A DNA stretch of 64,000 nucleotides, taken from IMG/VR virus record IMGVR_UViG_3300034091_000309; one strand, given 5' to 3'. The notes under the pieces were generated by a model, which ran no database searches, had not been told where the DNA came from, and was given only the letters and a program-made list of their open reading frames with translations. How positions within the stretch are numbered: the stretch's first letter is position 1; each line of letters opens with the position of its first letter. Below are positions 1-64,000 of the stretch, in pieces. The position numbers and the translations under genes were made by a program. This stretch comes from a virus. Its lineage: Duplodnaviria; Heunggongvirae; Uroviricota; Caudoviricetes.

Positions 1-1
1 G

Positions 2-217
2 CAGCCGCCGGCACACACGATCATTTTGAGGCAGGGGCAACCGCTAGGGCTGATCTTTGTTGCGACCGACGAAACCGCGCACGGGTCATGGTCTATGACC
101 AGCTTTGAAGGGGCTGGGCTGACAGAGCGCGACTTGCAGTGGGCGGCGGCTTACGCCATGGAGGCTCTCAAAAGAAAGCGCGCAATGTCCTTGACAGCCG
201 ACGCCGGTCTGCGCTAA
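2..217 (+). CDS. partial CDS (3-prime end) of an upstream hypothetical protein
   Basis: The reading frame is open from the window edge to a stop at 215-217 and looks protein-like; no start codon is required in the window. Confidence 0.3.
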   Translation, partial: QPPAHTIILRQGQPLGLIFVATDETAHGSWSMTSFEGAGLTERDLQWAAAYAMEALKRKRAMSLTADAGLR

Positions 218-325
218 AGTGCAACCATGATGACCCGAGCCCATTTCGCGACCAACCCAACAGCGCAACCGACGTTTGCGCAGGGTACCGCCGTGTGAAG
301 GCTAGGGCAGCATCATTTACACCCC

Positions 326-352
326 ACCCCTGGCCGCGGCCGGGGGTTTTTA
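326..352 (+). terminator. rho-independent terminator-like GC hairpin plus T-tract
   Basis: The sequence cccctggccgcggccggggg is followed by ttttt. Confidence 0.45.
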
Positions 353-374
353 CTGGGGCAAAGGAACGGCGCGG

Positions 375-545
375 ATGGAACTCTGGCAGATCAGCCTCGG
401 CACCGCATGTGCCGGTATCGAGGTGGACGGCCAAGGCGTCGTCGTGAATGCGGCGCCCATCTTCAGGTGGATGGTGGGAAAACGGTTCCTAGAGATCCGG
501 TGTTGGGTTGATGGCAAGAACGGAACCCTACGCAGAGTTGTTTGA
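375..545 (+). CDS. small hypothetical protein (56 aa)
   Basis: An ATG lies after the RBS aaaggaacggcgcgg; the open frame ends at TGA 543-545. Confidence 0.3.
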   Translation: MELWQISLGTACAGIEVDGQGVVVNAAPIFRWMVGKRFLEIRCWVDGKNGTLRRVV

Positions 546-561
546 CAATCGAAAGGCTTGT

Positions 562-634
562 TCCGGGGTAGCTCAGCGGTAGTAGCATCTGGCTGTTAAC
601 CAGACCGTCGCAGGTTCGATCCCTGCCCCCGGAG
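562..634 (+). tRNA. tRNA-Asn(GTT)
   Basis: The acceptor strands tccgggg/ccccgga pair over 7 bp, the anticodon loop is ctGTTaa, the T-loop is ggttcgatcc, and an encoded CCA follows. Confidence 0.7.
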
Positions 635-638
635 CCAA

Positions 639-676
639 CCACCCCAGCGACGAAGACCTGTCGCCGGGGACCCCGG
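639..676 (+). repeat. RPE-like GC-rich palindromic element copy (caccccagcgacgaagacctgtcgccggggaccccgg)
   Basis: One copy of the dispersed ~38-bp hairpin repeat; this is the consensus form. Confidence 0.8.
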
Positions 677-682
677 ATGTAC

Positions 683-753
683 TCCCCGTTCGTTCAACGG
701 CAGGACCGAAGCCTCTGGAGCTTCTGATGGGAGTTCGAATCTCTCGCGGGGAG
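683..753 (+). tRNA. tRNA-Gln(CTG) (atypical D-arm)
   Basis: Acceptor strands tccccgt/gcgggga pair, the anticodon loop is ctCTGga, the T-loop is ttcgaat, and CCA is encoded. Confidence 0.5.
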
Positions 754-844
754 CCAAAAAGTTCTCGTTCTTTGAGGTAGTGACTCAGAGGGGCTACAAC
801 GCCGGGATGGAAGGCCCCGGCGCGGGGGATGTATTCGGCCGTCG

Positions 845-915
845 TTCAATGGCAGGACAATGCCCTTTGGAGGCATGGATCTAGGTTCAAGTCCTGGCGG
901 CCGAGCCAAGGAGGG
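845..915 (+). tRNA. tRNA-Gln(TTG)
   Basis: Acceptor strands tcggccg/cggccga pair and the anticodon loop is ctTTGga; it is a paralog of the preceding tRNA with the same D-arm. Confidence 0.55.
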
Positions 916-1068
916 AAATGCGATGGTCCAAGTTGACGATGATAAGTGGATTTGGAAGACGATCCACAATCCATGGACGCGGGAAACATTTTTTATTGAC
1001 CGTTGGCATGGCAAGTGGCGGATCGTCGCCAAATGGGATGTGTACAGGTTGGCTATTGTGTGTGTTCA

Positions 1069-1140
1069 GCGGTGATCGTACAGCGGCCAGTACGCTTGTC
1101 TGCCAGGCAGGACACACGGGTTCGAGTCCCGTTCACCGCT
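1069..1140 (+). tRNA. tRNA-Gly(GCC)
   Basis: Acceptor strands gcggtga/tcaccgc pair perfectly, the D-stem is gtac/gtac, the anticodon stem cttgt/gcagg carries 2 GU pairs, the loop is ctGCCag, and the T-stem is acggg/cccgt. Confidence 0.55.
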
Positions 1141-1151
1141 CCAGAGTTTGG

Positions 1152-1226
1152 GCACCGGTAGCTCAGTGTGGCAGCAGCAGCGGTTTCGTAAACCGCAGGT
1201 CGGGGGTTCGAAGCCCTCCCGGTGCT
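1152..1226 (+). tRNA. tRNA-Thr(CGT) with expanded D-loop
   Basis: Acceptor strands gcaccgg/ccggtgc pair, the anticodon stem gcggt/accgc pairs perfectly, the loop is ttCGTaa, and the T-loop is ttcgaag. Confidence 0.55.
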
Positions 1227-1335
1227 CCAAATCACCCCAGCGACGCGCCTAGAGGGTACCCGGTGTCGCAGCAGGGCCAGAAACCCATTTCGAATGATTT
1301 TTGTGGCGGAGCCATACACGCCTGGACGGCAAGTC

Positions 1336-1348
1336 CTATAATTGCGGG
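1336..1348 (+). promoter_or_regulatory. leaderless-type promoter -10 (TATAAT tgcgggc ATG)
   Basis: The -10 hexamer lies 7 nt upstream of the ATG; the motif TATAAT-N-GCGGNC-ATG recurs 6 times in the window. Confidence 0.45.
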
Positions 1349-1568
1349 CATGAAGATTTTTTTGAGGGTTGAACTGCCCGATAAGTTAGCGCGGGAGTTT
1401 TGGCAGCAGCTTCGCGACTTCGACGTGAAGCACGACCCGCGCCACGAAGACAAGATCATGATTCGCGCATTGAGCGAATCTGACCATTCGGCGGAAGAAA
1501 TGGAGACCATCTTGCGGACGCTGAGCCCTCCGCCTAAGCACATGCGAACGATTCGATTCGATTCATGA
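1349..1568 (+). CDS. small hypothetical protein (73 aa), probably leaderless
   Basis: The protein-like frame starts MKIFLRVELPDKLAREFWQQLRDF and the ATG sits immediately after the TATAAT element. Confidence 0.45.
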
Positions 1569-1578
1569 GAGGTCAGAT

Positions 1579-1651
1579 GGCGGGATTGGCCGAGGGGTCA
1601 GGCACGGGCCTGTGGCACCCGATACAGGAGTTCGAGACTCCTATCCCGCCC
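1579..1651 (+). tRNA. tRNA-His(GTG)-like (mismatch in anticodon stem, no G-1)
   Basis: Acceptor strands ggcggga/tcccgcc pair, the anticodon loop is ctGTGgc, the T-arm is aggag-ttcgaga-ctcct, and the discriminator is C. Confidence 0.45.
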
Positions 1652-1665
1652 CAAGAAAGGCGTAG

Positions 1666-2094
1666 ATGCACGACATTAAGGAGATCCGCAGAAATCCGGA
1701 AGAGTACAAACGCCGCTTAGCCAGACGAATGGGCGCGGAGGAAGCGGCCGAGATGATGGACGAGATTCTTCGGCTGGATGCGAAGGTTCGCAAACGGGAT
1801 GCGGAGACGCAGGAAGTGCGCACCGAGCAGAATCGCGTCAGCAAAGAAATCGGAGATCTGAAACGCAAGGGCGGCGATACTAGGGAACTGGAAAGGTACG
1901 CTGCGGCTTTGAAAAAGCTATACGTTTTGGCGGAGTACGGGAGACTCGAAGAGTTTCTCTCCGAATGCAAAGCGGAAATCGGCGGAACGGCCAGCATTGC
2001 AAAAAGATGGAAGAGATGGATGTGCCGCTTGGTGGCAAGATGCAAGCGGCTAAAGATCGGGCGCGGATGGGCAGCGCGTGGCTCACCAGCGTGA
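1666..2094 (+). CDS. seryl-tRNA synthetase N-terminal coiled-coil (tRNA-binding arm) fragment; truncated serS-like protein or remnant
   Basis: Residues 1-95 (MHDIKEIRRNPEEYKRRLARRMG...NRVSKEIGDLKRKGGDTRELE...) align to the SerRS N-terminal arm; no class-II catalytic core follows. Confidence 0.5.
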   Translation: MHDIKEIRRNPEEYKRRLARRMGAEEAAEMMDEILRLDAKVRKRDAETQEVRTEQNRVSKEIGDLKRKGGDTRELERYAAALKKLYVLAEYGRLEEFLSECKAEIGGTASIAKRWKRWMCRLVARCKRLKIGRGWAARGSPA

Positions 2095-2412
2095 GGTAAA
2101 CTTGCGCAGAGCGGACAAGGCTTTGGCCGCGCCCGATAGTATGGAGACGAAGATGGACCGAGGAGAACGGCGGTACAGGACGGGAAAGGTGACTGGCAGA
2201 CGGTGGCAACGGGCATTGAAATATGCTGCGTTGCTTCAGTCATTCGGGAGAAGGGGCCCGGCAAGTGTGCAGAAGATGATGCGGCCAGGGCTTTATCGCA
2301 AATGGAATATGACTTGGGACTGCCGTCGTGCTCGGCAATGGTGGGCCCGGCATGAGGGCAGGGAGCAGCAAAGAATTATGGATGCCCGGCATAATGGGTT
2401 GCCGGAAGATGT

Positions 2413-2486
2413 GGGGGCGTAGCTCAGTTTGGGAGAGCGTCTGCTTTGCAAGCAGAGGGTCGCGGGTTCGATGCCTGCCGCCTCCA
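2413..2486 (+). tRNA. tRNA-Ala(TGC)
   Basis: Canonical cloverleaf: acceptor gggggcg/cgcctcc with G3:U70, D-arm gctcagtttgggagagc, anticodon loop ttTGCaa, CCA encoded. Confidence 0.8.
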
Positions 2487-2546
2487 CCACGATAGTGAAC
2501 AGTTATCAGCGGACAGCTTACAATTGAAAGGCTCGATCAACAATTT

Positions 2547-2619
2547 GCCGACTGAGCTAGTGCGGTCATAGCATTGGTCTGAAAAGCCAACCAATCCGGT
2601 CCGACTCCGGAAGTCGGCA
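2547..2619 (+). tRNA. tRNA-Phe(GAA)-like with atypical T-loop
   Basis: Acceptor strands gccgact/agtcggc pair, the D-stem is gcta/tagc, the anticodon loop is ctGAAaa, and the T-stem tccgg/ccgga closes loop tccgact. Confidence 0.4.
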
Positions 2620-2638
2620 CCATCCCCGAGGAGACCGC

Positions 2639-2917
2639 ATGACGCGCTGCAGACAGCCCGTAAAGGATGACGATGTGGAGGTCTTCGTTGTCAACTGCAT
2701 GACGCCGGGCGGCGACGCCACGGTGGGGATTCTCTGCGAGAAGTGCGGCAAGCGGTTTTTCACCCATCCGGAAAACCGCGCTCTGGCCATGGAACGGGAG
2801 ATGAAGGTTCTTTGCCTCTCCTGCGCATTGGAGTTGGCGGCGCGAGAAAAAGAGAAGTTCAGGATCGGGGGCATCGTCCGCAAGGGGAAGATCGTTGATC
2901 GACCACAGCAAGAGTGA
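2639..2917 (+). CDS. small zinc-ribbon protein (CxxC x2), hypothetical
   Basis: RBS gaggag precedes the ATG; the protein carries CEKCG and CLSC motifs. Confidence 0.5.
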   Translation: MTRCRQPVKDDDVEVFVVNCMTPGGDATVGILCEKCGKRFFTHPENRALAMEREMKVLCLSCALELAAREKEKFRIGGIVRKGKIVDRPQQE

Positions 2918-3077
2918 ACGATAGTCGGCAAAGCATCGGAGAGTGGCCACCATATCGGAGAAGCAATGAAGGTCGAGAGACTCAGCAGTACCACCACTAA
3001 GATCATCGAGGAAACAGAGGTTCTGGTTGACGGAAGAAAAGGAAAGTACGTCACAGAATACACAGTGGAGTTCAAAT

Positions 3078-3151
3078 CGGAGAGTGGCCAAGTGGGGAAG
3101 GCCCCGGTTTCGGGAACCGGAAATGCGTGAGTTCGAGCCTCACCTCTCCGA
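3078..3151 (+). tRNA. tRNA-Pro(CGG)
   Basis: Acceptor strands cggagag/ctctccg pair, the D-arm is ggccaagtggggaaggcc, the anticodon loop is ttCGGga, the T-arm is gtgag-ttcgagc-ctcac, and CCA is encoded. Confidence 0.7.
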
Positions 3152-3202
3152 CCAGATTTTTAGTAAGGAGGATGCCATGTCACAGCGGGAAGCGCACAAG
3201 AG

Positions 3203-4096
3203 GTGATCGACGAGATCACCTCTATCATCGAAGACTTCGGCTTAAAGCCAGAGTTCAGAACTAATGTGATTCCACCCGAGGATGATGTCTCGACGTTGTT
3301 CGTCATTGCCGGGATGCAACCGCTGAAACATCGGTTTGCGTCGTCGGATGGTTGCCAGTACGCGAGTTTTCAATCCTGCATACGAACCAATGATCTAAAT
3401 CAAGTCGGCGATGGAATGCACCTGACCAGCTTTACGATGGTCGGTACCTTCGGTTTTGGGAGCCGGAATTATGAAGAGCATTGCGCTCTTTGGGATCGGG
3501 TCGTCAGGCGGTTGGGAATAAGAGTTGATGTTCTCAGATTTCATCCCGACTCAAGCCACCAAGAGATCTGGAATCATCTCGGATACAAAACCGAAGCGGA
3601 CACGAATTGTGTCTGGAGGGCCAGCGAATCGGATGAGGACAGCTACTGCTCGGAGATGTTTGTCGGCGACGTGGAGATCGGGAACCTAGTGAATCCAGGG
3701 CACCATTCGGTCGATGTCGGTTTTGGTTTGGAACGGCTGGTGGCGCTGGTCGAGGGTGTTTCGACGGTGGATGCATCCACGTTGTTCGACCAGCGGTTAC
3801 CGCCAGTAGCGCGGGACCACAAGCGGACGCTGGAGTTGTTGTACGCCAATGGAATACGGCCGGGGAACAAGGGCCGGCAGTACGTCTGTCGCCGATTGCT
3901 GCGCAGACTGATTCGGGAGGCTGGGAATTTTCGGGATTTCAACTTTGCGGAGATGCTGGAGGAGGAGATACGATTTTTCAACCAGCGGCTTTCCATTGCC
4001 CGGCGTGCCTGGAGGAGACAGCAGCACCAGGACGCATCCTTCTGGTGGGAGACTCACGGGATACTGCCGGAGGAGATGGATTTGGTAAAAAACTGA
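3203..4096 (+). CDS. alanyl-tRNA synthetase catalytic-domain homolog (minimal AlaRS-like, 297 aa; no tRNA-recognition, editing or C-Ala domains)
   Basis: Class-II AlaRS motifs are present: TLFVIAGMQPLK, SCIRTNDLNQVGDGMHLTSFTMVGTFGFG, GFGLERLVALVEG, RRLLRRLIREAG. The GTG start overlaps the stop of a 9-codon uORF that has a strong RBS. Confidence 0.6.
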   Translation: MIDEITSIIEDFGLKPEFRTNVIPPEDDVSTLFVIAGMQPLKHRFASSDGCQYASFQSCIRTNDLNQVGDGMHLTSFTMVGTFGFGSRNYEEHCALWDRVVRRLGIRVDVLRFHPDSSHQEIWNHLGYKTEADTNCVWRASESDEDSYCSEMFVGDVEIGNLVNPGHHSVDVGFGLERLVALVEGVSTVDASTLFDQRLPPVARDHKRTLELLYANGIRPGNKGRQYVCRRLLRRLIREAGNFRDFNFAEMLEEEIRFFNQRLSIARRAWRRQQHQDASFWWETHGILPEEMDLVKN

Positions 4097-4118
4097 TCCC
4101 TGACCACTGCTTTTATGA

Positions 4119-4130
4119 TATATTGCGGCC
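4119..4130 (+). promoter_or_regulatory. leaderless-type promoter -10 (TATATT gcggcc ATG)
   Basis: A recurrent motif sits directly upstream of ATG 4131. Confidence 0.45.
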
Positions 4131-4667
4131 ATGATTCGTTTGATTTGTTGGCTGGTCGCCTACGACGAGTGGTTTGCCGGAAGGGTGGAGACATTGCTCA
4201 AGTGGCTGGAGGAGTGGCTCTCTATCAGCCAAAAATACGCAGAGCGAGGGATGATCGCGCTCTATTTGGCATTGATGGAGCTGCAGCCGTCAGTAAAAGG
4301 CACGATCTGGTTGAGAGCCGGGGGTGCGATCTTGATGTCTTATGTCTTGTGGTGGATGCACCGGAGGCCGCTCACCAACCGTGGAACAACAAAGCGTTAT
4401 CCTTTTGCCGCAGTCTCTAGGGTGTTGATCCAGGCATTTCTTTTATTGGTTGCCGCCGACTTTTTTGCTTTCTATTTTTTTGCTTTACCCCATCGCCCTT
4501 CCGTCATCGGCACTGGCACCGCGCAGATCGTCTATCTGGTCTTCATTTACATGACCGACATCGCCTCCAATGGAGATCGCGGGAGACGGCGGAAGCTGGC
4601 CTGGGCGGAGCTGAAGAAACTCTTTGGAACCGAGTGGATACCCAAGCCGCTGCCGGTGCCGCAGTGA
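4131..4667 (+). CDS. integral membrane protein, hypothetical
   Basis: 178 aa containing several hydrophobic segments. Confidence 0.5.
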   Translation: MIRLICWLVAYDEWFAGRVETLLKWLEEWLSISQKYAERGMIALYLALMELQPSVKGTIWLRAGGAILMSYVLWWMHRRPLTNRGTTKRYPFAAVSRVLIQAFLLLVAADFFAFYFFALPHRPSVIGTGTAQIVYLVFIYMTDIASNGDRGRRRKLAWAELKKLFGTEWIPKPLPVPQ

Positions 4668-4708
4668 ACGGTGCGAAAGACAGTGGTCAGTGTGAGTGAA
4701 TTGCGGGC

Positions 4709-4972
4709 ATGAGCAGACAAAAATTTGACGACCAATGCCCAGGATGTCGGCCAGCGATGGTCGACCTTCAAACAGGGAAAGTGCTGCCGGAGCACTCGCC
4801 GCAGATGCAATGTGCACTCGGCGTCTGGGCAGGGACCACACGGGAAGAGCGCGAGGCGTTTCATCGCTTTACCTGTCTAAATTCGAGAACGAAAAGCGAC
4901 ATGCAGACGACGGCGGATTTATCTACCCGCATCCAAAAGGCTCTGGAATTGATGTCGCCGGAGATGTTATGA
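4709..4972 (+). CDS. small zinc-binding hypothetical protein (CPGC motif)
   Basis: Open frame preceded by the leaderless-type motif tgaattgcgggcATG. Confidence 0.45.
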   Translation: MSRQKFDDQCPGCRPAMVDLQTGKVLPEHSPQMQCALGVWAGTTREEREAFHRFTCLNSRTKSDMQTTADLSTRIQKALELMSPEML

Positions 4973-5187
4973 ATGAGCAGACCATGTGCGCTTGCGGAAG
5001 GTCGCTGCACTACAGCGACCCCTTGTTGCAGGAATTTGTGCAGCGGATGGTGGATGAACTGGGGGAGAATATCCGCGTTACCACCAGAGACCGGACGTGG
5101 CTGGTGCCGCGGCACTATCTGGCCCTGCACGGGCTCAAGGCGTGGGAGCTGGAGAAGCTGGGGTTCCCGGAGGCGAAAAATGAATGA
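4969..5187 (+). CDS. small hypothetical protein (73 aa)
   Basis: Its start overlaps the upstream stop in an ATGA arrangement; the sequence MNEQTMCACGRSLHYSDPLLQEF... looks protein-like. Confidence 0.45.
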   Translation: MNEQTMCACGRSLHYSDPLLQEFVQRMVDELGENIRVTTRDRTWLVPRHYLALHGLKAWELEKLGFPEAKNE

Positions 5188-5461
5188 CAAAGAGCGCTAC
5201 CTTGATGCCGCGCACGGGATGCAGAGCGGTGTGGCCTATGTCATGGAGACTGAGCCAGAGCCCAAAGAGACCAGCCTCAAGCATCTGCGCGTCGGCGTCA
5301 ACTCCGCGATGTGCAACCAAGCCGCCCTGGTACGTCTGCTGATCGCCAAAGGACTGTTTACGCCGGAAGAGTACGAGAAAGAGATTGCCGACGAGATGGA
5401 GCGGGAAAGAGACCGATACGCACTGCGAATCGACCCCAGTGGCCGGGTGAGTTTGCACTGA
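5180..5461 (+). CDS. small hypothetical protein (93 aa)
   Basis: An ATGAATGA overlap suggests translational coupling; MNDKERYLDAAHGMQSGVAYVME... is protein-like. Confidence 0.45.
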   Translation: MNDKERYLDAAHGMQSGVAYVMETEPEPKETSLKHLRVGVNSAMCNQAALVRLLIAKGLFTPEEYEKEIADEMERERDRYALRIDPSGRVSLH

Positions 5462-5793
5462 TGGATACCGATTGTTACGTTTCTGAAAACGCTTTTGGTC
5501 GTTGGGTCATCGTGAACGCTGCGAACCGGGACTTGGCGTGGAGCGGCTCCCGTTGGGTGGCGCACAGGAATGGACTTCCGGCCGGCGGAGTGCAGGTTTC
5601 GAACTTTGAGAGAGCCGTAGAGGCATACGAAAACGCTGTTCAGGCCGGCCTAAAGCCTCTTACCTACAGCATTGCGGCCAAAGGCGAGAACATTACCTGC
5701 TTCAAGTGCGGCATGACAAGCTGGAACGAGAACGATGTGCGGGAGAGATACTGCGGGAACTGCCACGAGTTTCACCATCTTGGCCGGAACTGA
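5461..5793 (+). CDS. small hypothetical protein with C-terminal zinc ribbon (CFKCG...CGNCHEF)
   Basis: A TGATG overlap joins it to the upstream gene. Confidence 0.45.
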   Translation: MDTDCYVSENAFGRWVIVNAANRDLAWSGSRWVAHRNGLPAGGVQVSNFERAVEAYENAVQAGLKPLTYSIAAKGENITCFKCGMTSWNENDVRERYCGNCHEFHHLGRN

Positions 5794-5814
5794 TCGGCGC
5801 GCCAAAGGTGGTTT

Positions 5815-6012
5815 ATGGTTGAATTCAGGATCACCGAGCACCGCGTCCTCCCTGCGCAGATCGTTGAGATTTGGGTGGACGGGGTTTTTCGCGGCGCTAT
5901 GTACCCGCAAGAACCGGACGGTATACGTTTGATGAGCAGGTATATTGCTGCTGGACCGGAAAAAGAGCAAAGCGCACCAGACTCCTGGCGCTTTACGTTC
6001 AAAAAACCATGA
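5815..6012 (+). CDS. small hypothetical protein (65 aa)
   Basis: RBS aaaggtgg precedes the ATG. Confidence 0.4.
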   Translation: MVEFRITEHRVLPAQIVEIWVDGVFRGAMYPQEPDGIRLMSRYIAAGPEKEQSAPDSWRFTFKKP

Positions 6013-6017
6013 ATCAC

Positions 6018-6091
6018 GGGGGTATAGCTCAGTTGGAAAGAGCGGCTGACTACGAATCAGCGGGCCGGGAGTTCGAGTCTCTCTACCCCCA
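6018..6091 (+). tRNA. tRNA-Arg(ACG)
   Basis: Acceptor strands gggggta/taccccc pair, the D-arm is gctcagttggaaagagc, the anticodon stem gctga/tcagc closes loop ctACGaa, and CCA is encoded. Confidence 0.75.
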
Positions 6092-6115
6092 CCAGATCAG
6101 TGAAAGGCAACCGGT

Positions 6116-6424
6116 GTGGAGACAACTTCCGATGGTGAGCTGAAGTTTGAAAAGATCAAAGTGCTGGGCATGGAGCTGGAGCAGTGCAGGTACCGCTCCT
6201 GTACCGCAGAGTTTGGCGTCGGGGAGGATTGGGCAACCTTGGCTTTGATCGAATCGACGGAGCCGGGCAAAGGGCACGCCACGGCCCTACTGAAAGCGGC
6301 CAAGGAGCACTATGAGGCCCAAGGCAAACGCTTTGGCGGCTCGGTGGCCTTGAATGAGCGGATGCGGGCGATTTACCGGCGCCTCGGCATCCGGGAATAC
6401 TCCACGGACGAGGATGGTCTCTAA
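6116..6424 (+). CDS. small GNAT-like acetyltransferase-fold protein (putative)
   Basis: GTG start after RBS gaaagg; the C-terminal region is ATLALIESTEPGKGHATALLKAAKEHYEAQGKRFG. Confidence 0.4.
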   Translation: METTSDGELKFEKIKVLGMELEQCRYRSCTAEFGVGEDWATLALIESTEPGKGHATALLKAAKEHYEAQGKRFGGSVALNERMRAIYRRLGIREYSTDEDGL

Positions 6425-6429
6425 ATTAT

Positions 6430-6460
6430 TTGTGCGCCCGTTTCAAAAAGGGTGTATATT
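6430..6460 (+). promoter_or_regulatory. sigma70-like promoter (TTGTGC-N19-TATATT) carrying the conserved box CCGTTTCAAAAAGGGTGTATATTGC; drives the Y-RNA-like array
   Basis: The same box recurs at 12782-12808 and 52547-52569. The predicted TSS coincides with the 5-prime stem of unit A. Confidence 0.55.
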
Positions 6461-6466
6461 GCTTTT

Positions 6467-6547
6467 TGTCGCTGGTGAAAGAACGCGGGTACTTCGCCTT
6501 GAACACGAATCCCGAAAGGGAACCCGAGTTCGCCTGTTCCGCGACAA
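6467..6547 (+). ncRNA. Y-RNA-like ncRNA unit A (long terminal stem with bulge, candidate Ro60-binding helix)
   Basis: The 5-prime sequence tgtcgctggtgaaagaacgcgg pairs with the 3-prime sequence cgcctgttccgcgaca, leaving a conserved bulge tggtgaaa; the unit lies directly upstream of the Ro60 gene. Confidence 0.5.
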
Positions 6548-6600
6548 AATGCCAGGGCTTCCGCAAAGGGGTTCACGTTTGTGGGATGGTAAAGGAATCT

Positions 6601-6680
6601 TCCCGGTAGTGAAGAGAACGGTTACTTCTTCCTTCAAAGAAGCCCGCAAGGGCACAACCGTTTTCGCTTGTTCTCCGGGA
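6601..6680 (+). ncRNA. Y-RNA-like ncRNA unit B
   Basis: The 5-prime sequence tcccggtagtgaagagaacgg pairs with the 3-prime sequence cgcttgttctccggga, with conserved bulge TAGTGAA and internal ttacttc. Confidence 0.5.
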
Positions 6681-6687
6681 TAAAGGT

Positions 6688-6774
6688 TCTCCGGTAGTGA
6701 AAGACAGCGGTTACTTCTTACTGCAAATGAGAGCGCCCCGCAAGGGGCTAACCGAGGTCGCCTGTTCTCCGGGG
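6688..6774 (+). ncRNA. Y-RNA-like ncRNA unit C
   Basis: The 5-prime sequence ctccggtagtgaaagacagcgg pairs with the 3-prime sequence cgcctgttctccgggg. Confidence 0.5.
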
Positions 6775-6827
6775 ATAATTCGGGGCTCCGGCGGCGGGTC
6801 TATGCCGCTGGGGTGAAGGATAAAATC

Positions 6828-6894
6828 TGAGCCGTAGTGAAGGCGGCGCTTACTTCTTTGGAAAGTAAAAGCGCGGCCAAATTGTTCTCGGCTC
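6828..6894 (+). ncRNA. Y-RNA-like ncRNA unit D
   Basis: The 5-prime sequence gagccgtagtgaaggcggcgc pairs with the 3-prime sequence gcgcggcc...ttgttctcggctc. Confidence 0.45.
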
Positions 6895-6902
6895 TCTAAG
6901 TT

Positions 6903-7034
6903 CGGGCTGGTGTAGTTCCGGTTACTTCGCCTCGTAAGCGGGAGGCCGCGGGTTCGAGTCCCGCCATCGTAGCAATACGATGTAGCTCAGTTGGTTAGAG
7001 CGCCTACGTTACCGAAACGCCTGTTCCGCCCGAT
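6903..7034 (+). ncRNA. YrlA-like Y RNA with tRNA-like module (T-arm, loop-closed acceptor-like hairpin, D-arm)
   Basis: The T-arm gccgcgggttcgagtcccgcc is followed by hairpin atcgta-gcaa-tacgat and then D-arm gtagctcagttggttagagc; the terminal stem is cgggctgg.../cgcctgttccgcccg. Confidence 0.55.
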
Positions 7035-7041
7035 CAAACGA

Positions 7042-7068
7042 GAGCCCGGCCGAGGCCGGGCTCTTTTA
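7042..7068 (+). terminator. rho-independent terminator after the Y-RNA array
   Basis: The hairpin gcccggccgaggccgggc is followed by tctttt. Confidence 0.6.
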
Positions 7069-7080
7069 TTGGAGGTAAGT

Positions 7081-8526
7081 ATGCGGACCAATGTAGCAGT
7101 GAAGACGCCGGCGCCCCGGACGCATGAGGGCGCTGTGGCAGCGAGAATCAACCCGGTCGAGCAGTTGCGCCGTTCGGTGATGGCCAACATGCTTTGGGAG
7201 GACGAGTTCTACGAGGAGGGCCAGTCGATCGCCAAGCGCATCCAGGAGACGGTGGCCGAGATTCTCAAGCAGAAGAACGGTCCCCAGACCGTCGCCGACA
7301 TCGCCTACGAGGCGCGCACCCAGATGAAGCTGCGTCATGTGCCGCTGCTGCTGGTGGCGGCGCTGATCCATGCCAATACCAAGGAAATCCGCGCCCTGGT
7401 GGCCGGCACCATCGCCCGCGTCATCCAGCGGCCGGACGAGATGGGTGAGCTGATCTCGCTTTATTGGAATGCAAACAAGCAGAACGACGGTTCTTCAGTA
7501 ATCCAGTCGCGCAAGATGCTGCCCAGTCAGGTGAAGAAGGGCTTGGGAGAGGCCTTCCGCAAGTTCGATGCCTATGCGCTGGGCAAGTACAACTCCGACG
7601 CTGCGGCGGTGAAGCTGCGCGATGTGCTGTTTCTGGCTCATGTGAAGCCCTTGACCGAGGAGCAGGTTGTGCTGTGGAAGAAGCTGACGGAGAAGACTCT
7701 GGAGTCCCCGGACACCTGGGAGGTGGCGCTGAGCGGCGGCGCGGACAAGAAGGAGACCTTCACGCGCCTGTTGAACGAGGAGAAGCTGGGGGCGCTGGCC
7801 CTGCTGCGCAACCTGCGCAACATGCAGCAGGCAGGCGTGGACGAGAGCCTGATCCGCGAGGGGCTGGGCAAGATGAAGACGGAGCGGGTGCTGCCCTTCC
7901 GCTTTATCTCGGCGGCCAAGTATGCTCCACAGTTGGAACCCCAACTTGAAGAGACTATGTTTCGGTGCCTTGCGGCTCAGGAGAAGTTGAGCGGTAAGTC
8001 GATTCTCATTGTTGACTGCTCTGGTTCGATGCACGGACCGATCTCTGGGAAGTCGGAATTGGATCGTCTCAGCGCGGCAGCAGCTTTGGCAATGCTCTTG
8101 CGTGAAGTATGCGAAGAGGTAGCCGTGTACGCTACTGCCGGGGACGACTTGCGCCGAACTCATGCCACGATTCTGATTCCCCCACGGCGCGGATTCGGTC
8201 TGCGGGATTTGCTCTCTTATGAACGCACATCCGGCAAGATCGGCGGTGGCGGAATCTTTTTGAAGGAGGTGATCGAGTATGTTCGCAAGGAAGAGAAGGG
8301 CAAGGCCGACAGGATCATTGTCATTACTGATGAGCAGGACTGTGATTTGGTGAACAAGCCTGCCAGCGCAAAGCCGTTCGGAAAGAACAACTATCTCATC
8401 AACGTCGCCAGCTTCAAAAACGGCATCGGCTATGGGGACTGGGTTCACATCGACGGATGGTCTGAGGCAATCGTGGACTACATCGAGCGCTTCGAGCAGC
8501 TTGACACGGCTGGGGAAGCGGCGTAA
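7081..8526 (+). CDS. rsr: Ro60/Rsr-like ribonucleoprotein (TROVE domain plus C-terminal vWA domain with MIDAS DxSxS)
   Basis: RBS ggagg lies 5 nt upstream; the MIDAS motif reads IVDCSGSMHG; the domain order TROVE+vWA matches Ro60; a Y-RNA-like array lies immediately upstream. Confidence 0.55.
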   Translation: MRTNVAVKTPAPRTHEGAVAARINPVEQLRRSVMANMLWEDEFYEEGQSIAKRIQETVAEILKQKNGPQTVADIAYEARTQMKLRHVPLLLVAALIHANTKEIRALVAGTIARVIQRPDEMGELISLYWNANKQNDGSSVIQSRKMLPSQVKKGLGEAFRKFDAYALGKYNSDAAAVKLRDVLFLAHVKPLTEEQVVLWKKLTEKTLESPDTWEVALSGGADKKETFTRLLNEEKLGALALLRNLRNMQQAGVDESLIREGLGKMKTERVLPFRFISAAKYAPQLEPQLEETMFRCLAAQEKLSGKSILIVDCSGSMHGPISGKSELDRLSAAAALAMLLREVCEEVAVYATAGDDLRRTHATILIPPRRGFGLRDLLSYERTSGKIGGGGIFLKEVIEYVRKEEKGKADRIIVITDEQDCDLVNKPASAKPFGKNNYLINVASFKNGIGYGDWVHIDGWSEAIVDYIERFEQLDTAGEAA

Positions 8527-8646
8527 GGTGGTATTGAGTGGAGAATTCCATGCAGTCCAGATCCCTGAAACACGGCATAATCATTCGCGTCAAGCGGATG
8601 TGGGGGGTCGTGTTTTAGGGGTCTGGAGTTGCAGGTGTACGCCCAG

Positions 8647-8676
8647 ACCCCCGGCTCAGGCCGGGGTTTTTCATGC
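8647..8676 (+). terminator. rho-independent terminator after the Ro60 gene
   Basis: The hairpin ccccggctcaggccgggg is followed by ttttt. Confidence 0.6.
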
Positions 8677-8697
8677 TCTTTGACAATGCGGGCGTAA

Positions 8698-8770
8698 GCT
8701 AACTGCGCAAACTGTCGGTCTCCAAAGCCGAACTTGGGGGTTCGAATCCCTCCGCCCGTGCCAAAAATAT
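8698..8770 (+). tRNA. tRNA-Trp(CCA)-like (irregular D-arm)
   Basis: Acceptor strands gcgggcg/cgcccgt pair, the anticodon stem tcggt/gccga closes loop ctCCAaa, the T-arm is ggggg-ttcgaat-ccctc, and CCA is encoded. Confidence 0.4.
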
Positions 8771-8812
8771 CGCCGGGTTATCGTCAGGTATCGTCAGATT
8801 TTGTTCCGCAGT

Positions 8813-8888
8813 GGCGCCGTAGCTCAGCCCGGTTCAGAGCGGTCGGCTCATAATCGACGGGTCGGAGGTTCAAATCCTTCCGGCGCCA
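8813..8888 (+). tRNA. tRNA-Met(CAT) (elongator Met or Ile-lysidine type)
   Basis: Acceptor strands ggcgccg/cggcgcc pair, the anticodon loop is ctCATaa, the T-arm is ggagg-ttcaaat-ccttc, and CCA is encoded. Confidence 0.7.
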
Positions 8889-8892
8889 CCAT

Positions 8893-8931
8893 GCCACCCC
8901 ACGGACTTGGACTTGTTCGCAGGGAACCCGG
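8893..8931 (+). repeat. RPE-like palindromic element copy (degenerate)
   Basis: The sequence reads gccaccccacggacttggacttgttcgcagggaacccgg. Confidence 0.6.
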
Positions 8932-8941
8932 AAGAGATTGT

Positions 8942-9014
8942 GCGCGCGTAGCTCAACTGGCAGAGCATTCGGCTCTTAACCGACAGGTTGGGGGTTCAAT
9001 TCCCTCCGCGCGCA
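8942..9014 (+). tRNA. tRNA-Lys(CTT)
   Basis: Acceptor strands gcgcgcg/cgcgcgc pair, the D-arm is gctcaactggcagagc, the anticodon loop is ctCTTaa, and there is a 27:43 mismatch. Confidence 0.65.
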
Positions 9015-9052
9015 CCAAACGTCAAGCAGCGATCAGAGGCCAGCAAAACATC

Positions 9053-9123
9053 GGACTCGTAGCTCAAGGGCAGAGCATCTGGCTTTTAACCAGTCGGCGA
9101 GGGTTCGATCCCCTCCGGGTCCA
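9053..9123 (+). tRNA. tRNA-Lys(TTT)
   Basis: Acceptor strands ggactcg/cgggtcc pair with one GU, the anticodon loop is ctTTTaa, the T-arm is gaggg-ttcgatc-ccctc, and CCA is encoded. Confidence 0.65.
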
Positions 9124-9128
9124 CCAGT

Positions 9129-9166
9129 CCACCCCAGCGACGAAGACCTGTCGCCGGGAACCCCGG
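9129..9166 (+). repeat. RPE-like palindromic element copy
   Basis: The sequence reads ccaccccagcgacgaagacctgtcgccgggaaccccgg. Confidence 0.8.
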
Positions 9167-9169
9167 TAC

Positions 9170-9243
9170 GCTGCCGTAGCTCAGGCGGAGAGAGCGGGCG
9201 TTTTCTAAACGCAAGGTCGCGGGTTCGAGTCCTGCCGGCAGCG
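9170..9243 (+). tRNA. tRNA-Arg(TCT)
   Basis: Acceptor strands gctgccg/cggcagc pair, the anticodon loop is ttTCTaa, the T-arm is gcggg-ttcgagt-cctgc, and CCA is encoded. Confidence 0.65.
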
Positions 9244-9270
9244 CCAGATTTCTGCTAGTATCGGGTGCGG

Positions 9271-9343
9271 GGCCCCGTGGCCAAGTGGAGAAGGCACCGG
9301 TTTCCTAAACCGAAGACCGTGAGTTCGAATCTCACCGGGGCTA
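9271..9343 (+). tRNA. tRNA-Arg(CCT)
   Basis: Acceptor strands ggccccg/cggggct pair, the anticodon loop is ttCCTaa, the T-arm is gtgag-ttcgaat-ctcac, and CCA is encoded. Confidence 0.6.
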
Positions 9344-9351
9344 CCATCTTC

Positions 9352-9425
9352 GCGCGTGTAGCTCAGGTGGACAGAGCGCAAACCTCCGGAGTTTGAGGCC
9401 GGCAGTTCGAATCTGCCCACGCGCA
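9352..9425 (+). tRNA. tRNA-Arg(CCG)
   Basis: Acceptor strands gcgcgtg/cacgcgc pair, the anticodon stem caaac/gtttg closes loop ctCCGga, the T-arm is ggcag-ttcgaat-ctgcc, and CCA is encoded. Confidence 0.7.
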
Positions 9426-9464
9426 CCATCTCCCAATGGTCAGTGAACAGTGGTCAGTCACGCG

Positions 9465-9538
9465 GGGTTAGCTCAGTTGGCCAGAGCGCTTCCCTTACAA
9501 GAAAGAGGCCGGGGGTTCGATTCCCTCACCCCGCACCA
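9465..9538 (+). tRNA. tRNA-Val(TAC) (one mismatch in anticodon stem)
   Basis: Acceptor strands gcggggt/accccgc pair, the D-arm is gctcagttggccagagc, the anticodon loop is ctTACaa, and CCA is encoded. Confidence 0.5.
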
Positions 9539-9559
9539 GATTTTTGTTACAGTGCAGCC

Positions 9560-10129
9560 ATGAACGCAGAAGATTTGATACAGATCCCGGCGTTGCCCAG
9601 GGTGTGGAGCGATGAGGCGACCCCGCCGCGGCGCGAAGCGCTGTGGATCAAAGAGGGCAAGAAATGCCACTGGTGCGGTCGGCCGACGCGGCTCACGGTG
9701 GAATCGGCGCCCGATCAGGCAACCACCGAGCACATCATTCCCCGCTACAAGGGAGGTAGCAACGAGCCGGAGAATCTGGTCTCGGCCTGCCGGGAGTGCA
9801 ACGGCCGGCGCAACAGCGAAGACATGAAGGGGCTTCCCGAAGGCGCCCTGAAGCCAGGCGGCAAAGGAAAATCCAAGGTCAAGCGCATTGCCCTGAGTGG
9901 GGATGAGAAGCGGACCATTCTGGCCAGGATTGCCGCCGCGCCGGCGCACTACGAGCCGATCGACGTGGTGCGGGAGCAGCGGGAGCAGGCGCTGAAAACG
10001 GTGATGGAGTTGCGCACGGAGTTGAAGCAGTGGAAGGCGACTGTGGCGGAGCAGGAACGGAAGCTGAAGACCATGACGGTGTGGCAGGTAATCCGGCGGG
10101 ATTTGGTGGAGTTGTTGAAAGAGCAATAA
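9560..10129 (+). CDS. HNH endonuclease (embedded in tRNA cluster)
   Basis: The HNH motif reads CHWCGRPT...TTEHIIPRYKGGSNEPENLVSACRECNGRRN. Confidence 0.7.
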   Translation: MNAEDLIQIPALPRVWSDEATPPRREALWIKEGKKCHWCGRPTRLTVESAPDQATTEHIIPRYKGGSNEPENLVSACRECNGRRNSEDMKGLPEGALKPGGKGKSKVKRIALSGDEKRTILARIAAAPAHYEPIDVVREQREQALKTVMELRTELKQWKATVAEQERKLKTMTVWQVIRRDLVELLKEQ

Positions 10130-10130
10130 C

Positions 10131-10204
10131 GGGCGCGTAGCTCAATTGGCAAGAGCGTTCGCTTGATAAGCGAAAGGTTGGAAGTTCAATCCTTCCCACG
10201 CCCA
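10131..10204 (+). tRNA. tRNA-Ile(GAT)
   Basis: Acceptor strands gggcgcg/cacgccc pair with one C-A mismatch, the anticodon stem ttcgc/gcgaa closes loop ttGATaa, the T-arm is ggaag-ttcaatc-cttcc, and CCA is encoded. Confidence 0.65.
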
Positions 10205-10234
10205 CCAGATGTAAAATGGCCTCAAGGTGAAGCC

Positions 10235-10495
10235 GTGAGCATCTTCTACTTTGAGATCGACAATGATCTATGGCGTCACGCATTTCTTGCGGAAGCCGAG
10301 AATTTCGTTGGAGCCACGATGCAGGCGACGGACTTCATGCGGAAGCTGGACGAGGCGGCTTACGAGGAAATTGGCGAATTAGATTCCAAGATTACGGTGT
10401 TGAGCGACACAGATGCGATGTGGGCGAATGATGCGGCATTAAAGGAATGCCTGGAGATGCTCAAGGAACAGCATCGTTGTGAAGAAGAAGATTGA
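10235..10495 (+). CDS. small hypothetical protein
   Basis: GTG start after RBS aaggtgaag; the 5-prime limit is uncertain because the longer ORF overlaps tRNA-Ile. Confidence 0.3.
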   Translation: MSIFYFEIDNDLWRHAFLAEAENFVGATMQATDFMRKLDEAAYEEIGELDSKITVLSDTDAMWANDAALKECLEMLKEQHRCEEED

Positions 10496-10517
10496 GCGGG
10501 CGTGGCAAGGATTTGTG

Positions 10518-10530
10518 TATAATTGCGGTC
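10518..10530 (+). promoter_or_regulatory. leaderless-type promoter -10 (tgtgTATAAT tgcggtc ATG)
   Basis: Recurrent motif immediately upstream of ATG 10531. Confidence 0.45.
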
Positions 10531-10806
10531 ATGAACACGCATCAGGAGATGTTGGATTCAATTCCAGAACCCTACCGGTCGGCGCACCAGGAGTGCAAGC
10601 GGAATCGGGAGAAGGTGCTGGCGGGCAAGCGCGCCGGGTGTTTTTATTGCTTGGCGATCTTCGATCCTCAGACCATCAGGGAATGGCTTGACGGTGAGCA
10701 GACGGCTCGGTGTCCTATTTGCGGAGTTGATTCTGTTTTGCCGGATTCGCCGACTCTCACGGACGAGTTCCTCAAGCAGATGCACGAAGAGTGGTTTGAA
10801 AAATGA
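10531..10806 (+). CDS. small zinc-finger protein (CFYC...CPIC), hypothetical
   Basis: The ATG lies 7 nt after TATAAT; the protein begins MNTHQEMLDSIPEPY. Confidence 0.5.
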   Translation: MNTHQEMLDSIPEPYRSAHQECKRNREKVLAGKRAGCFYCLAIFDPQTIREWLDGEQTARCPICGVDSVLPDSPTLTDEFLKQMHEEWFEK

Positions 10807-10877
10807 GCGGGCGTGGTACAGCGGCAGTGCCCTGGCCCTCCAAGCCATAGACGCGGGTTCAACCCCCGCCGCCCGCT
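10807..10877 (+). tRNA. tRNA-Gly(TCC)
   Basis: Acceptor strands gcgggcg/cgcccgc pair, the D-stem gtac/gtgc matches that of tRNA-Gly(GCC), the anticodon loop is ccTCCaa, the T-arm is gcggg-ttcaacc-cccgc, and CCA is encoded. Confidence 0.55.
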
Positions 10878-11004
10878 CCAACTACTTTTCCCAGAGAAAA
10901 TCCATCTCCCGTTCGAACCACCGGCCGTCTTCAAGTAGAAGGCGGCGAAGGTATGTGCGCAAAACGGCGCTGTGAACATTTTCAATGAAGATTCCGTCGT
11001 AAGG

Positions 11005-11217
11005 CTACAGGTGTTGGCAGAGGTCCAAAAAACGCTTGAATATCCCCTGCCGTTGGAAGTTCGGCTTGACTTCGATGCTGGCAATGTCAAAGTAGGAACG
11101 AAGTTCACCATTCATACCAAGATGATGACCTTTGCGCACATATACAGACATCTCTCGCGATTCCAGCCAAGCATTGCTGCGTTCCGATTTGAGAAAATCC
11201 TTCAGTTTCTTTTCCAT
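11005..11217 (-). CDS. small hypothetical protein (70 aa)
   Basis: ATG with RBS aggacgg on the minus strand; MEKKLKDFLKSERSNAWLESREMSVYVRKGHHLG is protein-like. Confidence 0.35.
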   Translation of the reverse strand: MEKKLKDFLKSERSNAWLESREMSVYVRKGHHLGMNGELRSYFDIASIEVKPNFQRQGIFKRFLDLCQHL

Positions 11218-11488
11218 CCCGGCCGTCCTCTGCTATAGTAATCCCGCAGGGCGCGCCCCGGTCGTGCCGGGGTGACAAATCGGGAGGGGAAGCACTTGGG
11301 GAGAGCCGCTCTTATCCTTTCTGGCGGTATTCCCCGAAGCAGAGCGGTAACCTCGCAAAACCTTAGTCCGTGGACAGATCCATCCTGGTATAACGGTGAG
11401 CGTACATGATACTTGTGCGGACAGGATGGTCAGGGCCTGTCAACCCCAGCCGGTAGCCAATCCGGCCCCCTGCAACCGAGGAAACGGC

Positions 11489-11653
11489 GATGAATAAAGG
11501 ACGAAAGGCAAAGTATTTCAGACTGTGTGCCAAGAGGCTGCAGGAGGACCGTGAGCGCACCGCCGAGAACCGGCGCAAGCTGCTGGCTACGCTGAAGCCG
11601 GAAGTCAGAGCGCTGGCCATCAGCGAGTTCGCCAAGCTGGGGCTGACGCAGTG
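11489..11653 (+). CDS. small basic hypothetical protein (54 aa)
   Basis: RBS gaggaaacggcg precedes the ATG, and the end overlaps the next gene start in a GTGA arrangement. Confidence 0.3.
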
Positions 11654-12139
11654 AAAAAAGCCGGCGCCATTCCGGCGGTTGTCTCGAAGCGGAACGAGTT
11701 CAGTCCGGCGGACGAGCTGGTCGAGAACCATCTGCCGTACCTGCCCGAGCAGTTCAAGCATCCGGATTTCCGCAAATGGTTGACCCGCTACACGGAGGCG
11801 GTCATCAAGCGGGTAGCGCATCATTTCGCTGTGGCGGCGGAACGAGGGATCGAACAGGCTGCCAACCTGCTCTGCGATCCGGAGTTCTACGAGACGCGGC
11901 GGCAGAGGCGGGCCGAATGGCGTAGAAAGATGCGGGAGAACGAAGCGCAAGCGGAATGGGAGCGGCTGGAGCGGCTGAATTGTCCTACGGCGGAACAGAT
12001 CGCGGAGCAGATCAAATGGTCGGAGCGGCAAGTTGAATATCACCGGGTTGAACTGACTAAGCACGAGGAGAATCTAAAACGGCTGCGCGCGATGACGCCC
12101 AAAAACATTCGGCTGGTGCCCCCGAAAAGCGTCCAGTAA
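11651..12139 (+). CDS. hypothetical protein (162 aa)
   Basis: Protein-like open frame on the plus strand; the longer opposing-strand ORF looks like an artefact. Confidence 0.5.
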   Translation: MKKAGAIPAVVSKRNEFSPADELVENHLPYLPEQFKHPDFRKWLTRYTEAVIKRVAHHFAVAAERGIEQAANLLCDPEFYETRRQRRAEWRRKMRENEAQAEWERLERLNCPTAEQIAEQIKWSERQVEYHRVELTKHEENLKRLRAMTPKNIRLVPPKSVQ

Positions 12140-12206
12140 ATGAAGACTGTCCAGAATCTGGATTGTTGCGCCAAAGGCGCGTATGCTTGGGCGGCAAGCC
12201 CTGTGG

Positions 12207-12218
12207 TATATTGCGGGC
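12207..12218 (+). promoter_or_regulatory. leaderless-type promoter -10 (TATATT gcgggc ATG)
   Basis: Recurrent motif immediately upstream of ATG 12219. Confidence 0.45.
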
Positions 12219-12773
12219 ATGGATTGGAACGAGGAATGCCGCAGGGTGCACCGGGAAGGGCTGGAGGCGCGGGCCAAGATGCCCTACGAAAACGCTGGCC
12301 TCCCCTTCCGGCTGCGGCCGTATGATGAAACGGGAGAACATCCGGATAAGGACTTGGTTTTTCAACAGGGCGTCGACGATGCGCGCCGGGCGCTGTTGCG
12401 GATATTGGTTGTGCCGGTTTTTCGCAAGGTGGGGACGCCGGCGGTGCTGGTCCAGGCCGATGCCCGGATAGGGAAGATGCCAGAGATCGCTGGGCACTTC
12501 GGATGGCCGGCCGATTTGGGGTTTGAGGAGTACGAAAAGCGGTATAGCCGGATTCTGAAAGAGCAGTACGATGGCACCATCGCCAACATGCCGCCGCATC
12601 TGTGGGTGGATGCGATCTTTACCACCATCAAGGGTCCGAAGATCATTCCGTTCATCATCAGCACACCCTACCACGCCGGTGAGCATGGCGAGGTGGTTTA
12701 CGAAGAGGCGATGGAGACCTCCGGGGTTGTATCGCCCCTCCTGCCCGACTGGTGGGAGAGTCCGGTGAACTAA
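12219..12773 (+). CDS. hypothetical protein (184 aa)
   Basis: The frame starts MDWNEECRRVHREGLEARAK and the ATG lies 6 nt after TATATT. Confidence 0.5.
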   Translation: MDWNEECRRVHREGLEARAKMPYENAGLPFRLRPYDETGEHPDKDLVFQQGVDDARRALLRILVVPVFRKVGTPAVLVQADARIGKMPEIAGHFGWPADLGFEEYEKRYSRILKEQYDGTIANMPPHLWVDAIFTTIKGPKIIPFIISTPYHAGEHGEVVYEEAMETSGVVSPLLPDWWESPVN

Positions 12774-12781
12774 ATTTGCGT

Positions 12782-12808
12782 CCGTTACGAAAAGGGTGTA
12801 GAGTGGTT
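12782..12808 (+). promoter_or_regulatory. conserved promoter box (ccgttacgaaaagggtgtagagtgg)
   Basis: Variant of the CCGTTTCAAAAAGGGTGTATATTGC box, upstream of the 12826 gene. Confidence 0.4.
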
Positions 12809-12825
12809 CTTCTGGGAGGAAGACG

Positions 12826-13590
12826 ATGACAAAGTTGCACGAGTTGTTGGCCGCCTACGACAGCACGACCGGCCAAACCACGAAGGTGCGCGGAGAGTTG
12901 GCGACAACCTTCGAGAAGAAGCCTCACCTATTTGAAGGCCGCAAGAAGACCTTCCGGCCTCTGGCGGAGGACGGCGAGGTGGTGGTTGAGGATCAGCAGG
13001 AGATACAATCCACGATCGCCGCTGAAATTAAGTGGATCTCAAAGTACCTTGCCCAAGCCGTCGACGCGGCCTACCAGATTGATTTGGCCAACACCACCGC
13101 CAAAGCGGATGTGGTGGATGAGAATGGGAAGAATCTGCTTACTGACATCCCTACGACCACACTGCTGCAACTGGCCAAGCGCGTTGCCGAATGGAAGGAT
13201 CTGATCGCGGTTATCCCTACGCTTGACCCGGCTAAGGGCTTTACCGAAGATCCCACACACGGCGAGGGCCATTGGAAAGCGCGCGAAGTGGTGAAGCCGC
13301 GCAAGGTCAAGACCAAGAAGGTGTACGTGAAATACGAGGCGACCAAGGAGCATCCGGCGCAGACGGAGCTGGTGGATGAGGATGTGCCGACGGGCACGAT
13401 TCTGGAGCAGGAGTGGAGCGGTCGGATTACGCCGGCGTTGAAGGCCGAGCTGCTGGATCGCGTGGAGAAGTTGTACCGGGCGGTGGTCAAGGCTCGTTCC
13501 AAGGCCAACGACTACGCAATCGAGAAGGAAGACAAAAAGATTGGCGCAACGCTGCTGGAGTATGTTTTCCAGCCGCTGCTGGGCGCGTAA
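12826..13590 (+). CDS. hypothetical protein (254 aa)
   Basis: RBS gggaggaag precedes the ATG. Confidence 0.55.
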   Translation: MTKLHELLAAYDSTTGQTTKVRGELATTFEKKPHLFEGRKKTFRPLAEDGEVVVEDQQEIQSTIAAEIKWISKYLAQAVDAAYQIDLANTTAKADVVDENGKNLLTDIPTTTLLQLAKRVAEWKDLIAVIPTLDPAKGFTEDPTHGEGHWKAREVVKPRKVKTKKVYVKYEATKEHPAQTELVDEDVPTGTILEQEWSGRITPALKAELLDRVEKLYRAVVKARSKANDYAIEKEDKKIGATLLEYVFQPLLGA

Positions 13591-13734
13591 CGGTTTCGCC
13601 CCGGTGCGCTGGGTTCATGCGCCGGGGCATCAAGTTGGGTGGGGCCGCAAGGCCCGATCCAGGCTCAGACTCAGACTTAGGCTGATTTTCAGACTCAGGC
13701 TTTCACCCAAAGGCTTATCGCGGTGATACGATAG

Positions 13735-13792
13735 CGAGGCGGGCGGAATCACTCAAACGGAGGCCGCGGGTTCAAATCCCGCAGGGCGCCCC
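13735..13792 (+). other. tRNA 3-prime fragment (T-arm gcggg-ttcaaat-cccgc, acceptor 3-prime strand agggcgc, discriminator C, CCA)
   Basis: The fragment is incomplete on its 5-prime side, and its acceptor strand is complementary to the fragment that follows. Confidence 0.4.
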
Positions 13793-13805
13793 ATAAAAAT
13801 ATGCG

Positions 13806-13835
13806 CCCTTAGCTCAGCGGTAGAGCATCCGGATC
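13806..13835 (+). other. tRNA 5-prime fragment (acceptor gcgccct plus D-arm tagctcagcggtagagc)
   Basis: The fragment is truncated after the D-arm; its acceptor strand pairs with the preceding 3-prime fragment, giving a permuted or rearranged tRNA. Confidence 0.4.
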
Positions 13836-13880
13836 AGGCTCAGGGTTCCGGGCCGGCAAGCAAGGCGTGGCCGCACAACC

Positions 13881-13952
13881 CATTGACTAGCTCAGTGGCA
13901 GAGCGTCTGATTCATAATCAGAATGTCGTCGGTTCAATCCCGGCGTCGATGA
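13881..13952 (+). tRNA. tRNA-Met(CAT) second copy
   Basis: Acceptor strands cattgac/gtcgatg pair, the D-arm is gctcagtggcagagc, the anticodon stem tctga/tcaga closes loop ttCATaa, and the T-arm is gtcgg-ttcaatc-ccggc; no CCA is encoded. Confidence 0.65.
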
Positions 13953-13988
13953 TACTTGGGGCCGTCCGCGCGGTAGCGGGCGGCCCTT

Positions 13989-14025
13989 CTACTTTCCACC
14001 CCACAGACCAAGACCTGTCTGTGGG
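13989..14025 (+). repeat. RPE-like palindromic element copy with compensatory stem variant (acagac/gtctgt)
   Basis: The sequence reads caccccacagaccaagacctgtctgtggggaccccgg. Confidence 0.75.
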
Positions 14026-14040
14026 GACCCCGGTTAATTT

Positions 14041-14075
14041 GCGCGCATGGGCCGGGAATGTCTATAATCCCCAGC
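14041..14075 (+). promoter_or_regulatory. sigma70-like promoter TTGCGC-N18-TATAAT with ATG 7 nt downstream (leaderless)
   Basis: The sequence reads ttgcgcgcatgggccgggaatgtcTATAATccccagcATG. Confidence 0.5.
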
Positions 14076-14390
14076 ATGGCAACCGAGAACCTGCTTTACC
14101 TAATTGATGTGGAGATTGTGCGGCTGATGGAGGCCCGCAAGATCCTAGAGGCCGTGGCAACGGCTCCCACCAAGAAGCCTGGACCTAGACCAAGCTCCCA
14201 TCACAAAAAGCCGGGGTCCCCAACGACAGGTCCACGTCGTTGGGGTGGTAAGCCGGAAGCCGCAGAGATCCGGAAGCACATCATAACACCTGCGGGGCGG
14301 GCCCGCATCGGAAGAGCCACGCGCCAGCGCTGGGCGGCATTGAGGAGTATCCGGCCAGAGGCTTCCAGGCTGGCCAAACTGCCTTTATGA
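14076..14390 (+). CDS. hypothetical protein with in-frame RPE-derived segment (SPTTGPRRWGG)
   Basis: Leaderless ATG; the RPE copy at 14221-14258 is read through in frame. Confidence 0.5.
   Translation: MATENLLYLIDVEIVRLMEARKILEAVATAPTKKPGPRPSSHHKKPGSPTTGPRRWGGKPEAAEIRKHIITPAGRARIGRATRQRWAALRSIRPEASRLAKLPL
14221..14258 (-). repeat. RPE-like palindromic element copy, inverted orientation, inside a CDS
   Basis: The sequence reads ccggggtccccaacgacaggtccacgtcgttggggtgg. Confidence 0.75.
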
Positions 14391-14620
14391 CCAACGGGCA
14401 ACAAATCTCTGTGGGTTTCGAGGACCAGACTGTGCGCGGCAGGGTGGCACTCGTCTCCGGCAACGAGAAGAGCCTTATGGTGGAACTTGAATCCGGCCTT
14501 CGCGTTGGTGCAGGGTTCTATCTCGACTTCCTTCCTCTGCTCAGGAACGACGCCGGCGAGTATGAGGATCTATTGCAGGGCAGGACGGTGCGTGTGTCAA
14601 CCGAGGAACTAGAGGGCTGA
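14387..14620 (+). CDS. small hypothetical protein (77 aa)
   Basis: ATGA overlap with the upstream gene. Confidence 0.45.
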   Translation: MTNGQQISVGFEDQTVRGRVALVSGNEKSLMVELESGLRVGAGFYLDFLPLLRNDAGEYEDLLQGRTVRVSTEELEG

Positions 14621-14621
14621 T

Positions 14622-15008
14622 ATGCATCAGCAAGAAGCAGATGCCGAGGCCAAGCGGCGGTGGGGGGCGAAGGCTGGCGTTCGCGTTACTGGCACAGGCG
14701 CTTATCTGGTCGCGGCCAAGATCGATCCATTTAAGATGTTCGGACCGTATGGCCAGTCCACCAAGTCCTGGGAAGCCGCTTTTCGGGATGCCGAGGAGCA
14801 CGAAGGGAAGAGGCTGAACGCCCTTGATCTGGCCCTGCCGCATCTGCGCGCGGTGTGCGACCGGATCACCGCCAACTATCCGAACGAACCCTACGGTGTG
14901 TACGATCCCGAGTCACCGAGTCCGTCGAATGTCTACCGGATCGTCCTGGATGCTCTCACGCAGCTTGAATACCTGCAATTGAAGGAGCGGGAAAGATGTC
15001 CGGAATAA
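14622..15008 (+). CDS. hypothetical protein (128 aa)
   Basis: Protein-like frame packed tightly against the neighbouring genes. Confidence 0.45.
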   Translation: MHQQEADAEAKRRWGAKAGVRVTGTGAYLVAAKIDPFKMFGPYGQSTKSWEAAFRDAEEHEGKRLNALDLALPHLRAVCDRITANYPNEPYGVYDPESPSPSNVYRIVLDALTQLEYLQLKERERCPE

Positions 15009-15091
15009 AGAACGGCTCGGGGCTGTTTTTTTTGCTGCTACTGCTGGCGATAGCGGTCCTGGGCGGCCCACGCCGGCGGTGAGGAGGAGGA

Positions 15092-15517
15092 GTGGCGGTC
15101 AACTTCGGTGAAGAGAAACTCGTGTGCCTGATGGTCCTTGACGACTCCTTCGCGCATAAACTGAGTTGCACGGCGGGGCCGGCCTTCTGGCGCGGCTTCA
15201 TCTTGGAGAACCGGACGACGCACCGAATCAGGGCCTTGATGCGCTTCAAATACGAGAACGAGGAAAGAAGCTGGTTCGAGACCAATCCTAGCGAAGAGAG
15301 AGAGCGGGAAGCGGAGATCGCGCGCCTGCGTTGTGGCATCGAAGATGTTTTGAAGATCGGCTTGGCCGTTTGGGGTTTTGAGACGGCGGAGATCGAAACG
15401 GCCATCCACTGCTTCTATCCGCCCGACGACCAGGGAGATCCTCTGAAGACGTTCATCTGGCTGGAGCAACAGGGGCTGATCGAGTTCACGGTTGAAAGAG
15501 ACGGGATCGGATCATGA
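15092..15517 (+). CDS. hypothetical protein (141 aa)
   Basis: GTG start after RBS gaggaggaggag. Confidence 0.45.
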   Translation: MAVNFGEEKLVCLMVLDDSFAHKLSCTAGPAFWRGFILENRTTHRIRALMRFKYENEERSWFETNPSEEREREAEIARLRCGIEDVLKIGLAVWGFETAEIETAIHCFYPPDDQGDPLKTFIWLEQQGLIEFTVERDGIGS

Positions 15518-15900
15518 CGAACGCCGGCAAACCGAAGAGGAGGATCGCGCGGAAGGCGGCATGGAAGGAACCTAGATTGCCGCAGGAGCAGATCGCCGAG
15601 CTGGCGCTGGGTATCTTCACCGGGCAAGTCTTCAGCAGCCGTCAAGTTCCTGAGCACGATCTGCACCTGCTGCCGATGATCTTCATGCCGTTGGCATTGT
15701 TCTCTAGCGAACAAGCGAAAGAGTTGCGCAAACACCCGCCGGCGATGATCTGCGGCCGGATGAAGGACGCAGCGCTGCGCAGCATCAACGGCTACCCGAT
15801 CTTTTTCACGATGCAGATGGTTTATGCACAGGATGCCCGGTTGATCCGGGAGCGGTATGAAAAGCTGCAAGCGGCGGCGAAGGAGATCCTGGCGCCATGA
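15514..15900 (+). CDS. hypothetical protein (128 aa)
   Basis: ATGA overlap with the upstream gene. Confidence 0.45.
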   Translation: MTNAGKPKRRIARKAAWKEPRLPQEQIAELALGIFTGQVFSSRQVPEHDLHLLPMIFMPLALFSSEQAKELRKHPPAMICGRMKDAALRSINGYPIFFTMQMVYAQDARLIRERYEKLQAAAKEILAP

Positions 15901-15924
15901 GTGATGCGGCTCCCGACGAAGACC

Positions 15925-16107
15925 TTACGCCGCCTTCTTGGGCCGGCCGCCGTGGTATTCGGCGCGGGGATGGCTCTTCGCGGCCAGTTTGGAAAAGTAG
16001 TCCGTCCCGCGCTTCTTGAGCAGCTTACGGCCGGCGAGGGCGGCGATCTTAGAGTAAAATTCCGGGTCGGCTTTGGTCAGTTTTTCTGGTTTAGCGGTCT
16101 TCTTCAT
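15925..16107 (-). CDS. small KGG/stress-protein-like basic protein (60 aa)
   Basis: MKKTAKPEKLTKADPEFYSKIAALAGRKLLKKRGTDYFSKLAAKS is protein-like. Confidence 0.35.
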   Translation of the reverse strand: MKKTAKPEKLTKADPEFYSKIAALAGRKLLKKRGTDYFSKLAAKSHPRAEYHGGRPKKAA

Positions 16108-16152
16108 GGGCGCAGCATAAGACAAAGCCAACTGTGCGTCTACACCAATTTG

Positions 16153-16236
16153 CCACCCCACGGACTTGAACCTGTCCCTTCACCCCGCAGCACAGAGATC
16201 GCGTTGCGGGGACCCCGAATCCGTGGGGACCTCGGA
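16153..16236 (+). repeat. composite of two nested or adjacent RPE-like elements
   Basis: The sequence reads ccaccccacggacttgaacctgtccc...gcgttgcggggaccccgaatccgtggggacctcgg. Confidence 0.6.
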
Positions 16237-16307
16237 AAAATCACCCTTGACCCCAAAGGGAAATCGGCTTATTGGTAGGTCACCGAGGAGCGCAGAGGAG
16301 GCGCCCG

Positions 16308-17372
16308 GTGACCGATAAAAACTCACCCGTTCCGTCCATCGATAAAATTACGCCCAAGGCCAAGCAGCGGAAGCAGATCCACGTCTCCGGGATCAACATG
16401 GCCAACGATTGCGGGCAGCGGTTTCTCTTCCGGTATATCTTGGGCATCAAATCCCCGCCCAGCGCCTTCCTGCTGGTGGGCAAATCCACGGATGAATCGG
16501 TTACGCGGGATCTCGACCACAAGATCGAGACCGGGGAGCTGCTCAAGCGCGAGGACGTGCTGGAAATCTCCGCGGCCAAATTCGACGCAGAGCAGAAGGC
16601 CGAACCGATCGAGCTGGACCAGGAAGAAAAAAAAGAAGGCAAGAGCCTGGACCAGGTGCTCGGAGAGGCAAAGGATAAGGCGGTATGCCTCTCCGGGCTG
16701 CATCACGACGAGGCGGCGCCGAAGATTCAGGCGGTGCGGACGCGGCGCAAGTTCTCCGTGGACATGGACGCCTTTCTGCGCGCACGGGCGAGGGAACTGC
16801 ACTTGGCCGGAGAGCAGGCGCCGGACAAGTACGCAGCCAAGCTGCTGCACGGCCAAGCGCAATCGCTCAACGCCGCCGCTCGGGACGGCATCGACTTCGT
16901 GGGGGAGCAGGACATTCAGGAGGTCATTGGCGACCAGCTCATCATCCGCGATACCAAGACCTCGGCCAAGTCGCCCACGCCCTCGTTCCTGGACGGTAGC
17001 GACAAGGCCGGCACGGCCGACGATTCGGAGCAGCTCACGGCCTACGCCGTGGCCTCGCATGTAATCGACGGGAAGCTCCCTGATCGCATGGTACTCGACT
17101 ACCTGGTGCGGACCAACGCGGCCAAGCCGACGGTCAAGTATGTGCCCACAGCGACGACGCGCTCGATGGATGATGTGCAGGTCTTTTTGAATCGCTTCAC
17201 CAACCTGATCCACGCCATGAAGACGGGAGTCTTTGTGCCAGCAAACCAGAGCTGGTGGGGCTGCAGCGAAAAGTGGTGCGGGTACAGTTCGATCTGTCCG
17301 TACTTCAAACGGCCCAAACTGGTGCAGATCAATGTGGAAGTTCAGACGGACAGAAAGCAGGATGCAAATTGA
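16308..17372 (+). CDS. PD-(D/E)xK nuclease, Cas4/RecB-like exonuclease with C-terminal Cys cluster
   Basis: GTG after RBS gaggagg; N-terminal motif IHVSGINMANDCGQRFLFRYILGI; catalytic motif GEQDIQEVIGDQLIIRDTKTS; C-terminal CSEKWCGYSSIC. Confidence 0.6.
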   Translation: MTDKNSPVPSIDKITPKAKQRKQIHVSGINMANDCGQRFLFRYILGIKSPPSAFLLVGKSTDESVTRDLDHKIETGELLKREDVLEISAAKFDAEQKAEPIELDQEEKKEGKSLDQVLGEAKDKAVCLSGLHHDEAAPKIQAVRTRRKFSVDMDAFLRARARELHLAGEQAPDKYAAKLLHGQAQSLNAAARDGIDFVGEQDIQEVIGDQLIIRDTKTSAKSPTPSFLDGSDKAGTADDSEQLTAYAVASHVIDGKLPDRMVLDYLVRTNAAKPTVKYVPTATTRSMDDVQVFLNRFTNLIHAMKTGVFVPANQSWWGCSEKWCGYSSICPYFKRPKLVQINVEVQTDRKQDAN

Positions 17373-17386
17373 AGACGACGATTGTT

Positions 17387-17566
17387 ATGACCGTGGAAAC
17401 AGATCACGGTTGGGATTCTACGCCCAACGCCGTAGGGATTTTGATCGACATGAAAGAGGCGGTCAAGGAATACCGCCTAGCTTTGGCGCGGAGTGGTGTA
17501 CTCAACCAGACGATAGTTGACCAGCAAACCGGAACTTTCATCAGGGTGGAGGTGTCGAATGCCTGA
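17387..17566 (+). CDS. small hypothetical protein (59 aa) between exonuclease and RecT
   Basis: Protein-like frame; its stop overlaps the RecT start. Confidence 0.4.
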   Translation: MTVETDHGWDSTPNAVGILIDMKEAVKEYRLALARSGVLNQTIVDQQTGTFIRVEVSNA

Positions 17567-18683
17567 AACCGCACTTGCAGTCAATGTGCCGCAACCGGCT
17601 CAGCTTCAGGTGAGCCGGGAGTGGGAGAATCACCTGGAGCTGATCCAGCGCACGGTGGCGCCGGGACTGACCCCGGAAGAGTTTCAGTTGTTTTGCCATG
17701 TGGCCCGTGTCCGCCACCTGGACCCGTTGCAGCGGCAGATCCACGCCGTCAAGCGCACGACTTGGGACCCGGAGAAGAGCGGCTACGTGGAGAAGATGAC
17801 GATTCAGACCGGCATTGACGGCTACCGGTCGATCGCCAACCGGACCAATATCTACATGCCCTCTGACAAGCTGCCACAGGTCGACGACGGCGGCAAACCG
17901 GATCTGCGGGTTACGGTGTGGGTGAAGAAGTTTTCGCCGAATGATGGAGCATGGCACGAGTTCGGCGCCACGGCCTACTACCGCGAGTTCGTTCAGACAA
18001 GAAAAAACAAGCAGAGCGGAAAGGTGGAGCCGAACTCCATGTGGGAGAAGATGCCCATCAACCAACTGACCAAGTGCGCGGAGGCACTGGCGCTGCGCCG
18101 CGGCTGGCCGGAGGAGTTGGGCGGCATCTATGTGGACGAAGAGATGCCCAGCCAGGAGCCAACCTACCTGCCGCCGGAGAACACGAAGCTGGACAAGACC
18201 AGGCGTGAGCTGGGCACACTCAAAACCTCGGCAGAGCCCAACCGGGGCCACGGGAACGAAGGCACACAGCGGCCACCGGAGCAAGAGATTTGCGCCGAGT
18301 GCCGAACGGTCAACGGTCACACGGAGGAGTGCAAGCTGAATTCCAAAAACGCGAAGCAGGCCAACCGGGGTCCCCAGCGACAGGTCCAAGTTGCTGGGGT
18401 GGAGAAGAAAAGCAAGCGGGAGGCCTGGGACAGCTATCCGGGCCACGATCCCAAGACTCATATCTCTTTCGCTGATGGGATTCAGCTCTTCGAGCTGCAG
18501 CGGAAACTGAGCATTGCCGAGGAGCAGGTCAAGGAATTGCTGGACCGGGAGTTCGAGATTCAGCATCGTCCGCTTATCCGGCAAGACCAGTTCCAACTGG
18601 TGCTGGATACCATCCAGAAGCAATTCGGGGAAAAGCCGGAAAAGGGCAACCTGGAGTCTCTGGAAGGTATGTTCTCGGAGTGA
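17559..18683 (+). CDS. recT: RecT-family single-strand annealing protein
   Basis: RBS ggaggtg precedes the ATG; typical RecT core FQLFCHVARVRHLDPLQRQIHAV...IQTGIDGYRSIANRT. Confidence 0.65.
   Translation: MPETALAVNVPQPAQLQVSREWENHLELIQRTVAPGLTPEEFQLFCHVARVRHLDPLQRQIHAVKRTTWDPEKSGYVEKMTIQTGIDGYRSIANRTNIYMPSDKLPQVDDGGKPDLRVTVWVKKFSPNDGAWHEFGATAYYREFVQTRKNKQSGKVEPNSMWEKMPINQLTKCAEALALRRGWPEELGGIYVDEEMPSQEPTYLPPENTKLDKTRRELGTLKTSAEPNRGHGNEGTQRPPEQEICAECRTVNGHTEECKLNSKNAKQANRGPQRQVQVAGVEKKSKREAWDSYPGHDPKTHISFADGIQLFELQRKLSIAEEQVKELLDREFEIQHRPLIRQDQFQLVLDTIQKQFGEKPEKGNLESLEGMFSE
18366..18402 (-). repeat. RPE-like palindromic element copy inside the recT coding region
   Basis: The sequence reads ggggtccccagcgacaggtccaagttgctggggtgg. 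Confidence 0.65.
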
Positions 18684-18768
18684 TTCACGTGATCTCAAAT
18701 AGGCAACGCAGATGACCCCCAAAAAGAAGAAGCCAGAGAAGAAACCCGAGCCAGTCCGCGATTCTGAG

Positions 18769-18888
18769 ATGGAGCCGGACTGGTCCGGCAAGTGCGAAGT
18801 GTGCGGAGAGTCGCCCATCGTCCCTGCGACGGGGCTGTGCGGACCTTGCAGTTTTGGAGAAGCGGAGACGGCTGGCGGAAACTGGTAA
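18769..18888 (+). CDS. possible small zinc-ribbon peptide (39 aa)
   Basis: Contains CEVCGES...CGPC; start and RBS are uncertain. Confidence 0.2.
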   Translation: MEPDWSGKCEVCGESPIVPATGLCGPCSFGEAETAGGNW

Positions 18889-18960
18889 GGATAAATCTAC
18901 GCTCGTGGGGTGTTGATATATGATGTTTTGTGTGCTGAATAGCACCGAGGAGACAGACCC

Positions 18961-19308
18961 ATGGCAGAACTCAAGTTGCAGATGGAGGATTACACCGAAG
19001 CGTTCCCGAGGCGGGTGAATATCGAGCCGTACATGCACATCATCGATGCGGCAAAAGACGCTCCGATGGGTAAAGACAAAATGCCGCGCGTTGTGGTCCA
19101 GATTTATGACACTGTGAAGGAGCTTAACCGGGCGGCGAACACGATCCGCCACTACAGCAACCTGAACAATCTGAATCTGCGCGTGTCGTCGGATGAGCAA
19201 AAGCTGAAGATGAAAGTGTACCGCGGCAAGCCGATGCAGAGGAGGACGAAGAAGGATGTACCCGCCCCGCCGGTAGCCAAAACAACCAGCAACGAAGGAG
19301 CCAGCTAG
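18961..19308 (+). CDS. hypothetical protein (115 aa)
   Basis: RBS gaggag precedes the ATG. Confidence 0.5.
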   Translation: MAELKLQMEDYTEAFPRRVNIEPYMHIIDAAKDAPMGKDKMPRVVVQIYDTVKELNRAANTIRHYSNLNNLNLRVSSDEQKLKMKVYRGKPMQRRTKKDVPAPPVAKTTSNEGAS

Positions 19309-19384
19309 GGTTGCGATCCCCGGCGGCTCGAAACAGCCGCCGGGCGCATCCGCCCATCGTTCCATCTTAAAAACCGAGGCCATC

Positions 19385-19696
19385 ATGTCCGAGCAAGGAA
19401 AGTTTGAAGCCGAGGCCATCGCGGCCAGCCTGGAATTTCATGAAGCGTTGCGGGCATTTTTTGACAAATACAATGTTCACGCCGCAGTCGTGTGTTGGGC
19501 GACAGGTGCCGGTGGGCACGTCGTGTCAATCACCTTGGGCTGTCCACATTGCGGGGGGGTGGCTCTGGCGCACACCGTCTACAATCTTGATTCCACGTGG
19601 AGAGAGTCCTTCGCGGAAGCGTTCAGAGATCAGCTTCAGGGGCGGAGCAATACGAAGGTGATCCACATGCAGATGGGCTCTGAGACGGTGCATTGA
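19385..19696 (+). CDS. hypothetical protein (103 aa)
   Basis: RBS gagg precedes the ATG. Confidence 0.5.
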   Translation: MSEQGKFEAEAIAASLEFHEALRAFFDKYNVHAAVVCWATGAGGHVVSITLGCPHCGGVALAHTVYNLDSTWRESFAEAFRDQLQGRSNTKVIHMQMGSETVH

Positions 19697-20082
19697 CCGG
19701 GAGGCGCCGGGCGCTCTTTCCAGCGGCCGGTGTCCAGATCCTGGACGGCTCAAAAACCAGCGATTCTAAAACGGTCTTGACATGAAACCGGAAGCCACGT
19801 CCAATGCAAATGGCGCGTGTGTCCGCATGTGCGCCGGCCCGGCCGCAGACTTTGGCCTTCAAGCGCTCATTGCTGCGGTTGGACGCTACGACGGGCCGGT
19901 CTCTCCTCGGTGGCCGGCCTGTTGCGTTTGTTGATGACCTCCTCCTTGGTTCGCCCAAATTTTTTCCACAGCCTGTGCAAAACTCAGAATTTAATGATTG
20001 CATCGTGTCTCAAAAAGGGTTAGGCTAACGCAGTTTGGTAATAGTGACCGATTCTTCACCGAAGGTTACTAGGGAGTCGAAG

Positions 20083-20337
20083 ATGAAAGATCTGTATGCC
20101 GAACTGCTGGTTGAGCCGACGATTGGACCCGAGGAGGTGGCGAAAATCCTGGGTATTTCGCGCCTGACGGCGCATCGTTGGGCCCAGCAAGGCCGGTTAC
20201 CTTCGTTTGCGCTCCCCTTTGGCTCACGAGGGAAGTGCCAGTACCGGTTCCGGGTATCCGAACTGGAGAAGTACCTGCAACAGCACGCGCACTCGGCGAA
20301 CGAGTTCGCTGCGGGTAGCCCAGTTGAAGGCGGTTGA
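20083..20337 (+). CDS. xis: excisionase-like HTH DNA-binding protein (Xis/MerR-type)
   Basis: RBS agggag precedes the ATG; HTH EVAKILGISRLTAHRWAQQGRLP; located immediately upstream of the integrase. Confidence 0.55.
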   Translation: MKDLYAELLVEPTIGPEEVAKILGISRLTAHRWAQQGRLPSFALPFGSRGKCQYRFRVSELEKYLQQHAHSANEFAAGSPVEGG

Positions 20338-20590
20338 TGGTTCCCGTTTGGGCATGGTGGCATTTTTGGTGGCATATTGACCAAAAGACCCGCAAACACC
20401 ATATATTTCAATAACATATAAATCCCTGGGGGGCAGCCAAGGACTACTACTTTTCTCGACCTGTTACCACCCATCTCGACTCAATGACCCCCTTTGAAAC
20501 CCAATAACCATGGGCTTTCCCGCATCTCAATCTTGTTCAGGACGTGCGGGGAGACACGAGGCGATTTTTCCGCAAACAGCTATTTACTGG

Positions 20591-20675
20591 TGCTATTTTT
20601 TGGCGTACTATCGAAAAATAGCACCACGGCTGGTGGTGCTATTTCAAGGGGAAGAGAAAAATAGCACCACCGAGG
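20591..20675 (+). repeat. three copies of AAAATAGCACCAC (one inverted) upstream of the integrase; candidate arm-type or operator sites
   Basis: The repeats read tggtgctatttt / aaaatagcaccacggctggtggtgctattt / aaaatagcaccac. Confidence 0.5.
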
Positions 20676-20683
20676 AGAAGACG

Positions 20684-21934
20684 ATGGCAGCCAACCGAGA
20701 ACTGACCAACCTGCATTGCGCCAAGGCCGCGCCCGGCGCCAAACCCTACCGCCTCGCCGACAAGGGAGGCCTCTACCTGCTGGTCACCCCGGCCGGGGGA
20801 ACACTGTGGCGCTGGAAGTACCGCTTCGAGGGTAAGCAAAAACAGATGGCCCTGGGCAAGTACCCCGATGTGTCGCTGGCGCAGGCGCGGCTGCTGCACG
20901 CCGAGGCGCGGGTTAAACTGGCCAGCGGCATCGACCCCATGAGCCAGCGCAAAGAAGAGAAGCTGGCCATCCGGGTCAGCCGCGCCGGGAAAGAAAAGCG
21001 GAGGGCGCTCACCTTTGAAAAATTGGTGCGCATGTGGTATGCCGAGAAATGGCGCAGGGGCAAGAACCCGCGCTATGCCGCCAATGTGCAAAGACGGCTG
21101 GAAACCGATGTCATCGCCCGGCTGGGCCGCAAAGACGCCGCCGCGATCACATCGGCGGATGTGGTGGAACTCACCAAAGCCGTGGATGGCCGGGGGGCCC
21201 GCGACATCGCCAAGCGCAACCTGCAGTTCATCCGCAAGATCTACAGATGGGGAAAGACCAACAACTATTTGGCCAGGGATGTAGTGAACCCGGCGGCGGA
21301 GATCGATATGCAGGATATTCTCTCCAACCACACCCCGGTCAAGTTCGCCCATCTGACCATCGCCGAGGTGCCGGAGCTGCTGCGCCGGATGCAGGACTAC
21401 AGCGGCAATGTGCTGACGCGGATAGCCATGGAGCTGATCGCCTTGACCTTCGTGCGCACCGGAGAGCTGATCGCCGCGGAGTGGAAGGAGATCGACTGGA
21501 AGAACCGCCAGTGGCATCTTCCCGCCCAACACATGAAGATGAAGCTGCCACACATCGTCCCGCTCTCCCGCCAGGCGATCACGCTGCTTCAACGGCTCCG
21601 CGCCATCAGCGAAAGGACGGGAAGACTCTTCCCCGATTACAACGGCGGGGCGGGCACGATGAGCAACAACACCATCCTCAAGGGGATGGAGCGGATGGGC
21701 TACAAGGGGCGCATGACCGGACACGGCTGGAGACACATCGCCAGCACCTACCTGCGCGGCCGGGGCTACGACAAATACTGGGTGGAGATGCAACTGGCCC
21801 ACAGGGAAGGCGGAGTTGCGGGGATCTACAACGAGGCGGAGTATCTGAAGCAGCGCACAGGAATGATGCAAGCCTGGGCCGACGCCCTGGACGAGATGCG
21901 CGTCGCCGGCGCCGGCAGTCTGCGCGCGGCGTGA
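20684..21934 (+). CDS. int: P4-like tyrosine integrase
   Basis: N-terminal arm-binding domain KPYRLADKGGLYLLVTPAGGTLWRWKYRFEGKQKQMALGKYPDVSLAQAR plus a C-terminal catalytic domain. Confidence 0.8.
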   Translation: MAANRELTNLHCAKAAPGAKPYRLADKGGLYLLVTPAGGTLWRWKYRFEGKQKQMALGKYPDVSLAQARLLHAEARVKLASGIDPMSQRKEEKLAIRVSRAGKEKRRALTFEKLVRMWYAEKWRRGKNPRYAANVQRRLETDVIARLGRKDAAAITSADVVELTKAVDGRGARDIAKRNLQFIRKIYRWGKTNNYLARDVVNPAAEIDMQDILSNHTPVKFAHLTIAEVPELLRRMQDYSGNVLTRIAMELIALTFVRTGELIAAEWKEIDWKNRQWHLPAQHMKMKLPHIVPLSRQAITLLQRLRAISERTGRLFPDYNGGAGTMSNNTILKGMERMGYKGRMTGHGWRHIASTYLRGRGYDKYWVEMQLAHREGGVAGIYNEAEYLKQRTGMMQAWADALDEMRVAGAGSLRAA

Positions 21935-21971
21935 GACATCCAGGAGCCTGAAAGAGAATCGAGGGCAGATG

Positions 21972-22002
21972 AACGGGGAACCGGAATCCGGTTCCCCGTT
22001 TC
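21972..22002 (+). terminator. rho-independent terminator after the integrase
   Basis: The hairpin aacggggaaccggaatccggttccccgtt is followed by t. Confidence 0.55.
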
Positions 22003-22141
22003 AGTAGATGGGATAATTGCTAGTTCATTCATAAACGGTTTCGACGTAACTGAACCCCTTACTTTTATCTTCAACTTAGTGATACACCGCACCGCTTGCA
22101 AAGGGATTTATAGCGTGGATAATCGCCATGGAGTTTCTTGG

Positions 22142-22179
22142 CACCCCACGGGCGATAGACCTACCCGTGGGGACCCCGG
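22142..22179 (+). repeat. RPE-like palindromic element copy
   Basis: The sequence reads caccccacgggcgatagacctacccgtggggaccccgg. Confidence 0.7.
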
Positions 22180-22194
22180 AAGAGCAAAGATTTC

Positions 22195-22419
22195 GTGGCC
22201 AGCAAAAACGCAAAGCCCATCCAGAGTTACCGGCCGCCGCTGGTGCTGCGCAAGAAGCAGGTGCTCGAAGCCATTGGCCTGAGCGCCAGCACCATCTTCG
22301 CGCTGCAGAAGGCGGGCAAGTTTCCCGCGCCCATCAGGCTGAGCCAGAGGGCGACGGGGTGGCTGAGCGCCGATATCGAACGATGGATTGAAGCCAGGGC
22401 CGCGGAGAGAGCGGCATGA
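22195..22419 (+). CDS. alpA: AlpA-family phage transcriptional regulator (HTH)
   Basis: GTG start; VLEAIGLSASTIFALQKAGKFPAPIRLSQRATGWLSADIERWIEAR. Confidence 0.55.
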   Translation: MASKNAKPIQSYRPPLVLRKKQVLEAIGLSASTIFALQKAGKFPAPIRLSQRATGWLSADIERWIEARAAERAA

Positions 22420-22464
22420 GACAGCTTCTAGCTCTTAGCTGACAGCGAACAGTTAGAAGCTAAC

Positions 22465-22482
22465 AGCCAGCGGCTGTTTTTC
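22465..22482 (+). terminator. rho-independent terminator
   Basis: The hairpin cagccagcggctg is followed by ttttt. Confidence 0.5.
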
Positions 22483-22588
22483 ATTCCCTTGACAGCGAAG
22501 CCGGAGGAGCAGGCTCCCCGGAGGGCTGGGTGCCCCCTGGGCAAGGGAGCGTTTGCTTTTTTAGAAGGATGGGCGGGGAGAACCGCAA

Positions 22589-23995
22589 GTGATTTCTGCT
22601 CGCGCTTTTTATAACGAGATCGACCCGCTCAAGGCCGAGATCCTGCGGGAGGTCATCAAGGCGGGCGCCATCGCGCCGGGGGATGTGGATGAACGATCAA
22701 TTGCAGATGTTCAACCCGGAGACCTCGCTGGATACACTCAAGCGCACTGGTTCGCTGGAGGAGGATTTTGGAGTCTTGCCCTCCGCCAAGCCGGCTGGCC
22801 CGACGAGCGCGAGGTCTGGACGGGAAGCTGCCCCTGCCCCAGCTTTAGCGCGGCGGGCAAAAGAGCGGGGTTTGACGATCCTCGCCACCTCTGGCCTGCT
22901 TGGGCGCGACTCATCCGCGAGTGCAGACCTCCAACAATCTTTGGAGAGCAGGTTGCTGCCGCGATTGGACATGGCTGGCTCGACCTTGTTTGCACAGACC
23001 TGGAGGCGGAAGGCTACGCCGTTGCGGCGGCGGTACTGGGAGCACACAGCGTCGGCGCTCCGCACATCCGGCAGCGGCTGTACTTCGTGGCCGGAGTCGG
23101 ATGCTTGCAGACGAGGCGGCGAATATGCGGACCCGGAGAAGGCTGCACTGCGGCGGGAACAGGGCCATCAGGTGAACCTCTCGGAGTCGGCGCAGATGGC
23201 GGTTTGGACGACGCCCCAGGCGCACGATGCGACGGGACGCTCGAAGGGTCAGAAGGCGATTCACGGGACGAAACACGGCTGCGCGGACCTGGTAGCGGAT
23301 GCGGCTCTGGCGGCTTGGGCGACGCCAGCCGAGCGGGACTGGAAGGACACGCCGGGGATGGCCGAGACGGGAACCAATCCAGACGGCTCAGAGAGAACGC
23401 GGCTGGATATGTTGCCGAGACAGGCGCATCTGGCATGCTGGCCGACGCCGCAGACAGCAGACGACAACCTGAGCCGGATGAAAGATCCGCAAGCCTACGC
23501 AGAGTGGAACCAGGGGCGACCGAACGCAGGGTCCAATCTGGCGACCTATGCGCAGAACCTGGCGAGCTGGCCCAGCCCCTGCACGCCGAGCGGCGGCCGT
23601 TCCGTCTCGACGGAGAAGATGGACGCGACGGGGCGGACGGAGGACGGCCGGAAACACGCGGCGACGCTGGAACATGCGATGAAGTTCGCGGGGTGGACGA
23701 CTCCGAGCCATACGGATTCCGAGCGAGGCGGGACGATGACCCCGGCCATGTCAGGATCATCACTCGTTCAGTTAGCGTCGGAAGTCCGCCCGTGCGGCCA
23801 GCGCCGCTTAACGGCTGGTGGGCGGATGCTGACTGGATCGGATGCCGGGATGGAAAGTTCCGGCCAGTTGAACCCGGAACATTCCCTTTGGCTACAGGGT
23901 ATCCCTGCCGTGTGGGTCTCCTTCGCCTTGCGGGCGATGCAATCTGTGTCCCGGCGGCGCAAGCGTTCATCGAAGCGTACTTAGAGACAGTGTGA
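22589..23995 (+). CDS. dcm: DNA (cytosine-5)-methyltransferase with apparent double frameshift (N- and C-terminal motifs in one frame, W-x-T-P repeat target-recognition region in +1 frame)
   Basis: Motif I is FAGGGF, the PC motif is CPCPSFSAAGKR, motif VIII is HIRQRLYFV, and motif X is GDAICVPAAQAFIEAY, all in frame A. The middle region WTTPQAHD/WATPAERD/WPTPQTADD/WTTPSHTD lies in frame +1 (ORF 22683..23984). Confidence 0.55.
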   Translation: MISARAFYNEIDPLKAEILREVIKAGAIAPGDVDERSIADVQPGDLAGYTQAHWFAGGGFWSLALRQAGWPDEREVWTGSCPCPSFSAAGKRAGFDDPRHLWPAWARLIRECRPPTIFGEQVAAAIGHGWLDLVCTDLEAEGYAVAAAVLGAHSVGAPHIRQRLYFVAGVGCLQTRRRICGPGEGCTAAGTGPSGEPLGVGADGGLDDAPGARCDGTLEGSEGDSRDETRLRGPGSGCGSGGLGDASRAGLEGHAGDGRDGNQSRRLRENAAGYVAETGASGMLADAADSRRQPEPDERSASLRRVEPGATERRVQSGDLCAEPGELAQPLHAERRPFRLDGEDGRDGADGGRPETRGDAGTCDEVRGVDDSEPYGFRARRDDDPGHVRIITRSVSVGSPPVRPAPLNGWWADADWIGCRDGKFRPVEPGTFPLATGYPCRVGLLRLAGDAICVPAAQAFIEAYLETV

Positions 23996-24057
23996 GTGCC
24001 AGTGAACAAGTGAAGCAGTGAATCAGCAAAACGGGTGACGGATGAAGGGCACATGGA

Positions 24058-24936
24058 ATGGGGAAGCTGCCGGCGTTTCAGTTCTACCCCGGAGACTGGC
24101 GGAAGGATGTCGGGGTGCAGTCGCTCAACTACTTTGACCGAGGAGTGTGGCACGAGATGCTTTGCCTGATGCACGAGTCCGAGCGCCGCGGGGTGCTGAC
24201 GCTGAACGGTCAGGCCATGAGCGACGACTCTCTCGGCCGGCTGCTTGGTTTGGATAAGCAAACTCTAACCACCACCTTAAACACCCTGCTAACCTCCGGG
24301 GTGGCCAGCCGCGAGGCCCAGACCGGCGCCATTTTCTGCCGGCGGATGGTGCGCGATGAAAAACTGCGCGAAGTGCGCGCTGCGGCGGGAAAACTCGGCG
24401 GAAATCCTCTTTTGCTTAATCAAAACCGAACCACCCCAGATAACCATGCCACCAAACAAACTCGAACCCCTTCATCTTCATCTTCAGTTTCATCTTCAAA
24501 AACAGAAATACCGGAATCGGCAAAGAACGCCGATTGCTCACCTGATGCTCAGGATCATGAACTCTTCACAGAGAAAAGCGGAGCCCCAACGGCAAGCCGG
24601 TTCCAGGATGCGGCATTGCGCGAGGTCTTTGCCTACTACCTGACCGTGATGCGGCGCAACCGGGCCACCTACACCTTCAGCGCCCTGCGGCGCAAGAAGG
24701 GACTGGCGCGCCTGGAAGAGGCGGTGCGCATGGCGCATGGCAGCTTGGTCGGCGCGGTGGAGCTGATGAAGGCCGTCGTCGACGAGGTGGCGCAGTCGGA
24801 GTTCCACATGGGCCGGGACCCCAAGACCGGGGGCAAGAGCTATTGCGAGTGGGAGGATCACCTCTTCCGCTCGACGGAACAATTTGAGAAGTGGGTGCAA
24901 CGGTACCAAGAGGCTGTAGCGAGAGAACAGAGGTGA
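24058..24936 (+). CDS. phage replication initiation or organizer-like protein (DUF1376-like N-terminus YFQFYPGDWRKD)
   Basis: N-terminal MGKLPAFQFYPGDWRKDVGVQSL; positioned upstream of the helicase. Confidence 0.45.
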   Translation: MGKLPAFQFYPGDWRKDVGVQSLNYFDRGVWHEMLCLMHESERRGVLTLNGQAMSDDSLGRLLGLDKQTLTTTLNTLLTSGVASREAQTGAIFCRRMVRDEKLREVRAAAGKLGGNPLLLNQNRTTPDNHATKQTRTPSSSSSVSSSKTEIPESAKNADCSPDAQDHELFTEKSGAPTASRFQDAALREVFAYYLTVMRRNRATYTFSALRRKKGLARLEEAVRMAHGSLVGAVELMKAVVDEVAQSEFHMGRDPKTGGKSYCEWEDHLFRSTEQFEKWVQRYQEAVAREQR

Positions 24937-25004
24937 GTGGTCAGTGCGAGTCACCAGTGCGCCGCACACTCCACTCTCACACCGAGAACCGAGGAGGACA
25001 TGGA

Positions 25005-25211
25005 ATGGCCAACGTGGCAGTAACCGTGACCATGAACCCGCTGGAGTTGAAACTCTTCCGCCGGGCCGTCGCCAAGGCCGCCGATGAGGGGCAACTGGAG
25101 CGCACGGCGGCACTGAAGCGGATCTGCGAATTGGACACGCTGCGCTGGAAGGAAGAAGAACGAATCAGCAAACCAGCGAGACAGCGGAGTGGAAGACGAA
25201 GAGCGGCATGA
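25005..25211 (+). CDS. small ribbon-helix-helix-like protein (68 aa)
   Basis: RBS gaggagga precedes the ATG; paralog of the N-terminus of the 44440..44895 regulator (LELKLFRRAVAKAADEGQLERTAALKRI). Confidence 0.45.
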   Translation: MANVAVTVTMNPLELKLFRRAVAKAADEGQLERTAALKRICELDTLRWKEEERISKPARQRSGRRRAA

Positions 25212-25513
25212 AAGAGAGGATCACGCGAGGCAAGTGGATCGTCATGCCGCGCAGCGGTGCGGCCGGGGCCTCGGTGCACTCGACGGACGGATACTTGGTG
25301 GCTACGGTGGTGAGCCGAGCCTCGATCACGGAGACCAACGCCAACGCGCGGCTGATCGGCAAGGCGCCGGAGATGAAACAGATGCTCAAGCGGTGCGCTC
25401 GGGCGCTTTGCCCCTGCGACCCGAAGATGGTGGCCAAGAGCGGGCATGGAGACGGCTGCGCGGCCGTCGAGATCGAGGAGCTAATCGCGGAGATTGACGG
25501 AGAGATGGAATGA
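25208..25513 (+). CDS. hypothetical protein (101 aa)
   Basis: ATGA overlap with the upstream gene. Confidence 0.45.
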   Translation: MKERITRGKWIVMPRSGAAGASVHSTDGYLVATVVSRASITETNANARLIGKAPEMKQMLKRCARALCPCDPKMVAKSGHGDGCAAVEIEELIAEIDGEME

Positions 25514-26985
25514 GCGAGATCGACAACTACCGGCTTCCCGACAAAGCGCCTGAGCCCCCCGAGGATGATCTCACCTTGGACGAAGGTCTTTCACCCCTTC
25601 GATATGGACCCATCGCCGGGGACCCCGAGTTGCCGGCCAATGTGGACGCCGAGAAGACCATCCTGGGCGCGATCCTGCTGGACAATGCGGCCTTCCGCGA
25701 AGCTGCGGAATGTCTGGAGTCGGACGACTTCAGCCTGGACTCACACCGCCGCATCTTTCTGCGCATGGCCGAGCTGGTCGACACCGATCACGCAGTCGAT
25801 ATCGTCACCCTGGTGGCGAAACTGAGCCAATACAAGGAAGTCGCAGCCGTGGGCGGCGTAGCTTACCTGGCCGACCTGACGATGGGGCTACCGCGGCGGC
25901 CGGTGATCGAGGAGTACATCCGCATCGTCAAGGACAAGAGTCTGCTGCGCAAGGTCATGGGCATCTGTTCGACGGCCATTGCCCGCGCGGCCGACCAATC
26001 GGAAACCGCCCTGGAAGTCTTGGGAGCGGCGGAGTTGGCTCTTGCCGACCTGTTGCCAAAGTACATCCGCTATCGGCCGGAGGAGATTCTGGTCAGCGCC
26101 ACGGATTTCGCGGCCGACGCGCCCAGGGGTGTGGACTGGGCGGTGTGGGGAGTGATGCAGAGGGGGGGCAACGGGGTCATTGCGGCGGACGGCAAGACGG
26201 GCAAGAGTTTGCTGGCCATCCACCTGGCGCTCCATCTCGCCACGGGAACGGACTGGCTGGGTTTGCCGGTGACGCGGCCGGTGCAGGTGGCGCTCATCAG
26301 CCGGGAGGACGATCCGGGAGAGACGGCGCGGCGCATCGGCTCTATGGTGGCGGGCTCGGCTGCGGAGTTGAGGTATCTGGCCACGCTGGATGAGCGGTTC
26401 TGGCTCTCGACGCGGGCGCAGATGCCGACCTTCCTGCTGGAGAACAAAAAAGAGGTGCGGGAGATCACGGAGGCGCTGAAACACCGCAAAGTCGAGATCG
26501 CCTTCTTCGATGTCTTCCGCAGCCTGTGGACGGGGGATGAGAACGACGCCCAGGAGGAGAGCAAGGTGCTGGAGGTGTTGCGGGGGATTCAACGGGAGGC
26601 GGGCTGCTCGGTGGTCCTGCTGCACCACTTGAACAAGGGCGACAGCGTGAACCCTTTTCAGAAGCTGCGCGGTTCGACGGCGCTGAGCGGCTGGTGGGAG
26701 TGGGGTATGGGCATCTCCATCGTGAACCAGGAGGAGGACGAGACGGCCTGGGTGCGGGAGATCCGCTTCCAGACCAAGGCGGCGCGGGCGCACAGCCGCA
26801 TTCACTACCGGATCGCGGGGCCGGAGGAGGCCATGCGCATGGAGCGGACGGAGGCGCCTGAGCGGGCAGAGGCACGGCCGCGGCGCAAGGTGGCGGAGAT
26901 CGTCTCAGGGGGCAGAGATCAAGGGGCAGTGGTCAGAGAGATGCCACCGCCGGTCAAGAACTACTACGAAAAGGAAGAAGCATAA
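25510..26985 (+). CDS. replicative helicase: DnaB N-terminal domain fused to RecA-like/AAA_25 (RepA-type) ATPase
   Basis: DnaB-N sequence AEKTILGAILLDNAAFREA...; Walker A DGKTGKS; an RPE copy is read in frame at 25592-25629. Confidence 0.65.
   Translation: MSEIDNYRLPDKAPEPPEDDLTLDEGLSPLRYGPIAGDPELPANVDAEKTILGAILLDNAAFREAAECLESDDFSLDSHRRIFLRMAELVDTDHAVDIVTLVAKLSQYKEVAAVGGVAYLADLTMGLPRRPVIEEYIRIVKDKSLLRKVMGICSTAIARAADQSETALEVLGAAELALADLLPKYIRYRPEEILVSATDFAADAPRGVDWAVWGVMQRGGNGVIAADGKTGKSLLAIHLALHLATGTDWLGLPVTRPVQVALISREDDPGETARRIGSMVAGSAAELRYLATLDERFWLSTRAQMPTFLLENKKEVREITEALKHRKVEIAFFDVFRSLWTGDENDAQEESKVLEVLRGIQREAGCSVVLLHHLNKGDSVNPFQKLRGSTALSGWWEWGMGISIVNQEEDETAWVREIRFQTKAARAHSRIHYRIAGPEEAMRMERTEAPERAEARPRRKVAEIVSGGRDQGAVVREMPPPVKNYYEKEEA
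25592..25629 (+). repeat. RPE-like palindromic element copy read in-frame within the helicase N-terminus
   Basis: The sequence reads caccccttcgatatggacccatcgccggggaccccgag. Confidence 0.65.
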
Positions 26986-27016
26986 CGAAGGACATAGGAA
27001 CCAAGCTGGAGTTGAA

Positions 27017-28807
27017 GTGAGTTACCGGGTCTTGGAGGGAGACGTGATGGAGGTACTGAAGACACTGCCGGATGAGTCGGTGCAGTGCTGCATCACTTCG
27101 CCCCCCTATTTTGGACTCCGCGATTATCAGATTCCGCCCAGCGTGTGGCCGAAACCCAGTAGTCAGTTGTCAAAGATCAGTTGTCAGCATGAGTGGATCA
27201 CCGAAGAGGTGGAGCGGGAGATGCGGCGCGGGCTGGGACTGAAAGACTCGCCGGCCAGCACACGTGGCGGGGCGATCAAATGCGCCGAGGTGGAGACGCA
27301 GCGCTTCGAGCGGGGCTTCTGCCGGCATTGCGGAGCCTGGAAAGGCTGTCTGGGGTTAGAACCCACGCCGGAGCTGTACGTGGCGCACATGGTGGAGGTC
27401 TTCCGCGAAGCACGGCGGGTGCTGCGGTCGGACGGCACATTGTGGCTGAACTTGGGGGATTGCTACGCGAACGATGGCAAATGGGGCGGCGAGACCGGCG
27501 GGAAGCAAGCCTATCTCGACGACGACAATCGCAAGCGTGTCGGCCGTGAAAAGCGGCTGACCGGGCTCAAGCCCAAGGACTTGGTGGGCATTCCCTGGAT
27601 GCTGGCCTTCGCGCTGCGCGCCGATGGCTGGTGGCTGCGCTCCGAGATCATTTGGTTTAAGCCGAATCCATTCCCCGAGAGCGTGACGGACCGGCCGACA
27701 AAAGCGCATGAGCAACTTTTCCTGCTGACCAAGAGCGCACGGTATTTTTACGACGCCGAGGCGATCAAGGAGCCGGGGGTGATGAAGCCGCAGGCCCGGC
27801 TTACGCCGCGGGATTTTGTGAACGGCAAAGACGCAGGGCGGCGGGCTGACCGGAGGCCGAATTATCGTCTGCGCGAAGCGGCCGAGCAAGAGAACGCGAT
27901 GCGCAACAAGCGCGATGTGTGGACGATTGCCGACGAGTCACCCCAACGATATGGACCTATCGTTGGGGACCCCGACGATACTCCACCAGCTCAAGGGAAG
28001 TGGTCCGGTGAAAACCCGCAAGCAGCAAGCCGGCGGATGACGGACAATGTGCGGGCTGCGAGAGCTGCGGGCGGAGCGCACGACAATCCCTTTTCACCCC
28101 ACGGACGTGGACCTGTCGTTGGGGACCCCGATTTCAGCACTGGCAGCAAGCATGGCCGCGGTATGACGCCACGGCACACACCGTATACGACGAGTTGCGA
28201 CCAATCGGGTCTGGATTCTGTTGAGCGCGGCGCCGGCCGCAACAAGAGAAGCGTGTGGGAGATTGCCACGCAGCCTTGGCCGCAGGCGCACTTCGCCACC
28301 TTCCCCGAAAAACTTGTTGAGCCCTGCATTCTGGCCGGCACCAGCGAGAGAGGCTGCTGTCCGCAGTGCGGCGCACCGTGGAGGCGGCCAACTTTCCGAG
28401 CCTGTAAAGAGTGTGGAGAGCCAATCCCGACGCAGGCCGACGAATGCGGCAACTGTGGTCACGTCAACGACTGGAAGAAAGGCCGCGTTGTCTCGGCGGA
28501 GATGCTGGCCACAGACTTTCATACGCCTGGACGCAGTGTGCCCCGCTACCCCGGCGGATTCGAGAACAAGACGCAGAGCGGTGATTGGCAGCCGACCTGC
28601 TCTTGCGGCGCGGAAGTTCCGGTGCCCTGCACGGTGCTGGACTGCTTCTGCGGTTCGGGGAGTTGCGGCGTGGTGGCGCTGCGCTATGGCCGGGATTTCA
28701 TTGGCATCGAATTGAATCCCCAGTATGCGGAGATGGCGAGAAGGCGCATTGAAGGCGATGCGCCGTTGTTTAATACGCCATCCGGAGGGGAGAGCGATGC
28801 TGCTTAA
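27017..28807 (+). CDS. DNA methyltransferase (N6-adenine or N4-cytosine; SPPY and FCGSGS motifs) with zinc ribbons and two in-frame RPE insertions
   Basis: Motif IV reads SPPYF and motif I reads LDCFCGSGS; in-frame RPE copies lie at 27939-27975 and 28095-28131. Confidence 0.65.
   Translation: MSYRVLEGDVMEVLKTLPDESVQCCITSPPYFGLRDYQIPPSVWPKPSSQLSKISCQHEWITEEVEREMRRGLGLKDSPASTRGGAIKCAEVETQRFERGFCRHCGAWKGCLGLEPTPELYVAHMVEVFREARRVLRSDGTLWLNLGDCYANDGKWGGETGGKQAYLDDDNRKRVGREKRLTGLKPKDLVGIPWMLAFALRADGWWLRSEIIWFKPNPFPESVTDRPTKAHEQLFLLTKSARYFYDAEAIKEPGVMKPQARLTPRDFVNGKDAGRRADRRPNYRLREAAEQENAMRNKRDVWTIADESPQRYGPIVGDPDDTPPAQGKWSGENPQAASRRMTDNVRAARAAGGAHDNPFSPHGRGPVVGDPDFSTGSKHGRGMTPRHTPYTTSCDQSGLDSVERGAGRNKRSVWEIATQPWPQAHFATFPEKLVEPCILAGTSERGCCPQCGAPWRRPTFRACKECGEPIPTQADECGNCGHVNDWKKGRVVSAEMLATDFHTPGRSVPRYPGGFENKTQSGDWQPTCSCGAEVPVPCTVLDCFCGSGSCGVVALRYGRDFIGIELNPQYAEMARRRIEGDAPLFNTPSGGESDAA
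27939..27975 (+). repeat. RPE-like palindromic element copy in-frame in the MTase (encodes SPQRYGPIVGDP)
   Basis: The sequence reads caccccaacgatatggacctatcgttggggaccccga. Confidence 0.75.
28095..28131 (+). repeat. RPE-like palindromic element copy in-frame in the MTase (encodes SPHGRGPVVGDP)
   Basis: The sequence reads caccccacggacgtggacctgtcgttggggaccccga. Confidence 0.75.
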
Positions 28808-29231
28808 CTACACCACCAAAGTGGCCTCGGCCAAGACGGTCGCACAGATCCAGGAGATTCTGGGCGGCAAGGGCGCATCGCACGTCTCCGTGGACTATGC
28901 CAACGGCAAGGCTACCGCAGTGATCTTCGGGTTGAAGATCGGGGCTAACGCCATCCATTTCCGGTTGCCCTGCAATGTGGCCGGAGTGAGCGCGGCGCTG
29001 AAGAAGTCCAGCCAGCGCAGCGCCATCTGGCGGGATCAGCAGCAGTGCGAACGCATTGCTTGGCGCATCGTGAAGGACTGGGTGGAAGCGCAGATGGCTC
29101 TGGTGGAGGCCAACCAAGCGGAGATGGGCGAGGTGTTTCTGCCCTATGCGATTCACTCCGACGGGGAGACCTTCTTCCAGCACTTCAAGAACAAGCAGTT
29201 GGCGCTGGGGGCTGGAGAAACTGACAACTGA
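28797..29231 (+). CDS. hypothetical protein (144 aa)
   Basis: RBS ggaggggagagcg precedes the ATG, and the start overlaps the MTase stop. Confidence 0.5.
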   Translation: MLLNYTTKVASAKTVAQIQEILGGKGASHVSVDYANGKATAVIFGLKIGANAIHFRLPCNVAGVSAALKKSSQRSAIWRDQQQCERIAWRIVKDWVEAQMALVEANQAEMGEVFLPYAIHSDGETFFQHFKNKQLALGAGETDN

Positions 29232-29269
29232 CGGCTGACAACTGTATTCAAACAATCGAGGAGGGCAAG

Positions 29270-30196
29270 ATGGCGAGCGCGGCGATAGATCAGGTTGCAG
29301 AGATCAGAGATCAGAGATCAGTAGGCGGCGCCCTGCGGGATGCAGAGCTGGCGCCGGTGATAACCATGCCCAGCCGTGTGCTGGGAGATGAGTTGCGGGA
29401 ACAGGTGCTCACCACCCCCGCGACGGTGGACTTGTCGCCGGGGACCCCGGAAGGAACGGGCACCCTGCGGGATGCCGAACTGCGAGAAGCAGTTCTGGAG
29501 AGCGACCGCTGCATCCGGCGGACCTGGATCAACGTAAGAAAGCAGTCGATGGAGATCGGCTGGGAGGCGGCCTTCCTGGAGCGGCATAACGCTTGGCAGT
29601 TTCTGGGCTTCAAGCACCAGCACGCCTACCGCATCGCGGTGGGCATCGGGCGCTCCAACTGGTACCGCCTGATGGCCATCGCGCAGAAGTTTCCCGAACT
29701 GTCGAAAGAGCAGTTCCTGGCCATGTCGATCGAGAACGCGGAGCGGCTGGGCCTGGAACCCAAGGAGGTGCGCTACGACCCGGAGCTGTTGTTGAAGGCG
29801 GCCACCCGCCAAGCGCGGGATTTCAAAGACGAGCTGACCACTCTGGGAGCGCACCGCGAGGGCAGACCCTTGCACGAGCACTGGGTAACGATGGAATGGC
29901 GGCTGCGCGAGGAGCAGCGCGCGGCTATCGAGAGGGGCTTGGGAGAGTGGCAGCAGGAGCATGGCATCGACGATGAGGGCTACGCGCTGGAGCTGCTGAT
30001 CGCCGAGTACCGGGAGCGGCCGACGCTGGTGGGCTTCATCAACGAATCCATCTACCGGCTCAAGCGCGAGGTTGAGGAGGCCGAGGACCTGGGCCGGCTG
30101 CGCGGGAGCTGTCTGCTGCTGGCCAGGGACATGGGCGAGATTTTGAAGGTTTGCTGCGGGGAACAAGACAGGGAACTGTGTGAGGGAAGAGTGTGA
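29270..30196 (+). CDS. hypothetical protein (308 aa)
   Basis: RBS gaggag precedes the ATG; an RPE copy is read in frame at 29412-29450. Confidence 0.5.
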   Translation: MASAAIDQVAEIRDQRSVGGALRDAELAPVITMPSRVLGDELREQVLTTPATVDLSPGTPEGTGTLRDAELREAVLESDRCIRRTWINVRKQSMEIGWEAAFLERHNAWQFLGFKHQHAYRIAVGIGRSNWYRLMAIAQKFPELSKEQFLAMSIENAERLGLEPKEVRYDPELLLKAATRQARDFKDELTTLGAHREGRPLHEHWVTMEWRLREEQRAAIERGLGEWQQEHGIDDEGYALELLIAEYRERPTLVGFINESIYRLKREVEEAEDLGRLRGSCLLLARDMGEILKVCCGEQDRELCEGRV

Positions 30197-30420
30197 GTGC
30201 GGAGTGTGGAGAGTGAGGCGCACTCTGACCACTGTTGCCGGAGGCAACCCATGGGTTTTGACTTGGTCCTTCTTGCAGCGATTTTAGTCGTGTTGGCGAC
30301 TTGGCTGGTGCCACCGCGCGAAAAGTGAACCAGGGAAGAGTGTGAGTGCGGAGTGTGAGTGTGCGGCGCACTGAGGGCTCACACTGACCACTGTTCACTG
30401 ACAACGACAACTGTGACGAA
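30181..30420. repeat. intergenic GT/TGA-rich hairpin spacer motifs (GAGTGTGAGTGCGGAGTGTG...CGCACTC...CACTGACCACTGTTCACTGA), two copies
   Basis: Members of a family of more than 15 intergenic spacers that share GTGAGTG and CACTGTTCACTGACCACTG words and are dense in TGA codons in all frames. Confidence 0.5.
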
Positions 30421-30435
30421 CGAAGAGAGGAACTT

Positions 30436-31242
30436 ATGAGCCGAGAGAAAGTGATCGCGCCCGGCCGCAGACTGGGACGCAAGGCAATCAAGACCGATAC
30501 CCGCACATTGCGGCTGGCAAAATACCTCATGCCGGCCCTGCCGGCGCCGCCGGCGCAGCGGGACTGGACCCAGGGAGTGACGGATTGGGGCATGATGCTG
30601 AACGACACGCTGGGCGACTGCACCATCGCCGGCTGCGGCCACGCGGTGCAGGTGTGGACGCTGAACACAGCGAACGAAATGACGGTCGGGGATGACTCGA
30701 TCCTGGCGGCCTATGAGCAGTGGGACGGCTACGACCCCTCGGACCCGAGTACGGACCAGGGCGGGGTGGAACTGGATGTGCTGACCGACTGGACAAACTC
30801 CAACTTTCCACCCCAGTCGCAAGGACCCGCGTCCGGGGACCCCGGTTTCGCCAAGCATGTGCTGACCGGCTTTGCCGCGGCGAATGTCTTGAACCTGACC
30901 GAGATCCAACAAGCCATCGATTTATTTGGAGGCGTCTACATCGGCGTGGAGTTGCCGCTGACGGCGCAGGAGCAGAGCGAGTGGGATGTGGTCCCGGAGG
31001 ACGGTTCGGGCGCGAGCGCGGCGGGAAGCTGGGGCGGCCACTGCGTTTATGTGCCGGCCTACGACCAGACAATCTTTACCTGCATCAGTTGGGGCGCGCC
31101 GCTGACGATGACGATGGCCTTTTGGCGGGCTTACGTGGACGAGGCCTACGCGCTGTTTTCGCCGGACTGGATGGGCACGGGAACGGCGCCCTCGGGCTTC
31201 GACCAGGCGCAGTTGGCGGCGGACTTGGCGGCGATCTGCTGA
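30436..31242 (+). CDS. hypothetical protein (268 aa)
   Basis: RBS agagagg precedes the ATG; an RPE copy is read in frame at 30808-30845; the identity call is uncertain. Confidence 0.45.
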   Translation: MSREKVIAPGRRLGRKAIKTDTRTLRLAKYLMPALPAPPAQRDWTQGVTDWGMMLNDTLGDCTIAGCGHAVQVWTLNTANEMTVGDDSILAAYEQWDGYDPSDPSTDQGGVELDVLTDWTNSNFPPQSQGPASGDPGFAKHVLTGFAAANVLNLTEIQQAIDLFGGVYIGVELPLTAQEQSEWDVVPEDGSGASAAGSWGGHCVYVPAYDQTIFTCISWGAPLTMTMAFWRAYVDEAYALFSPDWMGTGTAPSGFDQAQLAADLAAIC

Positions 31243-31360
31243 CAGTGTGAGTGGTCAGTGTGGGTGTGCGGTGGTCAGACCCGGTTTTTCACACTGTGCA
31301 CTGACCACTGTTTTTAAGTTTTACCGTTCTGCATCTCCCGCTGCCGGCGGGAACGATCTG

Positions 31361-31399
31361 TTACCCCAACGGCGATAGACCTACCGTTGGGGACCCCGG
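31361..31399 (+). repeat. RPE-like palindromic element copy (intergenic)
   Basis: The sequence reads ttaccccaacggcgatagacctaccgttggggaccccgg. Confidence 0.7.
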
Positions 31400-31518
31400 A
31401 AACCGCTGCTGCCCGTGGTTGTTTCTGGATTGGCGGATCGCAGGAACGGATTGAAAGACAGTTTTTAGCCACTAGCTTCTAGCTTTGAGCTGAAGGCTAG
31501 GAGCTGGAGGCTGTCCTT

Positions 31519-31560
31519 AGCGGGGGTTCAGTTCATAAGTGGTCTGAACCTCCGCTTTTT
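31519..31560 (+). terminator. rho-independent terminator
   Basis: The hairpin gcgggggttcag...ctgaacctccgc is followed by ttttt. Confidence 0.6.
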
Positions 31561-31604
31561 AACTGGCAGCGGAGAAGATTGAAGGCTGCACCGGGAGGAG
31601 ACAG

Positions 31605-32441
31605 ATGAGAAAGACAATGATGGCGCTGTGTGCGGCGATTGCGCTGTGCGGATTAGCGGGTTGCTCCATCGCATCGCCAGATGCGGGCCACGAAGCGGTA
31701 TGGGTGGAGAAGCCTCTCTTCTTCGGCCACGGGGGAGTGGATCAAAGGCCCGTCATGCCGGGAAGAGAATTTGGGGCGATCACAAGCGATGCGATTGATG
31801 TCAATATGCTTCCGCAGCGCGTAGATGTGGAGTTTGATGACATGATGACCAAAAGCGGCGTCCCTGTGAGTTTTCATGTCGTAGCCACCTTTACTATTAC
31901 TGACGCCGTAAAACTTGTCAGTAAATTCGGCGCCGATTCCGACGTTAAAGGCGGGTGGGGTTTTTGGAATCGCAACATCGATCAACCACTGCGTACCGCC
32001 GTTCGTGATTCTGTGAAGCAGCGCGACATGCAGGAGATGGCGATTTCACAGACAGCGGCAGACGCCGTCGGCAGCGAAGTTTCCACTGCGGCGCTAAAAA
32101 TCGTTCAGCAGACGGGAGTGCCCATTCTCTTCTCAGCTATCAACGTGGGGCGCGTGAATCCGCCCGACGCCATCAAGAACCAGAGAATCGAAACCGCCGC
32201 GCAGGAACAGCGGGCCATCACCGAGCAGCAGAGAAAGCTGGCCGAGGATCAACGCAAGGCAGCGGAGCAAAGCCGGGCGGCGGCCGACAACGCCTACCGC
32301 GAGGCCATGCAGCTATCTCCCGACCAATTCCTTCAACTGGAGCGGATCAAGATGCAGCGGGATGTTTGCGCTCAGGAAGGGAAATGCACATTCTTTATCG
32401 GCAGCGGGCCAAGTCCGGTCATTGACGTGGGCAAACGATGA
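31605..32441 (+). CDS. lipoprotein (lipobox LAGC) with SPFH/band-7-like and coiled-coil region
   Basis: Signal peptide MRKTMMALCAAIALCGLAGCS followed by a Q/E-rich coiled-coil segment. Confidence 0.5.
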   Translation: MRKTMMALCAAIALCGLAGCSIASPDAGHEAVWVEKPLFFGHGGVDQRPVMPGREFGAITSDAIDVNMLPQRVDVEFDDMMTKSGVPVSFHVVATFTITDAVKLVSKFGADSDVKGGWGFWNRNIDQPLRTAVRDSVKQRDMQEMAISQTAADAVGSEVSTAALKIVQQTGVPILFSAINVGRVNPPDAIKNQRIETAAQEQRAITEQQRKLAEDQRKAAEQSRAAADNAYREAMQLSPDQFLQLERIKMQRDVCAQEGKCTFFIGSGPSPVIDVGKR

Positions 32442-32481
32442 ACACACTGACCACTGATTTCTATTGAAAGGATTTTTCGAT

Positions 32482-32709
32482 ATGCCGTTGCCGGCTAATG
32501 CCGAGGCCTTGCGGAAGGCGGGCTATGTCTTCCTCGATCACGGAGAGTGCGAGGTCTGCGGACGGTCGATCACATGGTGGCTCAACCCCTGGAAGCGCCG
32601 TGTGGCGATTGAGTTTGCGCTGGAAGAGGGCGATAACAGCTTGGCGCTGGCGCACTGGATGATGTGCGGTGCGACAAAGCAGAAAGAAAGTGAAAAGGTG
32701 AAAGGGTGA
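32482..32709 (+). CDS. small hypothetical protein (75 aa)
   Basis: RBS gaaagga precedes the ATG. Confidence 0.4.
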   Translation: MPLPANAEALRKAGYVFLDHGECEVCGRSITWWLNPWKRRVAIEFALEEGDNSLALAHWMMCGATKQKESEKVKG

Positions 32710-32757
32710 ATCCACTTCACTCGCTCACTGGTTCACTCGTTCTGTGAGGAGTCACGC

Positions 32758-34101
32758 TTGAACGAACTGACACAATTCGCTAAGACCCTGCCGCCTTGGG
32801 CAATTCTCTTCGCCGGCGTGGCGGCGGGTTGGCTGCGCAACTTCTGGATGTGGCTCTACAACCACACGCTAGGGATGGCCGCGCGGCGGATCATGGTCAG
32901 CGTTGAGGTGGAGGAGTGCGACCATGCCGATGCTTACCTGTGGCTGCAGGCGTGGGTGGAGCGCCGGCTGAGTGAGCGCAGAATCTCCGCACTGCAACTG
33001 CGCAGAAAAGCCGGAGTCTACTACAACTATGAAAAACCGATGGGCGCGGGCGACGAAGACGGGGAGGACCGCGATGCCTATGAACTCGTTCCTACCTATG
33101 GGGTCTATCCCTTCCGCTGGCGGAGACGCTACCTCATTATCTTCGCATCGCAGAAAGCCGATCAGACAGCGCCCAGTGGCGGCGATTTCCGCTCCTTCGG
33201 GTTGCCGCGGCGCAACGTCACTCTTTCCATCTGGGGCACACGGGAGCGCCGGTTGCTGCTGGAACTCATTGCCGAGGCCCGTGAGCAATGGCTCCTGAGC
33301 CATCCAACTGCCCTCGAATACTTCTTCCATCGCTACAGCTACTGGAAGTCCCGGCCCATGGCGCAGCGCCCACGCCATACCGTTTACCTGCCCTATGGTC
33401 TGCTCGACGAGATTCTCTCCGATGCGCGGGGCTTTCTGGAGCAGAAGGCCATTTTCCAGTCCCTTGGCATTCCCTGGCGCCGCGGCTATCTACTCTACGG
33501 GCCGCCGGGAGGCGGCAAGACGACTTTGGTCCAATGCATCGCCACGGAGCTGCACCTGCCGCTCTATTACCTGAGCCTGGCCTCTCTCCGCAGCCGCGAA
33601 GATCTGGCTGAGTTGCTGGACTCGGTGGCGCCAAACTCCATTTTGCTGATTGAAGACATTGACTGCATTACGGCGGCGGTTAGCCGCATGAACGCGGAAA
33701 ACGCGGGGCAGAAGGGCGCCGAGCATCCGCAGCCGACCTTGACCGCCGATGGAGCATCTCTTTCTGAACAGAAGATCACGCCCTCCGATCTGCTCAACTT
33801 TATCGACGGCATCATTGCCTCGCAGGGGCGTTTGCTGGTGATGACCACCAATCATCCTGAGAACCTTGACCCGGCGCTGGTGCGCGCCGGCCGCGTAGAC
33901 AGGAGATGGGAGATCACCTACGCAGCGCGGGAAGAACTCCGGGCCTTCCACGCCGCCGTTTGCGATGCGGGAGTTCGAGCGTTGCCCTTCGCCGAGTTTT
34001 TAACCGAGCTGCCGCACCCATGCACGATCGCCGATGCGCAGGCGAAGGTCTTCCGAGCGCGGGCAGCAGAAGAGTGTGAGTATGAACCCTGCAGCCGTTG
34101 A
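32758..34101 (+). CDS. BCS1-like AAA+ ATPase
   Basis: TTG start after RBS gaggag; BCS1-type N-terminal domain followed by an AAA module (GYLLYGPPGGGKTTL...SQGRLLVMTTNHPENLDPALVRAGRVD). Confidence 0.6.
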   Translation: MNELTQFAKTLPPWAILFAGVAAGWLRNFWMWLYNHTLGMAARRIMVSVEVEECDHADAYLWLQAWVERRLSERRISALQLRRKAGVYYNYEKPMGAGDEDGEDRDAYELVPTYGVYPFRWRRRYLIIFASQKADQTAPSGGDFRSFGLPRRNVTLSIWGTRERRLLLELIAEAREQWLLSHPTALEYFFHRYSYWKSRPMAQRPRHTVYLPYGLLDEILSDARGFLEQKAIFQSLGIPWRRGYLLYGPPGGGKTTLVQCIATELHLPLYYLSLASLRSREDLAELLDSVAPNSILLIEDIDCITAAVSRMNAENAGQKGAEHPQPTLTADGASLSEQKITPSDLLNFIDGIIASQGRLLVMTTNHPENLDPALVRAGRVDRRWEITYAAREELRAFHAAVCDAGVRALPFAEFLTELPHPCTIADAQAKVFRARAAEECEYEPCSR

Positions 34102-34432
34102 GCCGAAGCGGGAGCCGATAAGGGTGTTGCGGGACGGGCGCGAGATCTTGAACCTGCTTACCAAGGCGGGGCGCGACGAATACATGCGCCGCATTCGCGC
34201 GATGTGGGAACGGCAGGGACGGCGCTGCTGCCTGGAGGGCTGGATCGAGGGCTGCCCCGGAAAACTAAGGCTGGCCGACGCGGTCTTCGAGCACCAGGAG
34301 GGCCGGGGCATGAACGGAGGCCACCGCGACGACCGCATCGAGAGAAACGGGAGACCCTTGAACGGCGCGGCGCACGCTTGGTGCAACAGCATGAAAGGGT
34401 CGAGGAAGATCAATTATCACGAAGTGCCGTAA
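34082..34432 (+). CDS. HNH-like endonuclease (putative)
   Basis: Contains CCLEGWIEGCPGK...GGHRDDRIERNGRPLNGAAHAWCN. Confidence 0.4.
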   Translation: MNPAAVEPKREPIRVLRDGREILNLLTKAGRDEYMRRIRAMWERQGRRCCLEGWIEGCPGKLRLADAVFEHQEGRGMNGGHRDDRIERNGRPLNGAAHAWCNSMKGSRKINYHEVP

Positions 34433-34467
34433 CAGCGAACGGTTAGGAGCTAGGAGTTAGGCGACCA

Positions 34468-34749
34468 ATGACCATCAAACGAGTTCCGGTATGCACGATC
34501 TGCGGGCAGGAGTGTTCGGGCGCCAACCGCTTTTGCGCTTGGCAGTATCCGAATACGCTGGTCATCCGGCGCTGGCAGCACACGGTGGACACCGACAGGT
34601 TGAACGACGAGGACACCATTCACCTGTGCGGGCAGGGATGCGCGCACAAATTGATGGATAGATTCCTGGGCGGGACGGGCAAAACAGAGGCAGGCTCCGC
34701 GATAGGAGAGAAGGAGGACGAGGATGGCGGCGAAGGGAAAGCTATTTGA
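34468..34749 (+). CDS. zinc-binding hypothetical protein
   Basis: Contains CTICGQECSG...CGQGCAHK. Confidence 0.4.
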   Translation: MTIKRVPVCTICGQECSGANRFCAWQYPNTLVIRRWQHTVDTDRLNDEDTIHLCGQGCAHKLMDRFLGGTGKTEAGSAIGEKEDEDGGEGKAI

Positions 34750-34948
34750 GTACGCGGTGATTCATCACCCCAAGGCCAAGAAGGATCTGGCCGGCAACGA
34801 GGAAACGGTCAAGAGCGCGATCTTGACCGACGTGACGCGGATTCTGGCGGTGACGCTGGAGGAAGTGTCGATTTTGGCGGCGCGGACGATTCCCGAGGAG
34901 TACCTGGACAAGCTGGAGCAGGTGGAGATCGTGGTGCGCCCTTTTTAA
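34724..34948 (+). CDS. small hypothetical protein (74 aa)
   Basis: RBS ggaggacgagg precedes the ATG. Confidence 0.4.
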   Translation: MAAKGKLFEYAVIHHPKAKKDLAGNEETVKSAILTDVTRILAVTLEEVSILAARTIPEEYLDKLEQVEIVVRPF

Positions 34949-34949
34949 C

Positions 34950-35028
34950 GCCCCAAGCACGAAGGCCTGTGCTTGGGGACCCCGCATTAGTACCCCAGGG
35001 ATGTGGACCTATCCGTGGGGGCCCCGCG
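34950..35028 (+). repeat. two adjacent RPE-like elements (intergenic)
   Basis: Copies cgccccaagcacgaaggcctgtgcttggggaccccgc and taccccagggatgtggacctatccgtgggggccccgcg. Confidence 0.65.
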
Positions 35029-35258
35029 AAATCGGACAAGGGCGAAGGGGAAAGAGAGGAACGGCACAAACAATCCATGGAACGTGGAATGATGGCCCAA
35101 TCAGCGGGAGACGCAGCACTTCGGACGGATGCTCTGGCACCATGGGCTTATCCGCTAAGCAGCTTGAACACCGGCAGTTTGAGCGGCGCCAACAATGTGA
35201 GCTACACGGTCTCGGCCACATCGCCATCGACTGCCTACAACGCAGCGCAACTGATCCA

Positions 35259-35296
35259 CAACCCCACGAACTGAGACCTGTCCGTGGGGACCCCAA
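35259..35296 (+). repeat. RPE-like palindromic element copy
   Basis: The sequence reads caaccccacgaactgagacctgtccgtggggaccccaa. Confidence 0.65.
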
Positions 35297-35309
35297 TTGG
35301 AGTGAATGT

Positions 35310-35834
35310 ATGAACAGACGCGAAGTATTGAAATGGGGCGGAGCCGGAGTGACTCTTACCTGCCTCTCGCCCACCATCCTTCTGGAGGGCTGCGGGGTAT
35401 CGACGATTCAAGCCTACATCATCGCCGTGGATACGGCGGTCACCGGCGTTCTCGATCTGCTGGGCGACAGCGCCCTGGCTGAAAAGATTCAAAACGCCGT
35501 GAATGCGGTCAACAAGGCCCTCAGCAACTGGACCTCGGGCACCATCCCGCAGATGGTGGTGGAGGCACTGAACGCTCTGCAGGCGGTGCTGGATACCGTG
35601 CCCATGTCGAATCTGCTGACCACAGCGATCAACATTGCGATCACGGCCATTGATGCGATCCTGGCTGTCTCCGGAGGGGACAAGATTATGTCTCTGGCGA
35701 CGGCGCGGCTCCATAAGCATCCGAAGCCGAACGAAGAACTCAAGACCCACCGGCAGTTCGCCAAGGCGTGGAACAGCGCCATCGATAACGCAGGTCTGCC
35801 GGCCAAGGCCAAGGTGCCGGTGCCGTTCTTTTAA
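35310..35834 (+). CDS. secreted hypothetical protein (Tat-like signal MNRREVLKWGGAG)
   Basis: RBS ggagtgaatgt precedes the ATG. Confidence 0.5.
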   Translation: MNRREVLKWGGAGVTLTCLSPTILLEGCGVSTIQAYIIAVDTAVTGVLDLLGDSALAEKIQNAVNAVNKALSNWTSGTIPQMVVEALNALQAVLDTVPMSNLLTTAINIAITAIDAILAVSGGDKIMSLATARLHKHPKPNEELKTHRQFAKAWNSAIDNAGLPAKAKVPVPFF

Positions 35835-35917
35835 GCAAAGCAGTGAAGAGTGTGCGTGTGGAGTGTGAGTGCGCCGCGCACTGTTCACTCACACACGCAA
35901 TCAAAAGGAGGAGAACC

Positions 35918-36670
35918 ATGCCCAATCTTGTGAATTTTGTTCCCAGCCCGTATGAAGCCCAATCGAATTTCTGGACCAGTTACTGGGACAGTGCGCGTTT
36001 GGGAGCCTACAGCTTCGGACTGGATGGCGGCGGTCAAATCCAGTCGGTGACGGTCACGAATCCGCGCACGGGTTGGTTTGAAAACGTCTACGCAACCGTG
36101 ATGCAAGACGCCGGCCGCAGCAGTGGGCCAAGCACCGCTGCGGGGACGGTCGTGGAAGCACCCGAGCGGACGATGCTCAAGCGGGTTCCGGTGGAGGTCC
36201 AGGATCTGGACTTGAGCCATCCCCGCCAAGCTCTGGCCGCAGCCGCCGAGGATCTGCTGGGCTACACACCCTTGCGCCAGGAGCTGCGCGCGCCGGGAAG
36301 CCTGAAGCGGGCGCTGGCCAAACTGGAGATCGAGATTCTGGATCAGGCCAGCGTGGACCAGTACAAGGTACAGATGGCGGAACATTATTGGACGACGGGC
36401 AAGATGAAGGACCCTACTTGGCGGTTGACCAAGCTCGGCAACTACACCCAACCGGTGCCGGAGTTCGTCCTGCAGAAGGCCGTCGAGATCAAGCGCGAAG
36501 TTCCCGCAGCCGCGTTCTACGTGGACCAGTTGGCGGTGGACCCCTTCCTGATCGTCAGTTTGGGGCCGCTCAAGGACTGGGTCGTCAATGCGCCATCGCG
36601 GGCGCTGGACCCGGAGACGGCGGCGTATGTGGAGGTGTGGTCGGAGCCGAAGTTCGAGTCCAGCTTGTAA
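35918..36670 (+). CDS. hypothetical protein (250 aa)
   Basis: RBS aaaaggaggagaacc precedes the ATG. Confidence 0.5.
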   Translation: MPNLVNFVPSPYEAQSNFWTSYWDSARLGAYSFGLDGGGQIQSVTVTNPRTGWFENVYATVMQDAGRSSGPSTAAGTVVEAPERTMLKRVPVEVQDLDLSHPRQALAAAAEDLLGYTPLRQELRAPGSLKRALAKLEIEILDQASVDQYKVQMAEHYWTTGKMKDPTWRLTKLGNYTQPVPEFVLQKAVEIKREVPAAAFYVDQLAVDPFLIVSLGPLKDWVVNAPSRALDPETAAYVEVWSEPKFESSL

Positions 36671-36692
36671 GCTGGACTCGAACGGTGGTCAG

Positions 36693-36730
36693 CCACCCCA
36701 GCGACGTGGACCTGTCGCTGGGGACCCCGG
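36693..36730 (+). repeat. RPE-like palindromic element copy
   Basis: The sequence reads ccaccccagcgacgtggacctgtcgctggggaccccgg. Confidence 0.75.
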
Positions 36731-36960
36731 ACAGTGGTCAGCGGCCAGGGAACGGGCGGGGACCGGAACTTGTCGACCGGGGCTTGCCTCTCGGAGAGGA
36801 GAAGGCAAACCCCGATCTACCCCAACGGCGCGCCGCGCCCGACCAAGGGGCATTCGGCGCTCCCCTACTGCGACCCCCAAGAATCGAAGATCAATTCTTA
36901 GGGGCCGCGGCCGTCAGGGACTTCGATCCCCACAATCGACTCTTTCTTGCCCGGCAGGGA

Positions 36961-37197
36961 TTAGAGGTCGGCGACCAGCGTGCTGCTGATGATGCTGAAC
37001 GCAGAGTTGAGGCCCTTGGCCAGTTGTGTCATGCCGACGACTGCGCCAAAGGCGATGAGAGCGACGACCAAAGCATACTCGACCAGGTCCTGGCCTTCCT
37101 CAGCGCCCCACGGACTTAGACCTGTCCGTGGGGGCCCCGGAACGCGGTTCTTCAGCTCCTGGAACGTCACATACAGCTTGAGAAGCAGGTTGTTCAT
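36961..37197 (-). CDS. flp: Flp/Fap-family type IVb pilin with an RPE-derived insertion in the leader peptide
   Basis: RBS gaggag precedes the ATG; mature-like segment QDLVEYALVVALIAFGAVVGMTQLAKGLNSAFSIISSTL; the leader contains VPGPPRTGLSPWGAEE encoded by the RPE copy at 37104-37140. Confidence 0.55.
   Translation of the reverse strand: MNNLLLKLYVTFQELKNRVPGPPRTGLSPWGAEEGQDLVEYALVVALIAFGAVVGMTQLAKGLNSAFSIISSTLVADL
37104..37140 (+). repeat. RPE-like palindromic element copy (inside the Flp pilin leader on the opposite strand)
   Basis: The sequence reads cgccccacggacttagacctgtccgtgggggccccgg. Confidence 0.7.
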
Positions 37198-37572
37198 GAA
37201 TGTTCTCCTCGGTTCGATCTTCCCAGCCCATCAGGTTCTCCTGCGGGCAAATGCGCGTCCGTGGCGTAATCGACAGATTGGGTTATCTTCTGTATACACC
37301 CTTTGGCCCACGGGCGCAAATTACCGGGGTCACCGGTGCGCGAGTTTTGTGCGCTGGAGCGAAAGTGATGCTGGATGGAGCATCTAAGCATTCAGGCGCG
37401 CAGATTTTTGTGGACAAAAAACGGCTGCTGTGTTTAGAGTAGGCGGGTAGGCACCCATTTTGAACCGGGGTCCTTGGACAGTGGTCAGTGCGAGTGGTGA
37501 GTGCGAGTCAGCAGTGCGCCGCATACTCCACACTCTTCTCTGTTCACTGATCTCTACTAAAAGGAGCTTGCG

Positions 37573-38718
37573 ATGCGCAATACGACGATGCGGGAAAAGT
37601 TGGATGGGATTCTGACGCCCATGGGGTTGGAGTCTGCGGATGCGCTGGTCGCCAGAAGCAATGACGAGATATTAGCTACGGTGGGAGCGATGCGACGAAA
37701 GCAGAGTAAGGTCATCAGAAAACCAGGGTTCCCGGAAGCGGATTTTGGCAGAAAAGGTAAAAAACATGGGCTCGAAGCAGGTTTACCTCCCCGTTATGTG
37801 CCTCCGCCCAGACTCGCGAATCCATTCTCAGTTCATGCTCACTCCATCGCAGTAGTTCCACCCCCGCCGGAAGCTGCCAAGCCGGGGTCCCCGACGACAG
37901 GTCCTAGTCGTTGGGGTGAAAAGCCGGTCCTGGTTCCTGCGCCGGCCGCTTTGGAAGACAAATCTAAAACAGTCCTTCCTATCAAACCAGAGGTCGTTCC
38001 TTCCGATGTGCAGCAGCCCGCCAAGGATGAAGCGTTGCCAACTCTTCTTGGCGATAAACCTGCCGCGGCTGAGACCGCGCCCGCGCAAAGCGCTGATCGA
38101 CTAACCCTCATCCATCCTCTTTTCGAGCCCCAGTTACCCTCCCCATCTTCTGAACCGCTGGCAACTCCGTCTGCGCCGCCCAACCTGAATTGGCCGCAGA
38201 AGCCTTCGCCCTTCGACGCCGACCTGAAACCCATCGAGAGCAAACTCAGGGATGCGCGAACAAGGGTCGCTTTTACTCTGGAACAGTTGCGGGAGCAGGA
38301 GAAAAACCTGGACACGCAACTCTGCGGTGTGCGGTCGCAGCTCGAAAAGTACAGGGAGCGTGTGCGGCAGATCAACGAAGCCATCGCCGCCTGCGTCTTG
38401 CTGGCCGAGCAGTCCGCCGGCCTGGAGCCGGGGCTGCTCGCGGCCGGGGGGACGCATCATAAGACGCCGGGCTTCGCAACGGGGACACCGCACATTACCA
38501 TGCCGGACAAGAACGATCCCACCATCCTGCGCATGGAGGATATGCGCCAGTTCTTCAAGGAACACCCAGGCAAGGAATGGTCGGCAGGAACGATTCTACC
38601 CCGATTGCCGGTTGAGAAACAGGCTCACGCCAAATCGTACCTTCCCTCCGCACTTACCAATCTGAGGAAGATGGATGAAATACGGTGCGTCAGCAGGGGA
38701 AGATATCAGGCGAAATAA
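37573..38718 (+). CDS. proline-rich hypothetical protein (381 aa)
   Basis: RBS aaaaggagc precedes the ATG; an RPE copy (minus orientation) is read in frame at 37882-37918. Confidence 0.5.
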   Translation: MRNTTMREKLDGILTPMGLESADALVARSNDEILATVGAMRRKQSKVIRKPGFPEADFGRKGKKHGLEAGLPPRYVPPPRLANPFSVHAHSIAVVPPPPEAAKPGSPTTGPSRWGEKPVLVPAPAALEDKSKTVLPIKPEVVPSDVQQPAKDEALPTLLGDKPAAAETAPAQSADRLTLIHPLFEPQLPSPSSEPLATPSAPPNLNWPQKPSPFDADLKPIESKLRDARTRVAFTLEQLREQEKNLDTQLCGVRSQLEKYRERVRQINEAIAACVLLAEQSAGLEPGLLAAGGTHHKTPGFATGTPHITMPDKNDPTILRMEDMRQFFKEHPGKEWSAGTILPRLPVEKQAHAKSYLPSALTNLRKMDEIRCVSRGRYQAK

Positions 38719-38736
38719 CGAGATCAGAGATCAGGG

Positions 38737-39393
38737 ATGGTGAAAAAACGCTGGTCGCCAACCGAGGACGAAGTTTTCCGCCGGCTCTATCCGCAGAGCA
38801 AGACCGAGCACCTGGCGCTCTACTTTGGCTGTAGTGTGTGCTGCCTGTATAACCGGGCCGCGCTGTTGGGGATCAGGAAAAGCGCGGAATGGAAGGGTAG
38901 CGACGAGGGTTGCTTTCTGCGCCGGCATCCGGAGGCAGGGGCGCCAATGCGCTTCAAGCCGGGCCATGTGCCGCCCAACAAAGGCTTGCGGCGACCGGGA
39001 TGGGCGCCGGGGCGGATGGCCGAGACGCAGTTCAAGAAGGGGCAGATGCCGTGGACTTGGGTGCCGCTGTGGTCGGAAAGGATGAGCAAGGAGGGCTATC
39101 TGGAGATCAAGTTCCGGGAGCGCAAGGGCCGGCACGGCAATTGGGCTAGTGCGCATGTTCTGCTCTGGGAGGACAGGCATGGCCCGGTCCCCAAAGGCCA
39201 CAAATTAGCCTTCAAGGACGGGGACAGGGCGCACATCGCTCTCAACAACCTGGAGCTGGTCTCGAACGCAGAGATGATGCGGCGCAACTCGGTGCACAAC
39301 CTGCCCAAGGAGTTGCAACTGGTGATTCAATTGAATGGGGCGCTGAAGAGAAAGTTAAGAGAGTTGTCAGAGGACAGTGTGAAAAAGCGGTGA
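38737..39393 (+). CDS. HNH homing endonuclease (HNH_3 family)
   Basis: Contains NWASAHVLLWEDRHGPVPKGHKLAFKDGDRAHIALNNLELVS. Confidence 0.55.
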   Translation: MVKKRWSPTEDEVFRRLYPQSKTEHLALYFGCSVCCLYNRAALLGIRKSAEWKGSDEGCFLRRHPEAGAPMRFKPGHVPPNKGLRRPGWAPGRMAETQFKKGQMPWTWVPLWSERMSKEGYLEIKFRERKGRHGNWASAHVLLWEDRHGPVPKGHKLAFKDGDRAHIALNNLELVSNAEMMRRNSVHNLPKELQLVIQLNGALKRKLRELSEDSVKKR

Positions 39394-39480
39394 ATCGTGT
39401 GAGTGTGAGTGTGGAGTGTGTGGTGCGCTGATGACTCGCACTCACTTGACCCCTGCCTTCTCAGGCACGAAAGGAAGCAA

Positions 39481-39744
39481 ATGCCAAGAGACTTAGCGAC
39501 GCTGTATGACCATCTATTTCGCTCTCTGGATCTGCTTAGGGAGAGCAAAAACGTGGAGTTGGAGGCCAACATCAAGCGGGCGGCGGCGGTGCGGCAGACG
39601 GCGCAGGCGGTGATCGAGGCCGCCAAGCTGGAGGTAGCAGTACACAGGCTGAAGAAGTCGTCTTCTCTGGACGGCTTGTTTCCGGACCTCAAGCAACTAG
39701 GCGTGAGTGGAAAGCAGTTGGGCGCCGGCGATGGAAAAAAATGA
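39481..39744 (+). CDS. small hypothetical protein (87 aa)
   Basis: RBS gaaaggaagcaa precedes the ATG. Confidence 0.45.
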   Translation: MPRDLATLYDHLFRSLDLLRESKNVELEANIKRAAAVRQTAQAVIEAAKLEVAVHRLKKSSSLDGLFPDLKQLGVSGKQLGAGDGKK

Positions 39745-40159
39745 GATGGAGACCTGGACGGAGGAGCTGCCCTGGATCGGGCAGTATGTGCTGGACGAGC
39801 GCGGTGAGCCGATACCGGCGACCAGTCTGCTGCAATGGGGCAGATGGATGGAGATTGCCGCCCGTCATGTGGCGCTGACGGTGTTTCCTGGGGGGCGGGT
39901 GTCGACGATCTTCCTGGGGTTGGACGTTAATTTCTGGCGGCGGCCGGAGGATGTTCCACTGGATTACCAGCCCCTCTTATGGGAGACGATTGTCTTTCGC
40001 GGAGGAGAGATCGAGGAGCAGCGGCGCTATACCTCGCGCGCAGATGCCTTGGAAGGCCATCGCGCCCTGGTCAAAGAGCTGAGCGGATATGAGCGGGCGG
40101 CGGCGACCTGCATAGACTTCTGGCGGGTCACTATGCGCTGCTGGAAAGGGCTGAGATGA
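39731..40159 (+). CDS. hypothetical protein (142 aa)
   Basis: Its start overlaps the upstream stop. Confidence 0.45.
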   Translation: MEKNEMETWTEELPWIGQYVLDERGEPIPATSLLQWGRWMEIAARHVALTVFPGGRVSTIFLGLDVNFWRRPEDVPLDYQPLLWETIVFRGGEIEEQRRYTSRADALEGHRALVKELSGYERAAATCIDFWRVTMRCWKGLR

Positions 40160-40389
40160 GCAAGGATGCGGAGCGGTGTCTGGAGTGCGGCAGCACGAAG
40201 ATTACCGAATCGATCAAAACGCAGGAGTTCCGGTACGGCTCTTCGGACGAGCGGGTGACGTTGACTGCGACCATGCCGGTGTTTACTTGCGCGGAGTGCG
40301 GATATGAGAACTTCGACGAGAGAGGAGAGGCGGCGCGGAGCGCGGCCGTCTTCGCTTATCTCGACCGGCGCAAGCGGGAGAAAGCGTGA
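40156..40389 (+). CDS. YgiT-type zinc-ribbon protein
   Basis: Contains CLECGSTK...CAECGYENFDERGEA; ATGA overlap with the upstream gene. Confidence 0.45.
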   Translation: MSKDAERCLECGSTKITESIKTQEFRYGSSDERVTLTATMPVFTCAECGYENFDERGEAARSAAVFAYLDRRKREKA

Positions 40390-40390
40390 G

Positions 40391-40470
40391 ACCGCTTCCA
40401 ACCTTTAGCTGAAAGCTAAAAGCTGCCCTTCTAATCCCTGACCACTGTTCACTGACCACTGAAAACTGTC
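40391..40470. repeat. stop-codon-dense spacer (ttagctgaaagctaaaagctg) plus a CACTGTTCACTGACCACTG word
   Basis: TAG, TGA and TAA are spread across all three frames immediately after a gene stop. Confidence 0.45.
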
Positions 40471-40483
40471 CCCTGTTTTTGCC

Positions 40484-41692
40484 TTATTGCTCCTGGACGA
40501 ACAAGCAGCCGCCGCCTTCGCAGAGATGCGCGACCACGGTGGAGTAGGCGGAGTCCTGATTGGCTCCCAGGCCGTCGCCGAAGCCGATGGCGCGGGGCAA
40601 CGTGTCGCCCTGGACACGGATGCCGATGAGTACATAGCCGTCGGTATCGTTGCCGCCGAAGGCGCTGATGGCGTAGCCCGCGCCAGCCAGGGTGGATGCC
40701 GCGGATTCCACGCCAGCCCACATCGATGAACTGCTGCCCGCCGGGACGATGAGGGTTTGGGTTTCATAGACGGTGGTGGTGTCGCCCGTCCAGCCGTAGG
40801 AGATCAGGTTGGCGTTGCCCGAGGCGTCGAAGGAGGCGGCGGTAATGATGCGGCTCAAGGCGCCGTCCGCGGCGACCGTGGCCTGAATCTCGGCCGGCGG
40901 AACGATTTCCAGGCGCTGATCGAAGCCTCCGGTCTGCGCCGTCTCCACCCACGACACACCCATGACGCCATTAGCAGACTCCATGTCCATGGAAGTGAGC
41001 ACGAGATTAGGGGCGGCGATCGAGGCCAGATAGGAGGTAAACGGCATCTCTGTCGCCGTAAAGTCTTCTTGGTAATACATGGCGAGACCGGGGGCAGGAC
41101 CGAAGGTCTCCCAGGGCCATGCGCAGTCGTTCACAGCGGGGCAATCGTAAGCCGATCCCAACCCCAGGGGAGCGCCCACAGAGTTGCTGATCCAATAGTT
41201 GGCGGTCCAGAGGAAACCTAGCCCATTTGCGTTAAAGCCCGGAAGATCCACTTGCTGGAAGAGCAGATAACGCAGGTCCCCCGGTTTGGGTGAGCGCGCC
41301 CCCGCCTTCAGCGTAACGGTGTTGCTGGCGACGGAGTTGACGGCGTTGCTGACGGTCACCTGAAAGGAGCCGATGAGGGTCGAGTCATTGTCGCCGAGAG
41401 CGATGGCGGGAGTGGTGTAGGAGGCATCGACGGCGCCGGGAATCTCCTGGCCGTTCTCGCTCCACTGGTAGTTGAGCGGCGCGGTACCGGTGGCGGTCAC
41501 GGCAAAGGTCGCCGTTTCGCTGATGGGGACGGTCTGGCTCAGCGGCTGGACGGTGATGACGACCCCCTGGGGCGGCGGCGGCGGCGGACTGGATTTGCCT
41601 CCGCAGCCGGCGAGCGGAAGCGCGGCGCAAGCGAAGAGAATTACCAGCGCAGGACGAAGCATAGAGATGAGCCTACAGGACGACAAAGGCAT
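40484..41692 (-). CDS. lipoprotein with Ig-like/beta-rich domains (lipobox LAGC)
   Basis: RBS gaggag precedes the ATG; signal peptide MPLSSCRLISMLRPALVILFACAALPLAGCGG. Confidence 0.55.
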   Translation of the reverse strand: MPLSSCRLISMLRPALVILFACAALPLAGCGGKSSPPPPPPQGVVITVQPLSQTVPISETATFAVTATGTAPLNYQWSENGQEIPGAVDASYTTPAIALGDNDSTLIGSFQVTVSNAVNSVASNTVTLKAGARSPKPGDLRYLLFQQVDLPGFNANGLGFLWTANYWISNSVGAPLGLGSAYDCPAVNDCAWPWETFGPAPGLAMYYQEDFTATEMPFTSYLASIAAPNLVLTSMDMESANGVMGVSWVETAQTGGFDQRLEIVPPAEIQATVAADGALSRIITAASFDASGNANLISYGWTGDTTTVYETQTLIVPAGSSSSMWAGVESAASTLAGAGYAISAFGGNDTDGYVLIGIRVQGDTLPRAIGFGDGLGANQDSAYSTVVAHLCEGGGCLFVQEQ

Positions 41693-41709
41693 GGCGATTC
41701 TCCTCAAGG

Positions 41710-42219
41710 TTACTTCTTCGGTGTCGAAATGCTCAGCGGGAAGGTGGCAATCTCATAGACGGCTTGATCGCTGTCAACCGGATCAAAAAACAAGTTCAGC
41801 CCGGACTGTCTTTCAACAATTCGCGCATTGAAGTAATAAACCTTTCCCGCCTCCGCCGTGAAATGCAAGAGCCCCACGAGACCCCCATAACCGGATTGCA
41901 TGTACGCGCAGAGATGATGTTCCCCCGGCTCCACGGAGACGGAGAAATAGGAATTGTTCCAGTTCGCGCCCACCCAGGCTCCATCCAATCCGATATTGGC
42001 TACCGGGAAGATAAACACATTGGGGCCATCTATGCCTTTGTCCTGGACGAAGTAAACCCGCGCCCTCCCCGCTTCGGGCTGGGCCACCGTGTGCTGGGTT
42101 TCATCCAGCTTCACTTTGAAGATGACATTCTTTGGGCCGCAGGCCGCAGGAAGACCCGGAGGTGGGCTCTGGGCCCAGGCGGCGGCGGCAAAGAACAATA
42201 CGATGAAAGCGGCTTTCAT
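41710..42219 (-). CDS. secreted hypothetical protein (169 aa)
   Basis: RBS aaaggag precedes the ATG; signal peptide MKAAFIVLFFAAAAWAQS. Confidence 0.55.
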   Translation of the reverse strand: MKAAFIVLFFAAAAWAQSPPPGLPAACGPKNVIFKVKLDETQHTVAQPEAGRARVYFVQDKGIDGPNVFIFPVANIGLDGAWVGANWNNSYFSVSVEPGEHHLCAYMQSGYGGLVGLLHFTAEAGKVYYFNARIVERQSGLNLFFDPVDSDQAVYEIATFPLSISTPKK

Positions 42220-42304
42220 AGATCTCCTTTCGTGAGATGCTGCGCTGTTGCGCCGCGCGGATCGCTTGCGGGGCGATCCGCCCGGCTGTTATCCGAGAGC
42301 AGGA

Positions 42305-44020
42305 CTATGGACAGTCAGCGACGCCTGTCGGCACCTGAAAGGCAAAGGTATGGTAGAGGGTGTCCTCGTAGATGTTGACGTATTCGTCGCACGCGGGAGT
42401 CGTTGTGCTGAGATTGACGGACATGGTGTTCCCCTGGCCGGTGGAATGCCCCGTACTCTCGCTGTCCGTCCAGGTCCATGTCTGTGAAGACGACGCACCA
42501 AAAAGTTTGAACCAGTTGCTGCTCATCGTGATGCCCGTGCTGTAGGACTGGGATGCGGTGGTGGTCAGCGCCGAGGTTGTCGAGTCCGACTGCGTAAAAG
42601 AGTTGTTTGCCGACCCGTTGAGCGGCACGGGCTGGGGCGTGACGCTTCCCATTTGGACGGGAACGGCCACATAGCGGCAATCGGAGCCGGCGGGGATGGG
42701 ATTCTGCCCACAAATTGTAAGCCCGGATGCGTCCAGATCTATCGGGTCCACAGTGCCAGCGAGGGGATTTGCCTGATAAGTGGCGGGGTTGTATTGCAGA
42801 AAGGGGTCCATGGCCAGAATGGCCGAAAAATCGCTGGGGACGCATCCGCATTGATTTTGCTGGTTGCAGATTTGGGGTGGGTTATTCGGGTTCGCCAGAT
42901 CGGCGGCGAGCTGCTGCGCGTAAAGCGAACTGCTTCCCTGCGTCAGGGTGGCCGCGCAGATGGCGCCCAAGCCGGGCATGTAAGCATTCACGTCGCTCTC
43001 GGTTCCATAGGGCTGCGGCTCCAGCGTCGAAGAAAGGACGGTGGTGACGTAGTGGTAGCCGGTGATGGGGACATACTCAGCCGAGTACCCCGTCCAGTCT
43101 CTCACTACATGACCCTCCATGTCGGCTGCCGGGACCGGGGGGAGGATGTCGGCCATGGGGGTTAAGATGCCGGCCGTGGCTGCGGAATGCACGGTGTAGG
43201 TGATGGGCGTGGTGCCGGCCGACAGAATCGAAACATAGGGATTGAGCCAGAGGACGAATCCGTCGAGGTTGTGATTGATGGCGTTGGTGCCGGTGGGGTT
43301 GTACAGAGTGTTGTAGTTGTCGTTGGTCGAGAGGCCGACGGCGTCAGAAAAGGAGGTGGTGAAGGCGCTGCTGTTTCCCAATGAGGTTGAGTACCCGGTA
43401 CTTGAACCAGAGCCCCAAGTCATGTTCTCGTACTCTGCTCCAACAGAGTAGCCCATATTGGTCGCAAAAGTGAAATTGTTTCCGATGCTGGTCGTGGAGG
43501 CCTCTGTGGTGGTGTCGGCGTAGCCCTGGCTACTATGGTTGCCGGGCGGCGAGTAAAGGATGGACTCGATCTTGTATGCCGGGTAGACCTGGCTGGTGGT
43601 GAGGGTGGGGCAGGAGAGATAGCCGCTTCCGCTGGAGAAGGTGTAGGTGCAGTTGCCGGCGGGGATGGTGGTGCCGTTGGTGTTGGGAAGGGTGAAGGTA
43701 AGAGAAGAGGGTTCGGTGAAGTTCGGGCAGCTCGTATTGTTGGTGCCTTGATCGATCTGTTGCGAGCCGTTGAGCAGATAGACGGTGCCCCCGATCTTGA
43801 ATCCGAATGCGGTGTAGTAGTTCTCCGAGTAGGTCGCGCCGGGGCCGCAGGAGTTACCGGTGGAGATGTAGTCGGTCCACGACAGTGTTCCGCCCGCGAC
43901 GTTGACAGAACCGCCAGTGGGTGTGCCTGATTGCGCCCGCGCCGCGGTGAGGCCGGAAGTGAGCAGGAGGAGTGTGAGCAGAGTTGAAAGTCTGCGTAGA
44001 GTGCTTGCAATGGGAATCAT
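42305..44020 (-). CDS. secreted Ser/Thr/Gly/Asn-rich protein (571 aa), hypothetical
   Basis: RBS aaggag precedes the ATG; signal peptide MIPIASTLRRLSTLLTLLLLTSGLTAARAQ. Confidence 0.55.
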   Translation of the reverse strand: MIPIASTLRRLSTLLTLLLLTSGLTAARAQSGTPTGGSVNVAGGTLSWTDYISTGNSCGPGATYSENYYTAFGFKIGGTVYLLNGSQQIDQGTNNTSCPNFTEPSSLTFTLPNTNGTTIPAGNCTYTFSSGSGYLSCPTLTTSQVYPAYKIESILYSPPGNHSSQGYADTTTEASTTSIGNNFTFATNMGYSVGAEYENMTWGSGSSTGYSTSLGNSSAFTTSFSDAVGLSTNDNYNTLYNPTGTNAINHNLDGFVLWLNPYVSILSAGTTPITYTVHSAATAGILTPMADILPPVPAADMEGHVVRDWTGYSAEYVPITGYHYVTTVLSSTLEPQPYGTESDVNAYMPGLGAICAATLTQGSSSLYAQQLAADLANPNNPPQICNQQNQCGCVPSDFSAILAMDPFLQYNPATYQANPLAGTVDPIDLDASGLTICGQNPIPAGSDCRYVAVPVQMGSVTPQPVPLNGSANNSFTQSDSTTSALTTTASQSYSTGITMSSNWFKLFGASSSQTWTWTDSESTGHSTGQGNTMSVNLSTTTPACDEYVNIYEDTLYHTFAFQVPTGVADCP

Positions 44021-44439
44021 CGAAATCTCCTTATGTGTGTTTGCTGGGGGAGGAAGGTCCATCCCCGACAGAATTGTATGACAAAAATTGCGCCCGTGGG
44101 GGAAAACGGAATCATTTTGTGTTACCAAAGTTCAAGACCGGAAGAGGGACTTTCGTAACCTTGTGTTAGGGTCTGCTAACACTACCTGGACGGCGGCGAC
44201 GGGAGCCAGTTTTTCTCAGTTCGAGGAATGAGGAGCGACGGATGCCGGGTGTATCCTAGCGACGATTGACGAAGAAATGGGGGAAATTGGCCCCGTCCCT
44301 TCGGGTTGCGGCGAAAATCCGGCCATACTTCATTCTCGCCCTCGACGGTGGACCCGCCACAGCCTTCGGGCTCGGCTTCGTCTGGCCGGATTTTCTCACG
44401 CAACGCCATCCGCTCAGGTAGTGTTAACAGGCCCTGGGT

Positions 44440-44895
44440 TCATGGCGCAGTTTGCGGGGGCTTTTTTTTGCCGAAGAAGCGGGCGATGGTGGGCTTGGAG
44501 ACACCGCAAGCCTCCGCGATCTGGGCATAGGAGGCCGGCCTCGGCCTCGCGCGCATCGCCCTGGCCTTCTTCCTGTCAAACTTCACCGGGGGCCGGCCGG
44601 GACCCAAGTGTCCGGCCGGGCCTGGCTTTTTCGTCAGCCGCTGCCGTTCCAGGCCCGCACGGGTGGCCTCCGAGATCTTTGCCCGTTGCCGCCGGGAGAG
44701 TTCTTCGGCCTCTTCCGCTTGCCAGCCGAGTACCTCCAGCTCACCGATGCGGCGCATGGCCACTGCGCGTTTGAGCAGCCCCTCTTGGGCGGCGCGGGCC
44801 AGGGCGCGCTGAAAGAGTTTCTGCTCCTGCAGGCTGAGCGTGATGGTAATTTTAGGATAGGGTGTCATTCCAGGGTTCAGGGGGAGTGTATCCAT
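44440..44895 (-). CDS. transcriptional regulator (N-terminal RHH-like plus C-terminal HTH)
   Basis: Contains LQEQKLFQRALARAAQEGLLKRAVAMRRI and the C-terminal HTH SYAQIAEACGVSKPTIARFF. Confidence 0.5.
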   Translation of the reverse strand: MDTLPLNPGMTPYPKITITLSLQEQKLFQRALARAAQEGLLKRAVAMRRIGELEVLGWQAEEAEELSRRQRAKISEATRAGLERQRLTKKPGPAGHLGPGRPPVKFDRKKARAMRARPRPASYAQIAEACGVSKPTIARFFGKKKPPQTAP

Positions 44896-45007
44896 CCAAC
44901 GCTCAAGACCGTTGAATAATTCCACGGTGGAAATGTGGAGCACTTTACCGGCGTAACCTATGCTGGCGCGGGAGGGTAACCCAGCATCCGGTACTCGCAG
45001 TCCTTTC

Positions 45008-45043
45008 ACCCCAACGGCATGGACCCGTCGTTGGGGACCCCGA
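45008..45043 (+). repeat. RPE-like palindromic element copy
   Basis: The sequence reads caccccaacggcatggacccgtcgttggggaccccg. Confidence 0.75.
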
Positions 45044-45102
45044 TCAAGGCTCACGCTTTCCGCTATGAGAGCGTTCCCTGCCACTTCACTGCCCTCCTTT
45101 AC

Positions 45103-45140
45103 CACCCCCGCGAACAAAGATCGTTCGCCGGGGACCCCGG
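45103..45140 (+). repeat. RPE-like palindromic element copy
   Basis: The sequence reads ccacccccgcgaacaaagatcgttcgccggggaccccgg. Confidence 0.7.
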
Positions 45141-45654
45141 CTCCTTTCTGGAACAGTGTACCATATTATTTGGCGCGATGTGTCAAATAATATGGCGCGA
45201 TGTGTCAAATGATTTGGCAAGCTGGGAGTCAGTGGTTTAGATTGTCTTTGTGATCGTTGACGGGGAAAATGGAAAAATCTGCATCTGCGACGTGTGCGGC
45301 CAGAATGACCCGCACGGCCGGTGGATTTACCAGCCGGGCGACGAAGAGCGGAAACGGTGCAGAAACCGGAAGTGCCGGCGCGTCGGCTGGAACTCGGGCG
45401 GCCAGGACCGGCGCACTTGGCCGCGGGTGGACCCGGCCTCACTCACGAAAAACGGCAAACAGTGAAGAGTGGGAGTGAATCGTGTGAGCGCGAGTGGCCA
45501 GTGCGCCACCCTCACACTCACGCTGCCCTCTGTTCACTGTCCTCCTGGAAAAATTGCACATCTTGCAACCCATGTGCCGGGGCGGGCGCAATTTTTCCCC
45601 CACATCGGTTCTAAATGGGTTAATGTGTTATGAGCGCAATTTTGGAGGCTTGGG

Positions 45655-46059
45655 GTGGAAAAGAAGCAACGCCGGTCGCGGAAGGGCGCCCAGAGGCGGA
45701 GCCGGATGCTGGCGCTGCGCTGTACCCCCGAGCAGTTCGAGATGCTGAGACGTGCGGCAAGATCGCAGGGGCGGTCGATGTCGGCGTGGGTGCGGGAGGC
45801 GATTGCCGCAATGTGTCATCTCATGGACCTTCATCCCAACGGCATGAACCCGCCGTTGCCACCCCGAGAAGCAAAGACCGCTTCTCAGGGGGGGGATAAG
45901 TCTTCGTCCGTGGGGTGGAATGAAGCAGGTGAAATCGTGCGCTGTGAGTTCTGCTACTTGGTTCAGTACAGAACCATCAACTCCCTTTGCAGAAGATGCG
46001 GTAAGCCTCTGTCTGTGGAGAAGGGTGGAAAGAAAACCGGTAAGGAGAGAAGGGGATGA
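45655..46059 (+). CDS. ribbon-helix-helix (CopG-like) protein with C-terminal zinc ribbon and an in-frame RPE segment
   Basis: GTG start after RBS ggaggcttgggg; RMLALRCTPEQFEMLRRAARSQGRSMSAWVREAI; the in-frame RPE copy lies at 45832-45868. Confidence 0.45.
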   Translation: MEKKQRRSRKGAQRRSRMLALRCTPEQFEMLRRAARSQGRSMSAWVREAIAAMCHLMDLHPNGMNPPLPPREAKTASQGGDKSSSVGWNEAGEIVRCEFCYLVQYRTINSLCRRCGKPLSVEKGGKKTGKERRG

Positions 46060-46352
46060 AGGATCAGGTGCAACTGCTGCTGGACCTGCGCGGGATGAGG
46101 AGAGAGGCCGGGATGCCGCTGGCGGAGGTGGTGAAACTGTCGGGCGTCTGCAAGTCGAATTACGAGCGGCTGCAGAACGGCGCCACGCCCAGCCTGGACA
46201 ATGCGCTGAAGTTGGCCCGCTTTCTGCGGATGCCGGTGGAGGAGATCTGGAAGTTGAAGGAGAGAGAACAACCATCCCACGGACGCGGAGCTGCGGGACA
46301 CACACGAAGTGGGTCGGGGGCTCCCGCTCAGAGATCAGGCGGAAAGAGGTAA
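46056..46352 (+). CDS. XRE-family HTH transcriptional regulator
   Basis: Contains LAEVVKLSGVCKSNYERLQNGATPSLDNALKLARFLRMPVEEIW. Confidence 0.55.
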   Translation: MKDQVQLLLDLRGMRREAGMPLAEVVKLSGVCKSNYERLQNGATPSLDNALKLARFLRMPVEEIWKLKEREQPSHGRGAAGHTRSGSGAPAQRSGGKR

Positions 46353-46354
46353 GA

Positions 46355-46711
46355 ATGGAAGCTCAAGTGAAGCTGCTGCTGGATCTGCGCGGACTGAGAA
46401 AAGAGGCCGGGGTCAAGCTGGAAAAAGTCTTGCAACAGTGCGGGCTGGAACGCTCGGTTTACGCGCGGTGTGAAAAGGGCGCCGAGCCCAAGTTGGGGAC
46501 GGCGCTCAAGGTGGCGCGCTTGCTGCAGATGCCGGTGGAAGAGATCTGGAGCCTCGCGGATGAACCACCCCAACGACGTGGACCTATCGTTCCCACCCCA
46601 AGAATCGAAGACCAATTCTTGGGGGCCCCGGTTGTTGGGGACCCCGGCGATGAAGGAACGGAAACGGGAGCGGAGAGCGAAAAGGAAAATGACCAATCCG
46701 CATCATTGTGA
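46355..46711 (+). CDS. XRE-family HTH regulator (tandem paralog) with an RPE-derived C-terminal tail
   Basis: Contains LEKVLQQCGLERSVYARCEKGAEPKLGTALKVARLLQMPVEEIW; the tail PPQRRGPIVPTPRIEDQFLGAPVVGDPG is encoded by the composite RPE at 46565-46647. Confidence 0.5.
   Translation: MEAQVKLLLDLRGLRKEAGVKLEKVLQQCGLERSVYARCEKGAEPKLGTALKVARLLQMPVEEIWSLADEPPQRRGPIVPTPRIEDQFLGAPVVGDPGDEGTETGAESEKENDQSASL
46565..46647 (+). repeat. composite RPE-like element including the variant hairpin CCCCAAGAATCGAAGACCAATTCTTGGGGG
   Basis: The same variant hairpin also occurs at 36876-36915. Confidence 0.65.
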
Positions 46712-46886
46712 GGAATGTGGGAGTGACGGGTCGCTGTACCTGCACTCGCGCTGCCACACCACCGTGCCGACCTGGGCGGTGCTGAGCGGCGACATACTGA
46801 CCATCGAGTGCGCACTGTGCAAGAAGGTGATTGTGCGCTTCCGGGTGGTAGCCGAAGAAAAGGATGAGGAAGCCGCGCATGTCTGA
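46650..46886 (+). CDS. small zinc-finger protein (78 aa)
   Basis: Contains HHCEECGSDGSLYLHSRCH...CALCKK. Confidence 0.4.
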   Translation: MKERKRERRAKRKMTNPHHCEECGSDGSLYLHSRCHTTVPTWAVLSGDILTIECALCKKVIVRFRVVAEEKDEEAAHV

Positions 46887-47673
46887 GAACGTATTTACTC
46901 CCTATGAGGTGCTCTCGCTGAATGAGTACCAGAACTCCAGCGTGATGCACCCGTTTACCTGCGGTGGCGGCCACCGGACCGAGCATCCCGACGGGGAGGG
47001 CCTTCTGGTGGCGACGACGCAGGGATGGATCTGTCCTTATTGCGAATATCGCCAGGACTGGGCGCACGATTGGATGAAGAACGGCGATTGGCGGAAGCTC
47101 AGCATCCAGAGGCGCGTGAACGCTCAACAGGGAACCGTTACACGGTTGAAGACGGAACTCAAAGAGGAGGAAGATCTGCGTGAGCGGATGAGGAAGATCC
47201 TTGATGAGACGGCCAATGCGCTGCACGGCGGTCCCATGAAGAACGGCCTGTGGTCCTGGCACGATCTGCCGGCGCTGGCGGAAGAAGCGATGGCCCACCT
47301 GCGCAAGTACCGCGAGAGCCCCATGAACCACAGTTGCTGCACAACGTATGACCCGACCTTGGGCAGAGAGATCGACAGCCGCTGCGGCACCTGCAAAGCG
47401 GTTGACTTCATCCTCAACCGGCCTCGGGTGCAAGCGCGCAAGGTGAGCCAGGAGGAGTACGATTGGCGACTGATTACTCCGGATGACCTGCCCGGCTTCG
47501 ATGATCTGCTCCTGCAGGATATGTTGCCGCCGGAGGGCGCCTGGTCGGTTACCAACAAGCACTACAATCGTCCGGTCTCTTACGAGGAGTGGATGAAATC
47601 AGGCTTCCTCTGGTTCGCCAAGATGCGGCGGCCCAAAGTCTTTCCCGAGGGATATGGCCAGGAGCAGTCATGA
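46879..47673 (+). CDS. hypothetical protein (264 aa)
   Basis: Its start overlaps the upstream stop. Confidence 0.5.
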   Translation: MSENVFTPYEVLSLNEYQNSSVMHPFTCGGGHRTEHPDGEGLLVATTQGWICPYCEYRQDWAHDWMKNGDWRKLSIQRRVNAQQGTVTRLKTELKEEEDLRERMRKILDETANALHGGPMKNGLWSWHDLPALAEEAMAHLRKYRESPMNHSCCTTYDPTLGREIDSRCGTCKAVDFILNRPRVQARKVSQEEYDWRLITPDDLPGFDDLLLQDMLPPEGAWSVTNKHYNRPVSYEEWMKSGFLWFAKMRRPKVFPEGYGQEQS

Positions 47674-48029
47674 AAGTGATCTTGGGCGGTAGCCGGAGTA
47701 TTAACGACATCGAAGCGCTCTACGCGGCCATCCGCGAGTCGGGCTTCGAGATCACCGAAGTCGTCTGTGGCGAGGCTCGCGGCGTGGATTTGATGGGCCG
47801 CTGGTGGGCGCAGCAGAACAACATTCATATCGCCAGCTTTGCGGCCGACTGGGCGGCCGATTCCCGGATGGCGGGCTACATCCGCAACCAGAAGATGGCC
47901 GACTATGCCGAGGCGCTGATCGCCGTCTGGGACGGCAAGAGCGTGGGCACTGCGCACATGATCGGCGTGGCCTTTGCTGCGGGGTTGAAGATTCATGTTC
48001 ACCGGACAGACAAGAAAGACAGCCTCTAG
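47670..48029 (+). CDS. DUF2493/SLOG-like (DprA-like Rossmann) protein
   Basis: Contains ILGGSRSI...VVCGEARGVDLMGRWWAQQ...ALIAVWDGKSVGTAHMIGVAFAAGLKIHV. Confidence 0.5.
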   Translation: MKVILGGSRSINDIEALYAAIRESGFEITEVVCGEARGVDLMGRWWAQQNNIHIASFAADWAADSRMAGYIRNQKMADYAEALIAVWDGKSVGTAHMIGVAFAAGLKIHVHRTDKKDSL

Positions 48030-48030
48030 T

Positions 48031-48080
48031 TTCTAGCTGATAGCTAAAGGCGAAAAGCTGACCACTGTTTACTGATCACT
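48031..48080. repeat. stop-codon-dense spacer (tagtttctagctgatagctaaaggcgaaaagctgaccactgtttactgatcactgactg)
   Basis: Same word family as the spacers at 22421, 31465, 34431, 40391, 60911 and 61301. Confidence 0.45.
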
Positions 48081-48103
48081 GACTGCTGGCGCCGGAAGAT
48101 GCG

Positions 48104-48931
48104 ATGAGCGAAGAATTGTTTCCAACAGAACCGGAAGCGCGGCAGCGGATTGTGAGTTGCCGGCCAATCAGCTTTACCTCGGAGAGCATCCACGGGATTG
48201 AGAAGGGGCTGAAGAGCCAGACGCGGCGGGTGATCTATCCCCAGCCCGAAGGAGCGATTGAGCCGCATCCCGAAAAAGTTGGCCGATGGCGGAGGGTCCA
48301 GGAAGCCGATCACCCCGCCGACGAAGACCTGTCGCCGGGGACCCCGCCCGACGGCCCTTTGTGGAAATGCCCTTACGGTGTGCCGGGCGACCGGCTGTGG
48401 ACGCGGGAGATCTGGGCGCGCGTGGAGCCCTATTCCACCCCCCGGACGAAGACCTGTCCGCAGGGACCCCGGCAAAATCCGGATGTGCTGGAAAAGTACG
48501 ATCTGCCGATTGCTTGGCGGGTGGAGAAGGACCCGGCGCTGCTGGAGTTCTGGCGAAAGCGGGTGATCTACTTGGCTGACTTTCCCGGCAAAGAACCCCA
48601 GGAATGCGGGCGAGGGGCGAGCGATAACAAGTGGCGCAGCCCGGTGACGATGCCCCGGTGGGCCTCGCGGCATCTGCTGGAGGTGGTCCAAGTGCGCGCC
48701 GAACGGGTGCAGGAGATTACGGAGGAAGATGCGCGGGCGGAAGGTGTGGAGTTTAGGAAGATAAGCGGGCGGAGGATTCACTTCCGGAACTATACTCCCC
48801 GGCTCATTGAGTTCGACTGCTACACCGCCGTTGATAGTTACAGAACTTTATGGGATGCGATCAACGGCCGCAAAAATCCCTGGGCGGCGAATCCCTGGGC
48901 TTGGCCCATCACCTTCAGAAGGCTCCCATGA
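48104..48931 (+). CDS. ASCH-like domain protein with two in-frame RPE insertions
   Basis: Contains ISFTSESIHGIEKGLKSQTRRV...PYGVPGDRLWTREIWA; RPE copies lie at 48311-48346 and 48435-48472. Confidence 0.45.
   Translation: MSEELFPTEPEARQRIVSCRPISFTSESIHGIEKGLKSQTRRVIYPQPEGAIEPHPEKVGRWRRVQEADHPADEDLSPGTPPDGPLWKCPYGVPGDRLWTREIWARVEPYSTPRTKTCPQGPRQNPDVLEKYDLPIAWRVEKDPALLEFWRKRVIYLADFPGKEPQECGRGASDNKWRSPVTMPRWASRHLLEVVQVRAERVQEITEEDARAEGVEFRKISGRRIHFRNYTPRLIEFDCYTAVDSYRTLWDAINGRKNPWAANPWAWPITFRRLP
48311..48346 (+). repeat. RPE-like element copy in-frame (encodes HPADEDLSPGTP)
   Basis: The sequence reads caccccgccgacgaagacctgtcgccggggaccccg. Confidence 0.75.
48435..48472 (+). repeat. RPE-like element copy in-frame
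   Basis: The sequence reads ccaccccccggacgaagacctgtccgcagggaccccgg. Confidence 0.7.
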
Positions 48932-49116
48932 GCGAACGAAAACTACCGGAAGGTAAAACCAATTTCACAATTCTCTTGGATAGGGAGACCCTTGAGTGGC
49001 TTCACAAGAAAGCCGAGGAAGATGATCGCTCGACTGGAAGATACGTTGGGCGTCTGCTGAGAGAGATGCGTCGGAAAGATGAGAGCGAGTGGAAGGGTGA
49101 GCGGCATGACGGATGA
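48928..49116 (+). CDS. small ribbon-helix-helix-like protein (62 aa)
   Basis: Contains TNFTILLDRETLEWLHKKAEEDDRSTGRYVGRLL. Confidence 0.4.
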   Translation: MSERKLPEGKTNFTILLDRETLEWLHKKAEEDDRSTGRYVGRLLREMRRKDESEWKGERHDG

Positions 49117-49336
49117 CGCTCCCATGAGCGAGAATGTTACCATCACTCCCGTGAACGGAAATTGGTTGTGTGATGGCATCCAATTGCGCCCGCGCAAGTT
49201 CGTGCCGCGCTGGTTTGGAGATTTGCTTCTCTGGATATTCTTTCATCGCCTGGATACCAGCACACAGGTTATCTTGAGCGGATTCACGGAGGTTCGCGCA
49301 GCGTTGGCGGAGGCGAAGAAGTTGGGGGTGGAGTGA
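49106..49336 (+). CDS. small hypothetical protein (76 aa)
   Basis: Its start overlaps the upstream stop. Confidence 0.4.
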   Translation: MTDDAPMSENVTITPVNGNWLCDGIQLRPRKFVPRWFGDLLLWIFFHRLDTSTQVILSGFTEVRAALAEAKKLGVE

Positions 49337-49599
49337 TGGCCCTGATAGGTTCTGACTTCGTTTCTGTTGTGCAGAAGCGCAAAACTCGCTGCTCTGAGTG
49401 TCACGCGGATATTCCTGTGGGCGCCATTGCTCTCGAATCCATCAAAGACGGCAAGTGTAAAAAGCGCGTGTGTTCTGAGAAGTGCCGCCTAGACTTTGAT
49501 GATGCGTTCTGGCAGGGCGTGGCGTTCAAGGATAAGAGGCAGTGTTGCGTAAGTGCAAACGAGCAGTTAGGAGCTGTTCCGGAGAGGAAGCCGCGATGA
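49333..49599 (+). CDS. small zinc-finger protein (88 aa)
   Basis: ATGA overlap with the upstream gene; contains CSECHAD...CKKRVCSEKC. Confidence 0.4.
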   Translation: MMALIGSDFVSVVQKRKTRCSECHADIPVGAIALESIKDGKCKKRVCSEKCRLDFDDAFWQGVAFKDKRQCCVSANEQLGAVPERKPR

Positions 49600-49934
49600 G
49601 GACGCTCAGGTCGTACTCCACCGAGGAGGTCATGGGCCTGCCGGCGCAACTATGGGTGGATGCCGCCGAGCACCAGATGCAGGTGCGGGAGCTGGAGCGC
49701 GAGATGACCCTGATGTTTCCCGAGGGCGAGATGCTGAGGGCGGTGGAGGCCCGCAACACGGCGGAGAAGACGGTCTCGCTCTACGAGAAGGCCCTTCAGT
49801 TGATCGCCGGCGCCGCCGGGCGGCAGTTCAACGGCAATGGAGAGCCGGCCCAACTGGAGGCCCTGGCCCGGCAGGTGGCCGCAGAACTTGGTCTATTACG
49901 TGAACTCAAAGAGAAAAGGAAAAAGAAGCGATGA
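49596..49934 (+). CDS. hypothetical protein (112 aa)
   Basis: ATGA overlap with the upstream gene. Confidence 0.4.
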   Translation: MRTLRSYSTEEVMGLPAQLWVDAAEHQMQVRELEREMTLMFPEGEMLRAVEARNTAEKTVSLYEKALQLIAGAAGRQFNGNGEPAQLEALARQVAAELGLLRELKEKRKKKR

Positions 49935-49992
49935 TCGAACAAGATTGAAGAAACAACCGGCCACGGAGTTGTGGCAGACGGAGGAAGGGAGC

Positions 49993-50646
49993 ATGGACGG
50001 ATTTTTGCACAAACTGCGGACGGTGACCCTGGGCGCGGCCCACGATCTGCTGGACAAGGCGATCGACATGAATTCGCCATCAATGTTGCGGCAATACGTC
50101 CGCGATCTCGAAGACGCTATCGGCAAGATGAACACCGAAGCGGCCATCCAGAGCGGCCAAGTGCGCACCTTGAAGCGGGAACAAGGGGATCTGGAAGCGA
50201 AGATCGCCGCAGATACCGAGGCGGTGAAGAAGATACTCGACTCCAACCCGCAATTGGCGCGCAGCAAGGGCGCCCTGATCGTCCAGAACCGGCAGCACTT
50301 GGCGCAGATGGCGACTGACATCGCTAACCAGCAGAAGGTGGCCGATGATCTGACCCTGGCGGTCTCCAATCTACAGGCCAGACACGATCTGATGGTCTCG
50401 CGGGTGCGGGAGCTGGAACGGATCGACCGGGACAGCAAGGCCAAGGAATCGGCGACCGAGGCGCTGAACGCAGCCGGGTCTCTGACCGGCAGCGTGGACG
50501 CGCAGTCCGTTGACGACCTGGAAGAGCGGATGCGGCGGCGCAACGATGTGGCCAGCGCCAAATTTGAGCAGTCGATGGCGGCGGTACCCGAGGATAACAC
50601 AAACAGCGAGGCGGTGGATGCGCTGCTGGCCTCTTTGAAAGGATGA
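49993..50646 (+). CDS. pspA: PspA/IM30 (phage shock protein A / Vipp1) family protein
   Basis: RBS ggaggaaggg precedes the ATG; the coiled-coil architecture and the N-terminal MDGFLHKLRTVTLGAAHDLLDKAIDMNSPSMLRQYVRDLEDAIGKM are typical of PspA. Confidence 0.6.
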   Translation: MDGFLHKLRTVTLGAAHDLLDKAIDMNSPSMLRQYVRDLEDAIGKMNTEAAIQSGQVRTLKREQGDLEAKIAADTEAVKKILDSNPQLARSKGALIVQNRQHLAQMATDIANQQKVADDLTLAVSNLQARHDLMVSRVRELERIDRDSKAKESATEALNAAGSLTGSVDAQSVDDLEERMRRRNDVASAKFEQSMAAVPEDNTNSEAVDALLASLKG

Positions 50647-51866
50647 CGATGAGAAAGATTTTTCTGAGATTACTGCCTGCTGTTCTTGCGCTGGCCTTGC
50701 TGACGGCCATCTGCGCACACGCCCAAGCGTTCAGCCGCTCCTGCGATTCCGCCTTGTTCGCCAACCCGAGTGCAGCCTTGACCAGCGAACAGGGAGCGCG
50801 AGTGTTGGGCGCCGAAAACCAACTCAGCGCCAAAGGCGCCGATCCCCGCGTGATCCTGGACGACACGGCTTGGCTGACGCCGGAGCAATACGTTGCCGTC
50901 CTAGAGAAGGCTTGTCCGTCGTGGCAGTCGGCCGATGGCGGCGTGAAAAACAACCTGATCGTTTTCCTGGTCTTTCCCAAGCGCCGCAAGGTGGGGCTCT
51001 TCGTGGGCAACGAGTTCGGCAAGGCCATTAACGCCTCCGTGGTGCGCAGCCAGTTCATGGCACCGGCCTTCCGCGACGGGGATTACGCGCGCGGATTCAT
51101 CGCAGGGATCAATGAGGTGGGAGTGGAGATCGAAGCCTTTCAGACGGCCGCGCTTCATCCCACGACAACAGTGGTAAACCGGCAGGCAACCGACTTCTCC
51201 GGCTTGTGGAAGTGGTTGGATGGGCTGCTGATTCTTGCCTTTCTGATTGGGGCTTGGGGTTTGGCCGTTTACTACCGCAACCGGCGCAGGGAGGCTAGGG
51301 ACGCGCAACAGCGGGCGGTTCAGGCACGCAACGAGGCAGCAGAGAGGATCAATGTCCATCCCGACGGGCCAGGGGCGGAAGAGTTTGCGCACTTTTCTGC
51401 GAGCGAAACATATAATCCCGATACCAACGGGCTTTCTGTGGCGCAGTACAATGCGATCGCGGAAAAGTACAATGATCTTGCTAGGAGTAGCCCGGCGGGA
51501 AACGAGCCAGCCGCAAAGAAAGGGCATAGATCGCCAGCCATGGCTTCGATGCGGGAAACGGCTGCATCTTCTCCTGCGCCGTCCCGGACCGGCGTAGCCC
51601 CTTCGTCGCCAATCTCGACAACGGTCATTGAGCATCATACCACGGTGATCGACCGGGACTATGTTCCCGTGCCCGTGATTCTTGATGAACCCTATCGCGC
51701 GTCCGCGAGGGAGCCGGAACCAAGTGATAGTGAGCCATCAAGCGGATGGAGCGACAGCTCATCTTCGAGCGACTTTGGCGGTGGAGGAGGTTTCAGCGAC
51801 AGCTCGTCTTCAAGCGACTTTGGCGGTGGTGGCGGAGATTTTGGCGGTGGCAGCAGCGATTTCTAA
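50643..51866 (+). CDS. TPM-domain (YgcG-like) membrane protein with a Gly/Ser-rich C-terminal tail
   Basis: Signal peptide, TPM-like domain, transmembrane helix LLILAFLIGAWGLAVYY, then tail SSSSDFGGGGG; ATGA overlap with pspA. Confidence 0.55.
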   Translation: MTMRKIFLRLLPAVLALALLTAICAHAQAFSRSCDSALFANPSAALTSEQGARVLGAENQLSAKGADPRVILDDTAWLTPEQYVAVLEKACPSWQSADGGVKNNLIVFLVFPKRRKVGLFVGNEFGKAINASVVRSQFMAPAFRDGDYARGFIAGINEVGVEIEAFQTAALHPTTTVVNRQATDFSGLWKWLDGLLILAFLIGAWGLAVYYRNRRREARDAQQRAVQARNEAAERINVHPDGPGAEEFAHFSASETYNPDTNGLSVAQYNAIAEKYNDLARSSPAGNEPAAKKGHRSPAMASMRETAASSPAPSRTGVAPSSPISTTVIEHHTTVIDRDYVPVPVILDEPYRASAREPEPSDSEPSSGWSDSSSSSDFGGGGGFSDSSSSSDFGGGGGDFGGGSSDF

Positions 51867-51873
51867 ACAGGCC

Positions 51874-52533
51874 ATGAAGATCGCAGCCATTGCCGACACG
51901 CACGGGATTCCCTTCGAGATTCCAGAGGCTGAGGTCTTCATCCACGGCGGGGATATGACTGGGTGGGGCAATTGGGCGGAGACGGCGGCTCTGGGCAAGC
52001 ACTTGGGCGAGGAAGTGAGCGGCCATGTGCTGCTCATTCCGGGCAATCACGACAATGCCTTTGAGGAGTTCCCCAGGGCTGAGATGTATCCCTTTCAGCC
52101 CTGCGTCCATCTGCTCATCGATCAGGTCTGGGAGTACAAGGGGCTGGTCTTCTACGGTTCGCCCTGGACGAATCTCTTTGAGAATGTCAACCCGCGCTGC
52201 AGGGCCTTCATGCGCACGGAAGATGATCTGCGGCGTTGCTTCCTGAAGATGCCGGCGGAGATCGATGTGCTGGTGACCCACTCGCCGCCACGGGGAATTC
52301 TGGACGACGGCAAGGGGTCCATAGCCCTGCGGGAGGCCATCAAGAGGCGCAAGATCCGTAGACACCTCTTCGGGCACATCCACGAGTGCGGCGGGCGCTC
52401 TCACATCGAAACTCAAAGTGAGGGCGCAGGGCGAGAGTTTTACAACATTTCTGCGATTGCCATGAAACCGAGAGAGGGCTTCCGGAACCGCATCCGCACT
52501 TATTGCGGGCCGCCGCTCCAGTTAGAGTTTTGA
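51874..52533 (+). CDS. calcineurin-like metallophosphoesterase
   Basis: Carries the GDMTGWG, GNHDN, HSPPRG and GHIHE motifs. Confidence 0.6.
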   Translation: MKIAAIADTHGIPFEIPEAEVFIHGGDMTGWGNWAETAALGKHLGEEVSGHVLLIPGNHDNAFEEFPRAEMYPFQPCVHLLIDQVWEYKGLVFYGSPWTNLFENVNPRCRAFMRTEDDLRRCFLKMPAEIDVLVTHSPPRGILDDGKGSIALREAIKRRKIRRHLFGHIHECGGRSHIETQSEGAGREFYNISAIAMKPREGFRNRIRTYCGPPLQLEF

Positions 52534-52540
52534 TAACGCG

Positions 52541-52569
52541 CGTAATTTTGTTGACTCGCCGTTTCAAAA
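52541..52569 (+). promoter_or_regulatory. sigma70-like promoter TTGACT-N17-TATATG with the conserved CCGTTTCAAAAAGGGTATATGC box
   Basis: The sequence reads ttgactcgccgtttcaaaaagggtatatgc. Confidence 0.55.
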
Positions 52570-52618
52570 AGGGTATATGCTGCACAACAGTGGACAGTGA
52601 ACAGTTAAGGAGACAAGC

Positions 52619-53116
52619 ATGAGCGAAGAGAATGCATTCAGCGCGGCAGCGCACCAGGAGCCCGGCGCACAACCACAACTCTTCACCTGCCCGGAGTGCG
52701 CAAGAGCCGGCATCCACACCGTTTTCGCCGACGCCCGCGGACGGGGGACGCACCGGCGCATCAAGCATGGGGTAATGGGCACATCTTCAGCGGCGGTGGC
52801 TTACAGAGAAAAACGGGCCCAAATAGCCAAGGCAACCAGACGAACGGCCAGGCCGGGAGCCAAGCCGGGAGCCAGACCGGTAGGCCGGCCCAGGGGGAGC
52901 GTCACCAAGAACCCAGCGCCGGGGCGGGGCCATGCGGCGGGATCAATTGTGCCTGTTGCTGCGGGTTCCGCGGCGCAGATGTCGCAGGCGCTGCTGGGCT
53001 ACGCCGTCGGCCGGCTGGTAGGCATGGCGGAGCGCATAGCGCGCGAAAACGATCTGCCGGAGACGGAGTTTACCCGGCGGGCCGCCGCCCTGTTCGCCGA
53101 GCTGAGCGCGCGCTGA
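52619..53116 (+). CDS. hypothetical protein (165 aa)
   Basis: RBS ggagacaagc precedes the ATG. Confidence 0.45.
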   Translation: MSEENAFSAAAHQEPGAQPQLFTCPECARAGIHTVFADARGRGTHRRIKHGVMGTSSAAVAYREKRAQIAKATRRTARPGAKPGARPVGRPRGSVTKNPAPGRGHAAGSIVPVAAGSAAQMSQALLGYAVGRLVGMAERIARENDLPETEFTRRAAALFAELSAR

Positions 53117-53138
53117 GAACAGAGGTCGCGAAGCGACG

Positions 53139-53447
53139 ATGGAGAACGACTCGACCGTCCCGCCCCATATTCTGATGTCGCAATGGGTGGTCTATGCGCA
53201 TCCGCGCGACTACGCGGACAAGTATGTGCTGCGGCGATGGGATCTGCGGAGAATCTCTGGCGAACCACCCCACGGACGTGGACCTGTCCGCGGGGACCCC
53301 GATAGCGAGGAACCAGTGATGGTTCCGACCGACGAGATGGCGTTGGCGACGACGCTGGAGGAGATCCGCAAGCAGGTTCCGCCGGGATTGTTCCGGCTGA
53401 GACGCTTCGCCGACGACGATCCGTGTATTGTGGAAGTGTGGGTATGA
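53139..53447 (+). CDS. hypothetical protein with in-frame RPE segment
   Basis: An RPE copy is read in frame at 53265-53301. Confidence 0.4.
   Translation: MENDSTVPPHILMSQWVVYAHPRDYADKYVLRRWDLRRISGEPPHGRGPVRGDPDSEEPVMVPTDEMALATTLEEIRKQVPPGLFRLRRFADDDPCIVEVWV
53265..53301 (+). repeat. RPE-like element copy
   Basis: The sequence reads ccaccccacggacgtggacctgtccgcggggaccccg. Confidence 0.75.
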
Positions 53448-53448
53448 G

Positions 53449-53525
53449 CACCCCAACGGCATGGACCCGCCGTTGGGGGCCCCGCACACACGCCGCGCCG
53501 ACGTGGACCTGTCGGCGCGGGAAAA
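53449..53525 (+). repeat. two adjacent RPE-like element copies
   Basis: First copy gcaccccaacggcatggacccgccgttgggggccccgc, then a degenerate cgccgacgtggacctgtcggcgcggg. Confidence 0.6.
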
Positions 53526-53569
53526 GCAAAAACGCCATCACAGAGACTTGCCTACCAGAGAGATTGTCA

Positions 53570-54220
53570 ATGAGTGAATTGGAATTGAGACGCTGGAAGC
53601 AGTTTTCGCTGCGCATGGCTCATCGAGGTTTCAATCTTCGGCTGCGCAAGAGCAGACGCCGTCTGGCATGGTTTGTGAAGGACTTTTTCCGCGCTCTGGA
53701 CTGCGAATACTTCGCCGTTAACGAAACGCTTCCCGTGAGGCTCGATCCCAAGTGGGGCTTTGATTTCAACGACCACACCCAGGAATTTCTGCGTGATCGC
53801 ATCGTGGATTGGGATCATACAGAAGATCATCCCACATGGCGCGACCAGTACGGTCATTCAACCTGCGGGCCTTTCATCTGTGATATCGTGACGATGCGAA
53901 TGGAGTATTGGAACCCGTTTTACTGGGGAGATGATCGCCGCTATCGGCAATGGGATGAGCTGTGGGGCACCCGGATTCGTTGCTGCCTTCGCGCCGGTAT
54001 GGACATGGCTGTATCTCCATCGATGGGCGTCATGGGCTTCACTGCCGGTGATCTGCGGCGCATGTACCGTGGCTCCGTCCCCGATTGGGTGATGGGCACC
54101 GAAGCTCTGGAAATCCAGCATTGGGCTGGAGTGGTTCCGGGTGTAGGCTTGGTACCAGGACCACGCGAGATCAACGGAGTCTTTGCCTCGGTGCCGGATG
54201 AGGCTCAGCTCTGGCTTTGA
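53570..54220 (+). CDS. hypothetical protein (216 aa)
   Basis: Protein-like frame. Confidence 0.45.
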   Translation: MSELELRRWKQFSLRMAHRGFNLRLRKSRRRLAWFVKDFFRALDCEYFAVNETLPVRLDPKWGFDFNDHTQEFLRDRIVDWDHTEDHPTWRDQYGHSTCGPFICDIVTMRMEYWNPFYWGDDRRYRQWDELWGTRIRCCLRAGMDMAVSPSMGVMGFTAGDLRRMYRGSVPDWVMGTEALEIQHWAGVVPGVGLVPGPREINGVFASVPDEAQLWL

Positions 54221-54255
54221 CAAAAACCGAAGAAAAATCCGGGGAGGTTCAATCG

Positions 54256-54764
54256 TGAAGGCGGCGATGGTTGGCAAGCGGTTAGGCGATGTGTGCGCGC
54301 GGGGATGGAAATGTCTACGGCCGAGGATCAAATCCATCCTTGATGCTGGGGTTGAAGTGATGGGTGTGGTGTGCCTCTGCCTGTGCGGAGCCATTGTGGC
54401 CCTCGATTGTCTTCAACATCGCTGGGAGGGATGGGTCGTCGGCGTTGTGATGCTTGCCTTGTGCGTGGTGACGGTGCTGCGCAATACCGCTCAGAAAAAT
54501 CTTGTGCAGGTCCAGAAGCAGTACGTCGGGTTTCTGCAGACCGAAAACCGCCAGCTCCGGGAGATCGCCCTGTCGGCCGTGGCCTTGAAGATCGCCATCG
54601 AACATGGCTTCAAGCCGAACCTGGAGGCGCTGAACCGGGATCTGGATGCGGTGTTTACGATCCAGAAGGTGGATATTCACACCGTCCCGCCAGACCCCCA
54701 CCCAGATGAATTAGCACCCCAACGACGAGGAGCTGTCGTTGGAGACGCCGAGGCCCCGGTTTGA
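54256..54764 (+). CDS. membrane protein, hypothetical
   Basis: GTG start after RBS gggaggt; hydrophobic segments are present; an RPE-derived tail lies at 54714-54750. Confidence 0.4.
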
Positions 54765-54870
54765 GAATAGAATAGAGACGGCAAAGGCCAGATCGGAAGT
54801 CTGGCCTCTCCCTTGAAACTTTGCTGCTGGCGCAGCTCTGTGAACATTCTATCGCGGAGCGCGCTAACCT

Positions 54871-55575
54871 GTGCAAATTTCTTCCCTTTCCGACCGCCCC
54901 AAGGATCAAAGACCGATCCTCGGGAATCCCAGCGAAACTCCTTCCCTGATCTTGCGTGAGCGCCGGGCGCGGGCGGCCGGGATCTCTCTGCCCCAGCGCG
55001 AAGAACAGTCTGCTCTCTCTTCTCCACCGCCGGCGCCCTGCCTTCCCCTGCGCAGCCCAGGCCCGCTCATCATCGACCTCTACCGCCGCGATTTGGCGGG
55101 GAAGAAGTGTCGCCGTGTGACCAAGGCGGACGGCGACGAGGCGCGGCGGCTGATCCAGGAGATGATCGCCTTCTGCCGGGCTCATGACGCCGCCGGATTG
55201 GCGGCGCCGCAGGTGGGGGTCTATGTGCAGTTGGCCATCGCCATCATGGCGCCCAAGTCTGTCGAAATCCTTGTGAACCCGGAGATCGTGAACCTGGGGG
55301 GCCGGGAGCTGCTGGAGTACGAGGGCTGCCTGAGTCTGCCGCCCCCCGACCAGAACCAAGCGCGGGTCTGGCGCAGCGAGATCGCGCAGGTGCGCGGCGG
55401 GACGCTGGAAGATCCGGAGGCCGGCCGGGTGAAGGTCTACAAGGGCTGGCCGGCGCGCCTGGTGCAGCACGAGATCGACCACCTGCAGGGGCGCTTCTTT
55501 ATCGACCGGTTGAAGCCGGTGGCGCGGGGGCTGGTGCTCAGGCGGTATGAGAAGTTCTTGAAAGAGCAGTTGTGA
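54871..55575 (+). CDS. def: peptide deformylase (5-prime start uncertain; probably a non-ATG start further downstream)
   Basis: Def motifs GLAAPQVG, EGCLS and QHEIDHLQG are present. Confidence 0.6.
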   Translation: MQISSLSDRPKDQRPILGNPSETPSLILRERRARAAGISLPQREEQSALSSPPPAPCLPLRSPGPLIIDLYRRDLAGKKCRRVTKADGDEARRLIQEMIAFCRAHDAAGLAAPQVGVYVQLAIAIMAPKSVEILVNPEIVNLGGRELLEYEGCLSLPPPDQNQARVWRSEIAQVRGGTLEDPEAGRVKVYKGWPARLVQHEIDHLQGRFFIDRLKPVARGLVLRRYEKFLKEQL

Positions 55576-55588
55576 GCGGAGCGAAGCG

Positions 55589-57172
55589 ATGGTGCGGATT
55601 TTGGAGGGCGACGCGCGGGAGGTGCTACGGAGGCTGGCGGAATCTTCTGTGGATGCGATCGTGACCGATCCCCCCTATGAGTTAGGCTTCATGGGCAAGG
55701 TATGGGACAAAAGCGGAATCGCTTACTCTGTCCCGATATGGGCCGAAGCTCTGCGGGTACTCAAGCCGGGTGGGCATCTGCTGGCCTTTGGCGGGAGCCG
55801 CACCTATCACCGGCTGGTCTGCGCCATCGAGGATGCGGGCTTTGAAATCCGCGACCAGATTATGTGGATTTATGGGAGCGGGTTTCCGAAGAGTCTGGAC
55901 GTGAGCAAGGCAATCGACAAGGCGGCGCGAGGCGTTCCGCAGGGCGGGGCTGATCCGACCAGCGCGAACCACGGAAAGTTCAAAGGCGGTTGTTCCGAAA
56001 AGAATCCATCGGGGCGAGGCTTCGGTGCCGGGCCGGGGCAGTTCATGCGCGAGAAAGTTAAACGGGTTCGCTTTGACGGAAAACCCACGCGTAGTAGTGG
56101 TGGAACTTTTATGAGCGGCTGTGATGTTTCTATACAAAGCGGACCGCCAATCACCGAAGCGGCGAAGCAGTGGTCTGGCTGGGGGACGGCGCTCAAACCC
56201 GCGCATGAGCCGATTGTGGTGGCGCGCAAGCCGCTGGTGGGGACCGTGGCGGCGAATGTGCTGCAGCACGGGACCGGAGCACTGAATATCGACGGGTGCC
56301 GGGTTTCTGGAGAATTGCCGCACCACAATTACGGGCGAACCAGCGGCGAGAGGTCGTTTGTCGGAGAGAGCAGTAGACCGTACAACACCCCGGAACTGGG
56401 CCGCTGGCCGGCCAACGTCATCCACGATGGCTCGGAGGAGGTGGTGAGCTGCTTCCCGAACGCGCCGGGCCAATGCGGGGCGGTACGGCCAGATAGCGGT
56501 AGCGGTCAGAAGACAGATGGTATTTATGGAAGGTTTGCGACGAATAGCGACCATGACCCGCGCGGCGATTCCGGCTCGGCGGCGCGCTTCTTCTATAAGG
56601 TAGAACCTGATAGCGGAGATAGCGGGGTTAGCCAGTTAGCAAATCAGCGGGTGGGTGAACCGAGCGCGGAGCGGACTTACGAGGAGCGGGGCGGCACCAG
56701 TTTCACCCTGAAGCCGGGGGCGCGGCGCTTCGACATGGGATCGCCGGCGCGGTTCTTTTACTGCGCCAAGGCCGACCGGGAGGAGCGCAACCGGGGATGC
56801 GAGGAGCTGGGCAAGAAACCTCTGCTCTGGTCCGCCGGCACACAGTCGCCGGGAACCTTTCAGCGTGAGGGAGTCGACCGCAGCGCACAGAACAACCATC
56901 CCACGGTCAAGCCGGTGGCCCTGATGGCGTATTTATGCCGGCTGGTCACGCCGCCCGGCGGCACAGTGCTGGATTGCTTCATGGGCTCGGGGTCGACGGG
57001 GATCGCGGCGCTGCGGGAGGGCTTTCACTTCATCGGCATCGAGGTGAATCCCGCCTATGCGGAGATCGCGCGGCGGCGCATTGCGGGGGATGCGCCGCTT
57101 CTGAACCAAGCAACAGAGAAGGGAGAGACAAGCGATGAAGATGGCGCGCAAGCATATTCTGGCGGCGATTGA
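55589..57172 (+). CDS. DNA methyltransferase (N6-adenine or N4-cytosine; DPPY and FMGSGS motifs)
   Basis: Motif IV reads TDPPYE and motif I reads LDCFMGSGSTG. Confidence 0.65.
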   Translation: MVRILEGDAREVLRRLAESSVDAIVTDPPYELGFMGKVWDKSGIAYSVPIWAEALRVLKPGGHLLAFGGSRTYHRLVCAIEDAGFEIRDQIMWIYGSGFPKSLDVSKAIDKAARGVPQGGADPTSANHGKFKGGCSEKNPSGRGFGAGPGQFMREKVKRVRFDGKPTRSSGGTFMSGCDVSIQSGPPITEAAKQWSGWGTALKPAHEPIVVARKPLVGTVAANVLQHGTGALNIDGCRVSGELPHHNYGRTSGERSFVGESSRPYNTPELGRWPANVIHDGSEEVVSCFPNAPGQCGAVRPDSGSGQKTDGIYGRFATNSDHDPRGDSGSAARFFYKVEPDSGDSGVSQLANQRVGEPSAERTYEERGGTSFTLKPGARRFDMGSPARFFYCAKADREERNRGCEELGKKPLLWSAGTQSPGTFQREGVDRSAQNNHPTVKPVALMAYLCRLVTPPGGTVLDCFMGSGSTGIAALREGFHFIGIEVNPAYAEIARRRIAGDAPLLNQATEKGETSDEDGAQAYSGGD

Positions 57173-57287
57173 GGCCGGCCGGCTGCTGTTCTATCCGAAG
57201 TATGCGATCAAGGCGGTGTACTACACGGGCAAGGACAAGAGAATCGGCGAGTTCGGGTGGCACATTGCTGTGCTGCCCCGGCGCTAA
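57135..57287 (+). CDS. small hypothetical protein (50 aa) overlapping the MTase 3-prime end
   Basis: Begins MKMARKHILAAIEAGRLLFYPKYAIKAVYYTGKDKRIGEFGWHIAV. Confidence 0.3.
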   Translation: MKMARKHILAAIEAGRLLFYPKYAIKAVYYTGKDKRIGEFGWHIAVLPRR

Positions 57288-57344
57288 AGGCGTTCAAACT
57301 GATCTCTGATCTCTGAAACCTGATCCCTGTTTTGCGGAGGCGGA

Positions 57345-57449
57345 ATGAAATCGATGTTTCGGATTGCGCTGCTCTTTGCTGTTGGCCTCCTGATTGCCTT
57401 ACTTTGGCCGGTGATCGTGGCTGTGGTCAATGCCTTGCTGGCGAAGTGA
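57345..57449 (+). CDS. small hydrophobic peptide (34 aa), possible lysis-associated membrane peptide
   Basis: RBS gcggaggcgga precedes the ATG; MKSMFRIALLFAVGLLIALLWPVIVAVVNALLAK. Confidence 0.35.
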   Translation: MKSMFRIALLFAVGLLIALLWPVIVAVVNALLAK

Positions 57450-57559
57450 CGGCGGGCCGGGTTGGAGGAACGGTGTGAGTGTGGAGTGTGGCGCGCTGAC
57501 GACTCGCACTCGCACTGGCCACTGTTTCACTGTCTCTTTCACTGTTCTGGAGGAACTCA

Positions 57560-58113
57560 TGGCTGACTTCGATGTGGCGGTGGAGGTGGTGCTGGAGCAC
57601 GAGGGAGGCAAGGGTACTCTGCCCGGCGATCCCGGCGGGCCGACGGCCTTTGGGTGGTCGCAGGCCGCTTGCGAGGCCTGGGGGATCGCGCAGCCCGCGA
57701 CGGCGGCTGAGGCCGCAGCGCTCTACCAGAAGTATTTCTGGAATCCGCTCTACAACCAGATCGCCAGCCAGGAGGTAGGCACCAAGATTCTGGACGATTG
57801 CGTGAACCAGGGGACGCCGGAGGGCAGCAAGCACCTGCAGGAGGCGCTGGTCCGCTGCGGGCGGATGGTGGCGGTGGACGGGATCTTCGGGCCGGCGACG
57901 CTCACGGCCGTGAACCAAGCGCCGGAGGAACTTCTGCTGGGTTATTTCCGCTTGATCCAGTATCAGAGCTACGCAGCCTGGATCGCCGAAAACCCGGCGC
58001 GGGAGGCACTGCGCGTGGGGCTGGCCCGGCGGGCGGCTTGGCCGGATGACGCAGAGGGCACGATCGCGGCGGCGCTGCTGGCTGGAACGTATCAGCCGAC
58101 AGTGAACGAGTGA
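57560..58113 (+). CDS. endolysin, GH108 N-acetylmuramidase with PG_binding_3 domain
   Basis: RBS ggagga precedes the ATG; GH108 signature LEHEGGKGTLPGDPGGPTAFGW. Confidence 0.65.
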
Positions 58114-58228
58114 ACGGCTCCGGATTCACTTCTTCACCGCTTTTTTGGTGTTGACTTTGTGCGGGCGAAGCCGCAGGATAGGCGGCAGGACAAGAGCAGG
58201 AAAGAGCGCTGGCCCACGAGAAACGAAG

Positions 58229-58250
58229 AGGCCCGTGGGCCGTTTTTTGC
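58229..58250 (+). terminator. rho-independent terminator
   Basis: The hairpin ggcccgtgggcc is followed by gtttttt. Confidence 0.5.
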
Positions 58251-58287
58251 ACCCCAACGACATGGACCCGTCGTTGGGGACCCCGGT
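58250..58287 (+). repeat. RPE-like element copy
   Basis: The sequence reads gcaccccaacgacatggacccgtcgttggggaccccgg. Confidence 0.75.
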
Positions 58288-58307
58288 TTTTGCCTGACCA
58301 CTGTATT

Positions 58308-58499
58308 TCAGTGCCAGAGGCCCAGCCAGATTCCCCAGCCATGAATGACGGCGACGGGGAAAAAGATCGCTCCCGCGATCAAAAACCCGTAGAGGCGTTC
58401 GTTGAAGCAGGTGTAGAGATGCTGGCACCAGCCAGCGAACGAGAGCAGGAAGATGCCGCCGAAGAACAGGCATCCACAACCCGAACTGCTGTTGCTCAT
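58308..58499 (-). CDS. small membrane protein (63 aa), holin-like candidate
   Basis: RBS aaaggaa precedes the ATG; two hydrophobic segments. Confidence 0.4.
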   Translation of the reverse strand: MSNSSSGCGCLFFGGIFLLSFAGWCQHLYTCFNERLYGFLIAGAIFFPVAVIHGWGIWLGLWH

Positions 58500-58543
58500 C
58501 GCAGATTCCTTTCTCACACTGTCCACTGTTCACTGACCACTAC

Positions 58544-58816
58544 CTACTGTCCCCTGGAAGAGCCGGCCGGCCAGATTTTCGAAAGCAGGGCTTGAATCCG
58601 CTCGGCAAAGGTGAGCGCCACCGGGCACTCGCAGTATACCTGGCGATTGAGCGCCTTGAGCAACTGCATGGCCTGCACCCGGCCGTCGAGTGCCGAGAGC
58701 TGGTCGCCTTCTTGGACAAATTCGTCGGCCAGGTACTCGATGGCGTGGCTTAGGATCACCAGCGCGCGTCCCGCCTGGGGAGTGATGCGCCGGCGGCGAT
58801 TGAAGCTATTCTCCAT
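58544..58816 (-). CDS. hypothetical protein (90 aa)
   Basis: RBS gaggagg precedes the ATG. Confidence 0.5.
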   Translation of the reverse strand: MENSFNRRRRITPQAGRALVILSHAIEYLADEFVQEGDQLSALDGRVQAMQLLKALNRQVYCECPVALTFAERIQALLSKIWPAGSSRGQ

Positions 58817-58932
58817 TGTTCCTCCTCATAAAAAGCGAGATCCCAAACGGGTGGGTCTATCGCCCGTGGAATGGTAAATGCGCATCTCAAGCGAATGTGA
58901 GGCGCAGGTCATGTGTTTTTCCGGCCGGGCGA

Positions 58933-59625
58933 TCATTCGATGCTCCTGACCTTATCCGGCCTGGGCAGTTTGATGGCGCCTTTCGCCATCTGGCAGACGG
59001 TGCATTTGCAGCCCAGGGCGTGTCCAGTGCCGGCGGGTCTGGCGATGGTCACGCGCCCGCCCGTTGTGGCGATGGCGTCCGTCTGCTGCCCCGGCGACTT
59101 GGCGCCGGCCTGACCATTGTCGACTGTTCCCTGTCCACTGTTTTGTTCCGCTATCAATGCGCTGGGATCGGGAGCCGGCAAAGAGGGCTGGCGCCAGTCC
59201 TTGCGGCGGCGATCAACTATCAGTGCGCTGGGATCAGGAGCTGGCAGGGAGGGTTGACGCCATTCCTTGCGGCGGCGATCGACGCCATTCCACGAAGTGC
59301 GGTGGCACCATTTGCAGTGGCTACCATGTTTGGGCTCAACCCGCGTGTCCCAGGGCTTGCCTTTGCCGGGGCAGCCGGGGAGTTCGCAGGTGCAGCGATA
59401 GAAGGTCAGCAGAATCTTTTCCGGTTTCTGGGCGGCGACTGCGTTTTTGTTACGGCGGTCGACGCCGTCCCAGCGGTGGCTGTGGCAGGTGGGGCAGACT
59501 TGGGGGCGCTTTTCCTTGCGCGCCGTCCAGCGCCGGCCCTGGCGCGGGCAGCCGGGGGCCTGGCAGCGCCAGCGGTATACGGTTTTGGTGGTGACTTTTA
59601 CGCTCACGGCTGTTCTGCCCCCCAT
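58933..59625 (-). CDS. zinc-finger repeat protein with internal tandem duplication
   Basis: Repeated CPTCHSHRWDGVDRRNK / CKWCHRTSWNGVDRRRKEWRQPSLPAPDPSALI, with the latter unit duplicated. Confidence 0.5.
   Translation of the reverse strand: MGGRTAVSVKVTTKTVYRWRCQAPGCPRQGRRWTARKEKRPQVCPTCHSHRWDGVDRRNKNAVAAQKPEKILLTFYRCTCELPGCPGKGKPWDTRVEPKHGSHCKWCHRTSWNGVDRRRKEWRQPSLPAPDPSALIVDRRRKDWRQPSLPAPDPSALIAEQNSGQGTVDNGQAGAKSPGQQTDAIATTGGRVTIARPAGTGHALGCKCTVCQMAKGAIKLPRPDKVRSIE
59161..59290 (+). repeat. about 60-bp direct tandem duplication inside the CDS
   Basis: The unit ctatcagtgcgctgggatc.ggagc.ggcaa/gggaggg.tg.cgcca.tccttgcggcggcgatc.ac occurs twice. Confidence 0.5.
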
Positions 59626-59858
59626 AGGGATTCGAGAAGGTTCTTGAGACTCTGCGTCAGCTCGTCCATCCTCAAGTCGCCGATGACCGCTCCGCGGAAT
59701 GATCGCTGCAGGAAGGCCAGAAGCAGGGCGCAGTTGCGCAGATCCCGCGGGGTCGGCCGGGACGGCCACTTCTCCGCCGCGAAGAACTGGAAGAGGAATA
59801 CACCGGCAGCACCCAAAAGCGCGCCTCCAACCGCTACGAGAAAGATGGTCCAATTCAT
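59604..59858 (-). CDS. small membrane protein (84 aa)
   Basis: RBS ggaggg precedes the ATG; MNWTIFLVAVGGALLGAAGVFLFQFF. Confidence 0.45.
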   Translation of the reverse strand: MNWTIFLVAVGGALLGAAGVFLFQFFAAEKWPSRPTPRDLRNCALLLAFLQRSFRGAVIGDLRMDELTQSLKNLLESLWGAEQP

Positions 59859-59968
59859 TGTGCTGGCCCTCCAGAAACCGGGTTTTTACACGGTACGACG
59901 AGTGAACAGTGTGAAAACACGGCGCTGCACACTCGCACTCAACACTGGTCACTTCTTCATTGTCTTCC

Positions 59969-60319
59969 TCACACTTCAATCCTCGACTCCACGGCGCGGT
60001 TGGGCTGCACGAAGGCCACCGTCTTGCGCTCCGGCTGGTAGAGTTTGTGCTCGTCGAGATCCACCACGTCGATCTGCACGGGCTGGGGGTGCATCAGGTC
60101 GATGACTTCGGCGACGATCTTGAGATCGGCGTAGAGGCCGGCGAAGGTGACGGCTAATTTCGAGTCGCGTACCAGCATCAGCCAACGGGGCGGCTCATCA
60201 GGGATTTGCCAACCTTCCCGCGCGGGCGCATTGGCCGGGATGCACTCGTCGATAGTTGCGCGGCGGGCGGCGAAGTCGGGCTGGTTGGGGGCGATGCTAC
60301 GCTTTACTTGATCGCTCAT
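59969..60319 (-). CDS. hypothetical protein (116 aa)
   Basis: Protein-like frame. Confidence 0.45.
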   Translation of the reverse strand: MSDQVKRSIAPNQPDFAARRATIDECIPANAPAREGWQIPDEPPRWLMLVRDSKLAVTFAGLYADLKIVAEVIDLMHPQPVQIDVVDLDEHKLYQPERKTVAFVQPNRAVESRIEV

Positions 60320-60322
60320 GGT

Positions 60323-60505
60323 TCACCGCTTTCCTGCAAAGCATGGCGGACATAGGCCGCCTTGCAACTTATGGGGCCGCGTCGGGGTTCCGCAAAGGTT
60401 GCATTTGACCTTGTTGTCTGGCGCCCGCCGCGCCGCTTTCTTAGCGAACGCCTCCGGTCCACGCTTTTTGCGGGCTGCGTAATTGTCGCGATGTCCCTTT
60501 CCCAT
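60323..60505 (-). CDS. small basic zinc-ribbon protein (60 aa)
   Basis: RBS gaggaagg precedes the ATG; CNLCGTPTRPHKLQGGLCPPC. Confidence 0.4.
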   Translation of the reverse strand: MGKGHRDNYAARKKRGPEAFAKKAARRAPDNKVKCNLCGTPTRPHKLQGGLCPPCFAGKR

Positions 60506-60519
60506 GATCTGTTCCTTCC

Positions 60520-60804
60520 TCAGTTCTGCCCGGATCGCCGGGCGGCGTCGTCGGCCAGTTCGCCCGCCGTCTTCGAGTCGGGCCAGCAGGTGTAGACTTC
60601 TTCCCTGCTCAGCAGACGTTCCCGGAACTCCGGCGGCGGAAGAGGAACATTGAGCTTGGAAAGCGGAGCGGCCAGCACCTCGCCGCCGGGGTTGATCTTG
60701 AGCGCATGGGCTTCCCGCACCGCGTCGGCCGGGGAGGTGGCGCGCACCAAACAGGCGCCGCGAAAGCCGCCGCCGGCAAACGACAGGTACCACCATTCGG
60801 TCAC
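60520..60804 (-). CDS. hypothetical protein (94 aa)
   Basis: Protein-like frame. Confidence 0.45.
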   Translation of the reverse strand: MTEWWYLSFAGGGFRGACLVRATSPADAVREAHALKINPGGEVLAAPLSKLNVPLPPPEFRERLLSREEVYTCWPDSKTAGELADDAARRSGQN

Positions 60805-60828
60805 TTCGTATCCCTCGGATTTCTGAGC

Positions 60829-60864
60829 ATCCCAGCGACGAAGACCTATCGCCGGGAGCCCTGC
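60829..60864 (+). repeat. RPE-like element copy
   Basis: The sequence reads catcccagcgacgaagacctatcgccgggagccctg. Confidence 0.65.
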
Positions 60865-60880
60865 TTTGCCCTGCCGGGCT

Positions 60881-60911
60881 GGGTTGGTTTTGGTTCGCTA
60901 TCAAAAGGCAG
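60881..60911 (-). promoter_or_regulatory. conserved upstream box for leftward genes (plus strand ...GGTTCGCTATCAAA; minus strand TTTGATAGCGAACC...)
   Basis: One member of a family of 6 copies, each 25-60 nt upstream of a minus-strand start codon. Confidence 0.5.
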
Positions 60912-60939
60912 CTCCTAGCTCTCAGCTAAAAGCTCAAGG

Positions 60940-61239
60940 CTAACGACTCTGCTTCACGGGCACGGGCAGCGCATCGCACATCACGATCAGCGGCTCACCG
61001 GAAAATTTGGGAAGGTCCACATGCAGATTCCCGGCCGGCGCCTCACAGGGCGGGGTCTGGACCCAGATCGTCCATTGGCCGCCGGCGAGCTGGGGGCTGG
61101 TGCGCCAGCCGACGCGGGGAGCTGGTCTGGACAACAAAGCGACCGCCAAGATGAGAAGGGCAGTTGCCGCCAAGATGAGAAGGGCAGTTGCGGCAAGAAA
61201 ACCACTGACGACCATGACGATCAAAGGTTTGTTCATCAT
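60940..61239 (-). CDS. small membrane protein with internal tandem repeat (ATALLILA x2)
   Basis: A 24-bp direct DNA repeat gatgagaagggcagttgc.gc.aag occurs twice at 61141-61190. Confidence 0.45.
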   Translation of the reverse strand: MMNKPLIVMVVSGFLAATALLILAATALLILAVALLSRPAPRVGWRTSPQLAGGQWTIWVQTPPCEAPAGNLHVDLPKFSGEPLIVMCDALPVPVKQSR

Positions 61240-61265
61240 CTTTGCTTCTTTCTGGCGCTGCGCAC

Positions 61266-61305
61266 CCGTTATGTTGCGTTGATTTGGCCCGCTATCAAAG
61301 AGCAG
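61266..61305 (-). promoter_or_regulatory. conserved upstream box (minus strand TTTGATAGCGGGCCAAATCAACGCAACATAAC), a TTGATA-N17-ACATAA-like promoter
   Basis: Family member, upstream of the gene 60940..61239. Confidence 0.5.
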
Positions 61306-61333
61306 CTCTTCGCTGTTAGCTTCTAGCCAGAGG

Positions 61334-61633
61334 CTAATGGTTGATGGTGATGGTTTCGGCGCCGATCGACTGCAGGGTGCGCTCGACTTCAAGAAGGAAG
61401 CGGTGGTAGTTGCAGACGTAGAGACTCCCCTGCCGCGAGGCCCAGACGGCATCCTCTCCGCACATGCCCACGCGGTCGCACTCGATCGGGGCCGGTCGCG
61501 CGTCTGGACTCGGGGTCCCCAACGATGGGTCCATATCGTTGGGGTGATGATCGATGGCCCGCCAGACGGCGTCTTCGGCCATCGGCGGAAGGCCGGCTAA
61601 AACCTTGGCTCGGTATTCCTTGCCTAAATCCAT
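61334..61633 (-). CDS. hypothetical protein (99 aa) with an in-frame RPE segment (HPNDMDPSLGTPSPD)
   Basis: RBS gaggcaac precedes the ATG; an RPE copy at 61511-61549 is read in frame. Confidence 0.45.
   Translation of the reverse strand: MDLGKEYRAKVLAGLPPMAEDAVWRAIDHHPNDMDPSLGTPSPDARPAPIECDRVGMCGEDAVWASRQGSLYVCNYHRFLLEVERTLQSIGAETITINH
61511..61549 (-). repeat. RPE-like element copy, inverted orientation, inside a CDS
   Basis: The sequence reads cggggtccccaacgatgggtccatatcgttggggtgatg. Confidence 0.7.
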
Positions 61634-61654
61634 AGTTGCCTCAGTTTTCTTGGC

Positions 61655-61686
61655 GCTGTGCGCCGGTTGGTGGTGCGTTTAGTCGC
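61655..61686 (-). promoter_or_regulatory. conserved upstream box for leftward gene
   Basis: The plus strand reads gttggtggtgcgtttagtcgcctatcaaacc. Confidence 0.45.
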
Positions 61687-61694
61687 CTATCAAA

Positions 61695-61732
61695 CCACCC
61701 CAGCGACGTGGACCTATCGCCGGGGACCCCGC
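61695..61732 (+). repeat. RPE-like element copy
   Basis: The sequence reads ccaccccagcgacgtggacctatcgccggggaccccgc. Confidence 0.75.
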
Positions 61733-61831
61733 TATCAAATACGGTGCGCTTCTCGGAGTAGAATGTCAACTACATTCGTACTTGAGCATGGATTATTGCC
61801 GGTCGTCCAGAATTCGGACGGGCTGATTTGG

Positions 61832-61858
61832 TCCGCTATCAAAAACGCCGCGCGGGAT
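61832..61858 (-). promoter_or_regulatory. conserved upstream box for leftward gene
   Basis: The plus strand reads gctgatttggtccgctatcaaaaacgc. Confidence 0.45.
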
Positions 61859-61867
61859 CTCGGCCGG

Positions 61868-62935
61868 TTACTCGTTGACGATGTGGGGTGACTGGGGCTG
61901 GTAGTCGAGCTGCACCCGTCGTCCGCACTCGCAGCAGGTGCCCTCTTGCCAAGGAAGCGCTGTGCCATCGGCTTGGTACTGGGTCTCGATGGGGTCCCAC
62001 TCCACGGTTTCATGGGCGCAATCATCCAGAGCCTTCCATGTGTCATTCGCCGCATTGTAGAAAAGTTCGGCGCCGCATCTCTCGCACACGGTCTGCATCA
62101 CGCCCTGGTTACGGGGGATGTGCTCACAGGGCCGGGCGGGCGCCGGCGGGGCTGTAGGCGCGCCGTGCCGGTAGGCGGTTTCCAGAGCCGCTTTCACTTG
62201 CCAGACCGCTACTTCGTGAAAGTCGAGACGGTCAGAGTTGCGGGTCTCCAAGGTTTCAATCCCGAGCTGCGTCTTGGCAATTCCGGCGATCAGATCGGCC
62301 GGCGCCGGGTTTGGGGTAGCCGCGAACTGGCGAACGTGTAAGCTGTGTTCTGCTTCTACGTGTTCCCTCGTCACCTTTCCCGTAGAAGTGAAACTCCACC
62401 CGCCGCATGAGCAAGAGGCTTGGCCGTCTTGCAGGGAAAAGACAAGCAATTGATGGTCTGTGGTGTTGGCCGGGGCGGCGTCTGCCACTTCGTCAGCTTC
62501 GCTATACTGCGCTGCCGCGTCCAGCATGGCCGGCGTGATTCCGGCCGCCTCAAAGTTGGCCTGCTGCTCCGCAAGGATGCCGTGGTCGGCGGGCGTGGTT
62601 GCCGAGGCGGCGTCTGCAACGTTGATGGTTTCCAGTACGCCTTGGGTCAGGCAGAAGAAACCCGTGGTCTGGGTGATGGGCGCATACTGTCTGCCGGTGT
62701 CCAGATCCCAGACGGTTACAGCGGTGCGCTGGGTGTCGCTGGCGTCAATCTCAACGGCCATTACCTTCAGGGTTTCAGAGTTCATGGCCCACAGAGGTTC
62801 ATCGGCTGTTTCTATGGCCAAGTAACGGGCGGGGTGCTCGGGTATCTCCCAACCGTTTTCGACCGGGTGGGAATCATAGCCGATCTTGCTCAAAAGCAAG
62901 GTGAGCCGGGCGGCGTAATTGATTGCTGAGTTCAT
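61868..62935 (-). CDS. hypothetical protein (355 aa)
   Basis: RBS gagga precedes the ATG. Confidence 0.5.
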   Translation of the reverse strand: MNSAINYAARLTLLLSKIGYDSHPVENGWEIPEHPARYLAIETADEPLWAMNSETLKVMAVEIDASDTQRTAVTVWDLDTGRQYAPITQTTGFFCLTQGVLETINVADAASATTPADHGILAEQQANFEAAGITPAMLDAAAQYSEADEVADAAPANTTDHQLLVFSLQDGQASCSCGGWSFTSTGKVTREHVEAEHSLHVRQFAATPNPAPADLIAGIAKTQLGIETLETRNSDRLDFHEVAVWQVKAALETAYRHGAPTAPPAPARPCEHIPRNQGVMQTVCERCGAELFYNAANDTWKALDDCAHETVEWDPIETQYQADGTALPWQEGTCCECGRRVQLDYQPQSPHIVNE

Positions 62936-62958
62936 TTCGATCCTCGTTTTTCTCCCGG

Positions 62959-62988
62959 CCGGGCCGGGGGTGTGTTTGGTTGGCTATC
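62959..62988 (-). promoter_or_regulatory. conserved upstream box for leftward gene
   Basis: The plus strand reads ggtgtgtttggttggctatcaaatgacagc. Confidence 0.45.
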
Positions 62989-63015
62989 AAATGACAGCGT
63001 ACAGCGGCCGGCGGC

Positions 63016-63906
63016 TCAGGCCGCAGCCGATTCCAGGCTCTTGAGGGTTTCGTTGGGGTTGATGCGGGTGGGCGGAAAGACCCAGGTTACGCCGGGGTAG
63101 GGCTCTTCCTGGCCGTTGCCGGTGAAGCGGGCCACGGGAAAGTACGCCTTGATCTTTCCGCAGTGGAGCAACTCATACCAGGCGCGGGGATCGGGCTTTC
63201 GGATCTCCGCCCGAAGGGAGCGCATGGAATAGACATAGGCCCCGTTGACGCCGCTCCCGGCCGGCGTGTAGCGCTTGCCGCCGATGAGATAGGCGCAGAC
63301 AGAATGGCGGTCTTCCAATGGCGCCAGCCCTAGATACTCTTGTGTGTTCAGCCGGTTCTGGCGGGGGTCTTTTTCGATCTCGGGAAAGTGTTTCCATGCC
63401 ATGTGACCGCAGCGCTCCAGGTTGGGACCGCATTCCAGGGCGGGAAAATCCGGTGCGCTATCAAAGGTCATGTCGCCGATATGCCGGGTAGGGTGGGGGC
63501 CGCGGCGCAGGTCCAGGACGTGTACTGCGTTGGCGGCGGGGTTGAGGATGTAGACCCATTCCAGATCCGTGTCGGCCAAGTCGGCCTGGGTGAAGTAGTA
63601 GGTTTCATCCAGGGGCGTATGCTGGTGATGCTTGCAATGGGGATCGGGAACCTTGCCCGGTTTGGCCTTGCTCATCAAACCCAGCGCAATATCGTGGGGC
63701 TGGCTGGCGACCTGCCCGCAGTATTCGCAGACGCCGCCCTTGAGATAGTTGCGCCAGTCATCGAATTTCAGGATGGACTCGCCGATCTCGGCGAGAGTCT
63801 GTTGGCCTTGGGTCATCTGCCGGATCAGATGCTCATAGAGTTCCCGGCCCAGCTCCGTGGGGTAACTGTCGAAATGGTTGTAGACGCCGCGCCATTCCGC
63901 GCTCAA
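63016..63906 (-). CDS. hypothetical protein (296 aa)
   Basis: TTG start after RBS ggtaggag. Confidence 0.45.
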   Translation of the reverse strand: MSAEWRGVYNHFDSYPTELGRELYEHLIRQMTQGQQTLAEIGESILKFDDWRNYLKGGVCEYCGQVASQPHDIALGLMSKAKPGKVPDPHCKHHQHTPLDETYYFTQADLADTDLEWVYILNPAANAVHVLDLRRGPHPTRHIGDMTFDSAPDFPALECGPNLERCGHMAWKHFPEIEKDPRQNRLNTQEYLGLAPLEDRHSVCAYLIGGKRYTPAGSGVNGAYVYSMRSLRAEIRKPDPRAWYELLHCGKIKAYFPVARFTGNGQEEPYPGVTWVFPPTRINPNETLKSLESAAA

Positions 63907-63953
63907 CTCCTACCGCTCCCCGTGTACTCATGGGGTGTACTCACTTTCTGGGG

Positions 63954-63990
63954 CTGTGCCCCGGTTATGTTGCGTTTGGTTTGGCCGGCT
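63954..63990 (-). promoter_or_regulatory. conserved upstream box (plus strand gttatgttgcgtttggtttggccggctatcaaaatga)
   Basis: Near-identical to the copy at 61266-61305. Confidence 0.5.
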
Positions 63991-64000
63991 ATCAAAATGA

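Follow-up and report, generated by a model that had tools for sequence, protein, structure and literature searches.

A hairpin motif recurs throughout the viral (Caudoviricetes) DNA analysed here, a stretch of 64,000 nucleotides referred to below as the window, and many of its copies lie within genes. The question is whether these palindromes are mobile elements that were inserted into the genome, signals maintained by the phage, or by-products of a GC-rich sequence. The initial annotation, made from the sequence alone, described at least 40 copies with compensatory stem changes, frequently in frame.

Copies for the covariation analysis were gathered without demanding stem complementarity, and a covariance model (CM) built from 135 distinct copies was run with filters off on the whole window. 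At E <= 7.4e-6, the model detected 32 copies of full length, 27 of them on the plus strand and 5 on the minus strand. About six more, degraded or fragmentary, bring the total to about 38: the model placed degraded copies at 54894, at 16180, and at 53496, as well as an outer copy in two pieces (46564-46591 and 46632-46647), and nhmmer gave extra fragments at 45831 and 45895. All positions listed in the initial annotation were recovered, and its consensus, 10-bp stem, and 8-nt loop were right; a dispersed multi-copy element is present, in slightly lower number than stated.

The unit is exactly 38 nt long because its first and last bases pair (C-G in 77, T-A in 14, and G-C in 2 of 119 copies) and nothing outward of this pair does. 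It consists of [C/T]CA, a 10-bp stem starting with CCCC, an 8-nt loop with an invariant GACC, a 5-nt ACCCC bulge, and the closing pair, and none of its six frames contains a stop codon. The predicted DNA hairpin has an energy of -11 to -13 kcal/mol (z about -4.6). Stem cells were paired in 95% of cases, compared with 36-47% when the partner was slid and 83.5% in shuffles. Double-change stem cells numbered 151 against 55.6 ± 5.8 in shuffles, none of 500 of which reached this value, confirming the compensatory changes.

Table 1 Copies of the 38-nt hairpin element in the window.
Position	Strand	Context	Evidence
639..676	+	Full copy, spacer tRNA-Asn (562-637) / tRNA-Gln (683-756)	CM 64.9 bits, E 1.9e-15
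6779..6816	-	Copy with 1-nt deletion, intergenic, upstream of tRNA-Ser	CM E 5.8e-8
8894..8931	+	Degraded copy, spacer tRNA-Met (8813-8891) / tRNA-Lys (8942-9017)	CM E 7.4e-6
9129..9166	+	Full copy, spacer tRNA-Lys (9053-9126) / tRNA-Arg (9170-9246)	CM E 2.3e-13
13996..14033	+	Full copy, intergenic, after tRNA-Met (13881-13952)	CM E 1.3e-14
14211..14248	-	Full copy within putative ORF 14058-14390	CM E 6.1e-15
16180..16218	+	Degraded copy	CM E 7.6e-4; more nhmmer fragments at 16151-16236
18365..18402	-	Antisense copy, read in frame as NRGPQRQVQVAGVE, RecT linker	CM E 2.3e-13; Pfam RecT
22141..22179	+	Intergenic, integrase / AlpA-like gene spacer	CM E 5.3e-9
25591..25628	+	In frame, LSPLRYGPIAGDPEL, N-terminal linker of DnaB helicase	CM E 2.6e-10
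27938..27975	+	In frame, SPQRYGPIVGDPD, variable region of N6/N4 DNA methyltransferase	CM E 8.1e-13
28094..28131	+	In frame, FSPHGRGPVVGDPDF, second copy in N6/N4 DNA methyltransferase	CM E 3.5e-11
29412..29450	+	Copy with 1-nt insertion, N-terminal region of gene 29350-30189	CM E 1.3e-8
30808..30845	+	In frame, FPPQSQGPASGDPGF, CDS 30436-31242 (phrog_19005 family)	CM E 3e-11
31361..31399	+	Intergenic	CM E 3.7e-8; no spanning ORF
34948..34985	+	First unit of tandem pair (direct, 42-nt spacing, intergenic)	CM E 2.6e-10
34990..35027	+	Second unit of tandem pair	CM E 4.5e-9
35259..35296	+	Within putative ORF 35001-35834, reads PQPHELRPVRGDPNW	CM E 4.4e-10
36693..36730	+	Intergenic, after gene 35843-36670	CM E 3e-15
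37103..37140	+	In putative ORF 36980-37387	CM E 1.2e-11
37882..37919	-	Antisense copy, read as KPGSPTTGPSRWGEK, in the variable central part of CDS 37573-38718	CM E 1.4e-13
45006..45043	+	At 5' end of, or upstream of, minus-strand HTH ORF 44440-45117	CM E 8.7e-12
45102..45140	+	Degraded copy adjoining copy 45006..45043	CM E 3.2e-7
46564..46647	+	Nested pair in small HTH protein	nhmmer, CM, L147 comparison
48310..48347	+	42-nt in-frame insertion, exact 4-nt duplication CCGA, protein 48104-48931 (phrog_874 family)	CM E 2.7e-12
48435..48472	+	Precise 45-nt in-frame insertion (15 residues, STPRTKTCPQGPRQN), protein 48104-48931	CM E 8e-13
53265..53302	+	In-frame insertion PPHGRGPVRGDPD..., conserved small protein 53139-53447	CM E 3.5e-14; segment missing in L147 ortholog
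53448..53485	+	Junction of ORFs 53139-53447 / 53423-54220	CM E 1.1e-10
53496-53517	+	Partial copy just after copy 53448..53485	CM E 1.9e-3
54714..54751	+	Degraded copy forming C-terminal extension of ORF 54183-54764	CM E 4.1e-7; L147 ortholog without segment
54894..54932	+	Degraded copy 5' of peptide deformylase or within its N-terminal extension	CM E 6.3e-4
58249..58286	+	Intergenic, after endolysin gene, TTTTT direct repeats at flanks	CM E 2.4e-13
60827..60864	+	Degraded copy	CM E 2.3e-6
61510..61547	-	In putative minus-strand ORF 61334-61633, reads HHPNDMDPSLGTPS	CM E 1.7e-12
61695..61732	+	Intergenic, exact 7-nt duplication TATCAAA (38 + 7 = 45 nt)	CM E 1.1e-12

At least 13 copies are in frame in genuine genes. 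The RecT copy is located between a Zn-ribbon-like motif and the conserved C-terminal domain and was aligned with the element-free ortholog of L131, a syntenic relative. The DnaB domain begins at residue 41, and the N-terminal peptide is conserved in L131. In protein 48104-48931, labelled ASCH in the initial annotation, which has no Pfam match and matches PHROG families of unknown function only, the 15-residue insertion separates the conserved VEPY from P-xVLEK; 11 homologs lack it, and a relative with 87% identity has it. A 45-nt insertion carrying the inner copy (46593-46631) interrupts the 3' arm of the outer copy in the nested pair. Together the two copies take the place of the stop codon of the small HTH protein and lengthen its C-terminus, whereas the ortholog of another syntenic relative, L147, ends ...EEIWGLRK. 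The L147 ortholog of CDS 37573-38718 aligns on either side of the copy, and that of gene 29350-30189 (gene call taken in L132) has a shorter N-terminal region. The PHROG match of CDS 30436-31242 covers residues 11-266. In L080, copies lie at the two ends of a host ABC-ATPase gene. Homolog evidence thus bears out the in-frame copies described in DnaB, RecT, the N6/N4 methyltransferase, protein 48104-48931 (two), protein 53139-53447, the small HTH protein, and others, and the 11 homologs and element-free orthologs indicate that the peptide segments were inserted rather than ancestral. Copies in genes are tolerated in linkers and termini, where they are read as Pro/Gly-rich peptides, e.g., PQRRGPVVGDP (sense) and PGSPTTGPRRWG (antisense), because insertions have lengths divisible by three and the 38-mer lacks stop codons.

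The initial annotation had proposed a search for target-site duplications. Two related viral contigs (L004 and L009) form a filled/empty pair, the only fully clean one found at the DNA level, which differs by 45 nt, cleanly inserted and flanked by a direct repeat. An exact direct repeat abuts the 38-mer over 4 nt in 12 copies (0.63 expected) and over 7 nt in 2 copies (0.03 expected). Repeats in the flanks peaked at two exact distances, 42 nt (z about 10-11) and 45 nt (z about 6-8). Intergenic copies and those at gene ends produce this signal (z 11.7 and 8.8), which is therefore mechanistic, not the outcome of frame selection. A recognisable duplication is kept by only about 20-30% of solitary copies. 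Further flanking repeats were TTATCC (6 nt, 45 nt in all) at 6779..6816 and CCGGCTT (distance 42 nt) at 14211..14248. Pyrimidines make up 59-78% of the left flank between positions -7 and -4, and tandem copies occur as direct pairs only. At 10 loci, the element occupies one shared position within a RAYT-type REP, with an ACCT duplication; sites with MFE <= -8 made up 14% of host sites and 5% of random sites (p = 0.003). The intergenic segment 22141..22179 is missing from the aligned L131. With the nested copy, the element-free syntenic relatives, and the 15-residue insertion, these results demonstrate that the 38-nt hairpin is an inserted, mobile DNA element, often in frame.

The G-rich strand held the element in host loci at 82:27 (p = 1.3e-7), and at 69:15 where |skew| > 0.03, GC skew in 8-kb loci being only a proxy for replication direction. 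This preference was observed in co-gene (16:5), anti-gene (22:10), and mixed (48:14) contexts. RAYT-type REPs had a like polarity (18:3), and the plus strand of the window, which carries its copies at 27:5, is uniformly G-rich. Orientation thus tracks the G-rich DNA strand, not gene direction, and therefore points to a single-strand, replication-linked insertion process. The structured RNA motif offered as an option in the initial annotation was not supported: intragenic copies were sense in 28 and antisense in 24 cases, no Rfam match at E <= 1 was obtained across 11 copies, and no T-run accompanies the hairpin.

Nor is the element the phage's own, since the same family is found across soil Acidobacteriaceae chromosomes as well as in unrelated viral contigs. 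No copy occurs in 38 kb of the syntenic relatives L131, L134, and L147. At one site per 2.3 kb, the window is ca. 30 times as dense in the element as host loci, where one site falls in about 70 kb. Acidobacteriaceae chromosomes and their phages share this family, and its invasion of this phage lineage was probably massive and recent. The view that nothing comparable is described in phages was too strong: Acidobacteriae phages were the largest MITE-carrying phage group in a 2024 census, which counted only elements of 50 bp or more (PMC11602168).

We consider it probable that a non-autonomous 38-nt element is recognised as a folded strand and inserted strand-specifically by a host enzyme acting in trans. 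Covariation and conservation suggest recognition of a folded single strand rather than duplex sequence: the middle of the stem is free to vary if pairing is kept, and the stem base CCCC/GGGG, loop GACC, 3' ACCCC bulge, and closing base pair are conserved. The form with the 3' ACCCCGG tail lies on the G-rich strand regardless of local gene direction, as expected if the process acts on a single-stranded template at replication forks, and some host targets are loops or arms of other hairpins. Each event duplicates 4 nt (most often) or 7 nt of the target, adding 42 or 45 nt, and tandem arrays form at the duplication as [4-mer][38]n. In the weakest step of this scheme, the best candidate for the enzyme may be the HUH/Y1 family of RAYT-like transposases, abundant in these Acidobacteriaceae. 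Its genes have a flanking palindrome with the architecture and strand polarity of the 38-nt element. However, this palindrome is a different one: in four independent genomic contexts, RAYT-like genes were flanked by it and not by the 38-nt element. The mobilising RAYT/IS200-like gene sought in the window was not found: no transposase or HUH protein was present among about 70 window proteins scanned, and tblastn with four acidobacterial RAYT-like proteins gave no match in the window or in 130 loci. The proposed REP/RAYT link stands only as a likeness in the way of working. Whereas classical Y1 enzymes (IS200/IS605, RAYT) make no target duplication, the 38-nt element does, and the classical mechanism does not explain these duplications or their two discrete sizes. 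The element also fails several defining features of REPs (target duplications, direct-only tandem pairs). It is of the REP/miniature-element kind and behaves like Rickettsia palindromic elements in its frequent in-frame insertion within genes.

A conventional MITE, moved as duplex DNA by the DDE transposase of a host insertion sequence, is an unlikely alternative. The stem arms would be terminal inverted repeats, and a staggered cut would produce the 4-nt duplication; the mostly fixed duplication length, the precise ends, insertion into other palindromes as for some IS3-family elements, the reported MITE richness of Acidobacteriae phages (PMC11602168), and a larger MITE with 15-bp inverted ends in these genomes (L094) agree with this. 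However, 38 nt is shorter than any described MITE (50-800 bp), the arms covary freely (CG, GC, AU, and UA at two positions), fitting fold recognition and not identical duplex ends, and the conserved parts are asymmetric (5' CCA vs 3' ACCCCGG). One-strand orientation and a pyrimidine-rich target 4-mer are not expected of symmetric duplex transposition, and about 1 Mb of flanks showed no full-length insertion sequence bearing such ends. The strand bias would also suit templated copying without a transposase, by template switching at stalled forks or nick-primed reverse transcription of hairpin RNA, where short microhomology between the element 3' end and the target would give variable flanking repeats. 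Many 42-nt-class repeats reach into the element 3' end (CCGG + 4 nt on either side), the 38 nt upstream do not represent a decayed copy, and duplication length varies (4, 7, occasionally others). We nevertheless think such copying quite improbable: boundaries are base-precise and set by the pairing terminal base pair, insertions measure either 42 or 45 nt, sharply and with no spread, and neither a poly-A-like or primer-binding feature nor, in the window, a reverse transcriptase was seen.

Loop and tail conservation, several copies between tRNA genes and after genes, fewer copies in gene interiors than at random positions, and secondary roles of REPs in other bacteria (PMC3733652) could indicate phage-selected cis-elements rather than selfish insertions, either RNA stem-loops (termination, transcript stabilisation, tRNA-array processing) or binding sites of phage or host proteins. 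This is very unlikely given three syntenic relatives without any copy, the same element in unrelated phages and throughout host chromosomes, many copies within coding sequence in both orientations, orientation set by GC skew and not by gene direction, and the missing T-run and Rfam matches. Finally, a genome with about 60% G+C, and some copies in host-gene regions that vary too much for insertion to be proved, would suit a chance motif or ancestral peptide segments. Against this artefact, which we reject as having almost no chance of being correct, the pattern CCCCA-N8-GACC-N6-TGGGG (<=2 mismatches) gave 27 matches in the window where 0.97 were expected, a number reached in 0/100 dinucleotide shuffles; stem covariation, the insertion precise against 11 homologs, and the element-free orthologs exclude it likewise.

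For the mobile element, the simplest cause of its ca. 30-fold excess here may be abundant single-stranded replication and recombination intermediates, linked to a phage carrying RecT and an exonuclease; alternatively, a specific host unusually rich in the element could account for it at least partly. Each in-gene insertion adds exactly 14 or 15 codons and so gives the phage gene a new stretch of protein.

The dispersed hairpin motif noticed in the initial annotation is real. The pattern CCCCA-N8-GACC-N6-TGGGG, with up to two mismatches, gave 27 matches in the window against 0.97 expected, a number attained in none of 100 dinucleotide-preserving shuffles. A profile search returned about 36 solid copies together with fragments. 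A covariance model built from 135 distinct copies and run with filters off detected 32 full-length copies at E ≤ 7.4e-6 (27 on the plus strand and 5 on the minus strand), as well as three degraded copies (54894, 16180, and 53496) and, at 46564–46647, an outer copy in two pieces. Every coordinate listed in the initial annotation was recovered, but its figure of at least 40 copies was a slight overcount.

An ungapped alignment of the 135 distinct copies gave the consensus CCA-CCCC-A-nCGAC-GAAGACCT-GTCGn-T-GGGG-ACCCC-GG, which begins with [C/T]CA on the 5′ side and ends with ACCCCG[G/A] on the 3′ side, without a GTAG or CGTC tag. In the 10-bp helix, 95% of the cells were paired, compared with 36–47% when the 3′ partner was slid by 1–3 columns and 83.5% when partners were shuffled. 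The compensatory stem changes claimed earlier were confirmed: 151 cells were changed on both sides of the stem versus 55.6 ± 5.8 in shuffles (attained in 0/500), and CG, GC, AU, and UA were all seen in columns 9/26 and 10/25. This result is not circular because the collecting pattern did not demand complementarity at the variable stem positions. Covariation is free in the middle of the stem, in contrast to the fixed stem base, GACC of the loop, bulge (ACCCC, 5 nt on the 3′ side), and closing pair. The two terminal bases of the element also pair (C-G 77, T-A 14, and G-C 2 of 119 isolated copies; 0.19 above expectation) and no pairing was found further out, indicating that the structured unit is exactly 38 nt. 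Single-stranded DNA folding gave −11 to −13 kcal/mol for either strand, with a fold z of about −4.5 to −4.8 for three of the four element sequences tested. Essentially all six reading frames of the unit are free of stop codons.

Several observations indicate insertion. A 45-nt segment present in the viral contig L004 is missing from the related contig L009 and is flanked by the direct repeat AGCATT (element orientation), and at 46564–46647 the 3′ stem arm of one copy is split by exactly 45 nt containing another copy. In the flanks of the 119 isolated copies, direct repeats were enriched at spacings of exactly 42 nt (z about 10–11) and 45 nt (z about 6–8), and hardly elsewhere. The target-site duplications that the initial annotation had proposed to look for were found: an exact 4-nt repeat abutted the fixed 38-nt unit in 12 copies (0.63 expected) and an exact 7-nt repeat in 2 (0.03 expected), 4 nt being the dominant length and 7 nt a second class. 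The flanking 4-mers were diverse (TGGT, CTCC, CGAG, ACCT, CCGA, and others). The 42- and 45-nt signal arose in intergenic and gene-end copies (z 11.7 and 8.8, n = 64) and not in intragenic ones (n = 33); therefore, these lengths are a property of the insertion process, and reading-frame selection was rejected as their cause. In many copies of the 42-nt class, the flanking repeat runs into the element's own CCGG end. The idea that a decayed neighbour copy left the CCGG seen upstream of the duplication was rejected since the upstream 38 nt showed only random-level identity to the consensus.

Element pairs less than 120 bp apart were in direct orientation in 19 of 19 cases, mostly with a 42-nt period. 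Tandem arrays in hosts have the form [4-mer][38]n with one 4-mer kept throughout the array, so that they probably grew by slippage or by re-insertion at the duplication. In 10 loci of different genomes, the element was found at the identical position in the 3′ arm of another palindrome (RAYT-type), with an ACCT duplication and differing stem variants.

As the initial annotation had claimed, copies lie in frame inside genes; homolog comparison identified such cases at 48435, 48310, and 53265 and in RecT and DnaB. At copy 48435, within the phrog_874 protein gene (48104–48931), the window and an 87%-identical relative read ...WARVEPY-STPRTKTCPQGPRQN-P-DVLEK..., and 11 homologs (50–60% identity) read ...WARVEPY-P-xVLEK.... 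Copy 48435 is thus an exact 15-residue (45-nt) insertion and the clearest in-frame case. Insertion was borne out here by uninterrupted homologs, and element-free orthologs were available for other copies. Copy 48310, also in this gene, added 42 nt and is accompanied by an exact duplication of CCGA. Compared with element-free orthologs, copy 53265 is an insertion within a conserved small protein, copy 54714 is a C-terminal extension, the nested pair at 46564–46647 took the place of the stop codon of a small HTH protein and lengthened it, and the RecT copy has conserved sequence on either side. In DnaB, the copy separates a conserved N-terminal peptide from the N-terminal domain. A start-associated or ribosome-binding role for this copy, which is followed by TTG, was rejected because the upstream N-terminal peptide is conserved in L131, an element-free syntenic phage relative. 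In host locus L080, an ABC-ATPase gene carries in-frame copies at both ends, its start codon being pinned by an ATGA overlap with the upstream gene.

Two methyltransferase copies lie within the Pfam domain span in the hypervariable region of the family, so insertion is not provable by alignment there. In this N6/N4 methyltransferase (27017–28807), a conserved motif occurs twice: NKRDVWTIA just precedes the first copy, and NKRSVWEIA follows the second. Between the copies lies a segment (…AARAAGGAHDNPF…) similar to the C-terminal region of homologs. These features suggest that the gene was rearranged, or has a mosaic junction, where the element copies lie. The homolog P0010 has a similar motif duplication.

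Sense copies were nearly always in the frame giving PQRRGPVVGDP-like peptides, and antisense copies gave PGSPTTGPRRWG-like or RGPQRQVxVxGV-like peptides. From the reading frames conserved on both sides, we infer that the element peptides are translated. At least 13 window copies were supported as intragenic. By a crude classifier, 42% of copies in host loci and 19% of those in the window lay in gene interiors, compared with 67% and 43% of random positions, respectively. Copies favour linkers and termini.

The strict pattern was found in 10 IMG/VR contigs without other DNA-level similarity to the window and in at least 120 loci of cellular genomes; the cellular matches listed were nearly all Acidobacteriaceae (Terracidiphilus, Tunturibacter, Silvibacterium, strain TAA166, and many MAGs). 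In total, there were at least 32 copies in the window and more than 160 in the fetched loci. Orthologous copies were kept between species with approximately 80%-identical flanks in three sets of loci (L032/L080/L017, L087/L093, and L024/L111). The element is not phage-specific and is common to Acidobacteriaceae chromosomes and unrelated viral contigs. Its density was one per 2.3 kb in the window (28 sites in 64 kb), compared with one per approximately 70 kb in the host loci listed (13 sites in 905 kb) and 3 sites in 68 kb of unrelated viral contigs, the ascertained copy being left out in both of the latter. L131, L134, and L147, syntenic relatives of the phage, had no element copies in 38 kb; L131 and L134 share approximately 70% nucleotide identity with the window across exonuclease-RecT-integrase-DnaB, and L147 is syntenic with window 28.6–57 kb. 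A metagenome scan for helicase relatives gave only one further relative. The loop variants GTGG, ATGG, and ATAG are common in the window, and GAAG is dominant in hosts. With copy-free relatives, its own mix of loop variants, and its high density, this phage lineage was invaded recently relative to its split from L131, L134, and L147. The high copy density in the phage might be due to a plentiful supply of single-stranded intermediates from replication and recombination, or else to a host rich in the element. Two contigs of other samples, L132 and L133, are otherwise 99.95% identical to the window and carry two CAGAGAT heptamers where the window has three (29298–29321); this repeat-number polymorphism shifts the frame just upstream of a gene called at 29350. 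The 7-nt length difference was therefore rejected as an element event and attributed to a heptamer tandem-repeat change.

The window (approximately 60% G+C) resembles a section of a temperate phage or prophage genome, and the GenBank phage collection contained no close relative. In addition to the features tabulated below, it encodes RecT with a PD-(D/E)XK nuclease, DnaB, three DNA methyltransferases, an HNH endonuclease, a GH108 endolysin, a peptide deformylase, and PspA. Bacterial Ro proteins usually have Y-RNA-like RNAs as partners; none was detected at the Rfam gathering score. A minus-strand ORF of 607 residues (42305–44128), which adjoins the Ig-like protein gene and also a DUF2846 protein gene, had no match in Pfam, PHROGs, or NCBIfam and may encode a receptor-binding or surface protein.

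Coordinates of selected features and target duplications in the window.
Feature	Coordinates	Detail
Target duplication example	48310	CCGA (4 nt)
Target duplication example	61695	TATCAAA (7 nt)
tRNA array	562–13952	22 tRNA genes, interleaved with translation-related fragments
Seryl-tRNA synthetase N-terminal domain protein	1666–2094	Within tRNA array
Alanyl-tRNA synthetase-like fragment	3203–4096	Within tRNA array
Ro/TROVE and VWA protein	6991–8526	Within tRNA array
P4-type tyrosine integrase	20510–21934	Mid replication module; Arm-binding, central, and catalytic domains
AlpA-like excisionase or regulator	22195–22419	Mid replication module
Ig-like (Hoc/tail-like) protein	40484–41707	Adjoins 607-residue ORF

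Of 109 independent host loci, 82 carried the ACCCCGG-tailed form (tail on the 3′ side) on the G-rich strand and 27 on the other (p = 1.3e-7); at loci with |skew| > 0.03, the ratio was 69 to 15 (p = 2e-9). The bias was present for elements co-directional with the local genes (16:5), for those opposed to them (22:10), and for those among genes of both directions (48:14), and intragenic copies showed no preference between sense (28) and antisense (24). In the window, where 27 of the 32 copies are on the plus strand, GC skew was positive in every 2-kb interval of 1–64000, including the minus-strand gene regions 40.5–45.1 kb and 58.5–63.9 kb (+0.205 at 42–44 kb). Since it stays positive where genes lie on the minus strand, the skew is not set by transcription direction, which suggests that replication crosses the window in one direction. 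Pyrimidines made up 59–78% of the four bases to the left of the element. Among reconstructed empty sites in hosts, 14% had an MFE ≤ −8 kcal/mol compared with 5% of random sites (p = 0.003), and some host targets lay in the loop or an arm of a hairpin that was already there. A third family of palindromic repeats, GGCACGACTnAAGTCGTGCCCTGAC, occurs in L055, L018, L045, L012, L129, and L139 (downstream of a RAYT gene), and its loop has been hit repeatedly by the 38-nt element.

A mobilising gene, RAYT or other transposase, was sought in the window as the initial annotation had recommended, and none was found. Pfam, PHROG, and NCBIfam scans of approximately 70 window proteins revealed no RAYT, other HUH enzyme, or transposase; apart from the P4-type integrase and an HNH_3 endonuclease that is also present in the element-free L147, nothing of this kind was detected. 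A crude HUH...YxxxNP regex gave no match in all six-frame ORFs. On these scans of the window, a phage-encoded mobiliser was rejected, and the enzyme presumably comes from the host. Di Nocera et al. 2013 (PMC3733652) described a distinct acidobacterial group of RAYT-like Y1 transposases ("TIRYT"), and we rebuilt four acidobacterial RAYT-like proteins from the supplement of that paper. They had no tblastn match in the window and 130 loci, and their homologs number thousands in Terracidiphilus and Terriglobus. RAYT-like genes in four independent contexts (L136–138, L139, L140–145, and L146) were flanked not by the 38-nt element but by a different palindrome, tC-CCAGGTCTCAA-aatc-GAGACCTGG-GGCACCC, which lies on both sides of the Y1 transposase genes; a single element copy was found close to one of these contexts, at a distance of 1.4 kb. 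The architecture of the RAYT-type palindrome is that of the element, with a stem of approximately 10 bp that starts with CCC and a 3′ tail rich in C, and its polarity is also the same (18:3 in favour of the G-rich strand). No copy of this palindrome was found in the window. It also occurs in L004, L021, L034, L041, L048, L071, L079, L096, L100, L104, L107, L108, L114, and L129. With no tblastn match and a different flanking palindrome in the four contexts, a demonstrated RAYT link was rejected. A host RAYT-like protein acting in trans would nevertheless be the best candidate mobiliser, but the classical Y1 mechanism explains neither the target duplications nor their two sizes. A separate miniature element of approximately 139–147 bp at L094 4226–4372, whose 15-bp terminal inverted repeats ATGCGATTCTCCAGC are perfect and which is flanked by direct repeats of CTGATGCG, has an empty site in L122 near 1174–1181 and carries a copy of the 38-nt hairpin inside.

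That the motif is a composition artefact or that the peptide segments are chance or ancestral sequence is excluded by the shuffle counts, the covariation, and the exact insertion relative to 11 homologs. The copy-free relatives, the host-wide distribution, and the lack of transcript-strand bias speak against a role, selected in the phage, as a structured RNA (suggested in the initial annotation) or as a protein-binding site. Additionally, a Rfam 15 scan at the gathering score gave only tRNAs, and window 27800–37300, which holds 11 copies, gave no element match at E ≤ 1. A DDE-type MITE would account for the target duplications; however, it fits poorly with the size, covariation, asymmetric ends, and strand bias. 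Templated copying via microhomology would explain why the flanking repeat runs into the CCGG end in many copies, yet it also fits poorly because the boundaries are base-precise.

Fold recognition, strand-tied orientation, and an asymmetric target together most likely point to a process on one DNA strand, not on duplex DNA or RNA. The element would be recognised as a fold, in line with the covarying stem middle and the fixed stem base, loop GACC, bulge, and closing pair. Its insertion would be tied to the G-rich strand independently of gene direction, and the target would be asymmetric, with a pyrimidine-rich left side and, for a subset of the targets in hosts, a hairpin loop or arm. These features of fold, strand, and target resemble those of IS200/IS605 and REP-RAYT, which use single-stranded DNA at replication forks. 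Tentatively, and with the balance rather against it, we suggest that unrecognised machinery, neither RAYT/IS200 peel-and-paste nor DDE, might insert the element into folded single strands at forks, leaving 4- or 7-nt duplications that add whole codons and preferring replicating phage DNA.

The main interpretation of the initial annotation, a spreading hairpin inserted in frame into genes, is supported, with reservations on the systems to which it was compared. Features that the element shares with REP/REPIN-RAYT systems are a GC-rich hairpin of 20–40 nt that bears a conserved single-stranded tag, a high number of copies that covary in the stem and form clusters, occasional intragenic copies, and a host clade rich in RAYT-like genes. 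The suggested REP/RAYT likeness thus holds for hairpin, copy number, and covariation. However, the RAYT-like genes of the four contexts are not flanked by the element, the GTAG/CGTC tag is absent, and all 19 close pairs are direct tandems, never inverted pairs as in REPIN/BIME. The element also has 4- and 7-nt target duplications, which single-strand peel-and-paste does not leave, a large share of its copies is intragenic, and it is itself inserted into a RAYT-type REP. IS200/IS605 and their miniature derivatives (PATEs) similarly share single-strand DNA hairpin recognition, orientation tied to the replication strand, and asymmetric ends; in contrast to the one hairpin of the element, they have two different subterminal hairpins and insert 3′ of one specific tetra- or pentanucleotide without duplication, whereas the element's flanks are diverse and pyrimidine-rich, with duplications.

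The parallel drawn with Rickettsia palindromic elements (RPE) stands for the in-frame insertion of a palindrome into coding genes, translated as an extra peptide and tolerated in surface or linker regions. RPE are palindromic repeats of approximately 100–150 bp confined to Rickettsia, as is generally known and summarised in PMC3733652, whereas the element is 38 nt, unrelated in sequence, essentially open in six frames, bounded by a defined duplication, and common to Acidobacteriaceae and their phages. MITEs are likewise non-autonomous, make target-site duplications (2–10 bp), and are common to host and phage, which makes them useful for host assignment. Nadal-Molero et al. 2024 (PMC11602168) scored MITEs at 50–800 bp with terminal inverted repeats of 10–15 bp or more and found them in approximately 0.01% of viral sequences, approximately 90% intergenic, with Acidobacteriae phages as the largest MITE-carrying phage group (n = 99). 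At 38 nt, the element is below any MITE scored there, is fold-defined and strand-biased, and has more than 30 copies in one phage, many in genes. Its 10-bp stem arms are inverted repeats, but subterminal and covarying, and its strand preference (82:27) and pyrimidine-rich left flank differ from symmetric duplex insertion. No parent insertion sequence was seen in approximately 1 Mb of flanks.

The closest analogue in size (<50 nt) and nesting is the SDR of Nostoc and other cyanobacteria, which differs in phylum and sequence. SDR, which Elhai and co-workers are said to have described in Genome Research in 2008, are reportedly 21–27 nt long and hairpin-forming, with compensatory changes, insertion seen by strain comparison, and nested copies. 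To our knowledge, SDR have no known mobilising enzyme, and neither a fixed 3n insertion length nor replication-strand bias or phage invasion has been reported for them. A literature search with element sequence strings returned nothing relevant. The element acts like REP or RPE, as a small spreading hairpin tolerated in genes, but is a member of neither. Its novelty lies in combining very small size with recognition by fold, polarity relative to the replication strand, target duplications by which every insertion adds whole codons, and a heavily invaded phage genome. Because transposable elements are rare in phage genomes (PMC11602168), a phage with more than 30 copies of one element, many in replication and modification genes, is unusual.

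The element is an example of escape from purifying selection, as it is 38 nt long, essentially open in six frames, and adds exactly 14 or 15 codons, and it is a natural case of new peptide segments built into proteins for which element-free orthologs are at hand for comparison. It also provides a very small, sequence-defined substrate for studies of hairpin-directed, strand-specific insertion and raises the direct question of which enzyme joins single-strand polarity with target duplication. In practice, it is a tag by which uncultured phages can be assigned to Acidobacteriaceae, a group dominant in soil yet little studied. If the tentative proposal of unrecognised machinery were true, the element would be a frame-neutral, general means by which phage and host proteins gain new linker or terminal peptides, as well as a marker linking phages to their Acidobacteriaceae hosts.

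What the first reader, a model, noticed from the sequence alone, without database searches (positions are those of the whole stretch)
1336..14078. Recurrent leaderless-mRNA promoter motif: TATAAT/TATATT followed by (T)GCGGNC and the ATG start 6-7 nt downstream
Six genes start at ATG 1349, 4131, 4709, 10531, 12219 and 14076. Each has a -10 hexamer only 6-7 nt upstream of the ATG with the nearly invariant spacer TTGCGG(G/C/T)C: tataattgcgggcATG, tatattgcggccATG, tgaattgcgggcATG, tataattgcggtcATG, tatattgcgggcATG, tataatccccagcATG. There is no room for a Shine-Dalgarno sequence, which implies leaderless translation. Other genes in the window use canonical GGAGG-type RBSs, so two expression classes coexist.
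Basis: seen in the sequence. Interest (0 to 1): 0.6.

Follow-up and report, generated by a model that had tools for sequence, protein, structure and literature searches.

The report
Leaderless-gene promoters in a tRNA-rich phage
In the tRNA-rich part of an uncultivated ~134-kb temperate phage, about ten genes have a promoter −10 box placed so that transcription should begin at the A of the ATG, giving mRNAs with no leader; this is a well-supported new example of a known expression mode, not a new mechanism.

Summary
ATTGCGGNCATG occurs 5 times (0.07 expected). TATAWT-N6-7-ATG occurs 5 times (0.20 expected). All copies lie on the + strand between 1.3 and 14.1 kb.

Two corrections: the first ATG is at 1350, not 1349, and the site-3 hexamer (TGAATT) is a poor −10.

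Relatives were found by protein similarity, not by the motif. Orthologues of five of the six genes, at 42-85% amino-acid identity in at least nine other metagenomic phage contigs, keep a TAtAaT hexamer 6-7 nt before the same ATG. Their upstream flanks diverge.

- The base before the ATG is C in 22 of 22 collected sites.
- The spacer consensus is (T)GCGGGC.
- The weaker TATATT boxes carry an extended −10 TG.
- Two of the genes have an in-frame stop 12-15 nt upstream.

About 77% of the other genes have Shine-Dalgarno sequences, so two expression classes do coexist.

I found more members at 9560, at 16107 on the − strand, and upstream of the window. One further motif copy instead drives an 11-nt leader that carries GGAGG.

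This is a new member of a known kind: bacterial TA-led leaderless genes, and phage precedents such as phiYS40 and lambda cI. No transcription start sites have been mapped, and the host is unknown.

The parts
1337..1352 (+). Site 1: TATAAT-TGCGGGC-ATG. -10 hexamer 1337-1342, 7-nt G+C-rich discriminator, ATG 1350-1352. CGGCAAG lies 3 nt upstream of the hexamer.
   Evidence: Orthologues L166/L165 (85% aa identity) and L167 (57%) keep TATAAT-TGCGC(A/G)C-ATG. L166 lacks the alternative GTG 1263 with its SD. In L167 the ATG lies 22 nt from a divergent ATG.
1350..1568 (+). 72-aa ORF of unknown function. tRNA-His starts 12 nt after its stop.
   Evidence: Its homologues were called as 72-aa proteins with the same start.
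4119..4133 (+). Site 2: TGa-TATATT-GCGGCC-ATG (extended -10 TG, 6-nt discriminator).
   Evidence: In-frame TGA at -15. Orthologues: L162 TGg-TATATT-GCGGCC-ATG, L160/L161 TATAAT-TACGCGC-ATG, L170 TATAAT-TGCGCCC-ATG.
4131..4667 (+). 178-aa conserved protein of unknown function (LIAYDAW... family).
   Evidence: It has 41 homologues, most starting within 4 residues of this Met. The longer N-terminal extensions called in some relatives translate the promoter itself (..WYIAAM..AIIAPM).
4697..4711 (+). Site 3: TGAATT-GCGGGC-ATG. The discriminator and ATG are perfect but the -10 hexamer is poor.
   Evidence: In-frame stop at -12. It is the weakest of the six sites.
4709..4972 (+). 87-aa ORF. Its stop overlaps the next gene's ATG (ATGA at 4969-4972).
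   Evidence: 225 homologous clusters, with N-termini aligning 1:1. Codon score is weak (+4.5).
9548..9562 (+).
   Evidence: There is no SD. No orthologue footprint was obtained for this site.
9560..10129 (+). HNH endonuclease gene (189 aa).
   Evidence: PF01844, E 4e-12.
10518..10533 (+). Site 4: TATAAT-TGCGGTC-ATG. TGGCAAG lies 8 nt upstream of the hexamer.
   Evidence: The homologues' N-termini align at this Met. More distant orthologues in L168 and L169 are SD-led instead.
10531..10806 (+). 91-aa Cys-rich zinc-ribbon-like protein (phrog_30788). tRNA-Gly starts at 10807.
12207..12221 (+). Site 5: TGg-TATATT-GCGGGC-ATG. CGGCAAG lies 8 nt upstream of the hexamer.
   Evidence: Orthologues in L026, L029, L160/L161 and L170 all have TATATT-N6-ATG followed by MDW....
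12219..12773 (+). 184-aa protein of unknown function. The depositors' call starts at ATG 12183, which would translate the promoter.
   Evidence: Four orthologues align from residue 1.
14039..14078 (+). Site 6, a full promoter: -35-like TTGCGC (14039-14044), 18-nt spacer, TATAAT (14063-14068), CCCCAGC, ATG 14076. It follows a strong hairpin at 13958-13987.
   Evidence: L029 and L030 keep TTGCGC-18-TATAAT-CCGCGCC-ATG with a divergent spacer.
14076..14390 (+). 104-aa ORF. Neither the depositors nor my codon model called it. Its stop overlaps the next ATG (ATGA at 14387-14390).
   Evidence: Orthologue in L030 (42% over 102 aa, E 2e-15)..
16105..16142 (-). Additional site on the minus strand: TAGACG (16142-16137), 17-nt spacer, TATGCT (16119-16114), GCGCCC, ATG (16107-16105).
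   Evidence: L028 and L160/L161 keep TAGACG-17-TATGCT-GCGCGC-ATG with a divergent spacer.
15925..16107 (-). 60-aa Lys-rich protein, conserved at 72-74% in L028 and L160.

Best explanation
The sites are promoters for the host's housekeeping (sigma-70-type) RNA polymerase, built mainly around the -10 element. Each has a TAtAaT hexamer, with an extended -10 TG where the hexamer is the weaker TATATT. Some also have a -35-like hexamer (TTGCGC or TAGACG). A 6-7-nt G+C-rich discriminator follows, with consensus (T)GCGGGC, ending in C immediately before ATG.

With this geometry the preferred start dinucleotide, pyrimidine at -1 and purine at +1, is C then the A of the ATG. The mRNA should therefore begin with AUG and be translated without a Shine-Dalgarno interaction, by ribosomes binding the 5'-terminal AUG.

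About ten genes use this mode. All lie in a ~22-kb tRNA-array and accessory region, from about -5.5 kb to 16.1 kb in window coordinates, of a ~134-kb genome. That genome carries phage-type integrase and recombination genes and was assembled at equal length, with different start points, in several samples. Most other genes of the genome are SD-led.

What is shown: the motif, its enrichment, its fixed geometry, the absence of SD, the conserved starts, and the conservation of the arrangement across diverged relatives.

What is inferred: the start-site position, recognition by the host sigma factor, and the mode of translation. Also inferred is that the G+C-rich discriminator fixes a single start site and may make these promoters sensitive to growth rate or the stringent response, as in stable-RNA promoters.
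For: 1. Enrichment: (5 hits against 0.07 and 0.20 expected).

2. Footprints in orthologues that were retrieved by protein similarity only:
- 4131 family, 4 of 4 genomes: window, L160/161, L162, L170.
- 12219 family, 5 of 5: window, L026, L029, L160, L170.
- 1350 family, 3 of 3: window, L166, L167.
- 14076 family, 2 of 2: window, L029/L030.
- 16107(-) family, 3 of 3: window, L028, L160.
In each case the upstream flanks diverge.

3. The hexamer positions that my search pattern did not force still match TATAAT: T3 in 18 of 22, A4 in 19 of 22, A or T at position 5 in 18 of 22.

4. C at -1 in 22 of 22 sites, against 19 of 62 for SD-led genes. G+C of -6..-1 is 0.94 against 0.55.

5. TGn precedes 5 of 7 TATATT boxes and 0 of 11 TATAAT boxes. 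This compensation is specific to transcription.

6. In-frame stops at -15 and -12 for 4131 and 4709.

7. In L167, two divergent ATGs lie 22 nt apart, each 7 nt from overlapping TATAAT hexamers on opposite strands.

8. From the mis-called N-terminal extension AIIAPM of P0031, I predicted TATAAT-TGCGCCC-ATG. The DNA of L170 then showed exactly that.

9. All candidate starts are ATG.

10. Published signature: TANNNT about 12 nt upstream of the start marks bacterial leaderless genes (PMC3160421). In Deinococcus, a -10 motif lies directly upstream of leaderless start codons with no conserved -35 (PMC4007540, PMC12340547).
Against: - No 5'-end data exist for this genome.
- Most sites lack a -35 hexamer that passes a consensus scan.
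- Site 3 has no acceptable -10, yet keeps ATTGCGGGCATG exactly.
- The motif copy at window position -2866 is followed by a conserved gene that starts at a second ATG 11 nt downstream, behind GGAGG. There the motif's ATG is not the functional start.
- A degenerate copy, TAATTT-GCGCGC-ATG at 14035, opens only a 6-codon ORF.
- Orthologues of the 10531 gene in L168 and L169 are SD-led.
- My collection of 22 sites was selected with the pattern TANNNT, so positions 1, 2 and 6 of the hexamer are not independent evidence. Many of the sites are also orthologues of each other.
- The host, and so its sigma-factor specificity and capacity for leaderless translation, is unknown.
Confidence: 0.8

Rival explanations
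1. The motif is a promoter module, but leaderless translation is not its point. On this view TATAWT-(T)GCGGGC-CATG(G) is a copied core promoter plus initial transcribed sequence, and the ATG is used as a start codon only where an ORF happens to follow.
For: - The copy at -2866 drives an 11-nt leader with GGAGG ahead of the conserved gene.
- That copy and site 5 match at 31 of 34 positions, which suggests duplication.
- The degenerate copy at 14035 has only a 6-codon ORF.
- Site 3 keeps the discriminator and ATG although its -10 has decayed.
Against: - In five gene families the ATG is the conserved protein N-terminus, at a fixed 6-7 nt from the hexamer, even where the discriminator sequence differs (CCCCAGC, TATTGGC, TACGCGC, GCAGCC).
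- Most of those sites are therefore not copies of one module.
- Stops at -12 and -15 leave no other start.
Confidence: 0.1
2. The genes are translated from longer, leadered or polycistronic transcripts. The A+T-rich hexamer in a G+C-rich genome would then act as an unstructured translational enhancer, of the ribosomal protein S1 type, that replaces the Shine-Dalgarno sequence.
For: - Several sites lie in very short intergenic gaps (34-41 nt) downstream of same-strand genes or tRNAs, so read-through transcripts must exist.
- Most sites have no convincing -35.
Against: - An enhancer does not predict the TAtAaT pattern at a fixed 6-7 nt.
- It does not predict the invariant C at -1, nor the TG at -15/-14 that accompanies only the weaker hexamers.
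- It does not predict conserved -35-like hexamers at 17-18 nt in two families.
- The spacer between hexamer and ATG is G+C-rich, the opposite of an unstructured enhancer.
Confidence: 0.05
3. GCGGGC|AUG is an endoribonuclease site. Long tRNA-mRNA precursors would be cut there to release mRNAs that begin with AUG, so these would be processed rather than primary leaderless transcripts.
For: - The sites are embedded in a tRNA array that must be heavily processed.
- The discriminator and ATG are conserved at site 3 without a good -10.
- Relatives encode PemK/MazF-type and HicB-type modules.
Against: - The discriminator sequence varies between families while the hexamer and its distance are kept.
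- No conserved RNA structure or cleavage motif is evident.
- The TG and -35 features act at the DNA level.
Confidence: 0.03
4. The repeated word is the operator of a phage-encoded DNA-binding regulator, or a recombination or duplication scar, and its position next to an ATG is incidental.
For: - ATTGCGGNCATG is exactly repeated 5-6 times within one genome.
- A further shared upstream word, CGGCAAG, is unexplained.
Against: - The word is not palindromic.
- Across relatives the exact word is not kept, but the -10 and ATG geometry is.
- Each copy sits exactly at a conserved protein start.
Confidence: 0.02

Closest known systems
Bacterial TA-led (leaderless) genes, as defined computationally by Zheng et al. 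2011 (PMC3160421) and mapped experimentally in Deinococcus deserti (PMC4007540) and across Deinococcus-Thermus (PMC12340547)
   Same: - A TANNNT/TATAAT -10 box whose first T lies about 12 nt upstream of the start codon.
- No SD, and often no conserved -35.
- Coexistence with SD-led genes in the same genome.
- Orthologues switch between the two modes, as seen here for the 10531 family.
   Different: - Here the genes belong to an uncultivated phage with an unknown host, not to a cellular genome.
- Only about 10% of its genes use this mode, and they cluster in the tRNA and accessory region.
- The discriminator is unusually constrained, (T)GCG(G/C)GC with C at -1 in every site.
Thermus phage phiYS40 middle and late leaderless transcripts (Sevostyanova et al. 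2007, as summarised in PMC3594737; the primary paper was not available to me)
   Same: A phage that expresses a class of its genes as leaderless mRNAs from promoters abutting the start codon.
   Different: - phiYS40 is, from my own knowledge, a lytic A+T-rich myovirus of a host phylum in which leaderless mRNAs are common.
- There, most middle and late genes, including structural ones, are leaderless, and the phage shifts host IF2/IF3 levels.
- Here the class is small and covers accessory genes of unknown function. No effect on initiation factors can be inferred.
Lambda cI mRNA from the PRM promoter, and other single leaderless phage or transposon genes (own knowledge; Shean and Gottesman 1992 is cited in PMC12340547)
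   Same: A gene of a temperate phage whose transcript starts at the A of the AUG. The minus-strand 60-aa gene at 16107, with its conserved -35 and -10, resembles this single-gene case.
   Different: The products here are not recognisable repressors (no Pfam match), and the arrangement is repeated at many genes.
Stable-RNA (rRNA/tRNA P1-type) promoters with a G+C-rich 'stringent' discriminator, for example E. coli rrnB P1 TATAAT-GCGCCACC (own knowledge)
   Same: - A near-consensus -10 followed by a GCGC- or GCGG-type G+C-rich discriminator.
- A location within a tRNA gene array, with tRNA genes directly downstream of two of the leaderless ORFs (1580 and 10807).
   Different: - Those promoters have -35 and UP elements and start a non-coding leader.
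- ppGpp/DksA or initiating-NTP sensitivity was not and cannot be tested here, so the resemblance is a lead only.

Membership tests
Sigma-70-type promoter | -10 hexamer TAnnnT with A at position 2 and T at position 6 | tested here: met
Not met at site 3 (TGAATT). The unforced middle positions also match TATAAT (18-19 of 22).
Sigma-70-type promoter | -35 hexamer (TTGACA-like) 16-18 nt upstream of the -10 | tested here: inconclusive
   None of the six sites passes the consensus scan. Conserved -35-like hexamers exist at site 6 (TTGCGC, 18 nt) and at 16142 on the minus strand (TAGACG, 17 nt). The other sites have none.
Sigma-70-type promoter | Extended -10 TGn that compensates for a weak or absent -35 or a weaker -10 | tested here: met
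   TGn precedes 5 of 7 TATATT sites and 0 of 11 TATAAT sites. The sites are partly orthologous, so this is not a strict statistical test.
Sigma-70-type promoter | Transcription starts 6-8 nt downstream of the -10, at a purine preceded by a pyrimidine | not testable with these tools
   The sequence is consistent with it: C at -1 and A at +1 in 22 of 22 sites, 6-7 nt from the hexamer. No 5'-end data are available.
Bacterial leaderless (TA-led) genes | -10-like signal with its first T about 12 nt upstream of the translation start (PMC3160421) | tested here: met
   The first T lies at -12 (6-nt spacer) or -13 (7-nt spacer) at every site.
Bacterial leaderless (TA-led) genes | No Shine-Dalgarno sequence, and no room for a leader | tested here: met
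   None of the sites has an SD-like motif in the 17 nt upstream. In-frame stops lie at -15 and -12 for 4131 and 4709. The intergenic region between divergent starts in L167 is 22 nt.
Bacterial leaderless (TA-led) genes | The annotated ATG is the true, conserved N-terminus | tested here: met
   Orthologue alignments for 1350, 4131, 4709, 10531, 12219, 14076 and 16107(-). No orthologue data were obtained for 9560.
Bacterial leaderless (TA-led) genes | The mRNA 5' end is mapped at the first base of the start codon | not testable with these tools
   No transcriptome or RACE data are accessible.
Stringent-type (stable-RNA) promoters | G+C-rich discriminator between the -10 and the start site | tested here: met
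   Consensus G-6 C-5 G-4 G-3 G-2 C-1. G+C is 0.94, against 0.55 at the same positions of SD-led genes.
Stringent-type (stable-RNA) promoters | Negative control by ppGpp/DksA, or dependence on initiating-NTP concentration | not testable with these tools
   This is a physiological property and the host is unknown.
Sigma-54 promoter (considered because of GGCAAG ... TTGC) | TGGCAC-N5-TTGC with fixed -24/-12 spacing | tested here: not met
   GGCAAG and TTGC are separated by 8 or 12 nt, not 4-5, and the spacing varies between sites.

The most novel reading that the evidence does not exclude
This phage family may keep a dedicated leaderless regulon. Its promoters would be independent of a -35 element and would carry a constrained stringent-type discriminator, (T)GCGGGC, ending at the A of the AUG. 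They are placed in a module that looks aimed at rescuing translation: 21 tRNAs, a Ro60/Y-RNA pair and tRNA-synthetase fragments. A peptide deformylase gene lies elsewhere in the genome. On this reading, the genes would be tied to host growth state and would still be translated when SD-dependent initiation or the tRNA pools are compromised, for example by host defence or stress. The unexplained CGGCAAG element upstream could then be the site of a phage or host factor that controls the class.
Probability: 0.12. Interest if true: 0.6.

Novelty: new member of a known kind. Interest (0 to 1): 0.35.

Why it matters
1. Gene annotation. The depositors' automatic gene calls mis-start or miss several of these genes: 12183 instead of 12219, 4757 instead of 4709, 1263 instead of 1350, and 14076 not called at all. 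In relatives, the called N-terminal extensions literally translate the promoter (..WYIAAM, ..AIIAPM). Gene callers for metagenomic phages should therefore allow a leaderless model.

2. Transcription map. The result gives a ready-made, testable promoter map for a family of large uncultivated temperate phages from peat, soil and freshwater. It also shows that these phages mix two initiation modes, and that orthologues switch between them.

3. Host inference. The host RNA polymerase must recognise TATAAT-type -10 boxes, and its ribosomes must accept both strong GGAGG sites and 5'-terminal AUGs.

The mechanism itself is already known, so the conceptual gain is modest.

Tried and rejected
- Exact-motif search in 19 viral loci related through the DUF7873 protein found nothing. 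The exact spacer word is specific to this genome and its closest relatives, so I switched to testing the geometry.
- The 12219 protein has no relatives in viral contigs.
- The sigma-70 consensus scan does not flag the six sites, because they lack a 4-of-6 match to the -35.
- A sigma-54 reading of GGCAAG...TTGC is rejected on spacing.
- Reading TTGCGG as the -35 of a downstream promoter is rejected: there is no -10 at 16-18 nt downstream (by inspection).
- The 35-aa ORF opened by the motif copy at -2866 is rejected as the gene. The second ATG, behind GGAGG, opens a 70-aa ORF with a 54%-identical orthologue in L160.
- TACAAT-GCGGCGA-ATG on the minus strand at 62059 lies inside the gene 61868-62935, out of frame, and is taken as chance.
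- TAGGCT-N7-ATG at 41675 on the minus strand is not counted, because an SD-led ATG 30 nt upstream is the better start.
- Host identification failed. The best genome hit for DUF7873 is a 15.7-kb contig of a Verrucomicrobia metagenome-assembled genome at 54%. The remaining hits, at or below 38%, are in Planctomycetota and Bacteroidota genomes. Nothing in the INPHARED phage collection is close.
- DNA for P0015 and P0044 was not retrievable.
- The phiYS40 primary paper is not held.
- Pfam and PHROGs give no function for the leaderless products, apart from HNH for 9560 and phrog_30788 (function unknown) for 10531.

Full report
**What the window is.** The 64-kb window has about 60% G+C and almost all its genes lie on the + strand.
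- Positions 562-13952 carry 22 predicted tRNA genes. Small ORFs are interspersed among them.
- The same stretch holds a truncated AlaRS-like gene, a gene for the SerRS N-terminal domain only, a Ro60/TROVE gene, an HNH endonuclease and a DUF7873 gene.
- Downstream come a PD-(D/E)XK nuclease, RecT, a tyrosine integrase, a DnaB-type helicase and DNA methylases.
- Exact-protein look-ups place the window on a contig of 134,250-134,264 bp. That contig was assembled at equal length, with different start points, in several samples (JGI 3300033405; ENA ERZ27256985, ERZ27256913). It is therefore probably a complete circular genome of an uncultivated temperate phage.
- Nothing close exists among deposited phages, and the host could not be identified.

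**Checking the observation.**
- ATTGCGGNCATG occurs five times, all on the + strand, against 0.07 expected from shuffles.
- TATAWT-N6-7-ATG occurs five times against 0.20 expected.
- TATAAT occurs only four times on both strands of the window, and three of those lie 7 nt before an ATG.
- The loose pattern TANNNT-N7-ATG is not enriched on its own.
- Corrections: the first ATG is at 1350, not 1349. Site 3 (TGAATT) lacks the essential A at hexamer position 2. Site 6 has the spacer CCCCAGC.

**Are the ATGs real starts?**
- 4131 and 4709 have in-frame stop codons 15 and 12 nt upstream, with no other start codon between.
- The 87-aa ORF at 4709 has only a weak codon score. Even so, it belongs to a family of 225 clusters, mostly about 80-90 aa, that align from residue 1.
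- The 4131 protein has 41 homologues. Most start within four residues of its Met. The longer versions carry extensions such as ..LWYIAAM, which is simply the translation of TGG-TAT-ATT-GCG-GCC-ATG.
- The 1350 ORF could also start at GTG 1263 behind a GAGGG, and the depositors chose that start. Its two homologues were called as 72-aa proteins starting at the ATG. One of them, L166, has lost the GTG and SD segment altogether.
- The ORF at 14076 was called neither by the depositors nor by my codon model. It has a 42%-identical orthologue in L030, and its stop overlaps the next gene's ATG.

**Comparative evidence.** I retrieved relatives by protein similarity, not by the motif. The queries were DUF7873 and the 4131, 10531 and 1350 proteins. 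At least nine distinct relatives, with 50-59% G+C, show the same architecture at orthologous genes.
- 4131 family: L162 TGg-TATATT-GCGGCC-ATG; L160/L161 TATAAT-TACGCGC-ATG; L170 TATAAT-TGCGCCC-ATG.
- 12219 family: L026, L029, L160 and L170 all have TATATT-N6-ATG followed by MDW....
- 1350 family: L166 and L167 have TATAAT-TGCGC(A/G)C-ATG.
- 14076 family: L029 and L030 have TTGCGC-18-TATAAT-CCGCGCC-ATG.
- 60-aa minus-strand gene at 16107: L028 and L160 have TAGACG-17-TATGCT-GCGCGC-ATG.

In every case the sequence upstream of the hexamer, and between the -35-like and -10 hexamers, has diverged. The hexamer, its distance to the ATG and the protein N-terminus are kept. This is the footprint expected of a promoter.

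Two further results are telling. In L167 two divergent genes have ATGs only 22 nt apart, each 7 nt from overlapping TATAAT hexamers on opposite strands. And from the mis-called N-terminal extension ..AIIAPM of P0031 I predicted TATAAT-TGCGCCC-ATG, which the DNA of L170 then showed.

**Anatomy of the sites.** I aligned 22 sites.
- The hexamer positions that my search pattern did not force read T (18 of 22), A (19 of 22) and A or T (18 of 22).
- The discriminator consensus is G-6 C-5 G-4 G-3 G-2 C-1, with an extra T in the 7-nt versions.
- C at -1 occurs in 22 of 22 sites, against 19 of 62 for SD-led genes of the same genome. G+C of -6..-1 is 0.94 against 0.55.
- C then A is the preferred start dinucleotide of bacterial RNA polymerase (established knowledge). 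An mRNA that begins at the A has no position -1, so this constraint acts on DNA, not on translation.
- TGn, the extended -10, precedes 5 of 7 TATATT boxes and none of 11 TATAAT boxes. That is the compensation expected of sigma-70 promoters.
- A consensus -35 is absent at most sites. It is plausible at site 6 (TTGCGC, also seen as TTGCGT-17-TAGAGT in front of the SD-led DUF7873 gene, repeat family D18). It is also plausible at the minus-strand site (TAGACG).

**Extent of the class.** I extended the sequence by 8.3 kb upstream and 8.9 kb downstream of the window, giving 81 kb in all.
- Further candidates are 9560 (HNH; TACAGT-GCAGCC-ATG, 9 nt after a tRNA) and 16107 on the minus strand.
- Two more lie upstream of the window, at -5501 and -4602. 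They share the spacer GGTTTCC, and the second has a perfect TTGACA-17-TAGAGT.
- All candidates fall between about -5.5 and 16.1 kb. None is at a called gene start in the other ~56 kb examined.
- Of 86 gene starts called by the depositors, 66 have an SD-like motif, often GGAGG.

**Complications.**
- The copy at -2866 reads TATATTGCGGGCATGGAGGCACCATG. Its first ATG opens only a 35-aa ORF. The second ATG, behind GGAGG, opens a 70-aa ORF with a 54%-identical orthologue in L160 that is conventionally SD-led. There the motif acts as a promoter for an 11-nt leader. This copy and site 5 are identical at 31 of 34 positions, so some copies arose by duplication of a promoter module.
- A degenerate copy (TAATTT-GCGCGC-ATG at 14035) overlaps the -35 region of site 6 and opens only six codons.
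- Orthologues of the 10531 gene in the more distant L168 and L169 are SD-led. Such switching between modes is also reported for cellular orthologues (PMC3160421).
- Site 3 keeps the discriminator and ATG but not the -10. It is either a decayed promoter or is translated from read-through transcripts.

**Mechanism.** The best-supported reading (confidence about 0.8) is this. Host sigma-70-type polymerase uses these -10-dominated promoters and starts at the A of the ATG. The resulting leaderless mRNAs are translated from the 5'-terminal AUG.
- Shown: the motif, its enrichment, its geometry, the absence of SD, the conserved starts and the conservation of the arrangement in relatives.
- Inferred: the start site, the sigma factor and the mode of ribosome recruitment.
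- I also infer that the G+C-rich run ending in C-A leaves a single pyrimidine-purine step inside the permitted start window, which would fix the start site. The discriminator also resembles the GCGC-type discriminators of stable-RNA promoters (own knowledge). That resemblance is interesting in a tRNA array, but I could not test it.
- The rivals are an accidental ATG in a copied promoter module, an A+T-rich translational enhancer on leadered transcripts, an RNase processing site, and an operator. Each fails to predict several of the DNA-level features above.

**Comparison with what is known.** A TANNNT box about 12 nt before the start codon is the published computational signature of bacterial leaderless genes (PMC3160421). 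It has been confirmed by start-site mapping in Deinococcus, where a -10 motif abuts the start codon and no -35 is conserved (PMC4007540, PMC12340547).
- Phage precedents include phiYS40, whose middle and late mRNAs are mostly leaderless (PMC3594737), and lambda cI (own knowledge).
- The present case meets every sequence-level criterion of that class. The mapped 5' end, which is the defining experiment, is missing.
- It is therefore a new member of a known kind.
- The particular features are the host-unknown family of large temperate phages, the restriction of the class to the tRNA and accessory region, the constrained discriminator, and the back-to-back overlapping -10 boxes in L167.

**Practical consequence.** Automatic gene calls mis-start or miss several of these genes, in this genome and in its relatives.

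**Scores.** Interest 0.35. The finding is real, well supported and useful for annotation, but the mechanism is already known.

Noticed in passing
window 6918-7032 (+), next to 7081-8526: ARAGORN calls a 97-nt tRNA-Ser(cga) at 6919-7015, but the Rfam tRNA model does not reach its gathering score there. Instead the Y RNA-like family YrlA (RF02553) matches over its full length at 41 bits, E 1e-7, which is below its gathering score of 69. It lies directly upstream of a Ro60/TROVE-vWA gene. This is probably a phage-borne Rsr/Y-RNA pair inside the tRNA array, and relative L168 also carries a TROVE gene.
   Followed up: partly
window 639-676, 8894-8931, 9129-9166, 13996-14033; partial copies at 1231-1245 and 16151-16175: A 38-nt hairpin-forming repeat, CCACCCCAGCGACGAAGACCTGTCGCCGGGGACCCCGG, recurs just after tRNA 3' ends, after the hairpin at 13958-13987, and next to two of the leaderless promoters. 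It has no T-tract. Its role, perhaps processing or termination, is unknown (repeat families D7, D8 and D14).
   Followed up: no
window 1327-1333, 10503-10509, 12192-12198; L163 5454-5460; L170 about 8044-8053: A shared word, (C/T)GGCAAG, lies 3 or 8 nt upstream of the -10 hexamer at four promoters of this genome and one in relative L170. The position is wrong for a -35 and the spacing is wrong for sigma-54. It is unexplained: possibly a factor-binding site, possibly a duplication remnant.
   Followed up: partly
window 1666-2094 and 3203-4096: Stand-alone fragments of tRNA synthetases sit inside the tRNA array: the SerRS N-terminal coiled-coil domain alone (142 aa), and a 297-aa protein matching only the N-terminal part of the class II AlaRS core.
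   Followed up: no
window 54871-55575 (+): A phage-encoded peptide deformylase (PF01327 in the depositors' annotation) lies next to an N6/N4 DNA methylase.
   Followed up: no
L167 417-444: Two divergent genes have start codons 22 nt apart: CAT-ACCGTGA-ATTATAAT-TGCGCGC-ATG. Overlapping TATAAT hexamers on opposite strands lie 7 nt from each ATG, which looks like a minimal bidirectional leaderless promoter.
   Followed up: partly
window 12183/12219, 4757/4709, 1263/1350, 14076; L162 4585; L170 1468 and 6165: The depositors' automatic gene calls systematically mis-start or omit the leaderless genes. Some called N-terminal extensions are translations of the promoter itself (..WYIAAM..AIIAPM).
   Followed up: yes
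L160 13520-14100 and 16302-18614; L161 13277-15559: Relatives of this phage carry a PemK/MazE toxin-antitoxin pair and a 760-770-aa protein with a Cas12f1-like TNB domain (TnpB/Cas12-like), immediately downstream of the DUF7873 gene.
   Followed up: no
window 12775-12825 and 6431-6460: Two similar leadered promoters were found. One is TTGCGT-17-TAGAGT, followed by a leader of about 14 nt with GGGAGG in front of the DUF7873 gene. The other is a paralogous copy, TTGTGC-19-TATATT, at 6431-6460. They suggest that the host's -35 preference is TTGCGN-like (repeat family D18).
   Followed up: no
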